64,000 nucleotides of DNA, taken from NCBI GenBank assembly GCA_963827235.1, contig CAWHAE010000008.1, positions 192,001 to 256,000 of the forward strand. Direction: 5' to 3'. The stretch comes from an uncultured bacterium (GTDB taxonomy: Bacteria > Chloroflexota > UBA5177 > JANWHV01). This document shows, piece after piece, positions 1 to 64,000 of the stretch. Position 1 is the first letter of the stretch. Every line of letters starts with the position of its first letter. A program made the translations under genes and the position numbers. Under the pieces are notes generated by a model that was not told the DNA's origin, made no database searches, and saw only the letters and a list, made by a program, of their open reading frames with translations.

Positions 1-441
1 ATGCGCAGCCCGGTGAGCGGGCGCACAACCTTCTTGACTCAGCCGCTCGAGCCCGTAGTCTCCGACCAGCACCCAGAGCAGGTTCTTGACCTGGACGTTG
101 CCGCTGTAGTGGAGACCGCTCTGGGCAAGCACGTCGTTGACACGACTGAGGAGATCAGGGTCGTCGCGGAGCGCGCGCCGATCCTGGCCAAGGTTCTGCT
201 GGCACGTGCTGCAGATGTTGACGATGTCCATGCCTGCCGCCTCTGCCATGGCAAAGGTGCGTGCATTGAGCGCGATCTGCAGCTCCGGGTTCTCGTCCCG
301 GATCACCCCGGCGCCGCAGCAGGTGGCGTCGGTCATCTCCCACAGGTCGATACCCAGCACCTTGGCCAGCTTCACAGTGGAGTAATGGAGCTCGGGGCAG
401 GTACCCTTCGCCACGCAGCCTGTGAAATATGCGTACTTCAT
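1..441 (-). CDS. CCG-domain (HdrB/SdhE-like) membrane-anchor subunit of succinate dehydrogenase/fumarate reductase; 3' end runs off the window
   Basis: Manual translation from ATG at 441: MKYAYFTGCVAKGTCPELHYST...EMTDATCCGAG...NARTFAMAE...NICSTC, giving the CX(n)CCG...CXXC motif. ATGA overlap with the sdhB stop. A probable +1 indel near 40 (correcting it restores KKVVRPLTGLR). Absent from the ORF track because it is truncated. Confidence 0.85.
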   Translation of the reverse strand, partial: MKYAYFTGCVAKGTCPELHYSTVKLAKVLGIDLWEMTDATCCGAGVIRDENPELQIALNARTFAMAEAAGMDIVNICSTCQQNLGQDRRALRDDPDLLSRVNDVLAQSGLHYSGNVQVKNLLWVLVGDYGLERLSQEGCAPAHRAAH

Positions 442-1406
442 GGACTACTCTTCCCTTCGTGCCAACGGCATCGAAAATGCGGCGCACTTCGTTTCGGATT
501 GTCGACCTTCTGCAGCATGGGCAGCGGCAGCTTCCCCTTGAGGAGCATCCGCACGCCCTGCGGCGCGTTGCGGATCTGACCAGTGACGTTGGTGATCCCG
601 GTGAGCTCCATAACCAAGCGGGTCTCGTCAAGGCGTCCGCCGCGCCCGATGCTCTTGGTGAACTCCTGACTGTGTCTGGCGCCAATGTTCTTGGTGATCC
701 CTGCCTGAATGGACATGCGGCGCAAGTCCGCAATGGCGCTGGCGGGATCGACGTGCTTCGGGCATTCCATGCAGCTATAGGCGTGTGCACAGTCCCAAAG
801 GCCCAGATCGACCAGCTTCTGGAGACGCTCCTTCCGCTTGCTGTCGCGTGGATCGGTAACGAAGCGATGCGCCTTGGCCAAAGCGGGCGGGCCGGCGAAA
901 TGGCTGTCGACCTCAGTGACGCTACAGTCGGAGTAGCAGACGGCGCACAGAATACAGTTGAGATCCTTGCGCGAGGGCGACAACTGCGCCGGGCTGACTC
1001 GATACTCTGCGTTCGCGGCCGGCACCTTGGCCGGATCGGGCTGTAGCCAGGGCTCGACGTCTCGAAAGTGCTTCCAGAACGGGGCCATGTCCACGACCAG
1101 GTCCTTGATCACCTTCATGGTGCGCATAGGGGTGATGCGCAGCTCGGTGCGGCCCCGCTTAAGCTCGGCCGCGATTGGCGTCTTGCAGACGAGCTTGGTG
1201 TACCCGTTCACCACCATGGCGCAGGATCCGCAGATTGAGTGCCGGCAAGCCCGCCGATACGCCAGCGAGTCATCGTGGTGGTCCTTGATCGTGTTCAGCC
1301 CGTCCAGGATCGTGGCTTCATCCCACAGGTCCAGCTCGTACCGCTCGAAGTGGGGCGCATCGTCTTTTCCGGGAACATACCGCTGGATCAGGAAAGTCGA
1401 CTTCAT
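438..1406 (-). CDS. sdhB: succinate dehydrogenase/fumarate reductase iron-sulfur subunit
   Basis: CRHSICGSC...C (2Fe-2S), CILCAVCYSDC and CAHAYSCMECP cluster motifs. TAATG coupling to sdhA. The last ~20 residues may be affected by indels near 455-495. Confidence 0.93.
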   Translation of the reverse strand: MKSTFLIQRYVPGKDDAPHFERYELDLWDEATILDGLNTIKDHHDDSLAYRRACRHSICGSCAMVVNGYTKLVCKTPIAAELKRGRTELRITPMRTMKVIKDLVVDMAPFWKHFRDVEPWLQPDPAKVPAANAEYRVSPAQLSPSRKDLNCILCAVCYSDCSVTEVDSHFAGPPALAKAHRFVTDPRDSKRKERLQKLVDLGLWDCAHAYSCMECPKHVDPASAIADLRRMSIQAGITKNIGARHSQEFTKSIGRGGRLDETRLVMELTGITNVTGQIRNAPQGVRMLLKGKLPLPMLQKVDNPKRSAPHFRCRWHEGKSSP

Positions 1407-3088
1407 TAGTACACCCTCTCCATTGGCTGGAACTTGCCCATGGTGACCGGCGCGTAGCTGATTTGCGGCCCTTCGGGCGAGTAGGTTGCGACCGTATGCT
1501 TGAGCCAGTTCGCGTCGTCGCGATCCTTGTAGTCGGTCCTCGCGTGGGCGCCGCTGCTTTCGGTGCGCGCCAGAGCCCCGGCAGCAATGACCTCGGCAAG
1601 GTCGAGCATCGCTCCCAGCTCCAGCGCTTCGCAGAGTGCGGTATTAAGACCAGCGACGTGTCGGCGATGGTCACTGAGGCGTACCGGTCGCGCAAAGTGC
1701 GGATCTTCCTCAGCCCCTCTGCCATCTGGTCTTGGTACCTGAAGATATGGAAGTGCTCATTCATGGTAGCCTGCATGGCGTCTCGTAGGTCAGCTACCTT
1801 CTCGGTGCCTTGTCCGCTGAAGAGCTCGTCGCGACGCTCCTCCTGCACTCGCACGGCGTCGTCCGGGAAGCTCGAGTAGTCGTGTTCTTTCGCGTGCTTG
1901 GCGGCGCTCGCGCCCGGCGATCTTGCCGAACACCACCGTCTCCAGCAGCGAGTTGCCTCCCAGGCGGTTCGCGCCGTGCACGCTGACGGCCGCGCACTCT
2001 CCCGCGGCGAAGAGGCCCTGTACCGAGGAAGCACAGCGCGTGTCGACGCGAATGCCTCCCATGGTATAGTGAGCGCCCGGGCGGATAGGCACGGGCCCAT
2101 CGACCGGATCGACGCCGGCGAAGTCGGTTGCCAGCTCGCGAATCTGCGGTAGTCGCTCCTGGATTCTGGCCTCGCCAAGGTGTCTCAGGTCGAGAAGAAC
2201 ACAGCCGTTCACGCCGCGGCCTTCCAGTATCTCAGTCCACTCGGCGCGAGACACGACGTCGCGGCTGGCCAGCTCACCCTTCGAGGGAGCGTACTTGAAC
2301 ATGAATCGCTCGCCGTCGGCGTTGAGCAGGTACGCGCCTTCTCCACGCGCGCCTTCTGTGATCAGCACGCCGTTCGCCGCCAGGGTAGTCGGATGGAACT
2401 GTATGAATTCCATGTCCTCTACGGGAACTCCGGCCCTGTAGGCGATTGCTACGCCGTCGCCTGTGCTGATCAGCGAGTTCGTGCTCTTGAAGAACACACG
2501 TCCCGCCCCCCCGGCCGCGAACACGACGGACTTGGCTCGAAAAGCGATGAGCTTACCCGTGGTGATATCCAGGGCCACCACTCCCTTGCACACTCCGTCT
2601 TCCACGATCAGCGAGGTGACGAAGAACTCCTCGTAGACTGTCGCACCGTTCTTGAGCACCTGCTCGTACACGGTCTGGAGAATGACGTGTCCGGTAATGT
2701 CGGCAACAAAGCAGGTTCGTGGGAATCCGGCGCCGCCGAACGGCCGCGTTGCGATGCGCCCGTCCTGCCACCGGCTGAACAGGACACCTTGATGCTCGAG
2801 CTCGTAGATACTCTCGGGCGCGAGACGAGTGAGTATCTCCGCGGCATCCTGATCGGCCAGGTAGTCACTACCCTTCACCGTGTCAAACCAATGGTTCTCC
2901 CAGTTGTCGTCTTTGGCGACGGCCGCATTGATACCGCCTTGAGCGGCGCCTGAGTGGCTGCGCATCGGGTGGACCTTCGAGAGGACTGCCGTGTCCGCCC
3001 CGGCTTCGCGAGCGGCAACCGCGGCACGCATGCCTGCCAAACCGGCGCCGACCACGAGAACCTCATGTTGGATCACAGTGTCGCCCAT
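1406..3088 (-). CDS. sdhA: succinate dehydrogenase/fumarate reductase flavoprotein subunit (two compensating apparent indels at ~1914 and ~1646)
   Basis: GAGLAG, RSHSGAAQGG (FAD-His), QFHPT, EGARGEG, ELASRDVVSR, HYTMGG, HGANRLGGNSL and the C-terminal RTESSGAHAR...WLKHT. These are spread over three ORF-track frames. RBS CAGGAGG precedes ATG 3088. Confidence 0.93.
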
Positions 3089-3614
3089 GTCGTGGCTGAC
3101 CTCCTGGCTGCAAATGACGCCGTCCTGGCGTCCGATACACATGTCGGTACCACAGTCCAGCCTGGCACGCGCGCCGGATGTGGATCGCGGTGGGTCTGCT
3201 TTGGTGTAGGCTCTTGGCGTCCCGGCGTCAAGTGCGCGTTCGCGGCCGCGCTTCCCTTGGACGCTTCGCCTCTATTTCAGTGTAGGCCGCCGCTGGAAAC
3301 CGCGCTGGTGCGACACAGCAGCGGTCCGTGCGAATTGCGCGACAGAGTGCTTCGGCCCGGCAATCCTGGGTGCCGCGGACGCCTCCGCACGTGCAGGGCA
3401 TAGCCTGCATGGTTCTGAGATAACACACAGCAGCGTTTGAGCGTAGGCGTGTTCCCAGACACGCGTTGCCCGCGCATCCGCTCACCGGTGATGCAAGCCG
3501 GCGCTTGGATGGGCGGGCAGCGATCTGACTCCACGCTCGCGGCAAGCCTATCCCACGGGCTGCTGCCGCTGCGGTAGCCCGGGCACGGTCGTCGAGAGTG
3601 CCCGGGGCGTGATC

Positions 3615-4952
3615 CTACTCATATCGAAGTGCTTGAATCGGGTCCAGGGCCGCCGCTCGGCTGGCGGGATAGCTGCCAAAGAAAAGACCGATGGCCAGCG
3701 AGACTCCAAAGGCAAGAGCCACGGAGTTCGAGCTGATCACCGGTGTCGCGCTGCCGAAGAATCCGGACAGAACTTTCACATCCGAGAGAAGCCACGCGAC
3801 CAGGAAGCTCATGCCGACGCCGATGGCACCACCCGTCGCACTGATCATTATCGACTCGGTCAGAAACTGCATGAGGATATCGATCTTGCGGGCCCCGACG
3901 GCCTTGCGAAGCCCGATCTCGCGGGTTCGCTCCGTCACGGTGACCAACATGATGTTCATGATCCCTATGCCCGCGACCAGGAGTGCACAGGCGGAGACAC
4001 CGGCCAACAGGGTCGTCAGCGTACCGGAGACACTGGAGGCCGTCTGCTGCACAGTCGTCTGGCTAAAGAACGAGAAGTCGTCGGACGCCGAGTACGTCAA
4101 GCGATGCAGGCTCCGCAGCATGCTCTCGACCTCCGCCTCGGCCAGATTGGTGGTACTCTGTTTCGTCGCCTCGATGTTGATCGACGAGAGCGATCCGGTG
4201 CTGCCCGAGGAGTGCGGCAAGATGGTCTGAGCCGTGGTCAGCGGGACGTACACCACGTTGTCCTGGTTGACGCCGCCGCTTCCGCCCTTGGACGCCATTA
4301 CACCCACGATCTCGAAGGTTATGCCGTTGAGTTGCACCGACGAACCCACGGTAGCGGAAGCAGACTCGTTGGGAAACAACGTGCTCAACAGCGTGGCGCC
4401 GATGCATACCACCTGGGATCGACTCACGAGATCGCTGCTGGTAACGAACCGGCCAATGGCAACCTGGGCGTTGCGAACGGTCTCGTACTCAGGCGTAACG
4501 CCGTCGACGGACGTGTACGTGTTTTCGCTGCCTGCCACGATCTGAGCGTTCGTGTCGAACTCGGGGGCAACCAATGCCACGTCCGGCAGGCTGCCCGAGG
4601 AGCCGGCGTTGTCGGCCAACGTCTGCGCATCCGACAGCTTCAGCGTACTCGACGATCCCATGGCGCCGCGGACACCTCCTGAGAACGTAGAGCCGGCCTG
4701 CACCTCCACGAGATTTGTGCCAAGCGAGCTGAGCTGAGAGTTAACCTGGCTCGCCGAGCCGTTGCCGATGCCGACGGCTACGATGACCGAGGCCACGCCG
4801 ATGATCATGCCCAATAGCGTAAGGGCCGTGCGCGCCTTGTTCGTGAGAATCCCCGTCACGGCGACGTTCATCGTCGTGAGGACCTGTGCTAGCACCGCGA
4901 TGGGAGGACGTCCGGACGCCTGCTCTGCCGGATGTAAGGCTTGTGTTGCCAT
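3615..4952 (-). CDS. MacB/FtsX-family ABC transporter permease (no fused ATPase domain)
   Basis: NKARTALTLLGMIIGVASVI...LGTNLV, a large extracytoplasmic domain, GIGIMNIMLVTVTERTREIGLRKAVGA and GLFFGSYPASRAAALDPIQALRYE. The likely start is ATG 4952, immediately after the adaptor stop. Confidence 0.93.
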   Translation of the reverse strand: MATQALHPAEQASGRPPIAVLAQVLTTMNVAVTGILTNKARTALTLLGMIIGVASVIVAVGIGNGSASQVNSQLSSLGTNLVEVQAGSTFSGGVRGAMGSSSTLKLSDAQTLADNAGSSGSLPDVALVAPEFDTNAQIVAGSENTYTSVDGVTPEYETVRNAQVAIGRFVTSSDLVSRSQVVCIGATLLSTLFPNESASATVGSSVQLNGITFEIVGVMASKGGSGGVNQDNVVYVPLTTAQTILPHSSGSTGSLSSINIEATKQSTTNLAEAEVESMLRSLHRLTYSASDDFSFFSQTTVQQTASSVSGTLTTLLAGVSACALLVAGIGIMNIMLVTVTERTREIGLRKAVGARKIDILMQFLTESIMISATGGAIGVGMSFLVAWLLSDVKVLSGFFGSATPVISSNSVALAFGVSLAIGLFFGSYPASRAAALDPIQALRYE

Positions 4953-4953
4953 G

Positions 4954-7900
4954 TTATCTACCCGGTCCTCCGCCCATACCGCCCATGCCACCCATGCCCC
5001 CCATACCGCCAATGCCGCCTGAGCTGCTCGACGCACTGGTGGTGCCGGAGGTCGTGGGCACGATGATCCTCTCGTTTTCCTGCAGACCGCTCAGGACCTG
5101 CGTGTAGCTCGTGTCGCTTGTGCCCGTCTGGACCTGCACTTGCGATATCTGGTTCGTGGCGCTCAGAGTTTCCACGAAGCTGCCCGCCGCGTTGGTAGTG
5201 ACGGCCTGCGTGGGTACTTCCAGCACATTGCTGACCTGGGCGGTGACTATCGTCAGATCGGCGGTCATGCCCGCTGTTATGCCCTTCGTGCTGCCGGATA
5301 GCTTGATCTTCACGGGATAGGTCGTCACATTGGATGAGGTGGTCGCCGCGTAGGGTATGCTGCTGACCAGGCCGACGTACGTCGTGGATGGATAGGCGCT
5401 GAAAACCAGTGCTACCGGGTCGCCGATCTGGATACTGGCTATCTCGGCTTCGGGGATGTCAGCTGTCACGTCTATGCCCTGCGTGGTCAGCATCGTGATC
5501 GCCGCGGTGCTGGAGCCGGCGGCCTCGCCATTCACGATGCTGACGGACTCGACCGTACCGTCGCTGGGCGCGTAGATCTTCGTTTCGCTCTCGGCCAGAG
5601 CCTGATCGACCTTCAGCGTCTGCTTCGCCTGGGCGAGACTTGCCTTCAGGATGGCAAGCTCGGTTGCCGTGTAGGGATGGATGACCAGGTCGAGCGCAGC
5701 CTGTGCGCTCTTGACTGCCTCCTCCTGCTGCGCGATATCGTTGGAGGAATTCGGCTGCTTCGCCAGGTCGAGAGCGATCTGAGCGTTGACCACGGAGTCC
5801 TGCGCCTGCTGGATATCGGTCGTGCTTCCGGGGTGCTCGGCGAGAGCCAACGCCTGCTCTTCGGCTACCACGTTGTCACGGGCCTGCTGGATGTCGGTTG
5901 TACTGTTAGGCTGCTTTGCAGCTGCAAGAGCGGACTCAGCGCTGGCAACGGTCAGCTTCTGTTGGGCGATGTCGACCGCCGAGTTCGGCTGCTTTGCCGC
6001 GACCAGCGCAGCCTGAGCGCTCGATACTGCATCCTCTGCCTGGCGAATATCCTGAGCGGAGTATGGTTGCTTCGTTGAAGTCAGTGCTGCCTGCGCGCTC
6101 TTGACCGCCGCCTCCTGCGAGACGATGTCGGTCGCGGAATTGGGTTGCTCGACGGCGACTAGTGCGGCTTTCGCGCTCTGTACTGCCGCTTCCTCCGACG
6201 CGATGTCGGCGGCTGAGTTGGGCTGCTCGGCAGCTGCCAGGGCCGCTTTCGCGCTCTGTACTGCCGCTTCCTCCGACGCGATGTCGGCGGCTGAGTTGGG
6301 CTGCTCGGCAGCTGCCAGGGCCGCTTTCGCGCTCTGTACTGCCGCTTCCTGCGACGCGATGTCGGCAGCGGAGTTGGGTTGCTCGGCCGCGGCCAGACTC
6401 TCCTGGGCGCTCTTGACCGAGTCTGCCTGCGAAGCGATATCGGTCTGCGAGTTGGGCTGTTCCGCCGCCGCGAGCACGGTATTGGCGTTGTTGACCGTGA
6501 CTTCCTGCGAGGCAATCTGAGCCGCCGTGTATGGATGCTCGGCAGCAGTAAGTGCCTCCTGTGCGCTCGTGACCGCCGCCTCCTGGGAGGCGATATCGGT
6601 TGCGGAGTTGGGCTGCTTGGCCGCGACAAGCGCGGCCTCGGCGCTTCGAACGGCGATCTCCTGGGAGGCAATGTCGGATGCCGAGTTTGGCTGTATTGCC
6701 GCGGCCAGCGCCACCTGGGCGCTCTTCACGGTTGCCTCCTGTGAGGCAATGTCCTGCGTTGTATAGGGGTGCTCGGCCGAGTACAGGGATGCCTCAGCCG
6801 TCGCGATGGCATCTTTTGCGGAGGCCAGGTCCGTGGCACTGGCGGGCGCGGTAGCTGTGGTGAGCGCCGCTTCGGCCGATTTCACCGAGTCCTCGGCGGA
6901 TGCGAGAATCGGTTGAGCTAGCCGGCGCCAGCGCCGCGTCTAGCGACGCCTGGGCCGAGATGATGGAATCCTGTGCGGACGCAAGATCCGTGGCAGTGGC
7001 CGAGCCACTCTGAGCCGTGTCGAGCGAGTTCTGAGCCTGAATCACGGCGTCCTGGGCCTTGGCCAGGTCGGTGGAAGTCGGCGAGGGCGACTGGTCCGCG
7101 TTCAGCTTCGCTTGCGCGGCAGCGACCTGCTGCTGAGCGAGAGTTACGGCATTCGCTTCGGGACTATTCAGAGCGGCGAGGGCAGCGGTGGCGCTTGCCA
7201 CACTGGCGTTGTCGTTGGCGATGTTGGCCTCATCGGTGGCCAGATTCTCAAGGTAGGTCGCTTCTTCGCTCGATAGGGTGGTGGAGCTGGTGGTGCTGGA
7301 AGCCACGGGCGCCGTAAGCAGCGAGAGCGCTACCTGGTCTGTCTGCAGCTTGTTCTGAGCGGATAGCAATGTGGCCTTGGCTTGGGCGACAGATGACGCA
7401 GTCGGGTTGGACAGGCTATTGAGTGAGTTCTGAGCCGACGTTAGGCTGGCCTGGTCGGAGTCCAGGGTGGCCGCCGTCGCCGGTGAGTAGAGAGCGGCCA
7501 GGCTCTGCTTTGCGCTGTCGAGGCTTGCCTTTGCCGAGGCGATCGTGGCAGCACTGGAAGGTGCTTGCAAGGCAATCAGCTTCTGTTTGGCGGAGTCAAG
7601 GCTGGCCCGTAGCTGTGCAAGCGTCGTCGCCGATGGAGCCGCCTTGAGGGCGATGAGCTTCTGCTTGGCGGAGTCGAGGCTGGTCTCGGCCTGCGCCACG
7701 GTCTGGGCGCTTGGTGGCGCCTGCAGGGCCTTGAGCTTTTGAATCGCCGAGTCCAGACTGGCCTTCGCCGCGACGAGCGTATTTGCATCCGGAGGCGACT
7801 GCATTTCGTTGAGCTTGATCTGGGCCTGCTGCATTGTGGCCTTGGCCTGAGCGATGGAGCTTGCCGTGCCACCCGTCTTCATAGCAGCGAGCTTAATCTG

Positions 7901-9247
7901 GGCCTGCTCGAGAGAGGCTTTGGCCTGAGCAATGCTGCTCGGCGTGCCGCCGGCCTTCATGGCTGCCAGCTTGATCTGGGCTTGCTTGAGTGTGATCTGG
8001 GCCTGCGCTATGCTCGTGGCAGTTCCGCCTGCCCTCATCGAGGCCAGCGTGATCTCGGCCTGCTGCAATGTGGCCTTAGCCTGAGCGATGCTGGAAGCGG
8101 TGCCGCCGGCCTTCATGGCAGCCAGCTTCAGCTCTGCCTGCTCGAGGCTCAGCTTGGCCTGGGCGATGCTGGAAGCGGTGCCGCCGGCCTTCATGGCAGC
8201 CAGCTTCAGCTCTGCCTGCTCGAGGCTCAGCTTGGCCTGGGCGATGCTGGAAGCGGTGCCGCCGGCCTTCATGGCAGCCAGCTTCAGCTCTGCCTGCTCG
8301 AGGCTCAGCTTGGCCTGGGCGATGCTGGAAGCGGTGCCGCCGGCCTTCATGGCAGCCAGCTTCAGCTCTGCCTGCTCGAGGCTCAGCTTGGCCTGGGTGA
8401 TGCTGGAGGCCGTGCCGCCCTTCTTCATGGCAGCCAGCTTCAGCTGAGCCTGCAGAAGCGAGGCTTTCGCCTGGGCGACGCTCGCGGCCGTGCCGCCTGC
8501 TTTTTCGGTCGCAAGCTTTGACTTGGCCTCGTCGAGAGCTTGCTGCGCCTGCGCAATGCTGGCCGCGGTCCCACCGGCCTCCATCGAAGCGAGCTTGGCC
8601 TGCGCGGCGGCAAGCGTGTTGGCGGCCTGGGCAATCGACGACGCGGTGCCGCCCTGCTCGAGCGCTGCCAGTTTCTGCTGTGCGGTATCGAGATTCAGCT
8701 GGGCCGTCTCGATGGAGGAAGCGGTGCCGTTTTGCAAAGCGGCCAGCTTCGATTTCGCCGAGTCGAGGCTGGCCACCGCTTCGGCGATGCTCGCCGCGGT
8801 CCCGCCCGCCTTCAACGCAGCAAGCTTGAGCTGTGCCTGCCGCAAGCTTGACTGCGCCTGCGTCAGCGAGTCAGGGTTGACGGGTGCGAGCTCCTTGTCC
8901 AGGTTGAGCTGGGCAGTGGTGACGGCATTCTGGTCACTCATCAGTGACAGCGAGAGCGACTGATCGCTGAGCGTAGCCAGTACCTGGTTCTTCTTCACCT
9001 TCTGCCCGGCGGTCGCGAGCACGCTTGCCACGGTGCCCGACGCCCCGAAAGTGAGCGAGTAAGAGGTGACATCCTCTGATGTTCCCGAGGGCGTTATGGA
9101 GGACGTGATCGTGCCGCGGGAGACCAGCATGACCCGTCCATCGATGCGCTGTGGCGTGCTGATTCCCGGTAGCGAGAAAGCGGCGGTCACACTGCCGCTG
9201 GTGACGAGAGCCGCGAGAAGAGCGAATCGAGCCGTGGTTCCTTTCAT
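4954..9247 (-). CDS. giant MacA/HlyD-family membrane-fusion (adaptor) protein, ~1430 aa, split by one apparent +1 indel at ~6907
   Basis: N-terminal hydrophobic anchor and first lipoyl half-motif (FGASGTVASVLATAGQKVKKNQVLATL). About 40 26-aa helical repeats follow, then the second lipoyl half (IYAPSDGTVESV), beta-barrel and membrane-proximal domains (IPEAEIASIQIGD, GMTADLTI, LEVPTQAV, VLSGLQENERI). Deleting one base of minus-strand GATTCTC restores the repeat unit TDLASAEDSVKSAEAAL. RBS GGAGG. Confidence 0.9.
6167..6395 (-). repeat. 78-bp tandem repeat, ~3 near-identical copies (PNSAADIASEEAAVQSAKAALAAAEQ)
   Basis: gctttcgcgctctgtactgccgcttcct... recurs at 6167, 6245 and 6323. Confidence 0.95.
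8085..8402 (-). repeat. 78-bp tandem repeat, ~4 near-identical copies (GGTASSIAQAKLSLEQAELKLAAMKA)
   Basis: ctggaagcggtgccgccggccttcatggcagcc... recurs at 8091, 8169, 8247 and 8325. Confidence 0.95.
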
Positions 9248-9504
9248 GGTCGCACCTCCGGACCTAAACGCGACAAAGCATGGCTACCCTGCCTGCGTGG
9301 CGCCACGCGTCGCCGACGCAAGAACTTTGGTGAGCACATGTTGGCTTGGCGGGACATAGGCGTGCCTCTACGGGGCAAAGACATCGTGGGCATAAGTAGC
9401 ATGGGCGATTCAGTGTCTCGAGGCGCTCGGCCGTTGCGACTGTCGGAGTGAATACGGCGCACGGACCGAGAGCACTCAGCGGCCATACCTGTATCTCTTC
9501 GGCA

Positions 9505-9583
9505 ATAGTAATAAGGGCGCGTAAGATGGCCCTAAGCGGTGGCTAAGAAATCCCTGAGCATTGACCAAGAGTTTGCCAAGAAG
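9505..9583 (-). promoter_or_regulatory. phased 11-bp direct-repeat array (TCTTGG/GCTCAG/TCTTAG/GCTTAG/TCTTAC) plus -10 TACTAT, upstream of the adaptor-permease operon
   Basis: Plus-strand complements start at 9576, 9565, 9554, 9543, 9532 and 9521 (11-bp period). Minus-strand TACTAT lies at 9510-9505. Confidence 0.75.
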
Positions 9584-9609
9584 AATGATTTGTGATGAGG
9601 CACGGAAGG

Positions 9610-9641
9610 GCCGGGGATGCGCCGGCAAACGCATCCCCGGC
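9610..9641 (-). terminator. GC-rich hairpin downstream of the Ser-rich gene
   Basis: GCCGGGGATGCG-ccggcaaa-CGCATCCCCGGC is a 12-bp perfect stem with no clear U-tract. Confidence 0.55.
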
Positions 9642-9706
9642 AGGAGTTGTGGACGAAGCCGCGCACTGGCGGGTGGCCCCGGTCCACGTGGGCGCCGGCG
9701 CCTGAG

Positions 9707-10903
9707 CTAGTCCGTACTGGTCAGGTAGCCGCTGGAGGTGCTGGAGCTCGTTGCGGATTGCAAAGCTGCGAGCAGAGCCTTCAGAAGGTCCTGGCTGGAC
9801 GAGCTGGACGAACTGGACGAGCTGGTGGAACTCGCCGCATTGGTGGCGCTGGCAGCATCGGACTGCGTGGAACTACTGTCGCTCGCGCCGGTACCGGCCG
9901 GCGGCGGAGGCGGCGGCAGGTTGCCGTTGCCGGCAACGCTGGAAAGAGCGGCCGCGAGCTCCTTGAGGAGGTCGTCTCCGGTCGTGGTCGAGGACGAGGA
10001 CGTGCTCGAGTCGGACGAGCTGGATGACGAGCTCGTGCCGCTCGCGGCGGTCTCGAGCGCAGTGGCCAGCTCCTTGAGCAGACTCTGGCTCTGATCAGTG
10101 CTGCTGCTCGTCGTGCTGGAGTCGGTTGTACTGGTCGACGAGCTGGTGCCGCTCGCCGACGTGGACGTGCTGTCCGAAGATGTGGCCGACTCCAGGGCGG
10201 AAGCGAGTGCGCTCAGCAGCTTCTGACCCCGTTCCACGCTCGCCGAATCAGACGACGAGCCGGAGCTCGTGTCGCCGGTCGCGTTTTCCAGCGCTGCGGC
10301 GAGGTCCTTCAGCATGCCACCGCCGGGAGGCGGCGGCGGGGCGCCGGTCTGCGCAGTCACTGCGGTAGAGCTGCCGCTACTGCTCGTGCTGTCGGTACCG
10401 GAGTCGCCGGTGATGCTCTGCAGGGCGCTGGCAAGGGCCTTTAGCAGATCCTGGCCCGTGAGCGTCGAAGACGAGCTGGATGTGGCGTCAGTACTGGTGG
10501 TGGCGTCGGCGCTGGTCGTGCCATCACTGCTCGTCGTCGAGCTGGTGCCGGCGGTAGAATCGCTGCTCTGACCGATCGCCGACTGCAACGCCTGGGACAA
10601 CGCCTGCAAGAGGTCCTGCCCCTGGAATCCCTGGCCGGACTGGTAGCCGGGCGGCGGCCCATAGGTGTTGCCGTCGTAGGTGATGCCGTTCGTGCTGCTA
10701 GTGGAACCCGACGTGGATGACGTATCGTACGAGCTTTCCAGGTTCTGCAGGGCGTCGTCGGACAGCTCGAGACTGTAGCTTGACTCGCTGGAGGAAGTAG
10801 TGGAGCTGGAGCCAGTTGCCTGGCTGAGGGCTTGTTCGAGAAGCTTTTCGAGACGGCTCGATTCACTGGACGATCCGGTACCGCCGATCGACGAGATACT
10901 CAT
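9707..10903 (-). CDS. Ser/Thr-rich low-complexity protein with 8 amphipathic LLKALASAL-type repeats (harpin-like composition), 398 aa
   Basis: RBS AAAGGAG 8 nt before ATG 10903 (MSISSIGGTG...). Repeats include GQDLLQALSQALQS, GQDLLKALASALQS, GQKLLSALASALES and SQDLLKALLAALQS. Poly-Pro tracts are present. No Cys/Trp and no signal peptide. Confidence 0.85.
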   Translation of the reverse strand: MSISSIGGTGSSSESSRLEKLLEQALSQATGSSSTTSSSESSYSLELSDDALQNLESSYDTSSTSGSTSSTNGITYDGNTYGPPPGYQSGQGFQGQDLLQALSQALQSAIGQSSDSTAGTSSTTSSDGTTSADATTSTDATSSSSSTLTGQDLLKALASALQSITGDSGTDSTSSSGSSTAVTAQTGAPPPPPGGGMLKDLAAALENATGDTSSGSSSDSASVERGQKLLSALASALESATSSDSTSTSASGTSSSTSTTDSSTTSSSTDQSQSLLKELATALETAASGTSSSSSSSDSSTSSSSTTTGDDLLKELAAALSSVAGNGNLPPPPPPAGTGASDSSSTQSDAASATNAASSTSSSSSSSSSSQDLLKALLAALQSATSSSTSSGYLTSTD

Positions 10904-11024
10904 TCGGCTCACTCCTTTTCGGCTCGGCTCGTGTCAGATGCGATATATACTTCAGGTCGACCTCTGCATCTAGTGTCGTCACGAATACCCGCATTTTCAG
11001 AGCGATAAAGGGCCGAAATTGAGG

Positions 11025-11077
11025 TTCTTGGCAAACTCTTAGCAAGTTCTTAGCGAAACCTTAGGAAGCAGGCTCAG
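11025..11077 (+). promoter_or_regulatory. phased 11-bp direct-repeat array between divergent genes
   Basis: TCTTGG 11026, TCTTAG 11037, TCTTAG 11048 and CCTTAG 11059. TTCTTGGCAAACTCTT is shared exactly with the minus-strand array at ~9567-9582. Confidence 0.75.
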
Positions 11078-11247
11078 GGTCAATATCGGAAGCGGCACCC
11101 GCCTCACATCTGACGAGTCGGGCGCAGGCGGCGTGAGAACAACCGGACGATCGGGCGTGGGATGTTCGTGCAAGGGGCGGACATGGCGGCGGTCGACCCG
11201 GTCTATCTGCATGGCGTCCGCGTTCGAGTCAGGCCCGGTTTTGGGAC

Positions 11248-11324
11248 ACTTGTCAATCTCTTAGTTCTTTCTGTCTGTCTGCTTGCTTTTCACATAGGGT
11301 GCTCTTGGTTGACGTTTCTAACAT
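11248..11324 (+). promoter_or_regulatory. degenerate 11-bp repeat array plus -10 TAACAT upstream of the surface-protein gene
   Basis: TCTTAG 11259 and TCTTGG 11303 are 44 bp (4x11) apart, with degenerate units between. TAACAT at 11319 has the same 16-nt offset as in the 9.5 kb promoter. Confidence 0.55.
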
Positions 11325-11489
11325 GAAATCGTAAACAGCGGGAGGGCAGCAATCAGTTGCAGCGCAGGCCGGTTAGAAGTCGGGAGATACGGTCAAGGCC
11401 CAACTTGGGTCTGATCGTGCAAACCTGACAACACGCTTGCCCGGGTAGGCTCTCCGCTTCGCGGCGCTCCGCATGGAGGAGGAGTAGCT

Positions 11490-14400
11490 ATGGACGCCAA
11501 TCTTCGTCATTGCACGGCTCATCGCGTTGCCCGTCGTGTCCGTGGGTGGCCGCCAGTCATCGTGGCAGTGCTGGTTGCCAGTATCGTGATCGTTCCCTCG
11601 TGGAACGCAGGGCTCATTCAGGCGGCCTCTAGCAGCCAATCATCTGCCGTACTGCGTGCATCGAATGCAGCCGGCGGCGACACAGTGGCCCGATCGCGTG
11701 TTCTCGACGACGTCACCGCGACCACCGTGCCGACATCCACGTTCGTCCCCACGTCGACCACTGGTCCGACCACCGTCCCGACGTCCACATCCGTCCCCAC
11801 GTCGACCGCTGCCCCGACCACCGTCCCGACGTCCACGTCCGTTCCCACCTCGACGCCGGTGCCTTCGTCCACGTCGACCCACACGGTCGTGCCGACCTCC
11901 ACCGATACTGCGATCCCAACCTCGTCTGATACCGCGACGCAGACTTTCACGGCGACGTCGACGAACACCGCGATAGCCACGGCCACGTCGACGGTCGGAG
12001 GCCTGACACTGAGTCCGTCGTCGGGCGCCAGCGGCGCCAGCGTCTACATCTATGGGAGCGGGTTTTCGTCAAGCGAGGAAGTTTCCATCTATGTCGCCGG
12101 GACATATGACACGTATGTGTACGCCAGCAGCGGCGCGGTGAGCACATACATCTCGTTCCCCTCGACTACAATTACAGGTTACGTGGTCGTCGAGCTGCTC
12201 GGGGCCTCGAGCGGGCACGAGGACACCGGGGAATTCGATGTCACAAGCACCTCGAGTACCACACTCACGTTGTCTCCGACCTCCGGCTCAGCCGGTACCA
12301 CGGTGACGGCCTACGGTAGCGGATTCACGGCAGGGGAGACCGTCGAGGTCATGGCCAACGGCTCGGAGGTGGAAACCACGGCGACCTCGAGCAGCTCAGT
12401 CACCGTCTCCTTCACCTTTCCTTCGACCTCGAGCACCGGCTATAAGACGGTTGAGCTGTACGGACTCACCAGCGGGCATGTCGCCACTGCCTCCTTCTAT
12501 GTCTCCAGCACGTCGAGCACCACGCTCACGCTGTCGCCGACCTACGGAACCACCGGCAGTACCGTCACGGCGTACGGCACCGGATTTACGTACGGCGAGC
12601 TGGTCGAGCTGATGGCCAACGGCTCGTACGTCACAGAACAGACGGCCACGAGTACTGCGGTCACCATATCGTTCAGCTATCCCTCGACATCCAGCACGGG
12701 TTACCAGACAGTTGAAATGTACGGCCTCAGCAGCGGGCACACGGCTACCGCGTCGTTCGACGTGACAAGCACGTCGAGCAGCACGCTCACCTTGTCGCCT
12801 ACCTCGGGAAGTGCCGGCACGACGGTGACCGCCTACGGCACAGGGTTCACCTACGGCGAGTCGATCGAGCTGATGGCGAACGGCACGGAGGTAGAGGAAG
12901 TCACGGCGAGCAGCACTGCCGTCACCGTCTCGTTCAGCTACCCCTCGACGTCCAGCACTGGCTATCAAACGGTGGAGCTCTACGGTCTGAGCAGTGGGCA
13001 CACGGCGAGTGGTTCCTTCTACGTCTCGAGCACCTCGAGCAGCACGCTCACCCTGTCACCCACTTCCGGGACCACTGGTACCACAGTCACCGCCTATGGC
13101 ACCGGATTCACCTATGGCGAGTCGGTCGAGGTGCTGGCGAACGGCACCGAGATAGAGGTCGTGACGGCTACAAGCACGGCTGTGACGATCTCCTTCAGCT
13201 ACCCCTCTACGTCCGCCACGGGATATCAGACAGTAGAGCTCTACGGCCTGTCCAGCGGGCATACGGCGTCGGCCTCGTTCTACGTCACCGCTACGTCGAC
13301 CTCGAGCTTCACGTTGAGCCCGACCAGTGGCAAGCCGGGAGCGACGGTGTCGGCGACCGGCTATGAAACCACGTTCAGTCTTTATGGCGCTCAGACCGTC
13401 ACGATCAGCTTCGGCGGCACACAGGTCGCCACCGTGACGCCCGGCACCGCGGGCTACTTCAGCGTGTCCTTCACGGTCCCGAGCGGATTCAGCGGTACGG
13501 TGACGGTCACGGCCACCGCCGCGGCCTACGGCTATTCTGCCTCCCAGACCTTCTCGGTCGTCAAGCCAACGCTGACACTTGGTAGCAGCTCTGCGGTGCC
13601 CGGTACCCTGGTCTCGCTCAGTGGTACTGGATACACGCCGGGCGAGACTGTGACGATCACTCTGCCCGGGGGCGGCACCACCACTGCCACTGCCGGTAGC
13701 TCGGGCGCGCTGAGCACCTCGGTGACCATCCCGGCCGGTCTGTCCGCGGGTAGCGCCACGATCAGCGCGATAGGATCGAGCAGCCAGATCACGGTGAGCG
13801 CCACGCTGACCATAACCGGCGCCAGCCTGAGCGCAAGACCGGCCAGCGTCTCTGCAGGGAGCCAGGTCACGTTCAGCGGGAGCGGTTTTGCTCCCGGCGA
13901 AGTGGTGCAGCTCAGCGATTCGACAGGCGATAGCCAGAGCGTGGTGGCCGACAACCAGGGCGGCATGAGCGTAACGATTACGGTTCCTGCCACCCAGGTC
14001 ACGGGGTCGGCCGCGTTCACGGCACGAGGCCTGACGAGCAAATCGTCGGCATCGGCCACGGTCTTCGTGGCTGCGGTTGCCGTTCGTGCTGCTACCCCGA
14101 CCAGCACGCCGAGGCCGACCGTGCAGGTCTCGCCTACGGTGGCTGCTCCGAGCGCAAACACCGGTAGCTCCACCTGGTACTTCGCGGCCGGTCGCACGGA
14201 CAAGGGCTACAGCGAGCAGGTCGACGTGCTCAATCCCAATCATAGCTTGGTTCGCGGCACCATCACCCTGTACTACGGGAGCGGGAAGAGTACTTCCACC
14301 TCATTCAGCCTGGGAGCACTGGAACGCGGGACGTACGATGTGGGCAGCATTGTCGGCATGCAGCGCGGCATTGCAATTGTGATCAAAGCCGGCATGCCGG

Positions 14401-15419
14401 TGGCAGCGACGGTCACCGGCGAGCACGGCACAACCAACAAGACCGTGCTGAGCGGTGTCTCGGCGACGGCAGACAAGTGGTACTTTGCCGACGGCTATAC
14501 CACCAAGGCGTTCGTGGAAACCCTGGACGTGTTCAACCCAGGATCCACCTCCGCGTCCGTGCGGGTGACGTGGCCTCGGACCGGCGGCAAGTCCGTGCAG
14601 ACGACATTCACAGTGGCAGCGCATAGCGTGCGGTCGGTGTCCGTAAACAAGTATGTGCCAGGCACGTCGCATGCCATGATCGTGAGCTCCAATCACGCTG
14701 TGGTCGTGGCTCGCGAGACGGTATTCGGGTCCAAGAGCCAGGGGACTATGGTTACTCAGGGTACGTCACGTGCCGCGACCAAGCTCTACCTGGCCGAGGG
14801 CTCCACGACCGGTGGTGTCCAGGAATCGGTGACCGTGCTTGACCCCGGCAGCAAGAGCGCGCATGTTACGCTGACGTTCTATGCAAGTAGCGGCAAGTCC
14901 ATCGCCAAGCGCACGCTGACGGTCGGCAGCGTGCAGCGGCAGAGCATCGACGTCAACAGCATCACGAACTCGGCCTCGGTGGCGGCCGTTGTCAGCAGTG
15001 ACGTGCCGGTAGTGGCCGAGCGAATCATCTTCACCGGCAGCCCCAACGGAAGCTCCGCTGGCGGCACAGACGTGCTGGCGAGTGCGATCGCTGCCAGCGG
15101 CTGGGCCTTCGCCTCCGGTGACACGAGCGCCGGCAACAAGGAGTTCATCACTCTGCTCAACCCGGTGGGCAAGGCCGCGACGATCGTGGCCACCTGGTAC
15201 TCGAGCAGTGGCGAGCTCGTTCAGAGGCAGTTCACCCTGCCGGCCAACGCACGGATCACGATTGACGTCTCGCGCTCGGCGGGCACACTGCCGGCCGGAA
15301 GTCATGCCACGGTCCTGCGATCGCTGGCCGGTTCGCCGTTCGTCGTCGAACAGTCGCTCTATGATGGCGCGATGAAGCAGTGCGGCACGACGTCGGGCAC
15401 GTCGCTCGTCGGATCGTAA
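11490..15419 (+). CDS. large secreted/surface protein: signal anchor, Thr/Pro linker, tandem Ig-like (IPT/TIG-like) repeats, C-terminal WYFAxG-repeat region (DUF5719-like)
   Basis: RBS GGAGGAGGAG and a hydrophobic N-terminus. 87-aa repeats LTLSPTSGxxGTTVTAYGxGF. C-terminal repeats WYFAAGRT, WYFADGYT, LYLAEGST and WAFASGDT. Confidence 0.88.
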   Translation: MDANLRHCTAHRVARRVRGWPPVIVAVLVASIVIVPSWNAGLIQAASSSQSSAVLRASNAAGGDTVARSRVLDDVTATTVPTSTFVPTSTTGPTTVPTSTSVPTSTAAPTTVPTSTSVPTSTPVPSSTSTHTVVPTSTDTAIPTSSDTATQTFTATSTNTAIATATSTVGGLTLSPSSGASGASVYIYGSGFSSSEEVSIYVAGTYDTYVYASSGAVSTYISFPSTTITGYVVVELLGASSGHEDTGEFDVTSTSSTTLTLSPTSGSAGTTVTAYGSGFTAGETVEVMANGSEVETTATSSSSVTVSFTFPSTSSTGYKTVELYGLTSGHVATASFYVSSTSSTTLTLSPTYGTTGSTVTAYGTGFTYGELVELMANGSYVTEQTATSTAVTISFSYPSTSSTGYQTVEMYGLSSGHTATASFDVTSTSSSTLTLSPTSGSAGTTVTAYGTGFTYGESIELMANGTEVEEVTASSTAVTVSFSYPSTSSTGYQTVELYGLSSGHTASGSFYVSSTSSSTLTLSPTSGTTGTTVTAYGTGFTYGESVEVLANGTEIEVVTATSTAVTISFSYPSTSATGYQTVELYGLSSGHTASASFYVTATSTSSFTLSPTSGKPGATVSATGYETTFSLYGAQTVTISFGGTQVATVTPGTAGYFSVSFTVPSGFSGTVTVTATAAAYGYSASQTFSVVKPTLTLGSSSAVPGTLVSLSGTGYTPGETVTITLPGGGTTTATAGSSGALSTSVTIPAGLSAGSATISAIGSSSQITVSATLTITGASLSARPASVSAGSQVTFSGSGFAPGEVVQLSDSTGDSQSVVADNQGGMSVTITVPATQVTGSAAFTARGLTSKSSASATVFVAAVAVRAATPTSTPRPTVQVSPTVAAPSANTGSSTWYFAAGRTDKGYSEQVDVLNPNHSLVRGTITLYYGSGKSTSTSFSLGALERGTYDVGSIVGMQRGIAIVIKAGMPVAATVTGEHGTTNKTVLSGVSATADKWYFADGYTTKAFVETLDVFNPGSTSASVRVTWPRTGGKSVQTTFTVAAHSVRSVSVNKYVPGTSHAMIVSSNHAVVVARETVFGSKSQGTMVTQGTSRAATKLYLAEGSTTGGVQESVTVLDPGSKSAHVTLTFYASSGKSIAKRTLTVGSVQRQSIDVNSITNSASVAAVVSSDVPVVAERIIFTGSPNGSSAGGTDVLASAIAASGWAFASGDTSAGNKEFITLLNPVGKAATIVATWYSSSGELVQRQFTLPANARITIDVSRSAGTLPAGSHATVLRSLAGSPFVVEQSLYDGAMKQCGTTSGTSLVGS
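11721..11870 (+). repeat. 48-bp tandem repeat encoding TTVPTSTSVPTSTxxP (3 copies)
   Basis: accaccgt... at 11721, 11769 and 11817. Confidence 0.85.
12003..13310 (+). repeat. 261-bp (87-aa) intragenic domain repeats, 5 copies
   Basis: LTLSP-coding starts at ~12003, 12264, 12525, 12786 and 13047. Confidence 0.9.
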
Positions 15420-15439
15420 GCCCCGAGTCGCCACGCCCA

Positions 15440-15482
15440 GTGCCGTGAGGGAGCGGTCCAGTGATCCGCTCCCTCACGGCAC
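15440..15482 (+). terminator. 17-bp perfect hairpin after the surface-protein gene
   Basis: GTGCCGTGAGGGAGCGG-tccagtgat-CCGCTCCCTCACGGCAC. Confidence 0.7.
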
Positions 15483-15598
15483 GTTGCTGTCGCCGCCCGC
15501 GGTCCACATGAACTCGGTCGGCCCTCGCGCGAAGGCCGGCGGGAGCTGATTGTCTGTGGAGAACGAGTCTCAGTAACCGGAGAGTGGTCGAGCCATTC

Positions 15599-15664
15599 TC
15601 TTGGCGAGCTCTCAGAGTACTCTTAGGCTCTTCTTACCGCTCAGTCATACACGCTCAGTACGCT
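15599..15664 (+). promoter_or_regulatory. phased 11-bp direct-repeat array plus -10 TACGCT upstream of the glycosyltransferase
   Basis: TCTTGG 15599, TCTCAG 15610, TCTTAG 15621 and TCTTAC 15632. TACGCT at 15659. Confidence 0.75.
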
Positions 15665-15785
15665 GATCGGGTAGATCCCGCAGGGATCCTCGTCGGCCGC
15701 CGGGTCCCGCAGACAGCGAACCAGGCACCGGCCGGGGGCGTCCCAGCTGGACTCGAGTCGCGAGAAAGGAAACCGTCGAACGACG

Positions 15786-18734
15786 ATGGCCATTCGTGAA
15801 ATGCAAGCCCTGAGGGTGCGTGAACGCTCGCGCGCCGTCGACTACGCCGGCGCCCGGGTGATCATGGTGCCATGGCATCGGTTGGCGCTCGGGAGCATCC
15901 TCCTGCTCGCTGTGGTACTCAACTCGTGGGACCTGTCACGCCTCGGCTACGGAAATTCGTATTACGCGGCTGCCGTGCGCAGCATGATGCAGAGCTGGCA
16001 CAACTTCTTCTTCAACTCGTTTGATCCAGGAGGCTTCGTCACCATCGACAAGCCACCGCTGGGATTCTGGTTCCAGGTTGTGAGCGCCAAGCTGTTCGGC
16101 TTCAACGGAATCAGCCTGCTCCTGCCGTCGCTGGTGGCCGGCATTCTCTCAGTGTGGCTGCTCTATGTTCTGGTCGGTCGCGTGTTCGGTCGCGGTGCCG
16201 GGCTGCTCTCCGCGCTGGTCATGGCAGTCACTCCGGTGGCAATCGCTACCAACCGCAGCAACATCATCGACAGCATTCTGGTGCTATTTCTGATTCTGGC
16301 CGCGTGGGCCTTGAGCGTGGCAGCCGCGCGCGGCAGCCTGCGCTGGCTCCTCCTGTGTGCGATGCTTGTCGGGCTGGCCTTCAACGTCAAGATGCTCGAA
16401 GCCTACCTGGCAGTGCCCGCATTCGCAGTCGTCTACCTGCTTGGGGCATCGACCGCCTGGTGGAAGCGCATCATCCACATGCTGATAGCCGCGGTGGTGA
16501 TGCTGGTAGTCTCCCTGTCGTGGGCCTTGGCCGTGGACTTGACCCCAGCCAGCCAGCGGCCATGGGTTGACTCGACCAGCACCAACTCCGAGATCGATCT
16601 GGCGACGGGTTACAACGGTCTGCAGCGACTCACCGGTCAAGGCGGCCCGGGCGGAGGCGGCCCGGGCGGAGGCGGCGCGGGCGGAGGCGGCGCGCCCGGT
16701 CGGGCCGGCGGACGCCAACCCGCTGGTGGCGCCACGGGAAGTAGCAGCAAGACAGGCACGCCGCAGAGTCTCTCGACCATAGGCGGTAACACCGCCGGCA
16801 CGACAAATCAATCCAGTGTCCCGGCACGGCCTGCCGCCGGGTCCCAGCCCGCTACTGGGACCCAGCTTGGTGCCGGGGCACAGCTTGCTCCCGGGATGCA
16901 GACGGCATCAGGTTCCCAGCCTGGTGCGGGGGCCCAACCTGCCGCAGGCTCCCAGCCTGCATTGGGGTCCCAAACTGCTTCGGGATCCCTACCTGCTGCG
17001 GGATCCCAGGCCGCCACCGGGGCTCAGCTTGGGGCCGGGATGCAGCCTGCGACCGGGTCGCAGACTGCACCTGGCTCCCAGACTGGTGTGGCAACGCAGT
17101 TCTCTGCTGGCTCACAACCGGGTACCGGGATCGCCGGCTCGGGCGCACCGGTTACCGGAGCGACCGGTAGCTCGACCAGCGGCAGCGGCTTTCCGGGAAA
17201 CGCGAACGGCAACGGTGGTGGCCCTGGCGGCAACGCTGGTGGCCCTGGCGGCAACGGTGGTGGCCCTGGCGGCGGCGGTGGTGGCCCTGGCGGCGGCGGA
17301 CCAGGTGGCGGCGGCATGTTCGGCACCGGCAATCCAGGGTGGTTCCGCCTGTTCGGCCAGGACTTGGGCGGCCAGGCGAGCTGGCTACTGCCACTAGCCG
17401 CAATCGGATTTCTCGTGGTAGTAGCGAGCCGGCGCTTTCGTCCAACCCTCGATAGAGAGCAACAGACCGCCCTGCTGTGGGGTATATGGCTTCTCACTAC
17501 GGCGGTGTTCTTTAGCGTGGCAGGCTTCTTCCACCAGTACTATCTTGTTACCATGGCGGCACCCATAGCCGCGCTCTCCGGAATCGGCGTGAGCGTCCTC
17601 TGGCAGCAGTACTGCGCGCGCCGCTGGCTTGGCTTGCTGCTCCCGATCGCTTTGCCGATCACGGCTGCGGTCCAGGTGTCGTTGTTGCAGCCCTATCCAT
17701 CGTGGAGTAGCTGGCTGGAGCCGCTGATATATGGGATGACCGGCATCGGCACAGTGATGCTGATACTGGCCCGACTGCTGCGCCTGCATTTCGCTGGTGC
17801 CTTGGCACCCGCCGCCCTCGGCATTGCTCTAGCCTCTGTGCTGGTAGCACCGGCGGCTTGGGCGGCCAACACGGCGACGAGTGGCGGCGGTGGCGGAACG
17901 CCGAGCGCCGGTCCTTCCGCGTCCCAGGGCGGTCCCGGCGGCGGAGGCAGCGGGTCCTTCGGCGGCAACATTGAGCGCGGCGAGTCCAGCGCCGCTTCAC
18001 AGGCGGAGCATGCACAGCCCCTCGAACGTGGCCAAGCGCCCACGAGTGGTCAGATGTCGAAGGACGGGCCGGCTCCTACGAGCGGCCAGGCGCCCAGGAG
18101 CGGCCGTACCTCCACGGGCCTAGGACCGTCGGAGAGCAGTCCTGGTTCCGGCGGTGGCTCCGGAAACGCCGGTGGTGCGGGTGGTGACAATCTGCTGCAA
18201 TACTTGCTGAAGCACCAGGGCAAGACGAAGTTCCTGGTTGCGGTGGGAGACTCCAACAGCGCGGCATCCTACATTATCCAGACAGGCAAGCCGGTGATGT
18301 CCATGGGTGGCTTCACGGGCAGCGACCCGATTCTGACATTGGATCGCCTGAAGACGCTGATCAAGACCAACGCCGTGCGGTTCTTCCAGGGAGTAGGCGG
18401 TCGCGGCTCCGGCGGCGACGTCTCGAGCTGGGTGCAGAGCACGTGCAAGGCCGTCACGGTCGGTGCCAACGGCACCGCCACCGTCACCTCTCCGTCCGCG
18501 AACAGCTCGGCGACCAAGACCGGTTCGTCAGGGTCCGGCGGACAAGCAGGAAGCGCCGTACCCGGAGGATCGAGGAGCACGCTCGTGACCGACTCGAGTT
18601 CCACACACACGACGCTTGGCACAAGCTCAAACGGGCAAGGTTTTGCCGGCGGCCCACAGGGTGGCGGCGGCGGATTCGGTGGCATGGGAGGTAACAATCA
18701 GCAGCTCTACGACTGCGCGGGCGCGGTGAAGTAA
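15786..18734 (+). CDS. ArnT/PMT-family (GT-C fold, YkcB-like) membrane glycosyltransferase with long Gly-rich insertions
   Basis: GNSYYAAAVRSMMQSWHNFFFNSFDPGGFVTIDKPP, GLAFNVKML, RPWVDSTSTNSEIDLATGYNGLQRL, FFHQYY, PVMSMGGFTGSDP and C-terminal LYDC. Confidence 0.92.
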   Translation: MAIREMQALRVRERSRAVDYAGARVIMVPWHRLALGSILLLAVVLNSWDLSRLGYGNSYYAAAVRSMMQSWHNFFFNSFDPGGFVTIDKPPLGFWFQVVSAKLFGFNGISLLLPSLVAGILSVWLLYVLVGRVFGRGAGLLSALVMAVTPVAIATNRSNIIDSILVLFLILAAWALSVAAARGSLRWLLLCAMLVGLAFNVKMLEAYLAVPAFAVVYLLGASTAWWKRIIHMLIAAVVMLVVSLSWALAVDLTPASQRPWVDSTSTNSEIDLATGYNGLQRLTGQGGPGGGGPGGGGAGGGGAPGRAGGRQPAGGATGSSSKTGTPQSLSTIGGNTAGTTNQSSVPARPAAGSQPATGTQLGAGAQLAPGMQTASGSQPGAGAQPAAGSQPALGSQTASGSLPAAGSQAATGAQLGAGMQPATGSQTAPGSQTGVATQFSAGSQPGTGIAGSGAPVTGATGSSTSGSGFPGNANGNGGGPGGNAGGPGGNGGGPGGGGGGPGGGGPGGGGMFGTGNPGWFRLFGQDLGGQASWLLPLAAIGFLVVVASRRFRPTLDREQQTALLWGIWLLTTAVFFSVAGFFHQYYLVTMAAPIAALSGIGVSVLWQQYCARRWLGLLLPIALPITAAVQVSLLQPYPSWSSWLEPLIYGMTGIGTVMLILARLLRLHFAGALAPAALGIALASVLVAPAAWAANTATSGGGGGTPSAGPSASQGGPGGGGSGSFGGNIERGESSAASQAEHAQPLERGQAPTSGQMSKDGPAPTSGQAPRSGRTSTGLGPSESSPGSGGGSGNAGGAGGDNLLQYLLKHQGKTKFLVAVGDSNSAASYIIQTGKPVMSMGGFTGSDPILTLDRLKTLIKTNAVRFFQGVGGRGSGGDVSSWVQSTCKAVTVGANGTATVTSPSANSSATKTGSSGSGGQAGSAVPGGSRSTLVTDSSSTHTTLGTSSNGQGFAGGPQGGGGGFGGMGGNNQQLYDCAGAVK

Positions 18735-18869
18735 GTGCCGGCACCGCCTTGCCGGCTCGAAGGCGTATGGCATGCAATCGCTTGATTCCAGGCTCGCGGC
18801 CTTGTTGAGGCGGAACGCCGCGAGTCTCCCGGCACCTGCCGGTCGGTGCGCAGTCAGGCCCGGTCTGCC

Positions 18870-18916
18870 GCTACCACAAACCAGTCGCGCCGCCGGCGCG
18901 ACTGGTTTGTGGTAGC
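18870..18916. terminator. 22-bp perfect inverted repeat between convergent genes
   Basis: GCTACCACAAACCAGTCGCGCC-gcc-GGCGCGACTGGTTTGTGGTAGC. Confidence 0.7.
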
Positions 18917-18993
18917 ACCGTCCTACGCTGGCGTAACGTGCCCCGTGAGATCAGGAGCCGGATACCGCGCTCTCGACATGCCGCCTCGACGCG

Positions 18994-20280
18994 CTACGAC
19001 GCGGCGCGCATCTGCTTGACGATCTCCGCGCCGAATGCCGAGCACGACACCTTCGTGGCGCCCGGCATCTGTCGTTCCAGATCATAGGTGACGGTCTTGG
19101 CTGCAATGGTACGCCGCACTCCCTCATAGATCAGGTCGGCGGCGTCTTGCCAGCCGAAGTACTCGAACATCATTGCGCCCGACAGGATCACGGAGCCGGG
19201 GTTGACCATGTCTTTGCCGGCGTACTTCGGCGCCGTCCCGTGTGTGGCCTCGAAGATGGCTGCGCTGTCGCCGATATTCGCTCCCGGTGCCATGCCGAGG
19301 CCACCCGTCTGCGCCGCGCAGGCGTCCGAGAAGTAGTCGCCGTTGAGATTCGGCATGGCCAGCACCGAGTATTCGCTGGGCCGGAGCAAAATCTGCTGGA
19401 ACATGGCGTCTGCAATGCGATCCTTGATCACGACCTTCCCTCTGGACCCCCCGGATCCGACCTCGTCCTCGCGCACTGTGCGATCGCCGAACTCGCGGGC
19501 AGCCAGTGCGTACGCCCAGTCGCGGAAGGCGCCTTCGGTGAACTTCTGGATGTTGCCTTTGTGCACAATGGTGACACTCGGGCGGCAGTGATCGATGGCA
19601 TACTGGACCGCCCGCCTCACGAGTCGCTCCGTACCGAACTTGCTGATCGGCTTGATGCCGACGCCCGAGTCCGGCCTCACTGTCTTGCCCAGTTCATCTC
19701 GCAGAAACGCGATGAGCTTGCCGGCTTCCGGCGAGCCGCTGGCAAACTCGATGCCGGAGTAAACGTCCTCAGTGTTTTCGCGGAATATCACGACGTCGAG
19801 TTTCTCCGGTTCCTTGACGGGGCTAGGTACTCCGTCGAAGTATCGCACTGGGCGGATGCAGGCGTAGAGATCGAAGATCAGGCGCAGAGTCACGTTCAGA
19901 CTGCGGATACCTCCTCCGACCGGCGTAGTCAGAGGGCCCTTGATCGCCACCGCGTACTCGCGCAGGGCCTGCGTCGTCTCTACCGGCAGATACTCTCCGT
20001 AGAGCTCCAGGGCCCGATCGCCGGCGTAGACCTCCATCCAGGAAATGCGGCGGCGACCTCCGGAAGTGGCCTCGGCCGCGGCGTCGAATACCGGTTGGCT
20101 GGCGGCCCAGATGTCTGGACCTATCCCGTCGCCGCGCAGAAAGGGCACGATCGGCGTGTCGCTCACCCGAGGCACGCCGGCATCAAACGTAATCCGATCC
20201 CCGGTTGCAGGCACGGTAACGTGCGTCCAGTTGGTCAACACCGAACCTCGACTTTCAACACTTGCTGTCGCGCGTGCCAC
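18994..20280 (-). CDS. icd: NADP-dependent isocitrate dehydrogenase (start uncertain; could be TTG ~20238)
   Basis: [64 protein letters not shown] and [15 protein letters not shown]. Confidence 0.96.
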
Positions 20281-20726
20281 CCTGTCGGGCCGCGCGGCAC
20301 CGGCGCGCCTGCGCCGACCGCTTCTCGATCAGAGTATACCTGTGCCGCCGGCCGCTATTTCCCGACGGCCTGAACCTGCCGTGGGCAGGCAATATCGTCG
20401 GCATCGCGTCTGGATCCATTCTCCTCGCACACGTGATCGGGCGCCCGGGTGAAGGCCGGAGAGCGGCGCCGAATTGAGAGCTGCACCTCCCGAGACGGCC
20501 GCTGCCGCAGGTACATCGCGCCGAAGGTCTGGATCAATGGTTACCGATACGCCCAGTTCCGCGTGCGCGGTTGCCGGGCCGCGGAGCGCAGGGCTACACT
20601 TGCAAGGTGGGCCGGTGCTCCTTGGCAGTCCGCCGACCGGGCGTGACCCTCGGCGGCCACCTTCGTCGTTCACGTGCGCGAGGCTGCACGGCTGTTCTGC
20701 AACGGCGTACGGGAAGGAGCTGATCC

Positions 20727-22040
20727 GTGATCAGTGAAGACCTTGGAGGTGTCGCGCGCCTTCTCGAACTCGAAGATCGCCACATGGCGCGGGTGGTGCA
20801 TCGCACGACGGACGTGTTTGTCGAGCGCGGTCAGGGTGCCTACGTCTATACTTCGGCCGGCGAACGCTACCTCGATTTCGTGATGGGTATTGCCTCCGTT
20901 AACACGGGACACTCCCACCCGCGAGTCTTGGCGGCGGCCAAGGCGCAGATCGATCGCATCGTACATCCGTCCGCCAGCGCTGTACGCTACGGACCCAGTA
21001 TTGAGTTGGCCGCCAAGCTGGCCGGCATCACACCGGACGGCCTCGACGTGACGTTCTTTGGCAATAGCGGCGCCGAGGCAGTCGAGGCCGCGTTGAAGCT
21101 GGCCAAGTTCGTTACCGGGAGGCCGGGCGTGATCGCCTTCCAGGGCGGCTTTCACGGTCGCACCATGGGGGCCCTGAGCGTGACGAGCTCCAAAGCGCAC
21201 TACCGCAAGGGCTACGAGCCGCTCATGCCCTCGACGTACTTCGCGCCCTTTCCGAACACCTATCGCCGCCCGTTCGGCGATGACGCCCAGTCGTGTTGCC
21301 GTGGATGCATCGAGTACCTCGAGCGCATGCTGCGGCAGGTGGTCGATCCCGGCAACGTCGCGGCCATGATCATCGAGCCCGTGCAAGGCGAGGGCGGTTA
21401 TGTTCCCGCGCCGACCGAGTTCCTGCGCGAGTTGCGTGCCGTGTGCAGCCGCCACGGTATTATGCTGGTGTTCGACGAGGTGCAGTCCGGATTTGGCCGC
21501 ACGGGCAGGTGGTGGGCCGGCGAGCATCACGGCGTGATCCCCGACGTTCAGGTCATGGCCAAGGGCATCGCCTCTGGGTTTCCACTGAGCGCCATAAGCA
21601 GTACGGCCGTGATCATGGACCGCTGGGTGACCGGTGCGCACGGAACCACGTTCGGCGGCAACCCGGTCTCGTGCGCCGCCGGCTGTGCGACGATCGACGC
21701 CATCTTGGAAGAAGGCATGCTGGAGAACGCGGCCCATATGGGCGCGCGGCTTCGCGACGGTCTGCAGGCCCTCAAAGATCGCTATCCCATGATCGGAGAC
21801 GTACGCGGGCTCGGGCTGATGCTGGCTGTCGAGTTCGTGGAGGCGGACGGCTCCCCGAGCGGACGAATCGCGGAGGACGTACGCGTCGCGGCCCTCGAGC
21901 GGCGGCTGCTGCTGCTGACATGCGGCCCCCAGGAGCACTGTATTCGATTCATCCCGCCGCTGAACGTGCGGGAGAGCGAGCTGGACGAGGGCCTGAACAT
22001 CTTCGGCGAGGCCGTGAGATCGGTGGCGACGCGTCCATAA
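20727..22040 (+). CDS. class III PLP aminotransferase, 4-aminobutyrate aminotransferase (GabT)-like
   Basis: NSGAEAVEAALK, FHGRT, IEPVQGEGGY, FDEVQSGFGRTG, AKGIASGFP and HGTTFGGNP. Confidence 0.92.
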   Translation: MISEDLGGVARLLELEDRHMARVVHRTTDVFVERGQGAYVYTSAGERYLDFVMGIASVNTGHSHPRVLAAAKAQIDRIVHPSASAVRYGPSIELAAKLAGITPDGLDVTFFGNSGAEAVEAALKLAKFVTGRPGVIAFQGGFHGRTMGALSVTSSKAHYRKGYEPLMPSTYFAPFPNTYRRPFGDDAQSCCRGCIEYLERMLRQVVDPGNVAAMIIEPVQGEGGYVPAPTEFLRELRAVCSRHGIMLVFDEVQSGFGRTGRWWAGEHHGVIPDVQVMAKGIASGFPLSAISSTAVIMDRWVTGAHGTTFGGNPVSCAAGCATIDAILEEGMLENAAHMGARLRDGLQALKDRYPMIGDVRGLGLMLAVEFVEADGSPSGRIAEDVRVAALERRLLLLTCGPQEHCIRFIPPLNVRESELDEGLNIFGEAVRSVATRP

Positions 22041-22120
22041 GGCGGGCTGCTGATGAGCAGTGATACCGTACAATGGTCCAGAGCGCCCTGTATGGCGGGC
22101 GAGGCACGAGGGCGGTTGAG

Positions 22121-25045
22121 ATGGCCAAGCTGCTGCTAATCGACGGGCATGCTCTCCTGTATAGGGCGTTTCACGCCACGTCCGACTCGACCATGAGTAC
22201 GTCGCGCGGCGAGCCCACCAATGCTACATTCGGCTTTGCGAGCATACTTCTGAAAGCGCTGCAGACCGAGGCGCCGACGCACGCTGCCGTCGCATTCGAT
22301 CTGCCTGCACCGACCTTCAGGCACGACCGGTACGCCGAGTACAAGGGACACAGGCCGCCTATGCCCGAGCCTCTCGTATTGCAGGTGACGCGCATTCGGG
22401 AGCTGGTCACGGCCTTCGGTTTCCCGACGTACGAGATGGCCGGGTTCGAGGCGGACGACATCCTCGGGACACTGGCCAAGCAGGCGGCCGCCGCCAGGGT
22501 CGACACCTTGATTCTGTCCGGCGATCTGGACACGTTGCAGCTGGTGGAACCTCACGTCAAGGTTCTTACTCCTGGGCGCGGCCCTGCCACGGTTACGCTC
22601 TACGACGTCGACGCGGTCGAGGCGAGATTTGGACTTCCGCCAAGCCTCATCCCGGACTACAAGGCACTGGTGGGAGACACCTCGGACAACATTCCAGGCG
22701 TGCCGGGCGTGGGAGCTAAGACGGCCTCCAAGCTGCTGGGCGAGTACAGGACGGTCGAGAATCTGTTCGATCACTGCTCCATATTGCCGGAGCGCATGCA
22801 ACGGCTGCTGGTCGGACGGCGCGAGCAGGCCGTCGCCAGCAAGTTCCTCGCCACAATCGTCACGGATGTTCCCATCACGCTCGACATGGCGCTGGCAGAC
22901 CGCTCCGCGTACGACCGTGATTGCGCCTTCAGGCTTTTTACGGAGCTCGAGTTCTTCAGCCTGCTCGATCGCCTGCCGGGTGGGCCGGAGAAGACTGCGC
23001 TCGGCCGGCCGAGTCAGGACCGCCCGGCACCGCTCAACGTCGGGCTGTTCGCGAGCCTCCATCCCGCGGAAGGCGCGGTGGGCCCCGATGCTCTGGTTCC
23101 GCTGACGGAAACCGCGGTGAGCGGCGCTGCGTTGCCCGCCATCGAGCTGGCAATCTCTGCGGAGGCGCCCACGGAACTATCCGCTGAGCAGCCTGGCGCG
23201 TTGGAAGTGGCGCCATCACTTATGCCGACCGAGGCGTTCGTCATCGACACAGATCAGGCCTTCGAGGAGTTGATCAGGCGGCTGCAGGTCCGCCCGGACT
23301 GGGTGATCGACCTGGAGACGACCGGGAAGGATCCGATGCAGGCGGCGCTGGTCGGCATCGCGCTGGCCTGCGATGAGGGCGTGGGCTACTACATCCCGGT
23401 CGGGCATCTGGAAGGCTCGCAGCTTGCCATGCCTCGGGTGCTGGAGGGACTTCGCCCCTGGCTCGAGGATCCTCGTTCCCCGAAGACCGGTCACAACATC
23501 AAGTACGACATGACTGTCCTGGCCACGCATGGCGTGAAGCTCCGCGGCGTCGCGTTCGATACCATGATCGCGGCCTATCTGCTGAGTCCGTCTCAGCGCG
23601 GTCTCGGTCTCAAGGATCAGGCCGCGGTGCGCTTTGGCGTGCAGATGACACCGATCACCGACCTCATCGGCACGGGCAGGGACCAGCGATCTATGGCTGA
23701 GGTCCCTATCCGCGCCGCCGCCGAGTACGCTGCCGCGGATGCGGATCTCACCCTTCGTCTCCGGCACGCATTGGCTCCGGAGCTGCAGCACGTGGATCTG
23801 CTGGACTTGTTTCACCACGTGGAGATGCCGCTCGTGCCGGTATTGGCGGCGATGGAGGCGGAAGGCGTCGACTTGGACGTGGAGTTCCTGCGCACGATGT
23901 CGATGGAGTTGCAACGGGAGTCTGGTCTGATCGAGCGCCAGATCTACGACCTCGTGGGGCATCCGTTCAATATCAACTCGCCGCGCCAGCTCGAAACGGT
24001 CCTGTTCCGCGAGCGAGGCCTGGCGCCGGGCAAGCGCACCGCTACCGGCTACTCGACCGACGCCGATGTGCTCGAGCGACTGCGCGGTAAGGACCCGGTC
24101 GTCGACCTGATCCTGGAGTATCGTCAGCTCACCAAACTCCGATCCACGTACGTGGAGGGGCTGCCCGCGCTACTCAATCCGCGCACCGGACGCGTGCACA
24201 CCAACTTCAATCAGACAATCGCGGCAACCGGACGATTGTCCTCCACCGAGCCGAACCTGCAGAATATCCCGATTCGCACCGAGATCGGCCAGAAGGTTCG
24301 GCGGGCGTTCATCGTGCGGGATCCTGGTGATGTATTACTGGCCGCAGACTACTCGCAAATTGAGCTACGTATAGCCGCCCATCTGTCCCGCGATCCGCGC
24401 CTGATCGAGGCGTTCGAGCGCGGCATCGACGTGCACGTGAACACGGCGTCGCTCGTCTTCGGCGTGCGGGCGGACGAGGTCACGCATGAGATGCGCCGTC
24501 TTGCCAAGACCGTGAACTTTGGCATCATCTACGGCCTCAGTGCATTCGGACTGGCGACCCGCGCCGGTGTCAGCCAGCAGGAAGCGCGCGAGTTCATCGA
24601 CAACTACAATGCGACATACAGCGGGCTGCACGCCTACATGGAGCGGATCAAGGAGGAAGTGACGGAGCGCGGCTTCGTCAGCACCGTCCTCAACAGGCGA
24701 CGGTACCTGCCCGAGGTACACTCGCCGCTTCGCTCGATACGGGAGGAAGCATTGCGCCAAGCAATCAACATGCCTGTGCAGGGTACCGCCGCGGACATGA
24801 TCAAGCTGGCCATGATCCGTCTACACGATCGGCTCGAAGCAGGAAGCCTGCGGGGCCGGATGGTCCTTCAGGTGCATGATGAGCTGTTGCTCCGCGTGCC
24901 GCGAGAGGAACTTGATGAAACGGCCGAGCTTGTGCGCGACACTATGGAGCACGCGCTGCCGCTCATCGTGCCGGTCAAAGTGGATATCGAGTGGGGCTAT
25001 GACTGGTCTGCGCTTCAGCCTATTAACCAGCCCGTGGCTGGGTAG
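22121..25045 (+). CDS. polA: DNA polymerase I
   Basis: LLIDGHALLYRAFHA, FEADD and GDTSDNIPGVPGVG. 3'-5' exonuclease motifs IDLETT, GHNIKYD and YAAADAD. TGRLSSTEPNLQNIP, DYSQIELR, KTVNFGIIYG and QVHDEL. Confidence 0.97.
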   Translation: MAKLLLIDGHALLYRAFHATSDSTMSTSRGEPTNATFGFASILLKALQTEAPTHAAVAFDLPAPTFRHDRYAEYKGHRPPMPEPLVLQVTRIRELVTAFGFPTYEMAGFEADDILGTLAKQAAAARVDTLILSGDLDTLQLVEPHVKVLTPGRGPATVTLYDVDAVEARFGLPPSLIPDYKALVGDTSDNIPGVPGVGAKTASKLLGEYRTVENLFDHCSILPERMQRLLVGRREQAVASKFLATIVTDVPITLDMALADRSAYDRDCAFRLFTELEFFSLLDRLPGGPEKTALGRPSQDRPAPLNVGLFASLHPAEGAVGPDALVPLTETAVSGAALPAIELAISAEAPTELSAEQPGALEVAPSLMPTEAFVIDTDQAFEELIRRLQVRPDWVIDLETTGKDPMQAALVGIALACDEGVGYYIPVGHLEGSQLAMPRVLEGLRPWLEDPRSPKTGHNIKYDMTVLATHGVKLRGVAFDTMIAAYLLSPSQRGLGLKDQAAVRFGVQMTPITDLIGTGRDQRSMAEVPIRAAAEYAAADADLTLRLRHALAPELQHVDLLDLFHHVEMPLVPVLAAMEAEGVDLDVEFLRTMSMELQRESGLIERQIYDLVGHPFNINSPRQLETVLFRERGLAPGKRTATGYSTDADVLERLRGKDPVVDLILEYRQLTKLRSTYVEGLPALLNPRTGRVHTNFNQTIAATGRLSSTEPNLQNIPIRTEIGQKVRRAFIVRDPGDVLLAADYSQIELRIAAHLSRDPRLIEAFERGIDVHVNTASLVFGVRADEVTHEMRRLAKTVNFGIIYGLSAFGLATRAGVSQQEAREFIDNYNATYSGLHAYMERIKEEVTERGFVSTVLNRRRYLPEVHSPLRSIREEALRQAINMPVQGTAADMIKLAMIRLHDRLEAGSLRGRMVLQVHDELLLRVPREELDETAELVRDTMEHALPLIVPVKVDIEWGYDWSALQPINQPVAG

Positions 25046-25054
25046 CAGCTGACC

Positions 25055-26644
25055 GTGCCGGTGCCATCGACTACGCCCGGAGTGCCGAGCGACGACACGC
25101 TTGGAGCAGGTTCGCAGCAGTCTGCCGGATCGACTGCCGCCGCCGATCGCGGTGGATTGCTCGGCAATGCCTGGCTGAACAGGCTGATCCCAGTCGCGTT
25201 GCTGGGAATTCTGGGCGTGTTCTGTGTGTTCGAAGCTCGCCATCTCTACGGCTTTACCTACGTACCATGGCACGGCAAGCTGTGGAGCGACTACGACGAA
25301 GGCGTTTACATCGAATCCGCCTGGCAGCTGAACGCAGGTCGGCACGTGTTCTCCCAGGTATTCAGCTCGCAGCCTCTGCTCTTCCTCGAAGGACTCGCCC
25401 TCACGCTGCGCGTGCAGGGTGCGGATGCCGGGCACGTCTATCCCCTGCTGTGCGGTCTCCTGGCTCTGCTTGGCGTGATCTGGTTGTGTTGGGAGGTGTC
25501 GGGCTGCTGGAGCGCGCTGCTCGCCTGTGCCGTCCTGGCCGTCTCGCCGGGTTTCGTGATCGCGTCGCATGCTATTGAAGCTGAGGCGCCAATGCTGGCT
25601 TTTGGCAGCCTGGCCGCTGCCGCGGCGACACACTATGCACGCCGCGGTGGCAGGACCTGGTTGATGGCGGCGTCCCTTCTGGTTGCAGCGGCGACGTTGT
25701 CAAAGCTGCTGGCCGTGGCGCTCGTCGCGCCCGTGGCTGTGGCGGTTGCCCTGAAATGGTGGCGCCTCGATCATCACCGCCTTGACCGCCGAATTCTCGG
25801 CGACATGCTGTACGCTCTCTTGTGCGGCGTCGTGCCGCTCATGCTGGCCTTCGCGCTGGTCGCTCCAGGCGACCAATGGAGCCAGGTAATCAGCTTCCAC
25901 CTCAAGGCCGCGCAAGTTGCGAAGACCGCCGGGGGCAATGGGAGCGTGTTCAGCCTGTTCCTGGGCTGGGATCCGGGCCTGGTCGCGCTCGCCCTCGCCG
26001 GCGCGGCAGTTGCTGCACTGAGGCGTCTTGGTCTGGCGCTTATTCCGGCCACATGGATAGTAGCCGATCTGGCGACGATGGTCGACTACCAGCCCCTATT
26101 CGTGCACCATCTGACCGTGTTGCTGGCTCCAATGGCCGCCCTGGCCGGACTGATGCTCAGCGTAATTCCCGTGCGCGGTATGGGACCGGCAGCCCGATGG
26201 GCGGCTACCCTCGTGGTCGCGTGCGCGGCGCTTGCTTATCTCATCTGGTTGCCGGACGTGCTGGATCACACGAGACACGCGTTCGTGGCGGTGCAGGCCT
26301 CGAGCGACATGACGCCGAAGCGTAGCACCGCTGCCTGGATTGACGCCCACACGGGGCTGGGCGATACGGTCGTCGTCGACGACCAGACGATCGCCGTGCT
26401 GGCCCATCGCCTCGTGCCGCCGGAGTTGACCGACACCTCGACTATTCGCTGCGTCTCCGGATACCTGCCCTTGTCGACGCTGCGGTCGGCAACACAGGCT
26501 TACCAGGTCAAGGCGGTTGTCCTGACGCGCGCCCTGCTGGCGACGCCGCAGTGCACGCCGTATGTCTCGTGGCTTAAACAACATTACGAGGCGATACACC
26601 TGCCGGCCGGGATCGGCGCCGCTACGGCCTACGTCCGTCCGTGA
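25055..26644 (+). CDS. ArnT/PMT-like multi-TM glycosyltransferase (GT-C)
   Basis: DYDEGVY...SQPLLF after the first TM, many TM segments and a C-terminal soluble domain with VPPELTDTS. Confidence 0.75.
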   Translation: MPVPSTTPGVPSDDTLGAGSQQSAGSTAAADRGGLLGNAWLNRLIPVALLGILGVFCVFEARHLYGFTYVPWHGKLWSDYDEGVYIESAWQLNAGRHVFSQVFSSQPLLFLEGLALTLRVQGADAGHVYPLLCGLLALLGVIWLCWEVSGCWSALLACAVLAVSPGFVIASHAIEAEAPMLAFGSLAAAAATHYARRGGRTWLMAASLLVAAATLSKLLAVALVAPVAVAVALKWWRLDHHRLDRRILGDMLYALLCGVVPLMLAFALVAPGDQWSQVISFHLKAAQVAKTAGGNGSVFSLFLGWDPGLVALALAGAAVAALRRLGLALIPATWIVADLATMVDYQPLFVHHLTVLLAPMAALAGLMLSVIPVRGMGPAARWAATLVVACAALAYLIWLPDVLDHTRHAFVAVQASSDMTPKRSTAAWIDAHTGLGDTVVVDDQTIAVLAHRLVPPELTDTSTIRCVSGYLPLSTLRSATQAYQVKAVVLTRALLATPQCTPYVSWLKQHYEAIHLPAGIGAATAYVRP

Positions 26645-27105
26645 CGCCCCTGCACCGGTCCGCCTGAGAGGCGGCTGAGCTGGATTCGCGCCGACCATGC
26701 CTGATAGCCGGAGCTGTTGGCGATGGCAGGTACCAGCAACGACGACCCTATCTTTTGGGCTCGGGTGTCCTGGCGGCGCCGTCCGGCGTCCGGAGGCGGT
26801 CTGCATCATAGTGTGCACGTGCCGCGGCTGCGACCCGGCAACGGGAGTCAAGCCCATCCCGCCCGGAGAAGATAGATTGGTGCCGGCGGCACGGGTATTT
26901 CGGGACCAGAGTCCTGGATCTCGGACAGACTCTAGGCTGTTGCGCACGATAGCACTATCAGCACTTGGCGGCAGTGCGGTACAATCCGGCTGGTGGAGTC
27001 ATGTGACGACCTTGCGGTCGTGGCTGCTGCATGTTCGCGAATCTCCCGGCATTGCCGGGCCGGCACGTCACAGACTAAGGGGCGAGAGAACATGGAAGTG
27101 CACAG

Positions 27106-28365
27106 ATGATTCGGGAGGGTGACAACCTCGAGATCGCGGTGATCGAGGGGAACCAGTCCGTGGCTCAACAGTTGATCGGGCTGCTCGCCGCTGCCGGCTG
27201 TTCGCCCCGCGCCCTGTCTCCCGAGCGGCCACTCGCTGCGCCTGCCGGCTGGACCGGTCCTGATGTGCTGTTGGTCGGCCTGGATGCCGATCGCTCACTG
27301 CGCCTCGCGTACGCCCGGAAGGTGCAGAGCTCCTATCCGGCTGCGGTGGTGATCGGCTACACGTCCAACTATACTGCCGACGCGCTGGCCGAGGCGATGA
27401 GCGCCGGGGCGCGGCGAGTGCTACGCTATCCATTCGACATCGTTACTCTGCGGCAGGCCGCGCACGACGTGCGTGAAGAGCTGCGCGTGCTTGCGGGTCC
27501 CATGGCCGTCAGGGCGCCCACGACGCATCTGCCGGCCAGCGCGACGCCGCTGCCGCAGAGCACATCGGACAAGCCTCATCAGGTCGTGGCGCTTTTCAGT
27601 CCAAAGGGTGGCGTCGGCACATCTACCCTCGCGGTGAACCTGGCTCTTGCGCTGCAACTAGCGGGCCACCAGACCGCATTGGTCGACGGCAACATAAGCT
27701 TTGGCAGCCACGAGGTGTTTCTGGAGCTGCAGCCCACGCGGTCCATACTGCAGCTCGTGGGTGAGGCGGAGCAGCTCACGCCCGAATCCGTGGTTGACAC
27801 GCTTATTCGCCACCACACCGGACTGCAGGTGCTGCTTGCCCCGCTCCGGCCGGAAGAAGGAGACAGCGTTCGCGGCGAACAGATGCAGCGCATACTGGGA
27901 ATCTTGAAGCAGCTGTTTGTCTTCACGCTCGTCGACACCTGGCCGAGCTACGACGAGCGCGTACTGGCCGTGCTTGAAGTCGCCGACACGATCCTGGTGC
28001 CAATTGGCCCGGACCTGCCCGCCATGAAGAATCTGAACTCCTTCCTGCGCGTGGTGCGATTGCTCAACTACGACATGCAGAAGATTGTCCCGGTGCTCAT
28101 GCGATCCAATAGCGTGCCGCCTGGCCATCTGAAGGATCTCGAGGCGTTCCTCAAGCAAGAGCTTCGCTGGCGAGTGGTCAGCGACGGCAAGCGGGCGACG
28201 GCGGCGGCAAATACAGGGACGCCGTTCGTGCTTAGTGCCCGTGAGTCGCAGATCAGCCAGAACGTGTTCGATATAGCGCGTTTCTTGGCCGGGGATTCCG
28301 AAGTTGCCGAGGAGCCGGCCAAGCCCAAGAGCCAGACTGCTGCCGGCAGGTTCTGGCGGCGCTGA
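27106..28365 (+). CDS. CpaE/TadZ-like protein (atypical receiver plus MinD-type ATPase)
   Basis: Receiver-like N-terminus (EAMSAGARRVLRYPF), VVALFSPKGGVGTSTLAVNLA, TGLQVLLAP, LVDT and AANTGTPFV. Confidence 0.85.
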   Translation: MIREGDNLEIAVIEGNQSVAQQLIGLLAAAGCSPRALSPERPLAAPAGWTGPDVLLVGLDADRSLRLAYARKVQSSYPAAVVIGYTSNYTADALAEAMSAGARRVLRYPFDIVTLRQAAHDVREELRVLAGPMAVRAPTTHLPASATPLPQSTSDKPHQVVALFSPKGGVGTSTLAVNLALALQLAGHQTALVDGNISFGSHEVFLELQPTRSILQLVGEAEQLTPESVVDTLIRHHTGLQVLLAPLRPEEGDSVRGEQMQRILGILKQLFVFTLVDTWPSYDERVLAVLEVADTILVPIGPDLPAMKNLNSFLRVVRLLNYDMQKIVPVLMRSNSVPPGHLKDLEAFLKQELRWRVVSDGKRATAAANTGTPFVLSARESQISQNVFDIARFLAGDSEVAEEPAKPKSQTAAGRFWRR

Positions 28366-28391
28366 TTCCGGTTCTCCCGGCGAGAGGTCGC

Positions 28392-29591
28392 ATGGCAGGT
28401 GCCTCGTCCCTGAAGCTGCAGGCGGGAGAGCACCGTGTCGCGCTGATCCGGCGACACTGGTGGTTTGTCGTGGGCCCATTGTGCTGGCTCATACCCCTGT
28501 TGGCGCTCCTGCCGCTGTACGCCCTCGCCGACTATTGCCTGCCTGGGGCAGGGCTTGCCGCGTACTCAGGCGGGGTTGACGTTGCCATCCTGGTCGTGGC
28601 TGCGCTCCTCGTGCTCAAGTGGCTCGGACGTGACGTCGCCGACTGGCTTGCGACGTGCTGGGTTCTGACGAACATGCGACTGATCGAGCAGCACGGCATG
28701 GCAGGGGTACGCCGTCGCGAGGCGCCGTTACGCAGCGCGCGTCCCTGCGAGGCAGTCCGGGATGGCGCCTTCGCCCGTCTGCTCGACTTTGGCGATCTTG
28801 TGGTCGAGGTGGAAGGGCGTGGCAGCCGCTTCGTGCTCAGCCGGATTAGCCGGCCGCGTGAGCTGGAGGCGGCAGTGCAGCAACTGGCCCTTGAGGCGCA
28901 GGAGGAGCATCGGCGCCTGCACGGATCGGGCGACGAGCGAATCCAGGCCGCTCTGACAAGGCTCTTCCGCGGCGGCAACGGCGAGCATAACTCGCCGACC
29001 ATTGAGCTGGAAGAGATTACTCCATTGACCGTGTCGGCTCAACGCCGCCTCGGCGGCGCTACGATTCTCTACGCCACACGCAGGCACCCGCTTGTCCTGG
29101 TGCGGCGACTTCTGGTCGGGCTCTGTGCGCTCGCCGCGCTCTGGCTGGTAGCCTGGGTCTGGATGTCTCCTGTTCCGCTTGCACGGGCCCTTGGGTTGGC
29201 CGCGGCAGGAACGGCATGGCTGGGCTGGCTCATCCTAGATTGGCGAGCCCGTCTCTATATCGTGACGCCGGAATACGTGGTGAGGCTGCGTGGTCTGTTT
29301 GCGCTGGGCAGAAGCGACCAGGTGATCGACCTGGGTGCCATTCGCGACGTCGTGGCCTGCACGGCGGCAATCAGCGGACGGCTGCTGAACACAGGCTCCC
29401 TGGTCCTGGATCTGCGGGATGCGCCGCCCGTCACGCTACGATCGGTGCCCGATCCGGATCACCTGAAACGCGTGATACACGGTGGCATCGAGGCAGCACA
29501 CGAGCACGCCGTGCTAGCGGAGCAGGAGCATCTTGCGGGCGGGCTGTCCGAGTGGTTCGAGCAGTACCACCGCATGAATGCATCGCCGTAG
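28392..29591 (+). CDS. membrane protein with two bacterial PH (bPH_2)-like domains
   Basis: RRHWW plus 2 TM, then WVLTNMRLIEQHG...RLLDFGDLVVE. Second copy: RRHP plus 2 TM, then YIVTPEYVV...RLLNTGSLVLD. Confidence 0.75.
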   Translation: MAGASSLKLQAGEHRVALIRRHWWFVVGPLCWLIPLLALLPLYALADYCLPGAGLAAYSGGVDVAILVVAALLVLKWLGRDVADWLATCWVLTNMRLIEQHGMAGVRRREAPLRSARPCEAVRDGAFARLLDFGDLVVEVEGRGSRFVLSRISRPRELEAAVQQLALEAQEEHRRLHGSGDERIQAALTRLFRGGNGEHNSPTIELEEITPLTVSAQRRLGGATILYATRRHPLVLVRRLLVGLCALAALWLVAWVWMSPVPLARALGLAAAGTAWLGWLILDWRARLYIVTPEYVVRLRGLFALGRSDQVIDLGAIRDVVACTAAISGRLLNTGSLVLDLRDAPPVTLRSVPDPDHLKRVIHGGIEAAHEHAVLAEQEHLAGGLSEWFEQYHRMNASP

Positions 29592-29603
29592 GCGGCAGTG
29601 CCG

Positions 29604-30173
29604 TCACGATAGCTTGTCCTCATCGTCTGCGATCTTCTTGTAGAGTGCGAAGCGCTGCCCAGCGCCCTCCAGCACGGACAGCTCCAGCTCATCGAACGCG
29701 GCGAACGCGCTCCAAAGAGGTTGTTTGCTGAATTCGGCCAGCTGGTGGATGATCCTGTCCTCGAGATCCCGGTCTCGCTTGCCGATCCAGAGCTGATCGG
29801 CCAGAGCGACGAGAAGGTCCTCCATGGTGACGGATGGATCATCCGCCCACTGACCATGCGTGCGCGCGAAACGAGCGATCCGCTCCGGCAGGCCCTTCTC
29901 CAGCAGAAGGGCCGGTCCGTTGTCCTCGTGCTTGCTCCCGGACCCACTCAGCTCTTCCCGATCGACCGTCTTGCCGGCGTCGTGAAGCGCTGCTCCCAGC
30001 AGCGCGGCGTCGCGGTCGATCGGGAGGTCCGGCCAAGCGACGGCGAGGCCGTCCAGTAGCTCGTAGGTGACCTCGTGGACCAGCGCCAGATGCGCGAGCA
30101 ATCGGGGTGGTGCATGTAGGGTCTCGAGGACCTTCCGCGCTGCGTCCGGCAGCGGTCGTAACGGCTCGATCAT
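29604..30173 (-). CDS. HD-domain metal-dependent phosphohydrolase-like protein
   Basis: LLAHLALVH...GAALHDAGK...H...G...THG...VALAD. Confidence 0.8.
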   Translation of the reverse strand: MIEPLRPLPDAARKVLETLHAPPRLLAHLALVHEVTYELLDGLAVAWPDLPIDRDAALLGAALHDAGKTVDREELSGSGSKHEDNGPALLLEKGLPERIARFARTHGQWADDPSVTMEDLLVALADQLWIGKRDRDLEDRIIHQLAEFSKQPLWSAFAAFDELELSVLEGAGQRFALYKKIADDEDKLS

Positions 30174-30248
30174 ACTCGTCTCACGAAACGCATCTCCAGC
30201 GGGCGGTTCCAGCCAACCCTCTACGGCCCAAGCCGGGCGGCCACACCG

Positions 30249-31310
30249 CTAGTATGGAAGGTTGGCCGCCTGCCCGGCATCCTCGATGATCCCATCGTTG
30301 CTTTCGGCTGCCGCGGGCGGCGGGAAGGCGACATCCACGGCGAGCTGCAGAATGCGGTCCGCGCCATCCGCGGGGTCGACCACGTGATCGATCACCGCCT
30401 GCAAAACGGATTCCGATCCGGAAGCTGCCAGCAGTCGGGGCGCGACCGACGTCCGAAGACCCCGCTCGACTAGCTCGCGAACCTCACGCCGCAACCGGCA
30501 ATCTCTCCGTTCGGTCAGCCCGCCGGTCCTCTCGAGCCAGGCGCGGTGTCGATCAAGCGCGGCGTAGAGCGCCTGGATGCCCTGGCCCTCGTGCGCCCTT
30601 GTCTCGACGATTTCCGCGTTCCACTCGTGGCGATCCTGCAGATGAAGCATAGAGCTTAGTGCCCTGTGCATGCGCGGAGCGTCCGCATGATCCGCCTTGT
30701 TGAGGGCGAAGACGTCAGCAATCTCGAGGATGCCGGCCTTGAGCGTCTGCACGGCGTCACCCATGTCCGGCGTCACCACGACCAATGTCGTGTCGGCGGC
30801 GCCGGCGATGTCCAGCTCGGATTGCCCAACGCCTACCGTCTCCACCAGAATCAGCTCGTAGCCTGCGGAGTCGAGGACTCTCAGTGCGTCGCGCGTAGAT
30901 TGGGCAAGTCCTCCCAGGTAGCCTCGCGCGCCCATGCTTCGGATGAACACGCCGGGGTCGCCGGCATGCGCCTGCATGCGGATACGATCGCCGAGCACGG
31001 CGCCGCCGGTAAACGGGCTGCTTGGGTCAACCGCGAGCACGGCCACGCTGCGACCGTCCGCCCTTGCTTGGTGGGCGATCCGATCGACGAGCGTACTCTT
31101 TCCTGCCCCCGGCGAACCGGTCACTCCGATCACATATGCCCTGCCAGTCAAGGGGAACAATCGTCGCAGTACCGGCCGTGCCTCGGGCTTCGAGTTCTCG
31201 AGCGCGCTGATCAACCGAGCAACGGCGCGCACTTCACCTCGCCGCACCCTGGCGACGATGTCGTTCACGCCGGCTGCCGCGCCGGGGTCCGATTCAGTCA
31301 GTTCGCTCAT
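30249..31310 (-). CDS. meaB: methylmalonyl-CoA mutase-associated GTPase MeaB/ArgK
   Basis: GVTGSPGAGKSTL, AVDPSSPFTGGAVLGDRIRM, ETVGVGQSE and KAGILEIAD...NKAD. Confidence 0.94.
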   Translation of the reverse strand: MSELTESDPGAAAGVNDIVARVRRGEVRAVARLISALENSKPEARPVLRRLFPLTGRAYVIGVTGSPGAGKSTLVDRIAHQARADGRSVAVLAVDPSSPFTGGAVLGDRIRMQAHAGDPGVFIRSMGARGYLGGLAQSTRDALRVLDSAGYELILVETVGVGQSELDIAGAADTTLVVVTPDMGDAVQTLKAGILEIADVFALNKADHADAPRMHRALSSMLHLQDRHEWNAEIVETRAHEGQGIQALYAALDRHRAWLERTGGLTERRDCRLRREVRELVERGLRTSVAPRLLAASGSESVLQAVIDHVVDPADGADRILQLAVDVAFPPPAAAESNDGIIEDAGQAANLPY

Positions 31311-32245
31311 TCACCGGCGGCAGGTCTGGAATCGACCTGATCGAGCACACCGTTGTCCGTCTCGCCGGCGTCGGCAATCGTGGTCTGACCGTGGCCGTTG
31401 GCCTCGGAGTCCGTCGACCCGTCGGCGCGCTCGCTCGCCGGCGGCATTTCCTCTCGGGCGATATATCGCGGCAGCTCGAGCTGCGCCCGTATCTGCCCAA
31501 TTGCTTGGTACACGCTCGTGTTAGTCAGGTGCAGCTGGGCCGCGATCTGCTTATGCACTCCCACCTCGGGCTCCGGCAGCAACGGAAGATACAGCTCTCT
31601 GATGCGGTCCAGATCCTCCGGAGAGCGAAGGCCGGAGTTTCTTTCCCACCAGCTCTGAATCTGTACCTCGTCGCGCGTATGCTTGATTATGGCCTTCACT
31701 GCCTTGAGAGGTATGCCGAGCTCCGTGGCGATCTGGTGGCGGATGCCGTCGAACTCCGGCTGGGCGAGCTCAAGATAGCGGAGGCGGACCGCCTCGATCT
31801 GCTCTGCAGACGGCTCGTACGGCTTCTGCTGAATCCGCGGCTTAGGTTCTCTGGGCGGGCGAGGCACCCGCTGCCTTGGTTGCCCTGTGGGTCTGGCCTT
31901 GCGGACCGCGGTCTTCTCCTCGTGCTTGGCGGCAATGGGCGTGGCAGCCGGCACGGCCCTCTCTAGCCGCGTGTGCACCTGCTCGACATGGGACGCCGGT
32001 GGGGTCGGAACCGGCGGACGATAGGCACCAAACTGGCCTTGATTTTCCTGTGCGGCTCGCAGCGCGGCCCGTACGTCGACCGACGGCAGCGTCCTGGCAA
32101 CCGGCTCAGCCGCTTGGTGCGCGTCTACCTGGTGATGCTTTGCGCGCTTGGCCTCGGCCTCGCATGACGGGCAAACGGTCTTCTTTAGCGATGGCGTCTT
32201 GAAAGGCTTTCCGCATACGGAGCAGCGCACTTTGACCTTGTTCAT
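31307..32245 (-). CDS. hypothetical protein: N-terminal Zn ribbon, Pro-rich linker, two tandem HTH-like repeats
   Basis: CSVCGKPF...CPSC and two repeats YL.L..PE..G...QIA..L.....V...I...R. ATGA overlap with meaB. Confidence 0.75.
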   Translation of the reverse strand: MNKVKVRCSVCGKPFKTPSLKKTVCPSCEAEAKRAKHHQVDAHQAAEPVARTLPSVDVRAALRAAQENQGQFGAYRPPVPTPPASHVEQVHTRLERAVPAATPIAAKHEEKTAVRKARPTGQPRQRVPRPPREPKPRIQQKPYEPSAEQIEAVRLRYLELAQPEFDGIRHQIATELGIPLKAVKAIIKHTRDEVQIQSWWERNSGLRSPEDLDRIRELYLPLLPEPEVGVHKQIAAQLHLTNTSVYQAIGQIRAQLELPRYIAREEMPPASERADGSTDSEANGHGQTTIADAGETDNGVLDQVDSRPAAGE

Positions 32246-32494
32246 CACCCTCATCTCCGCCCATGTCGACCTGCCGCCGTGGAGCGGCGCCAGGCTAGGT
32301 TCGTCCCCGCTCAACAGCTACACCGTGCCTGCAACGCAGCACCGGCGAGCGCGTGCACGTTCTCACTGTACCTATATAGCACATCGCACATCACGACTCC
32401 GTCCTTCGCGGCGCGGTTTGCACACTGCGATGCCGGCGCGCGACTGCCTGGCAGCAGCTCCGCGTGTCTCTTGCCTGTCTCAAACCCTACCGAT

Positions 32495-32989
32495 CTAGGT
32501 GCTAAACTTGGCCCATAGCCTGGGGCAAAGCAGTGGGAGCTCGCTGTCATCCAGCAACGTAGCATCTCGCGGCGGCGATCGTCGATGACGCGTGGGCATC
32601 TCGCGTCCCATGCGCCGTTCGTATGCGTATTGCGCCACATACAACATGCTCTCGCACTCGGCGGAGTCATCGAGATCTATGACATCTGCCAGTGAGTCGG
32701 CGTCGGCCACCGCGGCTTCGTACACATCTTCGCCTTTGGCGATGAGCCATCCCGCAAAGTACTCAAAGCCGGCGTCCGAGGTGCCGTAGTTGATGATGTA
32801 CGCGGCGGCCCAGAGTTTGGGCTGATAGGCTTGGGCTACCAGGTCGAATAGCTCACGGTCGAACGCCACGATCGTATTGACAGACTGTTCGACAAGCAGC
32901 TCCGTAACGATGCCCGCGGTTCGATCGACCTGATCGCCGCTTTCGGCCCTGGCAAAGGCGATGACCCGCCACACCGTTTCTCGATCCAC
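32495..32989 (-). CDS. DUF4240-like protein
   Basis: GTG start VDRETVWRVIAFAR...AY..KLWAAAYIINYGTSDAGFEYFAGWLIAKG...YEAAVADADSLAD...PRLWAKF. Confidence 0.8.
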   Translation of the reverse strand: MDRETVWRVIAFARAESGDQVDRTAGIVTELLVEQSVNTIVAFDRELFDLVAQAYQPKLWAAAYIINYGTSDAGFEYFAGWLIAKGEDVYEAAVADADSLADVIDLDDSAECESMLYVAQYAYERRMGREMPTRHRRSPPRDATLLDDSELPLLCPRLWAKFST

Positions 32990-33226
32990 TTCGCCCCCGT
33001 GCCTGGATGTCTCTTCCCGATCAGTAGCGCACACGGTGTATCGCGTCAAAGTGCGTCCAGGGTGCCTGAGTGCGCGGCGCCTCCGACGGGCGTACCAGGG
33101 ATCCCGTGTGGACGGGATTGCCTCGGCGGCGTCCGGCCCAGCGTCGTGCCACCTGCGCGAGCACGCAGGTCCGGGCACTGGGCAATCTGCGAGCGGCAGC
33201 TCCACCCGAGCGATCCGCGGCGGACG

Positions 33227-35020
33227 TCACCGCGCCGCTATCACGCGCATGAGCGTCGCCCCGGCTGCCACGCTCTCTCCCGCGTGCGCGACAATACCCG
33301 CGACGACTCCATCGTGCGGTGACAGCACCTCGTTCTCCATCTTCATCGCCTCGATCGTGCAGAGCACGGCCCCCCCACGCACCTGACTTCCCTCCGTCAC
33401 CCTCATCTCGACGAGCGTGCCGCGCATCGGGCACCGAACTATGCCATCCGACCGGGTCCAGTGGCGCAGGGCCTCGTGACTGCGAACTGAGGTCCTCGCA
33501 GGCTGAGACAGCTCGGCGACGGCGACAACATAGGGCTTCCCTTCAATTGAAACCTGGAATTGTCGTTCGTTGGCGGGCCTCGGCGCAGTCTGTGGCTTTC
33601 GGCCAGCCGGTTCCCTGGAAGATACCGACGGCTGGCGGCCGTTGGGGCGCTCACGCGTACCCTCTCCGTCGACCAGCTCGACGAGCTCGGCCGGAAGATG
33701 GCCGTCGACAAGACGCGGATGCCTCAGCAAGCGCAACAAGCTGGGCACCTCGGTCGATATACCTTCGACTTCGAGCTCACCTAGAGCCCGGATCATCCGG
33801 CGCCGCGACATGTCTGCATCAGGGGCCCAGGCAGTGATCTGGGCGATCAGGCCGTCCGGCAGAGATACCGGATCGCTTCCGGAGCACGCGGCGCCGTCGA
33901 CACGCAGGCCCGGCCCGGTTGGCAGGTGAACATCTGCAACTGTTTCGCCGGGCGATGCTCCGGGCTGTTCGATATCGCCGGCGTGTACACGGCACGAGAG
34001 CGCGTGGCCCATGGGCCTCACGTCGTCTGCACCCAGCCATAGTGGCGATCCTCCGGCTATCCGAAGCTGTGCCTGCGCGATGTCCACGCGGGTGACCGAC
34101 TCGGTGGCGGCCTGCGCTGCCTGAAGGCACCTGGCGGTCTCTAGATAGTAGTACTCTTCGCCGTTCACCAGGAACTCGAAGGTGGCTACGCCGTGGAACC
34201 CGCTCGCCACCACCATCGAGAGCGCGGCGGTATCAAGCCGCCGCCGGAGCGGTTCCGATATGTTCGCGGGAGCGATCTCGACGAGCCGCCGACGCAACGG
34301 CTGAACGGGGCATTCTCGAGAGCCCAAGCTCACGGCGGCACCGTGCATGTCGGCCAGAACGTCGACGTCGACGCGACGTCGTCCCGCGATGAACCGCTCC
34401 AGACAGATTGCATCGTCGGAATAAGACGCCATTCCCTCACGCCGCACCCGACTGATCGCCTGGTTCAAATCATCGGCCTGACGTACGACCTCCTGGCAGC
34501 GTCCGCTCGCTCCGCACAGGGCACGCACCACGATCGGAAAGCCAAGACGCAGTGCGACGATGACCGCATGCGCGTCGTCCCGGATGAGCTCCATCTCGTC
34601 AGGGAAGACAGGCACTCGACAGCTCTCGGCAAGGTTCCTTGCCCGGCTTCTGTCGCCGACCGCAGCCATGGCTTCGGGCGAAGGTCCAACAAAGACCAAT
34701 CCGCTTGCCGTGCAGGCGCGCGCGAAGGCCGGGTTCTCGGACAGCATCCCATAGCCGGGGTGCACGGTGTCGGCCCGCGCCTCCAGGGCGGCCTCCACTA
34801 TCCTCTCTATGTCCATGTACGCGCCGGTCGAGCGGCCGAGTGGGTGGGACTCGTCTGCCATTCGCACGTGCTGGGACAGAGCATCCGCTTCGCTGTAGAC
34901 GGCAACGCTCTCGAGGCCGAGCTCTCGACAGGCCTGGATAACTCGCACCGCGGACTCGCCCCGAGTGGCGACAAGCACCCGGCGCAGCGAGCCGCCGGGT
35001 TTTCGCTCAGAGCCCCTCAT
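33227..35020 (-). CDS. biotin carboxylase-like domain (degenerate catalytic motifs) fused to biotin carboxyl carrier domain
   Basis: VLVATRGESAVRVIQACRELG, HPGYGMLSEN, FVGPS, GPGLRVD and C-terminal EAMKMENE. See findings for the lost motifs. Confidence 0.88.
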   Translation of the reverse strand: MRGSERKPGGSLRRVLVATRGESAVRVIQACRELGLESVAVYSEADALSQHVRMADESHPLGRSTGAYMDIERIVEAALEARADTVHPGYGMLSENPAFARACTASGLVFVGPSPEAMAAVGDRSRARNLAESCRVPVFPDEMELIRDDAHAVIVALRLGFPIVVRALCGASGRCQEVVRQADDLNQAISRVRREGMASYSDDAICLERFIAGRRRVDVDVLADMHGAAVSLGSRECPVQPLRRRLVEIAPANISEPLRRRLDTAALSMVVASGFHGVATFEFLVNGEEYYYLETARCLQAAQAATESVTRVDIAQAQLRIAGGSPLWLGADDVRPMGHALSCRVHAGDIEQPGASPGETVADVHLPTGPGLRVDGAACSGSDPVSLPDGLIAQITAWAPDADMSRRRMIRALGELEVEGISTEVPSLLRLLRHPRLVDGHLPAELVELVDGEGTRERPNGRQPSVSSREPAGRKPQTAPRPANERQFQVSIEGKPYVVAVAELSQPARTSVRSHEALRHWTRSDGIVRCPMRGTLVEMRVTEGSQVRGGAVLCTIEAMKMENEVLSPHDGVVAGIVAHAGESVAAGATLMRVIAAR

Positions 35021-35298
35021 CGCGGCAGCTCGGCCTCGTGCCAGCTCGTACGTCCCGCCGGCCACGGTCCTGAGCCACGCAGGTCGTGCAGTACTCCCGC
35101 CTCGGCCCACGTAGCGCAGCCCCGCCTCACTGCCGGCCTGCTCGACTCACTCGCCAGGTAGGCGTCCACGGCAGCCATGATAACCGCTATAGCGTCGTCG
35201 CCGGCGATTGCGCGCGGTAGCTCGAGGAGCTCTTCCTCACCTCTGAGTGCCGGCTCCGTTCGGATCTCCGCCAGAAGTCCGCGACCGCGACCGATCAG
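35017..35298 (-). CDS. small protein, possible acyl-CoA carboxylase epsilon-like subunit (start uncertain)
   Basis: AIAVIMAAVDAYLASE...TWAEAG pattern. Its stop overlaps the carboxylase ATG (ATGA). Confidence 0.45.
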   Translation of the reverse strand: MIGRGRGLLAEIRTEPALRGEEELLELPRAIAGDDAIAVIMAAVDAYLASESSRPAVRRGCATWAEAGVLHDLRGSGPWPAGRTSWHEAELPR

Positions 35299-35332
35299 TC
35301 GCCGGGAGTCGTGGTCCTCAGGGAGCGCCGGG

Positions 35333-36439
35333 TCATACGTTGAAGCGGAAGTAGACAACGTCGCCATCCTGCATCACATAGTCCTTGCCCTCGAGCCTGG
35401 TGACTCCTCGCTCCCGGGCCGCGGCGAACGAGCCGGCTGCTACCAGCTCGTCGTACGCGGTGACCTCGGCGCGAATGAATCCCCGCTCGATGTCGCTGTG
35501 AATTGTACCGGCTGCTTGGGGCGCCCGTGTACCCTTGCTGATCGTCCATGCCCGAACCTCCGGCTCGCCGGCAGTCAAGAACGTGATCAGGTCGAGTAGC
35601 GCATAGCTTGCTTTGATCATCCTGGGCAGGCCGCCCTCCGGCAGACCAAGCTCCGAGAGATAGAACGACGCCTCCTCCGCTCCGAGCTCTGCAAGCTCCG
35701 CCTCGATCTTTGCGCTGACCGCGACCGCTTCCGATCCTTCGGATCTGGCATGTGCTTCGACCGCCGCGAAGCTAGCTGGTTGCCTCTCGTGCAGCGTCGC
35801 CATATCGGATTCGTCGAGATTGGCGATATAGAGGACGGGCTTGGCGGTGAGGAGGTGCAGCTCTTGCACCACCGGCGCCACGTCGTCTGTAAGCCGGTAC
35901 GTGCGAGCCGGCAGGCCCCGATCGAGGTGGGCGGCCAGGTCTTCGAGGGCTTCCGCTTCGGCGAGCAGTCGCTTGTCCCCGGCCTTCGCCGCTTTCCGCG
36001 AACGATCCGCGCGCTTGGCGACGGACTGCAGGTCGGCCAGGCAGAGCTCGACGGTGATAGTCTCGATGTCACGGCGCGGATCGACCGTGCCTTCCACGTG
36101 CGAGACGTTACTGTCGGAGAAGCACCGCACTACCATGCCGATTGCGTTTACGTTGCGAATGTGCCCGAGAAACTGGTTGCCGAGCCCCTCGCCCTTGCTG
36201 GCTCCGCGAACGAGCCCGGCGATATCAAGGAACTCCATGGTGGCGGGCACAATCTTCTTGGGATGCACCATCTCCGCAAGCACGTGCAGCCGTTCATCGG
36301 GCACCTCAACCACGCCGACGTTGGGGTCGATAGTGCAGAACGGATAGTTGGCAACCGCGGCTCCAGCGGCGGTCAGCGCGTTGAAAAGCGTGGATTTGCC
36401 GACGTTCGGCAGGCCCACGATACCCATTTGCAGACTCAC
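35333..36439 (-). CDS. ychF: redox-regulated ATPase YchF
   Basis: GIVGLPNVGKSTLFNALT, NYPFCTIDPN, DIAGLVRGASKGEGLGNQFL and RLEGKDYVMQDGDV. RBS GGAGGAGG before GTG 36439. Confidence 0.96.
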   Translation of the reverse strand: MSLQMGIVGLPNVGKSTLFNALTAAGAAVANYPFCTIDPNVGVVEVPDERLHVLAEMVHPKKIVPATMEFLDIAGLVRGASKGEGLGNQFLGHIRNVNAIGMVVRCFSDSNVSHVEGTVDPRRDIETITVELCLADLQSVAKRADRSRKAAKAGDKRLLAEAEALEDLAAHLDRGLPARTYRLTDDVAPVVQELHLLTAKPVLYIANLDESDMATLHERQPASFAAVEAHARSEGSEAVAVSAKIEAELAELGAEEASFYLSELGLPEGGLPRMIKASYALLDLITFLTAGEPEVRAWTISKGTRAPQAAGTIHSDIERGFIRAEVTAYDELVAAGSFAAARERGVTRLEGKDYVMQDGDVVYFRFNV

Positions 36440-36788
36440 GAAATCCTCCTCCGGGGAGTATACCAGGGCAGCAGAAGGGCCTTGCTCGCCCGCCAGTGAC
36501 TTCCCGGACCCGTGCTGAATGATCCACGGCTTCGGGCCTGCGACCTCGGTGGTCCCGGCAGCGCCGTCGTCTCGACCGTCTCCATGCATGCCAGGCTTGG
36601 TTTCCATCGTCAAGACGTGGTAGGTCGTTGCGCCACAACATCCGGGTGGGCCCGACGAAGGCGCGTTTGGGGCCGGAGTGCATGAGGCAATTGCCGGCGT
36701 TCAGGAGAGACGATACAGTTCCTGTCCGGCGCCGCCGGAACACGCTAAAATAGAACCGGTTTCTGTCATAGAGAGGAGAGCTCACAGG

Positions 36789-37799
36789 ATGCCCCTAGTT
36801 TCAATGCGACAAGTTCTCGACGAGGCTGCAAAAGGTGGGTACGGAGTCGGCGCGTTCAACGTGAACAATATGGAACAGATCCAGGCGATCATGGAGGCAG
36901 CGCTCGAGACCAAGTCTCCCGTGATCATCCAGGCCAGTAGAGGAGCGCGCTCGTATTCGCAGGACAAGTTCCTCTATCATCTCATGCTGGCCGCAGCCGA
37001 GTTATATCCCGATATTCCCCTCGTCATGCACCTCGACCACGGCAACAGTATCGAGACCTGCAAGTCCGCTGTTGACCTCGGCTTCACCAGCGTCATGATG
37101 GACGGTTCGCTCATGCCTGACGGCAAGACTCCGTCCAGCTTCGACTACAATGTCGAGACGACGCGAACAGTTGTGGAGCTGGCCCACGCCAAGGGTGTGA
37201 CCGTAGAAGGCGAAATCGGCGTGCTGGGCGGAATCGAAGACGGGCACGGCGCTGGCGGATCCGGCCTCGAGCACGTGACCGACCCCGACCAGGCAGTAGA
37301 GTTCGTGGCACGGACGGGCGTGGACGCGCTGGCGATTGCCATCGGCACCAGCCATGGTGCGTACAAGTTCAGCAGCAAACCCGACGGCTCTGTGCTCAAG
37401 ATGGATCGCTTGATTGAGATTCACAACCGGCTGCCCAAAGTACATCTCGTCATGCACGGCTCCTCGAGCGTACCTAAGGACCTGCAGGACGTAATCAACC
37501 AGTACGGCGGCAAGCTGCGGCCCACCTGGGGTGTGCCGGTCGAGGAGATCCAGCTTGGAATCCGCAACGGTGTGCGCAAGGTCAACGTGGACACGGACAA
37601 TCGCCTGGCCATTACGGGTGCCATCCGCAAGGTCTTCGCGGAGACTCCCGAGAAGTTCGACCCTCGCGACTATCTCAAGCCGGCACGAGAGGCGATGAAG
37701 AAGGTCGTGGCTCAGCGCATGACCCAGTTCGGCCAGGCGGGCCACGCCGGCGACTACGCGCCGATTTCACTGGCCGACATGATCAAGTCCTACGCCTGA
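36789..37799 (+). CDS. fba: class II fructose-bisphosphate aldolase
   Basis: [44 protein letters not shown] and KVNVDTD. Confidence 0.96.
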
Positions 37800-37977
37800 C
37801 ACGCCCTCGCCATCGGGCGGTCGAGACTTGGGAGTTTGTAGTATGCTCGCGGGTTTCGGGAATGGTTCCCGCAACCCGCGACCTGTGTTGGTTGGCGCCC
37901 GAGTGGCGGCGAGCGTGGCGAGGACGACCGCCGGTTCAGCACGGCGCGGTTGGTAACCCGTGAGGCGCTGGCAAGCA

Positions 37978-38136
37978 ATGGAAGAGACTGATCACCAAGG
38001 CGATGTCGACGACGGCCTGTCGTGGATGGCGCTACTCGTGACGTTCGTCGTGCTCGCCGTAATCGTTGGGCTCGTGCTGTTCTTCAAGCTCAACCTGTTC
38101 GAAGGCGGCACGTCACCGCTGGCGCCGACTACCTGA
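37978..38136 (+). CDS. small single-TM membrane protein, 52 aa
   Basis: MEETDHQGDVDDGLSWMALLVTFVVLAVIVGLVLFFKLNLFEGGTSPLAPTT*. GC3-rich codons. Below the ORF-track length cutoff. Confidence 0.65.
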   Translation: MEETDHQGDVDDGLSWMALLVTFVVLAVIVGLVLFFKLNLFEGGTSPLAPTT

Positions 38137-38193
38137 TAGAGAGTCACCCGCCGATATCGGCATCGCGCGCTGTAGCAGCGCCACGGGACAGCG

Positions 38194-39267
38194 TCAGGCC
38201 CTGCCCGGACGCGCTATCCTACCGATCTTGAGCAAGGTGCCCACGGCTGGAACCGCGTCGGGCGCACGCTCCACGACCTTCAGGAAGTTGGCGGTCATTT
38301 CAGCGTACGCTTCCGATTTGTAGGTCTCTATCTCGCCTGCATCGCAGATTCGGGCAATCTCCGGATCGATCGGCAGCCGTCCCAAGAGCGGTGCGCCGGT
38401 AAGTGCCACCAGGTGCTGTCCCTGGCTGGCCCCGAACAGCTCGTACCGTTCGCCGCTATGCGGCAGGACGATATAGCTCATATTCTCGACCGTGCCCAGA
38501 ACAGGCACGTCGAGCTTCTGCGCCATGCGCACTGCTTTGGCGACGACCATCGTAGCCAGACCCTGGGGAGTGCTCACCACGATCACGCCGTCAAGTGGCA
38601 GGGCTTGCATGGTCGTCATCGGAGCGTCGGAGGTGCCGGGAGGTAGGTCGACAAGCATAAAATCGAGGTCGCCCCAGTCCACGTCACTGTAGAACTGCTT
38701 GATGGCGCCTGCAACCATCGGGCCCCGCCAGATGACAGGCTGTTCTTCGGATTCGAGGAGCAGATTCATAGACATCACGGCGATGCCCGTCGACGTCTTG
38801 GGCGCCTCGATGGTGCCTTCAATCATGGCCTTTACGGGCAGGCCGAACATCTTCGGGATACTCGGCCCGGTAATGTCACCGTCCAGGATGCCGACGCGAT
38901 AGCCTGAGCGCCTGAGGGTAACGGCCAGCAGACCGGTTACTAGCGACTTGCCCACTCCCCCCTTACCGCTCATGACGGCAATCACGTGCTTGATATTCTC
39001 TCGCCGGTCCGGCATAGAGGACTGGCGGTTGACGACGTTGATCTTCTTGGGCGGTGGCACAGCGCCAGTGGCAGCGAAGCGGTTGAGGTCCGCCAGCAGC
39101 GCCTCCATTTCAAGCGAGTGCGTTCGAGCGCCGCCCGCGATGGTCTCGTAGGTGGACACGTGGCATCCGGTGCAGGGCAATCCGTGGGCCCTGAACACCT
39201 GGTCGATGCCGGGAAACGCGTCGACTACCTGGCGGATGATCTGATCTTGGGTAATCTCGGTGGACAT
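38194..39267 (-). CDS. Mrp/ApbC/NBP35-family P-loop ATPase with N-terminal DUF1858-like domain
   Basis: SGKGGVGKS, DGDITGPSIP, PVIWRGPMV, DLPPGTSD, STPQ and ENMS. N-terminal HGLPCTGC...ETIAGGARTH. Confidence 0.92.
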   Translation of the reverse strand: MSTEITQDQIIRQVVDAFPGIDQVFRAHGLPCTGCHVSTYETIAGGARTHSLEMEALLADLNRFAATGAVPPPKKINVVNRQSSMPDRRENIKHVIAVMSGKGGVGKSLVTGLLAVTLRRSGYRVGILDGDITGPSIPKMFGLPVKAMIEGTIEAPKTSTGIAVMSMNLLLESEEQPVIWRGPMVAGAIKQFYSDVDWGDLDFMLVDLPPGTSDAPMTTMQALPLDGVIVVSTPQGLATMVVAKAVRMAQKLDVPVLGTVENMSYIVLPHSGERYELFGASQGQHLVALTGAPLLGRLPIDPEIARICDAGEIETYKSEAYAEMTANFLKVVERAPDAVPAVGTLLKIGRIARPGRA

Positions 39268-39429
39268 GTCTTGCCGATCCCGCTAGTGCATACATGCGCG
39301 CGACGTCACAGTCGAAGGGCAGAGCAGCCAGTCTGTCACGCTTCCATTCTACCTGCGGCGGCACTGCCCGGTCATACCACGTCGCCGAACGCCGCGGAGG
39401 GACCCACGCCGCTTCAGCGCCGGCGAGCG

Positions 39430-40140
39430 CTAGAGCAGACGGTGTGGAGGTGGTGGAAGCACATTTTCCGGCCAGTGTTGCGCTCGCGTCGTAGTCGCCT
39501 TGTGCTCCCACCGCACGTAGACGTACGTAGCAGCGACAACTACCAGAAGAATGATCACGCCGATGTAGATGTTGTGCCGGAAGAACCTCATGGCATCCCA
39601 CCAGTGCTCGCCGAGCACTTGCCCGGCGACCAATAGGCCAAACGACCACACGAAGGCAGCGCCGGTCAAGACGAAGATGTAGAGACGGTACGGCACGCCG
39701 AAGATGCCGGCGAGCGCAGGCACGTACGCGCGAAGAATCGGCACCAGCGGTCCGTACATCAATATCGGCGTGCCGCGCCTGCCAATCCAGGCCTCGATGC
39801 GATCGATTCGCTCCGGTCGGAGCATGACGTACTTTCCATAACGATCGAGCGCGACGCGCCCATAGCGGCGGCTGACGTAGTAGAGCAGTGAGTTGCCCAT
39901 CAAGGTGGCCGCCATGGCGAAGAGGCCCATGAGCACCAGCGCGATCTTGCCCTGCGAGGCCAGGAAGCCGGCGCTGAGAAGTACAACCTCACTGGGCAAG
40001 ACAGGAAGCGGTACGCCCACCTCCTGAATCGCGATCAGGAAGAACACCAAGCAGTAGATCCAGAATCCGTCCGCGCCGCGAAGAACATCGATCGTGTGGC
40101 CGTCGGCGTCGCCGAGAAGACTCAGTAGCCACACGTTCAA
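39430..40140 (-). CDS. DedA-family membrane protein
   Basis: QEVGVPLPVLPSEVVLLSAGFL, GNSLLYYVSRRYG and VPILRAYVPALAG. Confidence 0.9.
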   Translation of the reverse strand: MNVWLLSLLGDADGHTIDVLRGADGFWIYCLVFFLIAIQEVGVPLPVLPSEVVLLSAGFLASQGKIALVLMGLFAMAATLMGNSLLYYVSRRYGRVALDRYGKYVMLRPERIDRIEAWIGRRGTPILMYGPLVPILRAYVPALAGIFGVPYRLYIFVLTGAAFVWSFGLLVAGQVLGEHWWDAMRFFRHNIYIGVIILLVVVAATYVYVRWEHKATTTRAQHWPENVLPPPPHRLL

Positions 40141-40344
40141 GGAACCATCTCTCCGTCCATTACTGCCTGTCGGGGCGCAACCCCTAGGATAGCAGAGGTA
40201 TCTCCACCAATATAGGGTACTTGCAGGTGATTCAAAACGCGCACGAGCCTGTTTCTGCTCTTTGGCGACTCGCCGGAGCCATTTGACGCCACCGCCAGTT
40301 CATTGGCACACTCCCACGGGACGGTGCCAACGGGAGGGACCTAG

Positions 40345-42522
40345 ATGGCCGCGGGTGGGCTGGCGGAGCGAATCGCGGGCGAGCTGTCGTTGCCTGCCCT
40401 CGGCGTCGGGCGCACGATTGCGCTCCTGGACGACGACAGCACAATTCCGTTTATCGCCCGTTACCGGAAGGAGATGACCGGCGGGCTCGACGAGGTCCAG
40501 ATCGGCGCCATCGAGCATCGCCTCGGTATCCTGCGCGCCTTGGAGCAGCGCCGAGCTGAGGTTCTGCGGCTGATTGGCGAACAGGGAAAGCTGACGGCCG
40601 AGCTGGAACGAGCAATTCGTGCCGCCGATACGCTTCAGATTCTGGAGGACTTGTATCTGCCGTATCGGCCGCGCCGCCGCACGCGCGCCATGATTGCACG
40701 CGAGCGTGGACTTGAGCCGCTCGCGGATCTCATGCGGAGCCAGGCGATCGGCGACCGCGCCGCGCTGGCCGCCCCGTTCGTCAACGAGGCGCGAGAAGTT
40801 CCGACTGCTGATGACGCGCTGGCCGGTGCACGCGACATCGTAGCCGAGACTATCTCAGAGGACGCCGGCGTTCGCGGGGACGTTCGCGGGCTGTATGCGA
40901 GCACGGCCACAGTTGCGGCGGTGATCGCAGACCCTTCTAAAGACCCTGAACGTACATATCAGCAGTACTACGAATTCAGTGGTCCGCTGGCGGCCATGGC
41001 TGCCCACCGTATCCTGGCGCTCAACCGGGCGGAGCGCGAGGGGGTGCTCAGGATATCGGTTTCCATTGACGAAGCCATGGCAGTGCAGGCAGTGTCGCGC
41101 ACCTTCGCCGCGGACGATCGCTCGGCATTTGCCGGCGATTTACGTCGCGCCGCGCTCGACGGCTTTCAGCGACTTCTCGGTCCTTCCCTGGAGCGGGAGA
41201 TGCGCGCGGAGCTGACGGAGCGGGCGGAGGCGCACGCGACAGAGGTGTTTGCGCGGAATCTCCGCCCGCTACTGCTTCAGCGACCACTGCGGGGACGCAC
41301 GGTCATCGGCATCGACCCCGGCTTCCGGACAGGGTGCAAAGTGGCTGTGGTAGACGAGACGGGCAAGCCCCTCGAGACCACCGTGATCTATCCACATCCG
41401 CCGCAGCATCGCCGTCTGGAAGCCAAGTCCGCGCTCAAGGGTCTGGTGGGCAAGCACGGCGCGACGGTCTTCGCAGTGGGCAGCGGAACGGCAGGCAGGG
41501 AAACCGAGGAGATGGTAGCGGAAATCGTGGCCGGTCTGCATGGCGAAATGAGCTATGCGATGGTCGACGAAGCTGGAGCCTCGGTCTACTCGGTATCTGA
41601 TATTGCCCGGGAGGAGTTCCCGGAACTCGAGGCAACCGACCGAGGAGCGATATCGATTGCCCGCCGCTTGCAGGATCCGCTGGCAGAATTGGTCAAGGTC
41701 GATCCGCGCGCCGTCGGTGTGGGCCTCTATCAGCATGACGTCGAGCAAAAGGCCCTTGCGGACGCCCTCGATCGCGTCGTGGAGAGCGCGGTGAGCTTCG
41801 CCGGCGTGGATCTGAACACGGCGTCCGCCGCTCTCCTCTACCGAGTCGCCGGCCTGAACCGCAAAGTGGCTTCCGCGATCGTGCGCTATCGCGAGGAGCA
41901 CGGCAAATTCAGGCGCAAAGCCGACCTGGCTAAAGTGCCGGGCATAGGGCCCCGCACGTTCGAGCAAGCGGCAGGCTTTCTGCAGGTGCCGGACGGTGTC
42001 GACGTGCTGGACAGAACGTTCATCCACCCGGAGAGCTATGCCGCGTGCCGCCGCCTGATGGAGGAGATTCCGCTCGCCACTGGCGATGAAGGTCTTTCGT
42101 CGCGAGCCTCTCGATTCGCGAAGTATCTTGCCGAGAATCCTCCGGAGAGACGGACGCTCTCCGCAAGGTTGGGTATCGGCGAGCCGACGCTGATCGATCT
42201 GCTCGAGAACCTTGCCCGTCCCGGAATCGACCCGCGGACGTCGCTTCCCGCTCCGCTCATGCGTACCGAGGCCCTTTCTCTTGAGTCGCTACAGCCGGGC
42301 ACTGTTCTGCCTGGTACGGTGAGGAATGTGGTGGACTTCGGCGCGTTCGTCGACATAGGACTCAAGCAGGCCGGTCTCGTGCACGTTTCTGAGCTCGCGG
42401 ACCGTTTCGTGTCCTCTCCGCTCGACGTGGTGGCCGTCGGCCAGGTGGTGACGGTGCGCGTGGTGTCGGTGGATGCGGCCCGCGGCCGGATCGCCCTGTC
42501 CATGCGCGGCGCGCGGCGCTGA
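40345..42522 (+). CDS. tex: Tex-family RNA-binding transcriptional accessory protein
   Basis: TIPFIARYRKEMTG, LEDLYLPY, GIDPGFRTGCK, ISIARRLQDPLAELVK and a C-terminal S1 domain (VDFGAFVDIG). Confidence 0.95.
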   Translation: MAAGGLAERIAGELSLPALGVGRTIALLDDDSTIPFIARYRKEMTGGLDEVQIGAIEHRLGILRALEQRRAEVLRLIGEQGKLTAELERAIRAADTLQILEDLYLPYRPRRRTRAMIARERGLEPLADLMRSQAIGDRAALAAPFVNEAREVPTADDALAGARDIVAETISEDAGVRGDVRGLYASTATVAAVIADPSKDPERTYQQYYEFSGPLAAMAAHRILALNRAEREGVLRISVSIDEAMAVQAVSRTFAADDRSAFAGDLRRAALDGFQRLLGPSLEREMRAELTERAEAHATEVFARNLRPLLLQRPLRGRTVIGIDPGFRTGCKVAVVDETGKPLETTVIYPHPPQHRRLEAKSALKGLVGKHGATVFAVGSGTAGRETEEMVAEIVAGLHGEMSYAMVDEAGASVYSVSDIAREEFPELEATDRGAISIARRLQDPLAELVKVDPRAVGVGLYQHDVEQKALADALDRVVESAVSFAGVDLNTASAALLYRVAGLNRKVASAIVRYREEHGKFRRKADLAKVPGIGPRTFEQAAGFLQVPDGVDVLDRTFIHPESYAACRRLMEEIPLATGDEGLSSRASRFAKYLAENPPERRTLSARLGIGEPTLIDLLENLARPGIDPRTSLPAPLMRTEALSLESLQPGTVLPGTVRNVVDFGAFVDIGLKQAGLVHVSELADRFVSSPLDVVAVGQVVTVRVVSVDAARGRIALSMRGARR

Positions 42523-42705
42523 CAGCCAGCTCTTACAGAGGTGCTTGCGCGCTGGAGTCCGCGGAGCAGCCGGGCTGTCCTCCGGCTCGATGGTTTCGCC
42601 ACCATCACAGGCATTCTGTATCCTAGGATCAGTATGGCATCCTGTGCCCGCGCCCCATGCGAGGCCGATAGCGCTGCCGCGACAGCTTGAGCGAATACGA
42701 GGAAC

Positions 42706-44204
42706 ATGGCTGCCCAAGGGCATAACCTGCGCGCATTCGGTGCCGCTGCTCTGAGCCCCACCGCACTGTGGCGCACGCTTCGCTCGATGACGTTCGCCAT
42801 CGTCATGCTGTTGGTGATTCTCTGCATTGTGATTGCCGGCAGCTTCATGCCGCAGGACAACGGCATCAGGCTGGTCTATCAGTCGTGGTGGTTCTACGGT
42901 CTGAACTTCGTGCTCATGCTCAGTATCGTGAGCTGCGTGGCACGCCGCGTTCCCGCCGTATTTCGCTCGTCGTTTCGCGTGCCTGTCATGCACAGGCCCG
43001 ACTTCTACCGCGTGGGAGACACGGCGCGCCAAGTCTCCGCGCCCGTCGACGTCGATCGTACTGCCGACGCGGTGGAACGTGTCCTGCGAGCAAGCCATTA
43101 TCGCGTTGCCGTGAGAAGAGACGGTTCGGACGTTTACTTGCTGTCCGACCGCTTCCGCGCCATGCGCTTGGGTACCCTGGTGTCCCACGCGAGCATCGTG
43201 CTTATGGTCGCGGCCATTGCCTGGGGAGCGCTCGCGGGCTGGCTGGACAGGTCGGTTCAGCTTGAGGCGGGCGGCCCGGCCGTGGCAGTGGGCCACGGCA
43301 CAGGGCTGCTGATCAGATCCGACTCGTTCGACTTTGGGTTGTACCCAAACGGCACACCGCGCAACTTCGCCGACGATCTAACCATCATCGAGAATGGCGG
43401 TGCCGGGCCGTCGCGTCACCAGAGAATTGACGTCAACTCCCCGTGGTATTACGGCGGCATGTTCGGCGTAGACGTCCACCAGGCCGACTATGGCATCGGC
43501 GCCCGGCTGCTGGCCATCGACACGTCCGACAAGAAGCCGGCTCTGCTGCCATACTGCCTCGTGCAGTTTTCGTCACAGCCCGACTGCACGCAGGAGGCCC
43601 CTGCCCTGCTGTTGCAGCCGGCGGGAGACGGCAGCTACACAGCCGGCGGGTGGCGGCTTGGCCGCATTCTACCTGCCTGATCAGGACCTCGCTGTCACGC
43701 TCTCCTTCCACGACGCGGTGCCTGAGCAGCATCTCGGCGATCTGGCGGTCATCACCGTGGTCAGGCCGCCGCGAAAGTCGGGACAGAGCATGAGCATCGT
43801 CAAAGAGGCGCTCGACGTGCCGGTGTCGCTGCACAGCTTCAACGGCCGGCAGGAAATGGTCACGGACCGGCCTATCGACGTGGGCAGCCTCCGCCTTGCC
43901 ATGCTGATCCGCCGAGAGTCCTTTATCAATATCGGGCACAATCCGGCGGTGCCGTTCTATCTTCACATCATTTGCGCTGATTCTGCTCGGCTTGGTCAGC
44001 GTTCTCTACTTTCCGTTCAGCAGGATGTGGCTGTATGTGACGCCTGCGGGCGATTCGCGCACGGGAAGCACGATTCTGATGCGCGGCTCGGCCGAGAAGA
44101 CGAAGCAAGGCTTCAGGCGACGATTTAGTGACATTGCCGCGCGCATAGAGCGCGAGCTGGCAGCGATATCTAGTGGCCATCATTCGGGGAGCGGAGAAGC
44201 ATGA
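42706..44204 (+). CDS. resB: cytochrome c biogenesis protein ResB (apparent +1 indels at ~43649 and ~43958)
   Basis: LRSMTFAIVMLL...GSFMPQ, VYQSWWF, LVSHASIV and IDVNSP. Continues across frames to HNPAVPF(I)FTSFALILLGLVSVLYFPFSRMW. ATGA overlap with resC. Confidence 0.82.
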
Positions 44205-45358
44205 GCCAGGACCAGTTGCTCAATATCTCGTCGACCAGTCTCTTCCTGGGCTTTTGGCTCTATGCCATCAGCCTCGTTTTCTATGTCGCGCACGCCATCG
44301 CGCCCGAGCTCCAAGCCGCGCCGGCAGGGCTGGCGCAGCGCGGTGGATCGCTTGCGTTGGGGGCGTCTGAGGAACCGGTCTTCAGCCGCGCCCGTCTCGG
44401 GCTCACAGCCACCAGCGTAGCGTACCTTGGCTACCTGCTAATGACTCTCGGCTTGGGAACCCGCTGGGACGCACAGGGCTACTGGCCGGTCGCCAACGCT
44501 TTTGAGGCACCTCTCGCCTTCGCCTGGATGATCATGACCGTGTACCTCATCGCAGAGGTGCGTATGCGCACTCGCATCGTCGGCTGGGCCACTCTGCTGA
44601 TAGCGCTCGGGTTATCCGGCTACTCCCTGTTTGCCTTCGGTTCCGGAAGCAGGGTGATCGATCCGCTCAAGCCGGCACTGCAGAGCTTCTGGCTGCAGAT
44701 TCACGTTGGTATGGCCATGCTTTCGTATAGTTTCTTTGCCCTGGGCGGTGCGCTGAGTCTGACCTATCTGGCGCGCACGGGGGCCTGGCGACGACCGCAG
44801 ACCTTCTATCTCGCCGTGTGGCCGTTCGCGATCGTGCTGGCAATTCTGGCCGGCATCTACATCGGGCGGTGGCCTGGCAGCGGTAATGCCGTGAGCGTAG
44901 GCAAGGTTGCCGGGATCGGCTGCGAAGCAGTGCTGTTCCTGCTGCTTGCCGTCGGAGCGCGACTTACCCTGGCGCCGCGAGTGGCCCGCGCTGCTCCGGA
45001 GTTCAGAGTCTCGGGTGCGGACGCGGAGCTGCTGGACCAGCTCGACGAATGGGGCTACCGTGCGATCGCCCTCGGCGTACCCATGATCGCCTTCGTCTTG
45101 ATGTCCGGCGCGATCTGGGCCCAGATGGCCTGGAGCACCTTCTGGAGCTGGGATCCCAAGGAGGTGTGGGCGCTCATTACCTTCATATACTATGCACTGT
45201 ACGTGCACGTGCGGGTGCAGCGCGGTTGGCGAGGCGCGCCCATGGCTGCGCTGGGTGTGATCGGCTTCGCCATCGTGCTCATTAGCTTCCTCGGGCTTGC
45301 CTACATCGTCGGCACGTTCCAGATCTTCAGCCTGCATACGTTCGGCAACGTGCAGTGA
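44201..45358 (+). CDS. ccsA: cytochrome c biogenesis protein ResC/CcsA (system II)
   Basis: PALQSFWLQIHV, GAIWAQMAWSTFWSWDPKEVWALIT (WWD domain) and terminal SLHTF. Confidence 0.94.
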   Translation: MSQDQLLNISSTSLFLGFWLYAISLVFYVAHAIAPELQAAPAGLAQRGGSLALGASEEPVFSRARLGLTATSVAYLGYLLMTLGLGTRWDAQGYWPVANAFEAPLAFAWMIMTVYLIAEVRMRTRIVGWATLLIALGLSGYSLFAFGSGSRVIDPLKPALQSFWLQIHVGMAMLSYSFFALGGALSLTYLARTGAWRRPQTFYLAVWPFAIVLAILAGIYIGRWPGSGNAVSVGKVAGIGCEAVLFLLLAVGARLTLAPRVARAAPEFRVSGADAELLDQLDEWGYRAIALGVPMIAFVLMSGAIWAQMAWSTFWSWDPKEVWALITFIYYALYVHVRVQRGWRGAPMAALGVIGFAIVLISFLGLAYIVGTFQIFSLHTFGNVQ

Positions 45359-45435
45359 TCGCTGCGCTTGACCGCTAACGCTCTCATCGGCCACGCTTAA
45401 GCCCAGGAGGATCCGATGAGTACACGCGACGATAC

Positions 45436-46569
45436 ATGGCGCATCCGGACCCAGCGTCCGGTACGGGCGGGATGATGGCGAGCCAACAGTTCAAGGCCAT
45501 ACTCTTTAGCGGGGGCGCCGGCTCCCGGCTCTGGCCGCTGAGCCGGCGATCGCGACCCAAGCAGTTCCAACCGCTGCTCGGCACACACTCGCTGTTTCAG
45601 CTCATGGTCGGCCGTTTGGAGCGCCTGATCGGCATCGACAACGTCTTTGTTTCCACGGGCGCCACGTATCGCGACATCGTGCTGGAGCAGGTTCCAAGTC
45701 TGCCGCCGGGCAACGTGCTCGCCGAGCCCGAGATGCGCGACACGCTCGGCGCGGTCGGCTACGCCGTGGCAGTGCTGAACGATCGCTATCCCGGGTCGAC
45801 TATTGCCACGCTCTGGGGCGCCGATCACATCGTGCGCAGGGACGACGAATTCGTCGCCTGCCTTGCAGCTGCTCACGAGCTTGCCAGCGAGCGCGATTGG
45901 GTCGTCAAGGTTGACGTGCGGCCCACGTGGCCAAGCACGGCACTCGGCTATATCGAATACGGCGAGTGGCGCGCCGACGCCGCCGGGAGAGCGGTTTACG
46001 CGTTCAAGCGGCAGGTAGAGAAGCCATCGGCAGACTTGGCTCGCGAGCTGATCGCCGCCGGCAACTATCTCTGGAACACCGGATACATTGTCTGGAAGGC
46101 GGAGACGATTCTAAGCCTCTACGAAGAGCATGCTCCCGAGGCCTCGGCGATCCTGAAGGATATCGTGCTCGCTCTGCACGGGCCATCGCCGGAGGCCGAG
46201 GTGGCGGCGCTGTACGCGCAGCTACCCAAGCTCTCTATCGATAAAGGCATCTTCGAGAAGATGAGCGGCGCCAACATGGTCGTTATGCCCGCCGACCTCG
46301 GATGGGGCGATGTCGGAGCGTGGGACGTACTGCGCGACGAGCTGGTCGAGCCGGCGACGGGAAACGCGGTGCACGCTCGTCACCTGGCCATCGATACGAA
46401 CAACTGCTTGGTCTATGGCCCTGCGGACAAGACGGTTGTTACTATCGGCGTCGAAGATCTCATAGTCGTCGACACCGGCGACGCGCTGCTCGTATGTTCC
46501 GCGAAACGCTCTCAGGACGTTAAGAAGATCGTTCAGATGCTCGAGCAGGATATTCCCGAGCTGCTCTAG
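45436..46569 (+). CDS. mannose-1-phosphate guanylyltransferase (start may be 45472)
   Basis: SGGAGSRLWPLSR...PKQF, EPEMRDT, ADH, VEKP, WNTG, SIDKGIFEK and WGDVGAW. Confidence 0.92.
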   Translation: MAHPDPASGTGGMMASQQFKAILFSGGAGSRLWPLSRRSRPKQFQPLLGTHSLFQLMVGRLERLIGIDNVFVSTGATYRDIVLEQVPSLPPGNVLAEPEMRDTLGAVGYAVAVLNDRYPGSTIATLWGADHIVRRDDEFVACLAAAHELASERDWVVKVDVRPTWPSTALGYIEYGEWRADAAGRAVYAFKRQVEKPSADLARELIAAGNYLWNTGYIVWKAETILSLYEEHAPEASAILKDIVLALHGPSPEAEVAALYAQLPKLSIDKGIFEKMSGANMVVMPADLGWGDVGAWDVLRDELVEPATGNAVHARHLAIDTNNCLVYGPADKTVVTIGVEDLIVVDTGDALLVCSAKRSQDVKKIVQMLEQDIPELL

Positions 46570-46711
46570 CCGTTCTCGATACCTGCCTCGTGCTACCAGT
46601 ACCGGCCAGTGGCGAGAGCACGGAGTCCAGGCCCCGGTGAGTCCTGCACCTGTGTCGTGCTGCCCTGGACTGGTGGCCGGCTGCTGCCCCGATTCGTCGG
46701 GCATTCGCCGC

Positions 46712-46740
46712 TTGACGATCTCTCCGGCAGCAGATATATT
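46712..46740 (+). promoter_or_regulatory. sigma70-type promoter of tRNA-Asn
   Basis: TTGACG-N17-TATATT. Confidence 0.7.
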
Positions 46741-46772
46741 ACCTCTCGCGGCGCCGAAACGCCGTCACCCGA

Positions 46773-46844
46773 TCCCCGCTAGCTCAACGGTAGAGCGGCC
46801 GGCTGTTAACCGGTAGGTTGTTGGTTCGAATCCAGCGCGGGGAG
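46773..46844 (+). tRNA. tRNA-Asn (GTT); CCA not encoded
   Basis: Cloverleaf: TCCCCGC/GCGGGGA acceptor, GCTC-AACGGTA-GAGC D arm, GCCGG-CTGTTAA-CCGGT anticodon arm, GTTGG-TTCGAAT-CCAGC T arm. Confidence 0.97.
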
Positions 46845-46855
46845 CAAGTTTGCAG

Positions 46856-46892
46856 GTGCCGCCGGGGTTCCCTCGGCGGCACGTGTGTTTTT
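46856..46892 (+). terminator. intrinsic terminator after the tRNA
   Basis: GTGCCGCCGGGG-tt-CCCTCGGCGGCAC followed by GTGTGTTTTT. Confidence 0.7.
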
Positions 46893-46961
46893 GTCGAGCC
46901 TGGCCAGGGCGCCGCCGAGCGGGCGCGGCTGCCCGGCCGTTTGGTAAGGGATGTGGGCGAT

Positions 46962-47999
46962 ATGGCACGCTACCTGATCACCGGCGGGGCCGGATTCCTC
47001 GGCATCAATCTTGCTCGCTATTTGCTGGCTCGCAGCCACGAGGTAGTCTCGCAGGACATCGCGGAGTTCGACTATCCGGAGCACGATCGTGTCGTGGTCC
47101 ACACGACCGACATTCGCGATCGCGGCGCGGTGGATCGCGCCATGGAAGGCGTGACAGTTGTCGTACATTGCGCGGCCGCTCTCCCGCTCTACAAGAAGTC
47201 CGACATCTACACCACGGACGTGCTGGGTACCCGAAACGTACTGGAGTCGGCGCTCCAACATGGGGTCGACCGTTTCATTCAGATTTCGTCCACGGCGGTT
47301 TACGGCATCCCCGATCACCACCCGCTGCTGGAGGACGATCGCCTCGACGGCGTGGGTCACTACGGGCGAGCGAAGATCAAGGCGGAGCGGGTATGTCTGG
47401 GCTATCGCCAGAAGGGCATGTGCGTGCCCATCCTGCGCCCGAAGTCGTTCGTGGGCCCGGAGCGGTTAGGTGTGTTCGCTCTGTTCTACGACTGGGCGAA
47501 GGACGGCAAGGGTTTCCCCATGATTGGAGATGGCAGCAACCGCTACCAGCTTCTCGACGTCGATGATCTGTGCGATGCCATCTACCTTTGTGCAACGGGT
47601 GACAAGGAGCGGGTCAGCGCAACATTCAATATTGGTGCTGCCCAGTTCACCACCATGCGCGAGGACTATCAGGCGGTGCTCGACGAGGCAGGGTTCGGCA
47701 AGAAGATACGCGGCTTTCCAGCGGCGCCTATGATCTGGGCTCTACGGTTTCTTTCGCTGGTCCATCTGTCGCCGCTGTACAAGTGGGTGTACGAAACGGC
47801 CTCGAAGGATTCCTTCGTCTCCATAGACCGCGCCACATCTGTGCTGGGCTGGTCGCCTAAGTACTCCAACAAAGACGCACTCGTGCGCAACTACCGGTGG
47901 TATCTGCAGAACCTCGATCGCTTCGGCTCCACATCGGGCGTGTCCCACAGGGTGCCGTGGAAGCAGGGCGTGCTGCGCTTCGCCAAGGTGCTTTTCTAG
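46962..47999 (+). CDS. NAD-dependent epimerase/dehydratase (extended SDR)
   Basis: YLITGGAGFLG, HCAA, ISSTAVYG and YGRAK. Confidence 0.92.
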   Translation: MARYLITGGAGFLGINLARYLLARSHEVVSQDIAEFDYPEHDRVVVHTTDIRDRGAVDRAMEGVTVVVHCAAALPLYKKSDIYTTDVLGTRNVLESALQHGVDRFIQISSTAVYGIPDHHPLLEDDRLDGVGHYGRAKIKAERVCLGYRQKGMCVPILRPKSFVGPERLGVFALFYDWAKDGKGFPMIGDGSNRYQLLDVDDLCDAIYLCATGDKERVSATFNIGAAQFTTMREDYQAVLDEAGFGKKIRGFPAAPMIWALRFLSLVHLSPLYKWVYETASKDSFVSIDRATSVLGWSPKYSNKDALVRNYRWYLQNLDRFGSTSGVSHRVPWKQGVLRFAKVLF

Positions 48000-48198
48000 C
48001 CCGATCACAGTCTTTCACGTATGATCGAAGTGGCCGAGCTATCGGCCATGCGCCAGAATGTCCCTCGAGCCACGCGCACGTCGATTCCGCGTGGCTCTGT
48101 TGTGCCCGGTGCATGAGCGGGACTGGAAGCCGCCAGGCTGCCCGGCAGGCGTCGACGAGCCGTGGCCGGTGACACGCGATTGGGAGTGCTGTCTTCGC

Positions 48199-48384
48199 AT
48201 GGTCAAGAACGTCGTGACACCCTTCAACGTCTTCTCGTTCTTCTCGTTTATCCTGCTCGTGGCTATCGCCCTGCTCGTACATGGCAGTCCGCTTCCGAAG
48301 TTCGGCCTGGCAGCCGCGAGCGCAGCGTGCGGTTTCATCCTGATAGCCACGTTCTTGGTGTGGACGATGCTGCAGGGAGACTGA
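48199..48384 (+). CDS. small two-TM hypothetical protein, 61 aa
   Basis: GGGAG upstream. MVKNVVTPFNVFSFFSFILLVAIALLV...AACGFILIATFLVWTMLQGD. Confidence 0.6.
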   Translation: MVKNVVTPFNVFSFFSFILLVAIALLVHGSPLPKFGLAAASAACGFILIATFLVWTMLQGD

Positions 48385-48421
48385 GCGAGACGCGCTCCTC
48401 CGGCCGCGACCCAGGAAGTCC

Positions 48422-48859
48422 CTACGCCCTAGGATAGTCGGGAGGATACTCCGCCAGTTGCTCCTCGGCCATGCTAACGTGGAGAGGAATCCTCCCCAGG
48501 TCCAGGCCGCCGCTCAGCATGCGGAACTCATATCTGCCTACCTGCTCGAGCGGCAGCATCGTGATCTCGGCGATCAGGTTGCCGTTGCCTTGCGACACCT
48601 GTTCGGGATCTACTTGAATGCTCTCGTGCATGAGCATGCGACCGTCGGGAGCAATCAGGTCCATCTCCACGGAGCCGGACGAAGTGGCGCCTTGAAGTAC
48701 ACAGACGAGGAAGAACCGCGGGTGTTGCGCCGGAAGCCTTACCACGGCGATGTGATCGAAGATACCTATAACGCTCAGCTTGCCGTCTTGACCGATCAGA
48801 GCGTGGTCGCACAGAACGCCAAGTCGAATGTTCAGGCTGCCGAGTGAACGATCGAGCAA
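48422..48859 (-). CDS. hypothetical protein, DUF6941-like
   Basis: AAGGAG plus TTG start. LCDHALIGQDGKLSVIGIFDHI...G.YEFR. Confidence 0.7.
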   Translation of the reverse strand: MLDRSLGSLNIRLGVLCDHALIGQDGKLSVIGIFDHIAVVRLPAQHPRFFLVCVLQGATSSGSVEMDLIAPDGRMLMHESIQVDPEQVSQGNGNLIAEITMLPLEQVGRYEFRMLSGGLDLGRIPLHVSMAEEQLAEYPPDYPRA

Positions 48860-48900
48860 TGGGGGCTCCTTCCAGGCAGACGGCAATGGGCTCGCGACCC

Positions 48901-49275
48901 TCAGCGGTTCGGTGCGACTTCGCCGAAAACACCCGCGGCCACGAATCGGCTGTCGTAGTGAATGTCGTTGGGCATGAGAGAGGTCGGACCATCCGGCACT
49001 GTCACCAGGAGTTCCCCATTTGAATGCACCCTGAGCGTGGCCTTCATGGTCGCGCTGTCGTCCACGCCCTCGATAAAGTACCTGAAGCGGCGCGGCCGGC
49101 CCTTGAACGTGAACCTGATCTCAAATGCAGGCGCGGCGGCGGCCGGCCGGTGAAACGGGCCCCGCCGAGGCGCCGCGGAATGCTGTGGTATCAGCGGTCG
49201 CTGCACCGAAGTCACGCCGGCTCTTCCGCTCAACCAGTCCGCCAGATCGTTGGCCAGCGCTCCGAAGTCGTCCAA
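48901..49275 (-). CDS. hypothetical protein
   Basis: GGAGG RBS plus TTG start, protein-like composition, co-oriented with neighbours. Confidence 0.6.
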   Translation of the reverse strand: MDDFGALANDLADWLSGRAGVTSVQRPLIPQHSAAPRRGPFHRPAAAAPAFEIRFTFKGRPRRFRYFIEGVDDSATMKATLRVHSNGELLVTVPDGPTSLMPNDIHYDSRFVAAGVFGEVAPNR

Positions 49276-49436
49276 TCATACCTCCAGCCAGGAGTCGGCT
49301 CAAGAACGGAAGCTGAGCAGGCGAGGACGTATCGGGCTCGCCGGCCTGGGCGCCCTTTGACGCTCCTGCTTCTCGTGTGAACCAGCATACTGCCCTTGGG
49401 AAGAATACAGGGCCCGGCCGCCCACGGCAACCGCGA

Positions 49437-49784
49437 TCAGCTCGATTTCGCCAGCCGGGGCCGCAGGATGTGAACTTGCTCCTTGAGGTAGGCACGCAGC
49501 CAGGCTCGATCGGGCACACATGCCTGGGAGACGACCGTGTGTCCTACCATCACGACCGGTGCACGCCAGCCGCCGCGCACGAAGGCCTCCAAGAAATGGG
49601 AGGGCCAGGAGCGGGTTCGCACGTCGAAGTACCACTGGCCCAGCTCTTTGACGACGCCCTCGACTAACGCCAGCGTGATCTGACACTCATGATGGCACTG
49701 GCTCCGTCGCCGGCTCGGTCCATCGCTGCGCATGTAGACGGTGATCTGGATCCGCTCTCGTGACAGGTGGATGATCTCTCCCAT
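49437..49784 (-). CDS. hypothetical protein, possible thioredoxin/glutaredoxin-like fold
   Basis: GGGAGG RBS. ITVY...CHHEC...GGWRAPVVMVG..VVSQ..VPD. Confidence 0.6.
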   Translation of the reverse strand: MGEIIHLSRERIQITVYMRSDGPSRRRSQCHHECQITLALVEGVVKELGQWYFDVRTRSWPSHFLEAFVRGGWRAPVVMVGHTVVSQACVPDRAWLRAYLKEQVHILRPRLAKSS

Positions 49785-50138
49785 CGTAGAACCTCCCTTT
49801 CACCACGTGAGCCGGCCACTCGATCGCTCAACTCCGATGGCCCGGATTCCTGATGACCCGACCCCGGCGTCCCGGCAGCCACTCTGATGTCCGGCGCTTC
49901 GTCCTCGAACGCCGTCAACTCTCGCACAAGTATAGCATCGTGCGATCGCGGGCCTTATCCCCTAGCAGTCCTATCATATACCTCTGGCGAGCCGGCGGCA
50001 CGACCTACCGCAGCTTTGTTTCGATTTGGAGTGAAATACCAGTGCGATTGCGGCACCGCGTGCCCCAGGAAGCCAAAGAACCCGGCACGGTCGTCAACCA
50101 TGCCGGGTTCCTGCCTCAAGCTCGGGCCTTGCTGCCGG

Positions 50139-50828
50139 TCAGAGCGAGCTTGCCACCGCGAGAAGATCCTTGGCCGTCAGCTTGGAGACGGTGATGTTGC
50201 TGCTGACGTCGTAACTGATGGTCACTCTAGTCCAGAGCACATGAACGATCTCGTCGCCGCGCTTGGGCTTGATGTCGACCAGCGTACCCTTGACAATGCC
50301 GACGCCCTTGGTCCCTGGATTGATGGTCACGACCTGCGGCTTGACCCCCGGATAGATCACGGTGCTCAGGCCGTTCCGCATGTTGACGTAAAAGCTGGCA
50401 TAGGCGCCTTTATCGCTCTTGAGGCTGGTGGGGACGTACTGCAGGTAGGCAGTGGCGGGCGATTGCTGGTCCTGTGCCGGGTCGACGTGAATGAGCTGCA
50501 ACGTGAAGCCCTTCGGCACATGTTTTGGCGCGAGGACATACAAAGAGGGCACGAGCGCGTTGGCCATTTGCAGGGCCTTGGTGGGAGTGAGCCCTGTGCC
50601 AAGCCTGCTGAGGCCGGATTCCAACACGACCGCTGCCGCTAAGCCTGACTTCTGGGTAGGTGCCGGTTTGGGCGTGGCGACCTTGGTCGCCACAGGCGTC
50701 GACTTGGCCGCCGGTGTGGCGGTCGCGCCAGCGGCACGCAGAGGCACGCCTGCGCCTCCCATGCCGTTGCCGACCAGCACTGCTGCGGCGAGCGACGTAC
50801 CTAGCAAAACCTTCCAAGATCTTCTCAT
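50139..50828 (-). CDS. secreted hypothetical protein (signal peptide, Ala/Thr/Pro linker, DUF4367/LolA-like C-terminus)
   Basis: MRRSWKVLLGTSLAAAVLV signal. LAPKHVPKGFTL...VLW...LTAKDLLAVASSL. Confidence 0.7.
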   Translation of the reverse strand: MRRSWKVLLGTSLAAAVLVGNGMGGAGVPLRAAGATATPAAKSTPVATKVATPKPAPTQKSGLAAAVVLESGLSRLGTGLTPTKALQMANALVPSLYVLAPKHVPKGFTLQLIHVDPAQDQQSPATAYLQYVPTSLKSDKGAYASFYVNMRNGLSTVIYPGVKPQVVTINPGTKGVGIVKGTLVDIKPKRGDEIVHVLWTRVTISYDVSSNITVSKLTAKDLLAVASSL

Positions 50829-51083
50829 CGAGCTTGCAACTCCATGTGCTCTACGCGTCGCCGGGAATGCCGACCTGCTCAGACGCTGGCAGCCCGGGAC
50901 ACGGCGCAAGGCCGGCCCCGAACAACGTGCACTCCGGCTCCAAACCGCGGCCGCACCGGTGACGATGGCCGGGCAGTCAGTCTTGGATGCGGCGGCGCCG
51001 AACCCAGCGGTCCGCCAAGCCATCCTCAACGGTGGTTACTATAGCAGAGGGCTTGATACCGCACAAACGAATCGGGGGATTAC

Positions 51084-52121
51084 TTGCGCCTTACCGAGCG
51101 ATACGTCTGCGTCCGACCGGCGTGCATTCTGGCATGGATCACTGGCGCACTCGGCGACACGCTGCTCTCATTTCCCGCATTGCAGGCGCTACGTGTTTGG
51201 GCGCCCAATGCCGAGATTGTCGCGATCGGCCGCCGCGAGTACCTGGGACTCGGGGTGGATCTCGGCATAGTCGATCGCGTTGAGGACAGCGACGGCCCAC
51301 TGGCGACCTCGCTCTTTGGCGCAGCCCGGCGCGCCAGCAGCCTCCCGTATCAGCTCGCCGTCGTATGGAGCAGCGTGTTCGCCGAGCTCGAGGCGGCTCT
51401 GCTGGAGCGCGGTGTCGACACCGTGATCGCCTCGTTTCCGCGTGGCGGGCACGGCATGCATCAATCCGACTATCTGGTGTCGTGCCTCGCGCCGCTGGCC
51501 ATCGAGCGAAGCAATCGGCTGCCTCGCTGGCGGCCGCCCTGCCGCCCTGCCGCTGGCGATGCGATCTTGCCCAGCCCACTGGCCCGCTCGGTGCTCATCC
51601 ACGCCGGCGCCGGCGCGTCGTGGAAACGATGGCCGTTGCACTCGTGCCTCGTGCTGGCAGCCAAGCTTCGCGCCGCGGGCCATTCTGTCTGCTGGAGCTG
51701 CGGTGAAGCGGACGCCGGCCTGCGCGAGCGCATCACCGCGAGCGAGCCGCCCGCCGATCTGCTGCCGGAGCTAACGGTGCGGGAGCTTGCTTCGGTCGTG
51801 TCCCGTAGCCGCCTCGTGGTGTCGGCAGACACCGGCATAGCCCATCTCGCAGCGCTCTGCGGGACACCGTCGCTCACCCTCTTCGGGCCCACTGACGCCA
51901 GGCGCTGGCAGCCGCTGGGCCCCCTTGCCGGCCTGATCGAGGCGCCGGACCTGTGCGGCGGCAGTTGGCTTTGTTCCGTGCCTCCATCCGACCGCGCGCC
52001 GGAGCCCCGCATGCGACGCTGCGCTCCGGCTAGCGCCCTGAGCTGCGCCTGCCTGGCAGCAGTGCCCCCTGAGACGGTCCTGGATCGATGTCTGGCGGTG
52101 CTCACCGCCCAGGGCACCTGA
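51084..52121 (+). CDS. glycosyltransferase family 9 (heptosyltransferase-like)
   Basis: GALGDTLLSFPALQALR, LIHAGAGASWKRWP and DTGIAHLAALCGTPSLTLFGPT...WQP. Confidence 0.88.
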   Translation: MRLTERYVCVRPACILAWITGALGDTLLSFPALQALRVWAPNAEIVAIGRREYLGLGVDLGIVDRVEDSDGPLATSLFGAARRASSLPYQLAVVWSSVFAELEAALLERGVDTVIASFPRGGHGMHQSDYLVSCLAPLAIERSNRLPRWRPPCRPAAGDAILPSPLARSVLIHAGAGASWKRWPLHSCLVLAAKLRAAGHSVCWSCGEADAGLRERITASEPPADLLPELTVRELASVVSRSRLVVSADTGIAHLAALCGTPSLTLFGPTDARRWQPLGPLAGLIEAPDLCGGSWLCSVPPSDRAPEPRMRRCAPASALSCACLAAVPPETVLDRCLAVLTAQGT

Positions 52122-52626
52122 ACGATCCGCCGCTGTCTGCCGGCGCAACTGTAAGGGCTTCGAGCGGTCCGTCCAGGTAGGCCGCAAAGGTCATGCGTAC
52201 AGCGTTTCCTGGCGACAGCAATACCCGCGCGCCGCAGTCGGACTGCGAGGCGACAGCATTTGGGATACGGACGCGGTAGCTGCTCTCGCCCACGCTCAGA
52301 TCCATCATCCCCATTGCCGGCTCGTAGTCCTCCACCCGGCCCATCAGCGCCAAGACTCGCGGCGGATCGGCTTTCACAGTGGCATGGTGTGCCGGCAGAC
52401 GCGTCGCCGTTAGGGCGGGGTGCGTCGCGGTCTGTGCCGCGGCAATGACTCCCGGCCGCCTATCGACCTGCAGCAACAGAATGCCCGCCGCGCAGGCAAA
52501 CGCCGCCAGCACGATTGCCCACGCGGTAGCCGAGGGCGTTCGCCGGCTTGACGGCGGAGCCGCCTGGGCAACGTTCGGTCTCGCCATGGCGCTCCTGGAT
52601 ACAGTTGACGAAATCACTTCCGCCAT
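52102..52626 (-). CDS. membrane-anchored hypothetical protein
   Basis: One TM (AWAIVLAAFACAAGILLL) followed by a beta-rich domain. Lies directly downstream of rarA. Confidence 0.55.
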   Translation of the reverse strand: MAEVISSTVSRSAMARPNVAQAAPPSSRRTPSATAWAIVLAAFACAAGILLLQVDRRPGVIAAAQTATHPALTATRLPAHHATVKADPPRVLALMGRVEDYEPAMGMMDLSVGESSYRVRIPNAVASQSDCGARVLLSPGNAVRMTFAAYLDGPLEALTVAPADSGGSFRCPGR

Positions 52627-52630
52627 GCCC

Positions 52631-53950
52631 TCACTGCTCGCCCCTCTGGGTCTTCAGTCGCTCTTTGATTGTGCGCTCTTTGCCGCGGTCGGACGGCTCG
52701 TAGAATCGCGTTCCCGCGATATTGTCCGGCAGACCCTGCTGCTCGACATAGGCTCCCTCGAAATCGTGCGCGTACTTGTATCCCTCGGCGAAGCCGAGCT
52801 CCCGCATGAGCCTCGTGGGGGCGTTGCGCAAGTGCATCGGCACCGGATCATTCCGCGTCCGCGCCACGGCCTCGCAGGCTGCGCCGTAGGCCGTGTACAC
52901 GCTGTTGCTCTTCGCGGTCACGGCGAGATAGATCGCAGCCTGAGCCAGCGCCAGGTCGCCTTCCGGGCGGCCGATGAAGTGCACGGCCTGCTGCGCGGCC
53001 ATGGCCACCACCAGCGCCTGCGGATCGGCCATGCCGACGTCCTCCGAGGCGAAGCGAACCATGCGGCGCGCGATGTAGAGCGGATCCTCACCCGACTGCA
53101 GCATGCGCGCGAGCCAGTACAGCGCGCCGTCCGGATCGCTCCCGCGAAGCGTCTTGTGCAAGGCCGAGATCGTGTCATAATGCTGATCGCCGCCCTTGTC
53201 GTACAGGAGTGACCGCTGCTGGACGACGTCCTGGACCAGAGTCGTATCTATCTCGGCCAGGCCGCTGGAATTCGCGAACGTGTTGGAGCACAGCTCGAGT
53301 GCGTTCAGGGCCACGCGAGCGTCGCCGTTAGCCAGGTTGACCAGCTCGGACAGGGCATCCGGAGAAATGCTCAGACCGCGTCCACCGAGGCCTCGCTCGG
53401 CATCGTCAATGGCACGGCGCACGATGGTTGCGATGTCCTGATCGGGCAGCGCGCTCAACATGTAGACGCGGCATCGGGACAGCAGGGCGGCGATCACTTC
53501 GAAGGACGGGTTCTCGGTCGTGGCGCCGATCAGCCGGATCGTGCCGTCCTCGACGAAGGGCAGTATGGCATCCTGCTGTGCCTTGTTGAAGCGATGAATC
53601 TCGTCGATAAAGAGGAGCGTGCGCTGGCCCGAGAGCTGTAGCCGGTTGCGGGCCTCGTCGACGATTCGGCGCAGGTCGGCGACGCCGGCGGACACGGCGC
53701 TGACCTGTACGAATACCTGGCCTGTCGCTCCGGCCAATGCCCGGGCCAGGGTCGTCTTGCCGCTGCCTGGAGGCCCCCAAAAGATGAGCGATCCCGGGTC
53801 GCCGCCTTCGATGGCGCGTCGCAATGGACGCCCCTGCCCTAGCAGATCGCCGTGGCCGACTATCTCTTCCAGGTTGCGCGGGCGCATGCGGGCCGCCAAC
53901 GGCGTGGCAGCCTCGCGTGCTTCGCGGCCGGACGAAAACAAGGACTCCAT
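52631..53950 (-). CDS. rarA: replication-associated recombination protein RarA/MgsA
   Basis: [58 protein letters not shown] and YKYAHD. Confidence 0.96.
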
Positions 53951-54137
53951 CCTTCGCAGAGTACCACGACTCATCCTTTACTGGGTCACCAGATGTGCGC
54001 ATGGGACGCACCGCACTCGTGGTGCACCTCGGCAGGGGCCGACGACTTGGGAATACCGCGCTCCCGGCCGGCTCGCCACGAACGGGGCATCCGTTCCCTC
54101 GTCTCCGTAACTGCCGGCCGGGACCTGAGCGAACGGT

Positions 54138-56978
54138 CTAGCCGGGTATCCCCTGGTCGGCCAGAGCGGCTCGCCCGTCCTTGCGAAGCAGCACCTGGTC
54201 GACCACGACTTTCACGTTCTTGGCAGCGGTCCACACGCTCCCGTGCGCCTCGGAGTGAAGACCCTTAGCCGAGCTCGCGGCCACGGTGACGATGGAATAG
54301 GCAGGCACCGCGTAGCTCGCCTGCAGAACCTGTCCATCCGCGCCGTAGAACGCCGCGGTGACGGTCGTGGCCGTGGCGCTCGGGTTGAAGATGTACTCGT
54401 TCTCGTTATAGAGCGAGGTATCGCCGCTAGCGAACGTCCATTGGCTGGCCGCGACCTGTCGCCCTTCTATGCTGGCACCCATGTGGCTACCCACGTTAGG
54501 CGAGCCGCCATAATACTGAGCCTCTTCGGCTACCACTGCAACGTCGCTGTGCAGGCGCACAGCTATCGGACTCATTATCGAGCTGGCCAGCAACGCGTCC
54601 ATCTGATAGGTGCCACGCTGGCCTGCGCCGACGGTGAGGCTCAGCGTACCGGTCAGGGCGCCTGTCGACGTGAACACCGTTGCCGTCAGGTGCGCGATCT
54701 GCGAGCCCGGGTTGACGACGCTGATGAATGACTGATCGCCGGAGACGATGGAGCCATATCCGAAGTACCAATCGGTGCCCGGACTGGAGATGCCCGGCTT
54801 CACCCCAGCGCCGAACTTGGCCGACCCCACGCCGTCCCCCCAATACTCCACGCGCTCGGCGACCACAGGCTGATCAGCTACAACGCTGGTGCTGAACGAC
54901 TGCCCCGGCAATACGCCGCGAAGGTTCAGCGTGTAGCGGCCAAAGGGAACGATTGTCGTCGGTACGGCCACCGGCGACCCAGTCAGCGGGTACAGAGTGA
55001 CCGTCATCGAGACGGGCTGCGAGAAGGGATTGAGCACGGTCAGGTAGGGCTGGAAAGTGACGCCACTGTAGCCCTCGGCAAAGTACCACGTGGACTGGGG
55101 CGACTGCTGGCCCGGACTGACGTCGGAATCCAGCGTCTTCTGCTGGGCGTTGGTGCGCGTGATCGTGCGCTCAGCGTAGATGGGCACCGTCGCCTTGACG
55201 ACTGCGCTTACGATCTTGTTGGAGCCGATGTCGCTGTTCACGTCCTCGGTGAGGACACTGTGGGGGCCGACCGATACCGGTACTGAGCGTGTGCTGCCGT
55301 CGGGAAGCTGGTAGGTAATCGTGCCCGTCGCGGCCGAGTCTTGTACGTTCAGCAGCGTGAGTGTCTCGTGGAAGAACACGTTAGGGCCCTGGCCTGTGAA
55401 GCCCTCGGCAAAGTACCACTGGTTGCTGGGGCGCAGGGCGACGTTGACGGAGACGGCCCGCACGACGTTCGACCGCATACCGTGAGCCTGCAGCGTGTAG
55501 GTGCCGGGCGCTATGCCGAGCGGCAGCACGATCGTGGAGGTGAAGGCGCCCGTGGCATCCGTCACCGGGGAAGGACCCTGGACGCTGAGCACAGTACCGC
55601 TAATAGAGAACGTGATCTGCTCGCTGCCGCCAAAGCCCTGACCCGATGCCGTGAGGAAGGTGCCCGGCGCCGCGTCGGTCGGGCTTACTGCGAACGCCGG
55701 CGGAATCTGCGCGCCCAGAACGTAGGTCGTGGTGGCGCTGTCGCCGCCGGTGCCACTGATGGACAGGGTGTACGGCGTGCCTGCCTGCAGCGTGGAGAGT
55801 AACGTCACGGTAGCGGTGAACGTACCGGTCGAATCCGGTACGCCGATCGTGCCCACCGGGGGCTTGAACAGTCGCGTGGTGACGAACAGGTTCTCACGCG
55901 GCACAAAGCCGGTGCCCACGATGGTCACCTGCGACCCCGGCACGGCGTGCTGGGGCATAATGGTCAGCGTGGCGTTTGCCGCGAACGTGATCGTTCCGAT
56001 TGCCGTGGCGCCACTCGTGACTCCGTGGGCGGTAATCGTGCCTCCTCGCGTGGGATCGGCTTGGTGTGGGATGCTCACCGCCGCGGTGGCAGTGCCCGAG
56101 CTGTCGGCGTCCGCGGGTACGTTGATCAGGGCATAGGAGCCGAGGCCCGTATCGTAGTATTTCAGAGCGAAGGTCACGGGCTCGTTCGCCTGGAAACCGT
56201 TGGCCTCGGCGGTGACCGTCGTGCCCACCGGAGCGGGATTCGGTGCGATACCGACCGTACCCGGCGACGCAAGCACATCGAGCGTGGTGGAGGCGGAGTC
56301 GGTTACTCCGGCCCCGATTGCACTGCCCTTGACGACCAGCAGCTGCCTGCCGGGCTGCGAAGCCAGCGGTAGTGCTATGGACAGCGCCAGCTTGCCGTCC
56401 GCGTCGGCAATGGAGCTGGTGACGGAACCGTCGGGAAGCGACCGGCCACCCAGGGTCACCTGTACGACGTCCGTGGGAGCGAATCCTGAGCAGTGAACCG
56501 TCATCGTGCGGCCGGCGGTCCCTACGAGCGTTCCGCCGCTGCCGACGTTCGGATGCAGGGCAGTGCCCGTGATGAGCTGGGTGGCACCCAGGCCCGACTT
56601 GCCGATCTCCGTGGCGACGACCTGATCGACGCCCTGCGCATCCACACTGAACGGCAGAGTGACTGCCGCCCCGACCGGCCCTCCCACGTTGCCGCTCGCA
56701 TCGGTTGTCAGGTTGGCGACCAAGACGGTGCCGGCGGTCGTCGTCACCGATACTCCGACCGTCACCTGGTTTGCGGCCGTGCTGGGATCAAATCCGGCAC
56801 CTCGCACCTGGATGACGCCGTGCGGCAGGACGGCCGTGGGAGTGACGGCAAGCGTGGGTGCCGTAACGCGCGCGCGGGAGGCAGAGGCCGGTACCGGAGC
56901 GCATATCGCAGCGAGCAGCACACTGGCGGTGATAGCGATGGATATCGTGGTGTTCACACAGCGGCGTCTTCTATTCAC
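54138..56978 (-). CDS. secreted/surface protein with Ig-like repeats and C-terminal WYFAEG-repeat region (DUF5719-like); paralog of 11490..15419
   Basis: Signal peptide, V.P....PG..VT..G.GF repeats, and WYFAEGFT, WYFAEGYS, WYFGYGS and WTFASGDT. Confidence 0.85.
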   Translation of the reverse strand: MNRRRRCVNTTISIAITASVLLAAICAPVPASASRARVTAPTLAVTPTAVLPHGVIQVRGAGFDPSTAANQVTVGVSVTTTAGTVLVANLTTDASGNVGGPVGAAVTLPFSVDAQGVDQVVATEIGKSGLGATQLITGTALHPNVGSGGTLVGTAGRTMTVHCSGFAPTDVVQVTLGGRSLPDGSVTSSIADADGKLALSIALPLASQPGRQLLVVKGSAIGAGVTDSASTTLDVLASPGTVGIAPNPAPVGTTVTAEANGFQANEPVTFALKYYDTGLGSYALINVPADADSSGTATAAVSIPHQADPTRGGTITAHGVTSGATAIGTITFAANATLTIMPQHAVPGSQVTIVGTGFVPRENLFVTTRLFKPPVGTIGVPDSTGTFTATVTLLSTLQAGTPYTLSISGTGGDSATTTYVLGAQIPPAFAVSPTDAAPGTFLTASGQGFGGSEQITFSISGTVLSVQGPSPVTDATGAFTSTIVLPLGIAPGTYTLQAHGMRSNVVRAVSVNVALRPSNQWYFAEGFTGQGPNVFFHETLTLLNVQDSAATGTITYQLPDGSTRSVPVSVGPHSVLTEDVNSDIGSNKIVSAVVKATVPIYAERTITRTNAQQKTLDSDVSPGQQSPQSTWYFAEGYSGVTFQPYLTVLNPFSQPVSMTVTLYPLTGSPVAVPTTIVPFGRYTLNLRGVLPGQSFSTSVVADQPVVAERVEYWGDGVGSAKFGAGVKPGISSPGTDWYFGYGSIVSGDQSFISVVNPGSQIAHLTATVFTSTGALTGTLSLTVGAGQRGTYQMDALLASSIMSPIAVRLHSDVAVVAEEAQYYGGSPNVGSHMGASIEGRQVAASQWTFASGDTSLYNENEYIFNPSATATTVTAAFYGADGQVLQASYAVPAYSIVTVAASSAKGLHSEAHGSVWTAAKNVKVVVDQVLLRKDGRAALADQGIPG

Positions 56979-57147
56979 GTTCTTTCCCTACACTAATGGA
57001 GTTGCACCCTGGTGAGTCGCAGTGAGGGTCACGCCTCTGGGTGTACCCGACCCGCTGGTACCATGGCAACGTACGCGCCGCGGCGGAAGTCCAGCCTGCT
57101 GTGCGGTTCGCGGGAGTAGCCGGCCTCCGCCCTGCTAGGAGTGTAAT

Positions 57148-58566
57148 ATGGCAGCAGCCTCGGGTGTTGAGTACCTTCGGACATTCCCCGATTTTGAGCA
57201 AGGAAATGTGAGCGCCAGCGAGGCGCTTGGGCTCACGCGAGTTCTTGCGCTCCTGGAGGAGCTGGGCTCGCCCCACCTCAGGCTGCCGGTGGCTCACGTC
57301 GCCGGAACGAAAGGAAAGGGATCCACCTCGGCTTCGCTTGCCTCGATAGCAGCCGCCGCCGGCTACCGCACGGGTCTGTTCACGCAACCTCACCTTCTGC
57401 GCATCAACGAGCGTTTCAGCGTGAACGGCAAACTGCTTGACGATGTCACCTTGTCGGAAATAGCGCTCGGGCAAATACAACCGGCGGTCGACCGGCTTGC
57501 TCTCCGCGGTATCACCGGTATCCAACAATTCGAGGCTCAGGTGGCCCTGGCAATGCTCTGGTTCGAAGCTCTGCACGTTGACCTGGTCGTGCTCGAGGTT
57601 GGCCTGGGCGGCAGGCTGGATGCCACGAACGTCGTGCCGCGACCGCTGGTGACTATCCTGACCAGCATCGGATTCGATCACACGGCTATTCTCGGTTCCA
57701 CTCTGCCGCTGATCGCTGCCGAAAAGGCCGCAATCGTCAAGCCGCGCGTTCCAGCCGTGGCTTCGCCGCAGTCTGACGAGGTCGTGAGCGTGTTTGAGGA
57801 CCGGTGCAGACTGATGGAGGCGCCACTGCTGCTTGGAGACCGCGACTGGCGGCTGCCCTCGGTGTCGACCGGATTGACCGGCACCGACTTTGACCTCGAG
57901 ATCGGCGGTGCCGATGCTCAACACTCGAAGCGATTCGCCGCCCTACTAGGCGACGCCGGTCACTCACCTGTTGCGCGAAGATGGCGATTGTCTGGGCTGC
58001 GAACGCCGCTGCGAGGAGTTTACCAGGCCTGGAACGCGGCGGCCGCGACCGTGGCAGCGCTTGTGATCGCGACCCGGCTAACCCGCATCGACGAGCAGGC
58101 AATCAGGATCGGACTGGCGGCCACCGCCTGGCCCGGCCGGCTACAGACGATATCGGCTGAGCCAACTGTAGTCGTCGACGGAGCGCATACGCCCGAATCG
58201 GCGACGGTGCTCGCCGCCGCCATTACAGAGCTGTATCCCGGCAGGCGAATCGCTCTCGTATGCGGCATCCAGGCGGACAAGGATATTCCGGGCATCGCCG
58301 CGCCGCTGGCGCGGCTGGCCGCCGTGGTCGTGGCGACCGCCGCGCATCATCGGCGGGCTGCCGACCCGACCGTGATAGCACGCGCTTTCCGGGATGCCGG
58401 ACATCGCGAAGTGTCCGAGGAGACCGAGCCGATGGGCGCTCTTGCTTGGGCCAAAGAAGCGACCGGCATTGCGGGTGTGGTGCTGGTGACCGGATCGCTC
58501 TATCTGGTGGGAGAGATCCTGGCCGGAACCGCCACGGATCCCTGGGCGGCGATCAGCGAGACATGA
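57148..58566 (+). CDS. folC: folylpolyglutamate synthase/dihydrofolate synthase
   Basis: HVAGTKGKGST, EVGLGGRLDATNV, WPGRLQ, VDGAHT and TGSLYLVG. Confidence 0.94.
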   Translation: MAAASGVEYLRTFPDFEQGNVSASEALGLTRVLALLEELGSPHLRLPVAHVAGTKGKGSTSASLASIAAAAGYRTGLFTQPHLLRINERFSVNGKLLDDVTLSEIALGQIQPAVDRLALRGITGIQQFEAQVALAMLWFEALHVDLVVLEVGLGGRLDATNVVPRPLVTILTSIGFDHTAILGSTLPLIAAEKAAIVKPRVPAVASPQSDEVVSVFEDRCRLMEAPLLLGDRDWRLPSVSTGLTGTDFDLEIGGADAQHSKRFAALLGDAGHSPVARRWRLSGLRTPLRGVYQAWNAAAATVAALVIATRLTRIDEQAIRIGLAATAWPGRLQTISAEPTVVVDGAHTPESATVLAAAITELYPGRRIALVCGIQADKDIPGIAAPLARLAAVVVATAAHHRRAADPTVIARAFRDAGHREVSEETEPMGALAWAKEATGIAGVVLVTGSLYLVGEILAGTATDPWAAISET

Positions 58567-59501
58567 GCGACACTCCGCTTCTCGTAATCTGCGGCCCAAC
58601 TGCTAGCGGCAAGACCGCCTTGGCTATCGAGCTTGCTCTTGCGTTCGGCGGCGAGATCGTCAATGCCGATTCCCGTCAGGTCTACCGTGGCATGGATATC
58701 GGCACGGCGAAGCCTTCGCCTTCCGATCGAGCCTGCGTACCTCATCACTTGCTTGACGTTGTCAATCCGGACGAGCAGTTCTCGCTAGCTCTCTACGCGA
58801 CACAGGCTCGCGCCGCCGTCGCGTCCATCCATGCGCGAGGGAAATTGCCGGTACTCGCGGGTGGTACCGGGCTCTATGTGCGCGCGATCAGCCAGGGCTT
58901 CGATATTCCGGAGGTGGCGCCAAATCTGGAGTTGCGCTCGCGTCTGGAAGCCGAAGTCGCGGTCCACGGTGCGTTGGTCCTGGCAGAGCGTTTAGCGGCC
59001 GTGGATCCGGTGAGCGCGAAGCGAATCGATCCCAAGAACGTCCGGCGGGTCATTCGAGCGTTGGAGGTCTCGGAGGCGCTAGGAGAGCCCTTCTCCGCCC
59101 TTCAGCGTCATGCCTCCCCCTATGAAGTGCTCACGCTCATGCTCTGCGGAGAGCGCCCGTTGCTCTTCTCGCGGGCCGATGCACGGCTCGCCGTGATGGT
59201 GCGCGACGGTTTCGTTGCCGAAGTGGCAGGGCTGCTCGATGCCGGCTATGATCCGGAGCTGCCATCCATGTCGGCGCTTGGCTATCGCGAGCTGGCCCGG
59301 CACGTGCAAGGCCACTGCACGCTGGACGAGGCCCTGGAAACCACTCGGCACAACACGTACGCCTTCATCAAGCGCCAACTCACGTGGTTTCGGACCGATA
59401 CGGGCGCTCGTCGACTGGACGCTTCGGCGCAGGACGCGGACGCTACCGCTCGAGCCATCACTGCCGTGTGGCTGACTTCCACGATCGGTAGGCAACTCTG
59501 A
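58563..59501 (+). CDS. miaA: tRNA dimethylallyltransferase
   Basis: GPTASGKT, NADSRQVYRGMDIGTAKP, GGTGLY, RRVIRALE and KRQLTWF. ATGA overlap with folC. Confidence 0.96.
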   Translation: MSDTPLLVICGPTASGKTALAIELALAFGGEIVNADSRQVYRGMDIGTAKPSPSDRACVPHHLLDVVNPDEQFSLALYATQARAAVASIHARGKLPVLAGGTGLYVRAISQGFDIPEVAPNLELRSRLEAEVAVHGALVLAERLAAVDPVSAKRIDPKNVRRVIRALEVSEALGEPFSALQRHASPYEVLTLMLCGERPLLFSRADARLAVMVRDGFVAEVAGLLDAGYDPELPSMSALGYRELARHVQGHCTLDEALETTRHNTYAFIKRQLTWFRTDTGARRLDASAQDADATARAITAVWLTSTIGRQL

Positions 59502-61111
59502 TGGCCCTGTCTAACTCCAAGCGTGCGAAGGTCTGTCCGGCTCTGCCGGCGGCGGTGGCCTTCGCACTACTCTGCCTGTATCTACTCACCTTTGCGGGAA
59601 GTGTCTCGCCGCAGTCCAGCGATGGCCGGGCCATGTACCTCGTGACAAGAGCCTTGGTCGACCGGCGTGAGATCGACATTCAGCCTGCACTGCCCAGTTT
59701 GGTCGCCGTGGCGCCTGGTTGGCGCACGATACCGATACCAGAGTCGGCTTGCCCAACAGAGCCGGCGGTAATTGGTATTGGTGAGCAGGCCGGAGGGCCC
59801 TTCTACAGCAAGTACGGCATCGGCCAGTCGCTTGCCGCGGCACCTCTTTACTTCGCCGGGCTGCAAATTGCTCGCCTGGTGCCGCCGGCGGTTCACGACG
59901 AAACCGCGGCGCTCGTTACCAGCGCCTACACGTCGCTCGTGACCGCGGCCACAGCCGCGCTGATCTGTGCCCTGGCCTTGCGGCTGGGCTGGTCGCGCCG
60001 CGTGTCCCTGGGTCTGTCCGCACTCTTCGGCGTGGCCACGCCTGCTTGGGCGTACACGACCAGCTTTTTCAGTGAGCCGACACTCGGTCTGTGCCTGCTG
60101 GGCGCTCTTGCAGCGGTGCTCTGGGAGCCCGAGCCAGATACTCCTGCCGCCGTGCTAGTGGCCGGTTGCTGCCTTGGTATGGCCCTACTCACGCACGCGG
60201 CCGACAGCGTCTTCTACGTTCCTCTCGTCTTGCTGTACCTGGCCGCGAGAAGTCGTCCGGATCGGAGGGCCTTCTCGATAATCGTGCTGCTCGTGCCGGT
60301 GGTGGTCGCAGTAGCGATCACGGGTTGGTACGACGCCGCGCGGTTCGGCTCGCCTTCCACGAGCGGCTACGGCATCGTGGGCGACGTCCACGATCTGCAC
60401 CCGCCTCACTCGCTAAAGGCTCTCTGGGAGGGCATCTACGGCCCGCTGTTGAGCCCGGGAAAGGGGCTGTTCTGGTACGCGCCGGTCCTTCTGCTCCTGC
60501 CATGGGCCATTCCACGCTTCGGCAGGCAGGTTAGTGGTCCGGCCGCCTGGCTGGTGACCGGCTTGCTTGCCGTCGCCGTGCTGACCCATGCCAACACGCT
60601 CATCGTATGGCTGGGAGGTTGGGCGTGGGGGCCCCGGTTCGTCGTTCCTGCTATACCGGTGCTTGTAGTGCCACTGGGCTCACTGCTCGACGGCGTTGGG
60701 CGAGGGGCGCGTCGCATGGCGTGGCTGCTCGGCGGCCTGGGCGCCCTGATCCAGGTGCCGGCCGTGCTTTTGGACAAGAACGCCTACATCGCGTACGTGG
60801 CAAAGGGTCGGTGTATCTGGGACGCCGAGGACCTCTACAAGTGGCACCCGGCCTATTCGCCGCTGATCGGCCAGTGGGGTCGACTCTTCGATGCGGCGAC
60901 TTACTCGACGCGCAGCTCACCTGGCCGCGGACCCAATGCCTTCGATATTGCCAACGGCATCTTCGTGCCGTCACCGCATCCATGGTGGTCCCTGCTGGCC
61001 AACCAGGGCGCCAGCCCGCTGGCGCTCGCTCTGCCGGCGGCCGGCCTGACCGTGGCCGCCATCATCGCCTTTGTTGCCTCGTTGCGTATAGCGGGAGCCC
61101 CAGACGAGTAA
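59501..61111 (+). CDS. multi-TM GT-C-like membrane protein (putative glycosyltransferase)
   Basis: SSDG...YSKYGIGQS, YTTSFFSEP, ARFGSP...GY, LSPGKGLFWYAP and WLGGWAWGPRF. Confidence 0.75.
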   Translation: MALSNSKRAKVCPALPAAVAFALLCLYLLTFAGSVSPQSSDGRAMYLVTRALVDRREIDIQPALPSLVAVAPGWRTIPIPESACPTEPAVIGIGEQAGGPFYSKYGIGQSLAAAPLYFAGLQIARLVPPAVHDETAALVTSAYTSLVTAATAALICALALRLGWSRRVSLGLSALFGVATPAWAYTTSFFSEPTLGLCLLGALAAVLWEPEPDTPAAVLVAGCCLGMALLTHAADSVFYVPLVLLYLAARSRPDRRAFSIIVLLVPVVVAVAITGWYDAARFGSPSTSGYGIVGDVHDLHPPHSLKALWEGIYGPLLSPGKGLFWYAPVLLLLPWAIPRFGRQVSGPAAWLVTGLLAVAVLTHANTLIVWLGGWAWGPRFVVPAIPVLVVPLGSLLDGVGRGARRMAWLLGGLGALIQVPAVLLDKNAYIAYVAKGRCIWDAEDLYKWHPAYSPLIGQWGRLFDAATYSTRSSPGRGPNAFDIANGIFVPSPHPWWSLLANQGASPLALALPAAGLTVAAIIAFVASLRIAGAPDE

Positions 61112-61184
61112 GAGAAAGCCAGGCTGACCTGTCCCCGGTTCTCGCAACGGGCACCACGCGGCGCGGGCGCGGCATGAGCCCGGC

Positions 61185-62597
61185 TCACTTCCCGATGCAG
61201 AAGTCGGCAAAGATGCGATCGAGCACGGCCTCGGAGACGTTGAGGCCGGTAACACTGCCCAGCGCCTCCAGCGCCCGGCGCAGGTCGATGCAGACCAGCT
61301 CCACCGGCCTGTTCGTGGTCAGTCCGGTCAACGTGAGGTCCAGCGCGTCGAGCGCCTCGGCCAGGGATTGCGTCTGCCGGGCGTTTTCAACGAGCGTGTC
61401 CTCGGCATCAAGCTCTCGACCGCCCAGTGCCGCCTTCGCCAGGGCATCTTCCAGATCCGCTAGACCCTGGCCGGTCACGGCTGAGCAACAAACGACACGG
61501 CTTGGCTGCCAGGACGCGATCGCGGTGCCGTGCTCGACCTCCCATCGCGAAGCGCCTGCGATCAGCAGGTCCCACTTGTTCAGCGCCAGTACGAGCGGCG
61601 TCGCGGGCGCCAACAATCGCACGGTCGCGCCGGCATCCAGATCGTCAGGCTCGAGTGGTTGTGCTGCATCGATTGTGAGCACCACGACGCTTGCGGAGGC
61701 GAGTGCGGCGCGGCTCCGCTCCACGCCGAGGCGCTCGACGACGTCGTCCGTCCGGCTCAATCCGGCGGTGTCGGTCAGGAACATGGGCAGGCCGTGAATG
61801 TCGGCCGCCTCCTCCAGCGTGTCCCGTGTTGTGCCGGCTACCGGCGTGACGATAGCACGATCTCGACGGAGAAGGGCGTTGAGCAAGCTGGACTTGCCGA
61901 CGTTCGGCTTGCCTGCGAGCACGACACGTACGCCGTCGCGCAGCAGGGCGCCATGCGAGGCGCGGCTCAGCAGCGCAGCGACTCCGGCCCGCGATCGCTC
62001 AAGGGCCTCGATCTGCTGCAGTGTCTGCCTCTCCGGCAAGCCCTCTTCGACAAAGTCGATCGTTGCTTCGAGGTAGGCGAGCGAGCCGGTCACTGCCTGC
62101 ACGATAGGCTCCAGGCGCCGCGTCAGCGCGCCACTGAGTCCCTGGGCCGCGACCTGCGCGGCCGTCGGCGTGCGCGCATGCACCATATCCACCACGGCCT
62201 CGGCCTGTGCCAGGTCGAGTCTGCCGTTGAGAAAGGCGCGCAGCGTGAACTCACCGCGCTTCGCCAGGTTAGCGCCGGCCTGCAGGCAGCATGCTACCAG
62301 GCGCTCCAGTACGACGGGGCTGCCGTGGCAATGGAATTCGATGACATCCTCTCCAGTGTAAGAGTGGGGTCCCGCCATATAGCACAGCAAACAATCGTCC
62401 AGCAGCACCCCGGAGCGCGGATCGCGCGCCTCTCCGTAGACCAGCTGGTGGCTTCGCAGAGGCGCCGGGCCACGCTCGGGCGTGAAGAGTGCAAGGGCGA
62501 TCGCCCTCGCCTCCGGTCCGCTCAGCCGCACAATGCCCACGCCTCCCTGGCCCGGGGGCGTTGCCACGGCGACGATCGTAGTGTCAGAGCTGGTCAT
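61185..62597 (-). CDS. mnmE: tRNA modification GTPase MnmE
   Basis: TIVAVATPPGQGGVGIVRLSG, GEFTLRAFLNG, GKPNVGKSSL, GTTRD, DTAG, NKWD and terminal FCIGK. Confidence 0.97.
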   Translation of the reverse strand: MTSSDTTIVAVATPPGQGGVGIVRLSGPEARAIALALFTPERGPAPLRSHQLVYGEARDPRSGVLLDDCLLCYMAGPHSYTGEDVIEFHCHGSPVVLERLVACCLQAGANLAKRGEFTLRAFLNGRLDLAQAEAVVDMVHARTPTAAQVAAQGLSGALTRRLEPIVQAVTGSLAYLEATIDFVEEGLPERQTLQQIEALERSRAGVAALLSRASHGALLRDGVRVVLAGKPNVGKSSLLNALLRRDRAIVTPVAGTTRDTLEEAADIHGLPMFLTDTAGLSRTDDVVERLGVERSRAALASASVVVLTIDAAQPLEPDDLDAGATVRLLAPATPLVLALNKWDLLIAGASRWEVEHGTAIASWQPSRVVCCSAVTGQGLADLEDALAKAALGGRELDAEDTLVENARQTQSLAEALDALDLTLTGLTTNRPVELVCIDLRRALEALGSVTGLNVSEAVLDRIFADFCIGK

Positions 62598-63426
62598 ACT
62601 CCAGGAGGCGCCGCTCGGCGTCCTCGATGGTTGGAATGCCCTCGGTGCCGAAGTGCTCCACGTGGAACGAGGCGACCACGGCGGCGAAACGGGCGGCCGC
62701 GACTGCATCTTTCAGCCCGAAGTACCGGATCAGAAACGCTGCTGAGAAGACGTCTCCGGCGCCGTTAGCGTCGACCTCGACGACCGGAAAGGCAGGCACC
62801 TTTGTAGCGCGGTCGCCCTCGAAGACGGTGGCACCATGGTTGCCGTCGGTCAGCACGACGATACGGTGGTTTGCGCGGTAGAAGTCGATCACGCCGCGCT
62901 GATCGCCGATGTCCTCTTCGCTCAAGAAGCTGATGTCGACCGGGGGAGCCCAGGAGAGCATCTTGTCTGCTGCCAGCGGATGGACGTGCCCATCGGATCC
63001 CCACTCGCGAAGCCAGCCCTGCACGGATGCCGCCCGCAGCGATCCCTGGAACGAGGCAATCAAGTCGTGGTCTATTTCCTGCACCAGCGGGCCGAAATGC
63101 ACTACGGGAATGTCCTTCCACGCGAGCGGTACGTCCGCGGCGCGCAACGGCGCCGCCACGTCGGTGATGTACTGCTCGCGCACACCGTCCACGAACTCGT
63201 GCCTGAACGTGCACCAGACGGACGACGGCACGTTGTGTACGAGCACGCCTTCCGGGATAACTTCCGCCACGCCCTCGTCCGGCATGCTGGTCAACACGTG
63301 CACCTTGGCTCCCAAGCGCAGGGCCGTGACAGCCGCGAACAAGGCCGTGCCGCCCCACTCCTGTCCAATGGGCGTGTAGTCGACGGTGACGTGCCCTATG
63401 ACCAGGTACGGTATAGCGTCGCTCAC
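62584..63426 (-). CDS. PfkB-family carbohydrate kinase
   Basis: VIGHVTVD...GGTA and C-terminal VDANGAGDVFSAAF. GTG start overlaps the jag stop. Confidence 0.88.
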   Translation of the reverse strand: MSDAIPYLVIGHVTVDYTPIGQEWGGTALFAAVTALRLGAKVHVLTSMPDEGVAEVIPEGVLVHNVPSSVWCTFRHEFVDGVREQYITDVAAPLRAADVPLAWKDIPVVHFGPLVQEIDHDLIASFQGSLRAASVQGWLREWGSDGHVHPLAADKMLSWAPPVDISFLSEEDIGDQRGVIDFYRANHRIVVLTDGNHGATVFEGDRATKVPAFPVVEVDANGAGDVFSAAFLIRYFGLKDAVAAARFAAVVASFHVEHFGTEGIPTIEDAERRLLEYDQL

Positions 63427-64000
63427 CGAGCGCCCTGGCGTGGTGAGATGACGACGCACCGGTTCGGCTCTTCCCCGATACTGTTGGTCACTACCCAGGG
63501 ACTGTTCTGCAACGTCATGTGCACGACCCGGCGCTCGTTGGCCGGCATCGGATCGAGCTTGATGTCCCGGTGCATCTGGCGCACGCGTGCCGCTTGGCGG
63601 TTGGCCAGCGAGCGCAGCGTTTCTTCTCGTCGCACGCGATAGTGCTCCACGTCGACGATAACCTTGCACCAGCGGTTGACGCGCCGGCCGACGATGGCGT
63701 TGACGAGGTACTGTAGTGAGGCCAGCGTATCGCCGTGCCGGCCGATCAGGAGTCCCAGATCGTCGCCAAGCACGTCCACGACAACCGGATTGGCCGTGCT
63801 GCGCACGGCAGCGGTCGCGGTGAGACCCATGTGCTGTAAGAGCTCACGGACGATCTCCACGGCAACCTCGGCCACGGCGCTGGCATCGGCTCGAGAGGCC
63901 TCAGACTGGCCGGTCTCCTGCTCCGCCTCGTCGGCGAGGCCTACCTCCGCCGTAGCAAGAACCGGCTCGATGGTGGCCTGCGGCAGATCCTTGCCGGCTT
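63423..64000 (-). CDS. jag: Jag/EloR (KhpB) RNA-binding protein; 5' end outside the window
   Basis: KH motif LGLLIGRHGDTLASLQY and R3H motif LDPMPANERRVVH...SIGEEPNRCVVI. Confidence 0.93.
   Translation of the reverse strand, partial: AGKDLPQATIEPVLATAEVGLADEAEQETGQSEASRADASAVAEVAVEIVRELLQHMGLTATAAVRSTANPVVVDVLGDDLGLLIGRHGDTLASLQYLVNAIVGRRVNRWCKVIVDVEHYRVRREETLRSLANRQAARVRQMHRDIKLDPMPANERRVVHMTLQNSPWVVTNSIGEEPNRCVVISPRQGAR

Follow-up and report, generated by a model that had tools for sequence, protein, structure and literature searches.

A putative envelope regulon including a MacAB-like pump with a giant modular adaptor in an uncultured bacterium

Five genes, each encoding an envelope protein or a possible envelope protein, lie between sdhA and icd in a 64-kb stretch of DNA (the window), and the question they raise is whether they form one export and surface system, as a sequence-only reading had claimed, or a group of envelope functions under common control. 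The two flanking genes enclose four transcription units, each closing with a strong hairpin: a Ser/Thr-rich orphan; an adaptor with a MacB-type permease; a 1309-aa protein with Ig-like repeats and DUF5719; and a PMT_2/YkcB_C GT-C enzyme (Table 1). The analyses confirmed the position of the genes and the identities given earlier for the permease, the Ser-rich ORF, the Ig protein and the GT-C enzyme. The host is probably a member of the Chloroflexota, to which the nearest named relative belongs. Because this phylum is considered monoderm, with multilayered envelopes, in the source consulted (PMC13319060), the absence of TolC is consistent with a monoderm host; it had been reported before and was borne out by the 64 ORFs scanned in the window, which contain no OEP/TolC domain. 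The reading favoured here, by a small measure, is a small envelope regulon that includes a MacAB-like pump with a modular giant adaptor, rather than one machine. The cluster is probably one regulon, and a single secretion machine is not demonstrated.

Table 1. Positions of the features described, counted from the first nucleotide of the window.
Feature	Position	Strand	Details
sdhA	1790-3142		flank of cluster
Hairpin	3578..3606	-	3' of permease gene; -19.4 kcal/mol, z -2.6
MacB-type (type VII ABC) permease	3615..4952	-	445 aa from ATG 4952; ORF open from GTG 5036
MacA/HlyD-like adaptor	4954..9247	-	two frames; N piece 6908-9247 (780 aa), C piece 4954-6906 (650 aa)
Down arm	5602..7159	-	~20 modules of 26 aa, residues 697-1215
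Extra T	6907..6907	-	breaks adaptor frame, context GAT-T-CTC
Non-repeat tip	7160..7315	-	residues ~645-696, including Ser/Thr-rich stretch
Up arm	7316..8953	-	~21 modules of 26 aa, residues 99-644
Array B	9521..9586	-	6 phased units: CTTGG, CTTGG, CTCAG, CTTAG, CTTAG, CTTAC
Terminator-like hairpin	9610..9641	-	3' of Ser-rich gene, ahead of array B; -29.5 kcal/mol, z -4.1
Acidic Ser/Thr-rich protein	9707..10903	-	398 aa from ATG 10903; AAGGAG 8 nt upstream
Array A	11021..11064	+	4 phased units: CTTGG, CTTAG, CTTAG, CTTAG
Weak partial array D	11243..11275	+	score 14/20, ~215 nt upstream of Ig-protein ATG
1309-aa secreted or anchored surface protein	11490..15419	+	
Terminator-like hairpin	15440..15482	+	3' of Ig-protein gene, ahead of array C; -42.2 kcal/mol, z -6.7
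Array C	15594..15637	+	4 phased units: CTTGG, CTCAG, CTTAG, CTTAC
GT-C glycosyltransferase	15786..18734	+	982 aa
Perfect 23-bp palindrome	18870..18916	.	separates convergent GT-C and icd; -47.2 kcal/mol, z -9.3
icd	18994-20280		flank; convergent with GT-C gene

In the given sequence, the adaptor is read as two ORFs in different frames, of 817 aa (6794-9247) and 643 aa (4954-6885). The length of ~1430 aa claimed earlier is indeed exceptional, about four times that usual for a MacAB-type pump, but it is obtained only when the extra T at 6907 is skipped, which gives 780 + 650 aa with no stop. Past this position, the N-terminal frame reads out of register until a stop at 6794-6796, while the repeat pattern TD-LASAEDSVK picks up in the other frame and runs on for 650 stop-free codons, and GC3 is 0.76-0.78 on either side of the break. 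Since sdhA in the same assembly also shifts frame twice, assembly indels are likely, and the single-base break is most likely an assembly error; the frameshift could also be genuine, in which case the gene would be split or a pseudogene. The earlier assignment as a MacA-like protein held, as the two pieces matched complementary halves of MacA/HlyD adaptor models: with TIGR01730, the N piece matched positions 3-133 and the C piece positions 52-308, the N piece accounting for the N-terminal section of the models and the C piece for what remains. HlyD_D23 and HlyD_3 domains were found in the C piece, and a single N-terminal hydrophobic segment was located at residues 8-26.

The adaptor hairpin is built from a 26-aa module composed of three Ala-rich heptads and a five-residue G/P connector, a periodicity evident from an identity of 0.52 at lag 26. 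Large hydrophobic residues occur at heptad spacing, and G/P residues are confined to the connector. The consensus module is SSIAQAKaSLdqAqqKLAAMkAGGTA in the up arm and EdAVkSAqAALaAAEQPNSAtDIASQ in the down arm, with net charges of +19 and -41, respectively. At the DNA level, 78-bp repeat arrays extend over 7812-8497 (up arm) and 6090-6625 (down arm), and the positions of the youngest duplications mirror each other between the arms. The up-arm units starting at residues 281, 307, 333 and 359 share 99-100% DNA identity, those of the down arm starting at residues 967 and 993 share 100%, and these near-identical units lie, respectively, 296-374 and 312-338 residues from the tip centre. The number of the near-identical up-arm units (n=4) could have been miscounted by the assembler. 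The near-equal numbers of modules in the arms, together with the mirrored young duplications, are consistent with register-matched antiparallel pairing over the whole length, and the hairpin may grow by module duplication at matching positions in both arms.

Comparison with the 150 best relatives revealed that 117 have at least 450 aa and that 79 of these 117 show a periodicity, which is 26 aa in 57 and 33 aa in 8. The 26-aa module is widespread in relatives of 500-840 aa; among these best 150, the longest single adaptor has 839 aa and none approaches 1430 aa. Duplication blocks, analyzed in nine relatives, were mirrored in four, restricted to one arm in three and absent from two. In the AF2 model of the 921-aa adaptor from L001, the single, distant relative locus compared, helices of ~22 residues alternate with breaks of 3-5 residues, the order being 11 + 2 + 10, with MacA (9qgy_G and 5nik_D) as the best fold matches. 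The literature search returned no paper on this modular 26-aa long-hairpin adaptor family.

The permease contains the domains MacB_PCD (1.1e-42) and FtsX (1.2e-19) and four hydrophobic blocks, without a nucleotide-binding domain; its best solved relatives are MacB (5lil_A, 3e-54) and Spr0695 (5xu1_M), and it shares 52% identity with the L001 permease. The adaptor stop codon (TAA, 4956-4954) is separated by 1 nt from the permease ATG, which has GGAGGA 10 nt upstream, and the permease is predicted to be translationally coupled to the adaptor. No ABC ATPase was detected in the cluster or anywhere in the 64-kb window, whereas L001 has the order adaptor-ATPase-permease, so that the pump may be incomplete and an ATPase would have to come from another locus. 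MacB-type transporters are described in PMC5985334 as not moving substrates across their own membrane and as acting on its outer side, on periplasmic or outer-leaflet substrates. The pump may work like MacAB, YknXYZ and Spr0693-5, where ATP-driven movements of the outer domain would push an outer-face substrate into the channel of an adaptor oligomer. If the hairpin were straight, it would be a rod of ~60-80 nm, which could cross the multilayered envelope of the Chloroflexota.

Three arrays of four to six TCTTAG-like hexamers with 11-bp spacing were found in the cluster, and the 64 kb contain no others. Their units follow the consensus caAatTCTTAG, in which C7 and T8 are invariant (14/14 units). 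Four phased units with at least 16/20 matches occurred at five positions, all within the three arrays (shuffle mean 0.005, 200 shuffles), and the same scan at periods 6-10 and 12-16 gave 0 positions. When all 1024 5-mers were scanned, 26 reached at least 17/20 somewhere, and the 15 of these that were listed all map to the three arrays; the phased motif is not due to chance. Arrays B and C are oriented like their downstream genes, array B preceding the adaptor ATG by ~274 nt and array C the GT-C ATG by 149 nt. Array A is common to two divergent units: 426 nt separate it from the Ig-protein ATG downstream, and 124 nt from the ATG of the Ser-rich gene, whose orientation is opposite. The arrays themselves were confirmed, while the statement that the motif lies upstream of each unit needs the correction that array A is shared and faces away from the Ser-rich gene. 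Their TCTTAG-like units were mapped to 11027-11064 (plus strand) for array A, 9580-9521 (minus strand) for array B and 15600-15637 (plus strand) for array C. Arrays A and B have the 16-mer TTCTTGGCAAACTCTT in common, and the similarity stops outside the arrays. A search beside the arrays revealed no sigma-70-like promoter, and no regulator gene was found in the 64-kb window. The sharing of the phased motif among the units makes co-regulation, which had been proposed before, plausible. The arrays may be bound head-to-tail by an OmpR/PhoB-type winged-helix response regulator whose gene lies elsewhere, and the four units would be co-induced in this way.

The Ser/Thr-rich ORF (9707-10912, minus strand) has a GC3 of 0.80, as in real genes, and its protein contains 44% S+T, a net charge of -28 and eight short amphipathic DLLKALAxALxS-like helices amid S/T and poly-Pro linkers. 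Neither a signal peptide nor a hydrophobic segment was predicted, the domain search assigned no family and no real homologue was found, the Atlas giving only generic serine-rich clusters. These properties, and the conflict with the MacB mechanism as described in PMC5985334, argue against the suggestion that this protein is the cargo, and it is most likely not. The 1309-aa protein has a hydrophobic signal or anchor near its N-terminus (residues 16-45), an S/T/P/A linker (residues 73-150) and five 87-aa Ig-like repeats plus additional Ig-like domains, and its C-terminus carries DUF5719 (8.4e-17) with an ASRT module (DNA 14067-15419); it is predicted to be Sec-exported and wall-associated. In the GT-C enzyme, PMT_2 (9.7e-33, residues 88-246) and YkcB_C (8.5e-28, residues 803-885) scored above the cut-offs, long G/S/T/P/Q/A-rich inserts occupy residues ~277-519, 681-801 and 893-932, and ArnT (5ezm) is the only solved relative by sequence. 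Among the 64 ORFs scanned, neither a GT-A partner nor a GtrA-type flippase was found near the GT-C gene. According to PMC8035078, PMT_2-type GT-C enzymes work outside the membrane, and no function has yet been assigned to YkcBC of B. subtilis. The enzyme may pass a lipid-linked sugar to an extracytoplasmic acceptor, possibly a wall polymer or S/T-rich linkers.

It is very unlikely that the five genes make up a single export and surface system, in which the adaptor would be a wall-spanning conduit, the Ser/Thr-rich protein its cargo and the GT-C enzyme the one that glycosylates Ser/Thr-rich components. The genes are adjacent and have arrays in common, the acidic, S+T-rich composition of the orphan resembles that of many secreted repeat proteins, S and T are abundant in the adaptor tip and in the linker of the Ig protein, and the GT-C enzyme belongs to a type that acts outside the membrane (PMC8035078). 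However, MacB-type transporters are described as having no transmembrane substrate path (PMC5985334), and the Ser-rich protein, the start of which is fixed by a strong SD, has neither a signal peptide nor a hydrophobic segment; since the permease is MacB-type and not HlyB-type, a type-1-like route is also unavailable to this protein, which has no homologues able to show co-inheritance. The ATPase is missing in cis, and the pump locus of L001 carries neither the Ser-rich, Ig/DUF5719 and GT-C genes nor a phased array. The missing ATPase and this lack of synteny, with the frameshift at 6907 and the absence of promoter-like hexamers at the arrays, could instead indicate that the locus is partly dead and the linkage coincidental, the frameshift being real, the ATPase lost, the pump a remnant and the arrays a local repeat without a common regulator. 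This reading is improbable: the modules remain intact and GC3 unchanged throughout the 650 codons past the break, the two frame changes in sdhA, a core enzyme, point to sequence errors, the coupled adaptor stop/permease start layout is retained with its SD, and three strictly 11-bp-phased arrays of one motif, each placed shortly before a unit and after the hairpin of the preceding one, would be hard to obtain by chance.

There is a real, if minor, chance that the hairpin is not a straight tube and that its modules bend at the connectors and pack back, in the manner of the short bundle of the CusB hairpin, into a compact or flexible extracytoplasmic domain, e.g., a wall-binding domain or a spacer. 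Every connector contains G or P, the AF2 model of the L001 adaptor breaks its helices about every 26 residues, with pLDDT dips at several breaks and a pTM of 0.36, and the CusB hairpin is described in a review (PMC4446572) as folding back on itself. On the other hand, the arms are matched in module number and oppositely charged, the young duplications are mirrored here and in 4/9 relatives, and the repeat unit is one helix and not a helix pair. As regards the arrays, their orientation with the downstream gene, 149-426 nt ahead of its start, means that they could be transcribed and act in RNA, where a regulator that binds RNA would recognize the CUUAG repeats of long 5' leaders. This is highly doubtful, because a strict spacing of 11 bp, equal to one turn of DNA, typically goes with the binding of winged-helix regulators to DNA (PMC3973317), there was no Rfam match, and each array directly follows the previous terminator-like hairpin, where a promoter is expected. 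The regulon with a MacAB-like pump is retained as the preferred reading.

Among known systems, E. coli MacAB-TolC provides both the best fold match of the L001 adaptor (MacA) and the best sequence match of the permease (MacB); the window differs in that a fused NBD and TolC are both lacking, the host is of monoderm type and the hairpin is modular, that of MacA being continuous and short. Type 1 secretion (HlyB-HlyD-TolC) shares the picture of an HlyD-family adaptor adjoining a leaderless acidic protein, but the transporter in the window is MacB-type and not an HlyB-type exporter, and TolC is lacking. The long-hairpin 'HlyD family secretion protein' adaptors from metagenomes and Chloroflexota (P0004, P0020, P0072, P0098 and L001; 500-921 aa) have the same 26-aa module and the same order of anchor, lipoyl half, modules, tip, modules, lipoyl half, barrel and Gly-rich tail, the window adaptor having about twice the modules of the longest one. 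Spr0693-0694-0695 of S. pneumoniae and YknXYZ of B. subtilis resemble the window, as described in PMC5985334 and PMC5768738, in a split-lipoyl/beta-barrel/hairpin adaptor, a 4-TM MacB-type permease whose outer domain is large and the lack of an outer-membrane partner; their operons, like L001, include the ATPase gene absent here. The helical barrel of Spr0693 is 56 Å high in an assembly reaching ~154 Å above the membrane (PMC5768738), and an arm of the window adaptor (~520-545 residues, ~20 modules) would, if straight, be ~10 times longer. The GT-C enzyme shares PMT_2 and YkcB_C domains with the YkcB/ArnT/PMT_2 enzymes of multi-component glycosylation systems, from which it differs in its very long low-complexity inserts and in lacking a nearby GT-A or GtrA-type flippase. 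Finally, the arrays recall the PmrA box of the pbgP/arn promoter (CTTAAG-N5-xTTAAT), which is bound head-to-tail by a member of the OmpR/PhoB family, is likewise made of direct repeats of hexamer, 5 bp and hexamer (PMC3973317), and governs an ArnT-type GT-C and envelope remodelling (PMC3973317; PMC10570014). The likeness is one of layout only, the arrays having 4-6 units instead of two, the sequence TCTTAG and a host from another phylum.

The envelope genes lie in a region of 61-68% G+C and comprise a MacB-type permease, a MacA-like adaptor, an acidic Ser/Thr-rich protein without leader (Ser-rich protein), a large protein with Ig-like repeats (Ig protein) and a GT-C glycosyltransferase. An inverted repeat that folds far better than shuffled sequences follows each unit (-29.5, -42.2, -19.4, and -47.2 kcal/mol), which points to four transcription units, predicted to contain the Ser-rich gene, the adaptor together with the permease, the Ig protein and the GT-C. 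An ORF of 80 aa located before the adaptor (9244-9486) was treated as non-coding because its GC3 was 0.62 and it belonged to no family. The Rfam scan of the window returned one tRNA and nothing else, and the proteins of the window were singletons at 90% identity.

Positions of the envelope genes, their flanking genes and the phased arrays in the window
Feature	Position	Strand	Remarks
sdhA	1790-3142	-	One flank of the envelope-gene cluster
MacB-type permease	3615-5036	-	MacB_PCD 1.1e-42, FtsX 1.2e-19
Adaptor ORF, 643 aa	4954-6885	-	Overlaps the 817-aa ORF in another frame
Adaptor ORF, 817 aa	6794-9247	-	Overlaps the 643-aa ORF in another frame
Array B, 6 units	9580-9521	-	Exact 11-bp spacing
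Ser/Thr-rich ORF	9707-10912	-	Codon bias, GC3 0.80
Array A, 4 units	11027-11064	+	Exact 11-bp spacing
Weak fourth array	11243-11275	+	Included with the arrays in the CTTAG count
1309-aa ORF (Ig protein)	11490-15419	+	Ig-like repeats, DUF5719/ASRT module
Array C, 4 units	15600-15637	+	Exact 11-bp spacing
982-aa ORF (GT-C)	15786-18734	+	PMT_2 9.7e-33, YkcB_C 8.5e-28
icd	18994-20280	-	Other flank of the envelope-gene cluster

The lipoyl domain of the adaptor is interrupted by a helical insert, after which come beta-barrel and membrane-proximal parts, and the protein is anchored by a single N-terminal hydrophobic segment (residues 8-26). The two halves of TIGR01730 (322 positions) were divided between its pieces, the N piece covering positions 3-133 and the C piece 52-308; HlyD_D23 and HlyD_3 were found in the C piece, and sequence matches to both MacA and EmrA were obtained, confirming the MacA-like nature proposed in the sequence-only reading. 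In the given sequence the gene is interrupted: it is read in two frames with a break at 6907, and the repeat pattern switches frame at GAT-T-CTC. Omission of the T at 6907 resulted in a stop-free frame of 780 + 650 = 1430 residues, so that the length of about 1430 aa proposed in that reading is recovered once this base is left out, but does not correspond to one ORF of the given sequence. The break is probably an assembly indel, because GC3 is steady across it (0.78 before and 0.76 after), the open frame resumes, and sdhA (1318-3142, minus strand) shows two frame changes of its own, one near 1897-1915 and the other near 1645-1650. ResB (42706-44128) is likewise split over two overlapping frames, and single-base indels seem to be carried by this assembly.

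Analysis of the insert revealed a self-identity of 0.52 at a lag of 26 residues, with more peaks at 52, 78, and 104. The up arm (residues 99-644) holds about 21 modules in rows of 26, and the down arm (residues 697-1215) about 20 modules of another type; the 78-bp arrays detected by TRF at 7812-8497 and 6090-6625 agree with these modules. Modules of either type have large hydrophobic residues at seven-residue intervals with alanine between them, while glycine and proline are confined to a five-residue connector, and thus a module consists of three heptads plus five residues. The net charge of the arms was +19 (up) and -41 (down). The arms are separated by a non-repeated tip (residues 645-696; 7160-7315, minus strand) that includes a Ser/Thr-rich stretch; in an extended rod, no other part would lie as far from the membrane as the tip, which could conceivably be a site of glycosylation or anchoring.

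The youngest duplications of the two arms are located at mirrored positions. In the up arm, the youngest copies are four units with 99-100% DNA identity, 296-374 residues from the tip centre, and in the down arm they are two units 100% identical in DNA with units of 74-81% on either side, this group being located 286-364 residues from that centre. Among nine relatives, duplicated blocks were present in both arms of four (mirrored within about one module), in one arm only of three, and in neither arm of two. Since the lipoyl halves sit at both ends of the insert, the chain must return to its origin, which together with the mirrored duplications argues for one long, register-matched hairpin. The heptad pattern, the equal arms and the mirrored duplications favor an antiparallel coiled-coil pairing of the arms; the duplications constitute sequence-level evidence for in-register pairing and also suggest how such hairpins grow. 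By likeness to MacA, the adaptor is predicted to form an oligomeric tube, and twenty helices of 21 residues at 1.5 Å per residue would give a rod of at least 63 nm, or up to about 80 nm with the connectors.

The exhaustive homologue search with the C piece returned 26,836 proteins at E≤1e-3, of which the best 150 were used for the length figures. The three best matches were fragments of 59-46% identity, the first being an annotated adaptor from a Chloroflexota MAG. Within these best 150 of 26,836, the median length was 552 aa, 25 proteins had at least 700 aa and one had at least 900 aa, and no single adaptor was longer than 839 aa. The longest protein (P0005, 1045 aa) was rejected as a giant single adaptor, as it is a head-to-tail fusion of two complete adaptors, and the length variants in the 90% cluster of another relative (P0020) were rejected as module changes because they differed only in start calls. 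A word-based search, which is a weak test, found no giant relatives among proteins of 1127-3215 aa. Periodicity was observed in 79 of the 117 relatives with at least 450 aa within the best 150 (57 with a period of 26 aa and eight with 33 aa), and therefore the modular long hairpin is a family trait, of which the adaptor described here is an extreme case, with roughly double the module number of the longest relative found. In relatives such as P0047, P0088, and P0119 the module has 33 aa (26 + 7), one heptad longer, which fits the heptads-plus-five pattern, and the rule for module length seems to be 7n+5. In the plasmid collection, 608 records matched the C piece, all with less than 60% identity and none covering 80% of the query; in the 25 listed the match was confined to the last 36-43% of the piece. 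No account of adaptors that are very long or modular came up in the literature searched, nor in the available portions of two papers (PMC4446572, PMC8277102).

The genome scan comprised nine loci, with the genome of the window not included, and synteny was judged from L001 alone, a distant relative from a Chloroflexia MAG that was the sole real long-adaptor relative among the nine (37% identity over query residues 8-775). The eight remaining loci came from unrelated taxa, in which the match was a short one to the lipoyl part (31-118 residues), and were set aside. The 921-aa L001 adaptor was modelled with AF2 (mean pLDDT 72.3, pTM 0.36) as a series of roughly 22-residue helices interrupted by short breaks, arranged as 11 helices, two short central ones and then 10, and the closest folds to this model were the MacA chains 9qgy_G and 5nik_D. 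The genes of L001 are ordered as adaptor, ABC ATPase and permease, the latter 52% identical to the permease of the window. After the permease, L001 encodes a single-pass membrane protein of 352 aa rich in G/S/A/T and with no Pfam family (14667-15725, plus strand), which by eye is unlike the Ser-rich protein.

The permease has four transmembrane segments, a MacB_PCD outer domain and an FtsX C-terminal part, and its solved relatives are MacB (5lil_A, 3e-54) and Spr0695 (5xu1_M, 4.3e-38). One base separates the adaptor stop (TAA, 4956-4954) from the permease ATG at 4952, with GGAGGA upstream, and there is no room for an ATPase gene between the two. No ABC_tran domain, fused or in the operon, was detected in the 64 ORFs scanned, and in the six-frame pattern search of the window no ABC signature occurred together with a Walker A motif. 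The pump is thus incomplete in cis, and its ATPase may be encoded elsewhere in the genome. The absence of a TolC gene from the window, noted in the sequence-only reading, was confirmed, as no OEP/TolC gene occurred among the 64 ORFs; this is expected in a monoderm. According to the part of PMC5985334 available, MacAB-like pumps of Gram-positive bacteria act on substrates at the outer face of the membrane, and by analogy the pump described here most likely works in the same way.

The phased arrays of TCTTAG-like hexamers are located upstream of the Ig-protein gene (A), the adaptor (B) and the GT-C (C). The units share the consensus caAatTCTTAG, in which C and T are unchanged in all 14 units, and seven of the 18 CTTAG occurrences in the window fall inside arrays when the weak fourth one is included. 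Scores of at least 16 of 20 matches were reached at five positions, all within the three arrays, against a mean of 0.005 in 200 shuffles, and at no position with any other period from 6 to 16. Because the motif had been picked after it was seen, all 1024 5-mers were also scanned: 26 reached 17 of 20 somewhere, and at least 15 of these, all those listed, mapped to the three arrays. The shared 11-bp phased motif noticed previously was therefore upheld by its frequency, its period and the 5-mer scan. Arrays A and B have a 16-mer in common and their likeness ends beyond the arrays, while B and C both finish in TCTTAC followed by TAC ten bases on. Array B faces the adaptor, 274 nt before its start, and array C faces the GT-C, 149 nt before its start; array A faces the Ig-protein gene at 426 nt and is oriented away from the Ser-rich gene, whose start is 124 nt distant. 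Neither a sigma-70-like promoter nor an Rfam family was detected at the arrays, no array was found in L001, and no response-regulator gene occurs in the window. Direct hexamer repeats spaced at 11 bp upstream of genes are the layout of OmpR/PhoB-type sites, and the arrays are best explained by co-regulation through a candidate winged-helix response regulator; they would mark out a compact candidate regulon within a phylum whose regulation has received little study.

Judged by its codon bias, the Ser-rich ORF is real, and its ATG at 10903 is preceded 8 nt upstream by AAGGAG. The protein contains 44% S+T, has a net charge of -28 and eight short amphipathic helices similar to DLLKALAxALxS, and lacks any hydrophobic segment. 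It had no match in Pfam or NCBIfam; the homologue search gave one low-complexity match (E 1e-4, 25% of the query) and no real homologue, and the Atlas returned generic serine-rich clusters with a recognition of 1538, under the useful range. The sequence-only reading had proposed this protein as the cargo of the pump, against which argue the outer-face mechanism of MacB-like pumps (PMC5985334, in the part available) and the absence of an export signal.

The Ig protein, whose closest homologues show 52-56% identity, is composed of an N-terminal hydrophobic segment, an S/T/P/A linker, Ig-like repeats of 87 aa and the C-terminal module, in which PF18986 (DUF5719) scored 61.7 bits against a cut-off of 26.2 for the last 450 aa alone. 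Homologues of the module also occur within larger proteins named thermitase and GH17 glucanase by JGI, and so it is read as a putative general surface-targeting module; it had no match in the plasmid collection, and no paper naming DUF5719 was found in the literature. A second large secreted protein of 946 aa (54138-56978, minus strand; GC3 0.80), rich in T/A/V/G/S and with a signal-like N-terminus, has a weak ASRT-like match only and no TCTTAG array nearby.

The GT-C is a multi-span membrane protein with about 14 hydrophobic segments, in which PMT_2 (114.1 bits, cut-off 26.1) and YkcB_C (96.5 bits, cut-off 27) were identified, and ArnT (5ezm) is its sole solved relative by sequence. The two blocks of membrane segments of the GT-C are separated by an insert of G/S/T/P/Q/A repeats, about 240 residues long (residues ~277-519), and more sequence of this type is present near the C-terminus. 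In B. subtilis, no function is assigned to YkcBC in the available text of PMC8035078 and bioRxiv 10.1101/2022.08.30.505962. The window encodes a second PMT/PMT_2-type GT-C of 529 aa directly after polA (25055-26644, plus strand), with no phased array upstream. Further envelope-sugar genes are a mannose-1-phosphate guanylyltransferase-like gene and an NAD-dependent sugar epimerase/dehydratase at 45436-47999 (plus strand), a segment that includes the tRNA (46773-46844), and a GT9-family gene at 51084-52121.

In the fullest interpretation of these results, the adaptor would assemble, like MacA, into a segmented alpha-helical tube of some 60-80 nm that would carry membrane-surface substrates across all layers of the Chloroflexota envelope without an outer-membrane partner. 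Its length may have been tuned in evolution by the addition of one 26-aa module per arm at matching positions, and a response regulator would co-induce the pump, the wall-anchored Ig protein, the GT-C and the acidic Ser/Thr-rich protein as an envelope-remodelling programme. That the multilayer-spanning tube, the paired-module tuning and the single regulatory programme all hold together we consider rather unlikely. Chloroflexota are considered monoderm, yet several envelope layers are possible (PMC13319060, in the part available), and with such a multilayered monoderm envelope a long conduit is plausible, although unproven. The host is probably a member of this phylum, judging from its named relatives. 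The purpose of adaptors in monoderm bacteria is an open question in the available portions of reviews (PMC5985334, PMC4446572). Countable modules of 26 aa, about 20 per arm in one member, offer a natural ruler; should longer hairpins go with thicker envelopes, a correlation between module number and envelope architecture would be expected among the Chloroflexota. If the cluster instead consists merely of co-regulated separate genes, its interest is moderate and specialist.

Compared with known systems, the arrays resemble the PmrA box, a hexamer plus five bases as direct repeat that drives the arn/pbgP operon (PMC3973317, in the part available), and the analogy is one of layout only. Type 1 secretion employs an HlyB-type ABC exporter with a transmembrane path, whereas the locus described here encodes a MacB-type permease. 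Systems of GT-C glycosylation comprise a GT-A, a flippase and a GT-C, while here neither a GT-A partner nor a GtrA-type flippase was found near the GT-C in the 64 ORFs scanned. Finally, the helical barrel of Spr0693 has a height of 56 Å (PMC5768738, in the part available), in contrast with the hairpin of the present adaptor, which would reach at least 63 nm.

Follow-up and report, generated by a model that had tools for sequence, protein, structure and literature searches.

A MacA/HlyD-type membrane fusion protein gene with two matched arrays of 26-residue units in a Chloroflexota bacterium

Introduction

Periplasmic adaptors are believed to have hairpins of a length that spans a periplasm of fixed width and meets TolC. 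The adaptor tip carries a motif, R-x3-L-x6-S, that binds the TolC/OEP outer-membrane factor. The available part of PMC4446572 calls the TolC-binding tip motif 'RLS', and it describes how known adaptors lengthen their hairpins through heptad insertion. According to the same part, the CusB hairpin doubles back on itself, and it is hard to rationalise why bacteria that have no outer membrane should possess large hairpins.

MacA of Escherichia coli and of A. actinomycetemcomitans belongs to the MacAB-TolC system. MacA-like adaptors that serve MacB-like ABC pumps are also present in cells without an outer membrane, for example Spr0693 of Streptococcus pneumoniae and YknX of Bacillus subtilis. In the available text of PMC5768738, the Spr0693 hexamer is a nanotube that is proposed to lead the substrate off the membrane, with a helical barrel 56 Å high in an assembly of about 154 Å. 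For EmrA of Aquifex aeolicus, a coiled coil of 127 Å is given in the accessible portion of PMC4158417. PrgA of Enterococcus faecalis has continuous helices with one Pro kink, and at 385 Å it was in 2020, according to its authors, the longest bacterial two-helix coiled coil in the PDB (10.1101/2020.06.18.156562, available part of the preprint).

The window analysed here is a stretch of 64,000 nucleotides from a bacterium of the Chloroflexota. An original prediction, made from the sequence alone, placed in it an adaptor hairpin of two mirror-matched repeat arrays. Adaptors with 26-residue modules or of such size were not found described in the literature outside subscription journals and supplements. 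A term search of the first 300,000 characters of PMC8277102 also returned no description.

Gene and Domain Structure

Positions 4954-9247 of the window are a single gene for a membrane fusion protein (MFP, periplasmic adaptor) of the MacA/HlyD type, three to four times the normal size (Table 1). The C-terminal ORF (4954-6885) matched the Pfam families HlyD_D23 (E 5.8e-11, 42.5 bits, cut-off 30) and HlyD_3 (E 2.9e-9, 38.1 bits, cut-off 22.2). The N-terminal ORF (6794-9247) had no Pfam match at E <= 0.01. An intact paralogue of 1469 aa in the same genome shares 69% identity with it and has Biotin_lipoyl_2 (E 4.6e-8). A split lipoyl domain flanks the hairpin in the window protein, as judged from the paralogue's Pfam match and model. 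The hairpin had been predicted to lie between two lipoyl halves, and its flanks are indeed the two halves of an MFP, by Pfam at the C-terminal side and by likeness to the paralogue at the N-terminal side. A membrane-proximal domain is predicted by homology to a relative of 921 aa. The window protein is 41-44% identical to its relatives within the class. The class holds only 21 genomes, and a class-wide genome search yielded none beyond these. Orthologues of 1598, 1362, 921, and 935 aa were found, and Gly-rich tails are also present at the C-terminus of relatives.

Table 1. Positions of the adaptor gene, its parts, and the adjoining permease gene in the window.
Feature	Position	Strand	Remarks
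MacB-type permease	3615..4952	-	ATG one base past the MFP stop codon; MacB_PCD, FtsX
Whole MFP gene	4954..9247	-	~1430 codons; single frame if the extra base at 6907 is skipped
Gly/Met-rich C-terminal tail	4957..5031	-	9-bp DNA repeat; from translation and repeat search
Second lipoyl half, beta-barrel, and predicted membrane-proximal domain	5032..5598	-	HlyD_D23, HlyD_3; 921-aa relative, as modelled
Arm B, array of 20 26-aa units with two steps of 27	5599..7165	-	Asp/Glu-rich, charge -40; holds the frame break
Units B10-B8 from base, recent expansion	6145..6378	-	Neighbouring copies 90-96% DNA identity; Tandem Repeats Finder array 6094-6396
Extra base splitting the gene into two ORFs	6907..6907	-	Inside arm B; probably an assembly error
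Tip, Ser/Thr-rich loop between two longer helices	7166..7330	-	No R-x3-L-x6-S motif
Arm A, array of 20 26-aa units, of which two have 25	7331..8884	-	Lys-rich, charge +19
Units A7-A10 from base, recent expansion	8108..8419	-	Neighbouring copies 96-100% DNA identity; Tandem Repeats Finder array 7812-8497
N-terminal beta strands, first lipoyl half, and pre-hairpin helix (aa 33-121)	8885..9151	-	69% identity to paralogue
Putative N-terminal hydrophobic anchor or signal (aa 1-32)	9152..9247	-	Conserved L-P-G-I-S-T-P at its end; translation, by eye

Repeat Units

A hand count of the window gene gave 20 units, a Ser/Thr-rich loop, and 20 further units. A generic unit HMM gave 21/20 because the pre-hairpin helix was scored too. 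At a lag of 26 residues, arm A has an identity of 0.56 and arm B one of 0.48, and no lag other than the multiples of 26 exceeded 0.21. At the DNA level, Tandem Repeats Finder reported 78-bp arrays at 6090-6625 and 7812-8497. The repeat counts of the assembly may err where copies are 96-100% identical. The net charge is +19 for arm A (residues 122-639) and -40 for arm B (residues 695-1216). The predicted anatomy, about 20 plus 20 units with a 26-aa period around a Ser/Thr turn on arms of opposite charge, is borne out by the hand count, the lag identities, and these charges.

The original prediction also described A and B as two kinds of unit. This view has to be replaced by that of one 26-residue motif that differs between the arms at charged positions. 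The unit is made of three heptads and a 5-residue linker containing Gly or Pro, with large residues at a and Ala at d. Positions 7, 14, and 21 are large and hydrophobic in 99-100% of the units compared (96 from arm A and 92 from arm B), and position 17 is Ala in 96% in both arms. Position 10 is Ala in 90% of arm A units and either Gln (51%) or Ala (42%) in arm B. Position 24 is Met or Leu in arm A (95% large) and Ala in 82% of arm B units. The mean charge per unit is +0.94 in arm A versus -1.55 in arm B. In the heptads of Alacoil-like antiparallel coiled coils, position a is large and position d is Ala or similarly small, and the units of both arms follow this pattern.

Arm Balance in Relatives

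Six genes of the lineage were compared. The hand count gave 10/10, 10/10, 17/17, 20/20, 20/20, and 23/23 units per arm. The generic HMM gave 10/10, 9/9, 16/16, 21/20, 20/20, and 23/23, and the noisier type-specific HMMs gave 8/10, 8/10, 16/17, 20/19, 21/18, and 22/22. In the genes where the loop was located, the arms are 479/490, 291/294, 558/570, and 551/576 residues long. The runs that expand are paired as well (A6-A14 with B7-B14/15, A6-A17 with B7-B17, and A6-A11 with B7-B12). They sit at equal height in the two arms, and so do the newest copies of the window gene, A7-A10 and B8-B10. Selection appears to keep the arms equal, because only balanced states are seen.

The expectation of 1:1 counts in homologues holds for all six lineage genes and is loosened in the wider family. 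In a set of 96 complete homologues at greater distance, the two counts were within 1 of each other in 80 and differed by at least 2 in 16, and by this crude method the counts correlated at r = 0.40 only. Longer homologues were sought with the C-terminal domain, and none was present among 7977 candidates (weak evidence). A metagenome scan with the C-terminal 258 aa was swamped by the Gly/Met pattern, and among the matches listed there was one, unrelated, at 31%.

Structure Models and the Course of the Hairpin

AlphaFold2 models of the 921-aa relative (10+10 units) and of the paralogue have MacA-like globular domains. Both arms are all-helical, and the helices are paired at the base and the tip. 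The ends of the insert meet as they do in MacA, MexA, and EmrA. The model of the 921-aa relative matched a MacA-MexA chimera (4dk1_B, Z 16.8) and MacA (5nik_D, Z 16.7) over 35..884, and also Spr0693 (5xu0_B, Z 14.8) and HlyD (Z 11.4-11.7). The two ends of the paralogue model (range 1..1196) matched biotinyl/lipoyl domains (Z 8-10) and the lipoyl domain and hairpin base of MFPs (Z 12-14), with 219 residues of the hairpin base aligned to EmrA (Z 12.2). The tip of the paralogue (model residues 529-660) matched the two-helix hairpins of FliJ, YscO, and colicin type (Z 9-9.6).

In the model of the giant with 20-unit arms, mid-arm pLDDT is 35-60 and pTM is 0.32. The antiparallel A-B hairpin that had been predicted is therefore seen in part: the models contain no solenoid and have base and tip paired, while the middle of the 20-unit arms is of low confidence. 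The models place an antiparallel hairpin within the lipoyl domain, and pairing along the mid-arm of the giant is suggested by the equal unit counts. Mirror symmetry of pLDDT in one model (model 1) was dropped as evidence of pairing, since the mirrored profile (about residue 400) gave r 0.77 and a plain shift gave 0.82. A match of the paralogue to DUF1090 (E 6.9e-14) was read as coiled-coil likeness and not homology. The same reading was given to sub-threshold OEP matches in the hairpins of two relatives, G008 and G013 (E 4e-4 to 8e-4).

Low mid-arm confidence would also fit helices that turn at the Gly/Pro linkers and pack as a compact bundle or a zig-zag far below 80 nm, like the four-helix bundle of CusB, whose hairpin doubles back (PMC4446572, available part). 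The linkers of 3-5 residues, with Gly-Gly or Pro every 26 residues, would allow such turns. Arm counts would still balance in such a fold if each layer took helices from both arms. This arrangement is unlikely. Each helix carries one a/d hydrophobic stripe, outside which only position 19 of arm A stands out (40% hydrophobic), and the period is exactly 26 without a super-period of 52 residues. In the paralogue model, both the base and the tip match plain two-helix hairpins. For the 10+10-unit relative, 447 residues of the model (range 152..652) align with PrgA, whose stalk is straight, at a Z of 10.2 that is within the range common for long helices and an rmsd of 63.9 Å.

Transport Partners and Envelope

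The gene next to the adaptor encodes a permease that matched MacB_PCD (E 1.1e-42) and FtsX (E 1.2e-19). Its identity to the paralogous operon's permease is 71%, and that of the C-terminal ORF of the window MFP to the paralogue is 63%. The intact paralogous operon has the order MFP, ABC ATPase, and permease, plus a fourth gene. The ATPase and the fourth gene are absent at the window locus. An ATPase 70% identical to that of the paralogous operon is present elsewhere in the genome, on contig C16. A bin that mixes two related genomes was considered as the origin of both copies and rejected for now, with SdhB and ribosomal protein S7 being single-copy; the contamination of the assembly is 9%.

The host, an uncultured bacterium of the Chloroflexota, appears to lack an outer membrane. 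Its genome, 95.9% complete, yielded no Omp85, and OEP was above the cut-off in none of 20 relatives. The single OEP gene of the assembly lies at the start of contig C15, within an RND operon. The R-x3-L-x6-S motif was found at the tip in none of six proteins. The searches for OEP, Omp85, and the tip motif found no outer-membrane partner for the window adaptor.

Proposed Function

The preferred reading, with a probability of about 0.6, is that the gene encodes a giant MFP of a MacB-type ABC exporter whose hairpin was lengthened by 26-residue modules that pair antiparallel, and that forms a hexameric tube without TolC. Tandem duplication of the module may have lengthened an ordinary alpha-helical hairpin. 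The outgoing arm of 20 Lys-rich modules and the returning arm of 20 Asp/Glu-rich modules would pair module on module and form a two-helix rod in segments. Provided that the modules are collinear, this rod could extend outward from the cell membrane by up to about 80-86 nm. If the protein assembles as MacA and Spr0693 do, six copies would give a tube of 12 helices in which Lys-rich and acidic helices alternate. Such a tube would carry substrate from the MacB permease across a thick multilayer envelope, with no TolC partner. Its length could shift by gain and loss of units in a homogeneous run of each arm.

The oligomer state in this reading comes from relatives, and the arms could pair as a long hairpin and yet serve as a spacer, fence, or anchor in the outer envelope layers instead of a hexameric conduit. 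Transport would then stop at the membrane-proximal ring. The 385 Å stalk of PrgA can act as a spacer (10.1101/2020.06.18.156562, available part), and very large adaptor hairpins of Gram-positive bacteria are hard to explain through channel bridging in the available part of PMC4446572. The solved relatives MacA and Spr0693 are, however, hexameric tubes (PMC5768738, available text), and alternating Lys-rich and acidic helices would suit a ring of 12 helices in which each neighbour pair is A-B. A spacer role is considered improbable.

A further extension of the hexameric tube can be put forward only tentatively. In an apparently monoderm genus of Chloroflexota, the protein may be a stand-alone export tube of about 65-100 nm whose modular adaptor serves as a ruler of envelope thickness. 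Every additional pair of 26-residue units would lengthen the tube by about 4 nm, and its length would be tuned as the two arms gain or lose units together at matching height. The linkers could reset the supercoil and keep the 12-helix barrel straight at about twice the longest solved bacterial two-helix coiled coil. If so, the envelope thickness of these lineages could be read from their 10, 17, 20, and 23 units per arm.

The control of hairpin length becomes testable in this lineage, where members of one protein family form a natural series with 10, 17, 20, and 23 unit pairs. Two separate tandem arrays in one gene that must change together are a clean system for coupled repeat evolution. The module of three heptads and a linker may interest designers of long helical tubes.

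Reading Frame of the Adaptor Gene

The gene is present in the ORF list as two overlapping minus-strand ORFs in different frames, 6794-9247 (817 aa) and 4954-6885 (643 aa). At 6905-6910, a site with one surplus base, the repeat register switches frame. The read-through product, with X at the break, is 1431 residues long, and its 26-residue register holds strictly between residue 122 and about residue 1213. The indel proposed near 6907 is confirmed in this way as one extra base. The base is absent from a 151-nt short-read contig of public run X1 that is otherwise identical over 6864-7015; this is a single contig at a depth of only 2, from a run that is possibly, not certainly, the source sample. 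Runs X2 and X3 covered only 6924-6965 with low likeness and are uninformative on 6907. The core gene sdhA on the same contig (1300-2300) has two frame switches within 1 kb. The extra base is likely an assembly error because the X1 contig lacks it and the nearby sdhA is broken twice. A true frameshift, which would leave no full-length protein, is not upheld by the X1 contig. Programmed frameshifting was rejected, with no slippery motif seen by eye and a read contig without the base.

It is very improbable that the window copy is a decaying duplicate whose frameshift is real, whose locus has lost the ATPase, and whose full-length product is not made: the assembly does contain the base, the intact frame is backed by one shallow read contig, and the MFP-permease gap has no ATPase, unlike the paralogous operon and four orthologous loci, but both pieces are open (817 and 643 codons) with no further break, the 26-residue register and a/d pattern are preserved throughout, the sdhA switches point to assembly errors, and the ATPase elsewhere in the genome has diverged to a degree that matches the MFP C-terminal ORF and the permease.

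Comparison with Known Systems

MacA shares with the window protein the order of its domains, with a split lipoyl domain, a beta-barrel, a hairpin in the lipoyl domain, a putative anchor, and a predicted membrane-proximal domain, and a MacB-type permease as the likely partner. It is the best PDB match in sequence (4dk0, E 4.1e-19, with relative P0004 as query) and the best fold match of the 921-aa relative (4dk1_B and 5nik_D). MacA chains in the PDB have 341-371 residues, whereas the window protein has about 1430, with about 540 per arm in 26-residue modules. MacA docks on TolC, whereas the window protein is without the tip motif and no OEP above the cut-off was found in 20 relatives. Spr0693 and YknX, too, serve MacB-like ABC pumps, in cells without an outer membrane, which the host of the window protein also appears to lack. 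The helical barrel of Spr0693 is 56 Å high, and the hairpin of the window protein could reach up to about 800 Å in segments.

EmrA and the HlyD of E. coli resemble the window protein in their extended coiled-coil hairpins. Known adaptors are lengthened by heptad insertion in the available part of PMC4446572, whereas the window protein has a punctuated 26-residue module 20 times over. PrgA is alike in extending a long antiparallel two-helix coiled coil from a monoderm surface. It is unrelated in sequence and function, being a surface exclusion protein with a CAP domain at the tip. The arms of the window protein are about twice those of PrgA, and an extended rod would be about twice the PrgA stalk.

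The same architecture is found in database entries for extended HlyD-family adaptors of 450-920 aa from Chloroflexota and other bacteria, annotated at source as HlyD family or RND adaptor. They have the same 26-residue unit, and 382 of 550 unit-to-unit steps are 26 residues. Their arms have 2-9 units with at most 16 in total (50 proteins), whereas the window protein has 40 and a genome of the same genus has 46.

The adaptor gene and its surroundings

The window gene encodes an MFP for a MacB-type pump, and 20 module pairs make up its hairpin. It is presented as two ORFs in different frames that overlap by about 90 nt. The N-terminal ORF (817 aa) has a hydrophobic N-terminus followed by MFP-typical beta-strand sequence. 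No Pfam family was found in this ORF at E <= 0.01, and it shares 69% identity with an intact 1469-aa paralogue elsewhere in the source genome, which has Biotin_lipoyl_2. The C-terminal ORF (643 aa) has HlyD_D23 (E 5.8e-11) and HlyD_3 (E 2.9e-9) at its end. The permease (MacB_PCD and FtsX) follows directly, its ATG one base past the MFP stop codon, and the succinate dehydrogenase genes are located beyond it. An ABC ATPase is missing at this locus. In sequence and fold the window protein has the features expected of an MFP, the membrane-proximal domain and the anchor probably among them; an outer-membrane partner, as in classical tripartite pumps, was not found for it.

At its C-terminus the adaptor has a Gly/Met tail, coded by a 9-bp repeat. 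Its relatives carry Gly/Phe or Gly/Arg tails, and this conserved tail is disordered in the models (pLDDT <50). A Ser/Thr-rich ORF of 401 aa, unrelated to the MFP, lies directly upstream of it on the same strand. In this ORF a short helix-like motif, D-L-L-K-A-L-x-x-A-L-x-S, recurs about nine times, set between low-complexity stretches. The ORF matches no Pfam family, nor was a counterpart noticed at the paralogous locus. A secreted-looking protein of 1309 aa contains many tandem modules of ~90 aa (T-L-S-P-T-S-G ... V-T-A-Y-G-T-G-F-T), and its C-terminal region weakly matches the Anabaena sensory rhodopsin transducer family (ASRT, E 1.4e-6).

Table. Coordinates of features in the window and at related loci
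Feature	Location	Position	Strand
sdhA (flavoprotein)	window	1300-3142	-
Permease	window	3615-4952	
MFP C-terminal ORF	window	4954-6885	-
Gly/Met tail	window	4957-5031	-
Arm B (returning)	window	5599-7165	-
MFP N-terminal ORF	window	6794-9247	-
Arm A (outgoing)	window	7331-8884	-
401-aa ORF	window	9707-10912	-
1309-aa protein	window	11490-15419	+
Lone ABC ATPase locus	G000:C16, L107	3398-6851	+
OEP, MFP, AcrB locus	G000:C15, L108	88-6112	+
Fourth gene	L088	3359-4462	-
Fourth gene	L100	10874-12115	+
Fourth gene	L101	9235-10260	+
Fourth gene	L102	8896-9954	+
Fourth gene	L103	2039-2977	-
Sub-threshold OEP match	G008:C2	597646-597939	
Sub-threshold OEP match	G013:C1	2185076-2185357	

The frame break

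Across the two ORFs the repeat pattern is unbroken: it passes from the frame of the first into that of the second at 6905-6910, where the DNA is one base too long for the repeat register. A 151-nt contig from a freshwater sediment metagenome (public run X1, Logan contigs) equals 6864-7015 minus one letter at 6907 and is otherwise identical; this is modest evidence because its depth is 2 and it may derive from the sample behind the assembly. In the same assembly contig, sdhA switches frame twice (1 to 2 to 1) within 1300-2300, about 1 kb, and the adjacent sdhB is intact. A double switch in such a core gene is hard to account for except by assembly indel errors, so other split genes in the window are to be read with caution. 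Apart from the break, both MFP pieces are open and retain the repeat pattern. Together these observations speak against a true frameshift, which would have left no full-length protein. The break at 6907 is very probably an assembly error, and the gene is taken as about 1430 codons, read across it.

The repeat unit

Read through with an X at the break, the translation keeps a strict 26-residue register from residue 122 to about 1213, with 78-bp arrays at the DNA level. At lag 26 the arms show identities of 0.56 (A) and 0.48 (B), against at most 0.21 for any lag other than the multiples of 26. Twenty units lead to a tip with a Ser/Thr-rich loop and 20 follow it, in agreement with the original prediction of about 20 plus 20 units of 26 aa around a Ser/Thr turn. 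The arms were also correctly described as having opposite net charge (+19 for A, -40 for B in the window protein). Two distinct unit types had been proposed as well. However, the units of the two arms match position by position and are thus one motif.

In a set of 96 A units and 92 B units, drawn from six related genes, positions 7, 14, and 21 are large hydrophobic residues in 99-100% (A) and 100% (B). Position 10 is Ala in 90% of A units and Gln (51%) or Ala (42%) in B units. Position 17 is Ala in 96% of both, and position 24 is Met/Leu in A (95% large) and Ala in 82% of B. Positions 1-6 form a break and cap, of Gly-Gly-Thr type in A and Pro-Asn-Ser/Thr type in B. This pattern indicates a unit of three a/d coiled-coil heptads with small d residues and a five-residue linker. 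Lys is found at positions 11, 20, and 25 of arm A. Arm B has its acidic residues at position 6 (Asp) and at positions 11, 12, and 25 (Glu/Asp), and the mean charge per unit is +0.94 (A) and -1.55 (B).

Arm balance and matched expansion

Units were counted by hand in the 26-residue register, with a generic unit HMM (tip placed at the largest gap), and with A- and B-specific HMMs, whose counts are noisier than the others. Co-variation of A and B counts in homologues had been set beforehand as a test, and hand counts are equal in all six lineage genes.

Table. Adaptor length, units per arm (A/B), and facing runs in which length changes
Gene	MFP (aa)	Hand	Generic HMM	Type-specific HMMs	Facing runs
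G008 (same class)	921	10/10	10/10	8/10	
G013 (same class)	935	10/10	9/9	8/10	
G002 (same genus)	1362	17/17	16/16	16/17	A6-A11 vs B7-B12
Window gene		20/20	21/20	20/19	A6-A14 vs B7-B14 or B15
Paralogue	1469	20/20	20/20	21/18	A6-A14 vs B7-B14 or B15
G001 (same genus)	1598	23/23	23/23	22/22	A6-A17 vs B7-B17

With the type-specific HMMs, A-type units all fall on the N-terminal side and B-type units on the C-terminal side in 6/6 genes, apart from one weak B-type call each in G013 and G002, which occupies the first position and precedes the hairpin. In the genes with a locatable Ser/Thr loop, the arms measure 479/490, 291/294, 558/570, and 551/576 residues. A crude count in 96 complete, more distant homologues gave an arm difference of 0 in 38, of 1 in 42, and of more in 16 (r 0.40).

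Among genus members, the units next to the base and tip are conserved one-to-one. Length change lies wholly within one homogeneous run per arm, with the run of one arm opposite that of the other. The newest copies in the window gene, A7-A10 (successive units with 96-100% DNA identity) and B8-B10 (90-96%), are at equal height from the base.

Structure models

The 921-aa relative was modeled with AlphaFold2 from a 60-sequence alignment (mean pLDDT 71.9, pTM 0.39). Both arms consist of ~22-residue helices with breaks of 3-5 residues between them. The globular parts match the MacA-MexA chimera 4dk1_B (Z 16.8) and MacA 5nik_D (Z 16.7), and BesA, EmrA, and the pneumococcal adaptor Spr0693 are also matched; all matched ranges take in both ends of the model. 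Residues 152-652 align with the stalk of PrgA from Enterococcus faecalis over 447 residues (Z 10.2, rmsd 63.9 Å). The available text on PrgA describes this stalk as a two-helix coiled coil of 385 Å (10.1101/2020.06.18.156562).

A second model covered the entire hairpin of the paralogue (residues 95-1290, 33 sequences; mean pLDDT 66.9, pTM 0.32). It is confident at the base and drops to 35-60 in mid-arm blocks. Its ends jointly match the MFP lipoyl domain and hairpin base at Z 12-14 and also EmrA, over 219 residues, at Z 12.2; its tip (529-660) matches FliJ, YscO, and colicin-type hairpins (Z 9-9.6). In the middle of the giant arms, it is the unit counts that suggest pairing of A with B. A solenoid formed by each arm alone provides no reason for the arms to be balanced.

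A probable second system in the genome

The source genome (8.0 Mb, 21 contigs) possesses a paralogous operon of the intact MFP, an ABC ATPase, a MacB permease, and a Gly-rich membrane protein. Orthologous operons are present in the two same-genus and two same-class relatives. An origin of the giant gene pair in two organisms within one bin is opposed by SdhB and ribosomal protein S7, each present in one copy, so the genes are most likely true paralogues. The best named matches of SdhB are 'Chloroflexota bacterium' MAGs (80-87% identity).

On contig C16 there is a lone ABC ATPase, preceded by a 735-aa repeat protein that is a paralogue of the 579-aa protein upstream of the paralogous MFP. Identity between the two systems is 63% for the MFP C-terminal ORF, 71% for the permease, and 70% for this ATPase. 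Judged from sequence, these data fit a second working system divided between two loci, in which the C16 ATPase is a likely trans-encoded partner of the window MFP and permease.

All orthologous operons share a conserved fourth gene behind the permease. Its product is a Gly-rich protein of 312-413 aa with a membrane anchor and without a Pfam family; the window locus does not have this gene.

Envelope and outer-membrane partner

No Omp85 was found in the source genome (95.9% complete). The sole OEP (TolC-like) gene above the cut-off is at the very start of C15, a contig of 153 kb; next in this operon come an MFP of 380 aa and an AcrB that is split into at least two pieces. None of 20 relatives has an OEP above the cut-off, so the C15 gene either sits on a contig foreign to the bin or was acquired horizontally. 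The R-x3-L-x6-S tip motif is missing from all six adaptors. Docking of the hairpin on a TolC-like channel is therefore unlikely.

Adaptor hairpins have been likened to inverted TolC helices. In the adaptors of 921 and 935 aa, sub-threshold OEP (TolC repeat) matches (E 4e-4 to 8e-4) lie within the repeats of the hairpin and probably reflect coiled-coil likeness. For other Chloroflexota, the available text of a cryo-tomography study reports multilayer envelopes with an additional amorphous layer of ~30-50 nm (PMC7332563).

How unusual the size is

Scanned with HMMER, 1.84 billion representatives yielded 26,836 matches at E <= 0.001; the best 150 are at most 839 aa long, except for one of 1045 aa. 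This protein, P0005, resembles a tandem of two complete adaptors. The paralogue was also used to query 5.8 billion proteins by words, in the 807-2571 aa band. At least 51 matches came from at most 7998 candidates, and the top one among those listed has 851 aa and 33% identity. The most units in one protein was 16, among 50 of those listed proteins not counted earlier. The 26-residue module is common to the wider family (382 of 550 unit-to-unit steps equal 26). The totals in the window gene (40), the paralogue (40), and G001 (46) are 2.5 to 3 times the highest count found elsewhere. Database proteins P0164, P0167, and P0169 (1534-1559 aa) are natural fusions of an MMPL-type transporter and an adaptor, with the 26-residue units.

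Possible mechanism and comparison with known adaptors

Each A helix may pack antiparallel on a B helix, with a/d layers of one large and one small residue. Six hairpins would then give a 12-helix tube of alternating Lys-rich and acidic helices, so that every neighbor contact would be A beside B. The linker after every three heptads could relieve supercoiling, which would allow a straight tube able to reach far. At 1.55 Å per residue, the value for PrgA, arms of 558-570 residues would reach ~86 nm as an upper bound. On the same scale, forms with 10 units would span ~46 nm and the form with 23 units ~100 nm. Relatives export antimicrobial peptides, lipids, or glycolipids.

No description of adaptors built like the window protein was found in openly accessible main texts. 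Classical tripartite pumps have an outer-membrane partner, whereas the window system does not show one. The monoderm MacA-like adaptors appear, from sequence and models, to be closest in working, although the window hairpin would be an order of magnitude longer. For one of these, Spr0693, the available text proposes that the adaptor tube leads substrate away from the membrane (PMC5768738). Known adaptors, as far as the available text of PMC4446572 describes them, lengthen by heptad insertion, whereas the window hairpin lengthens by a punctuated module, which is a different principle.
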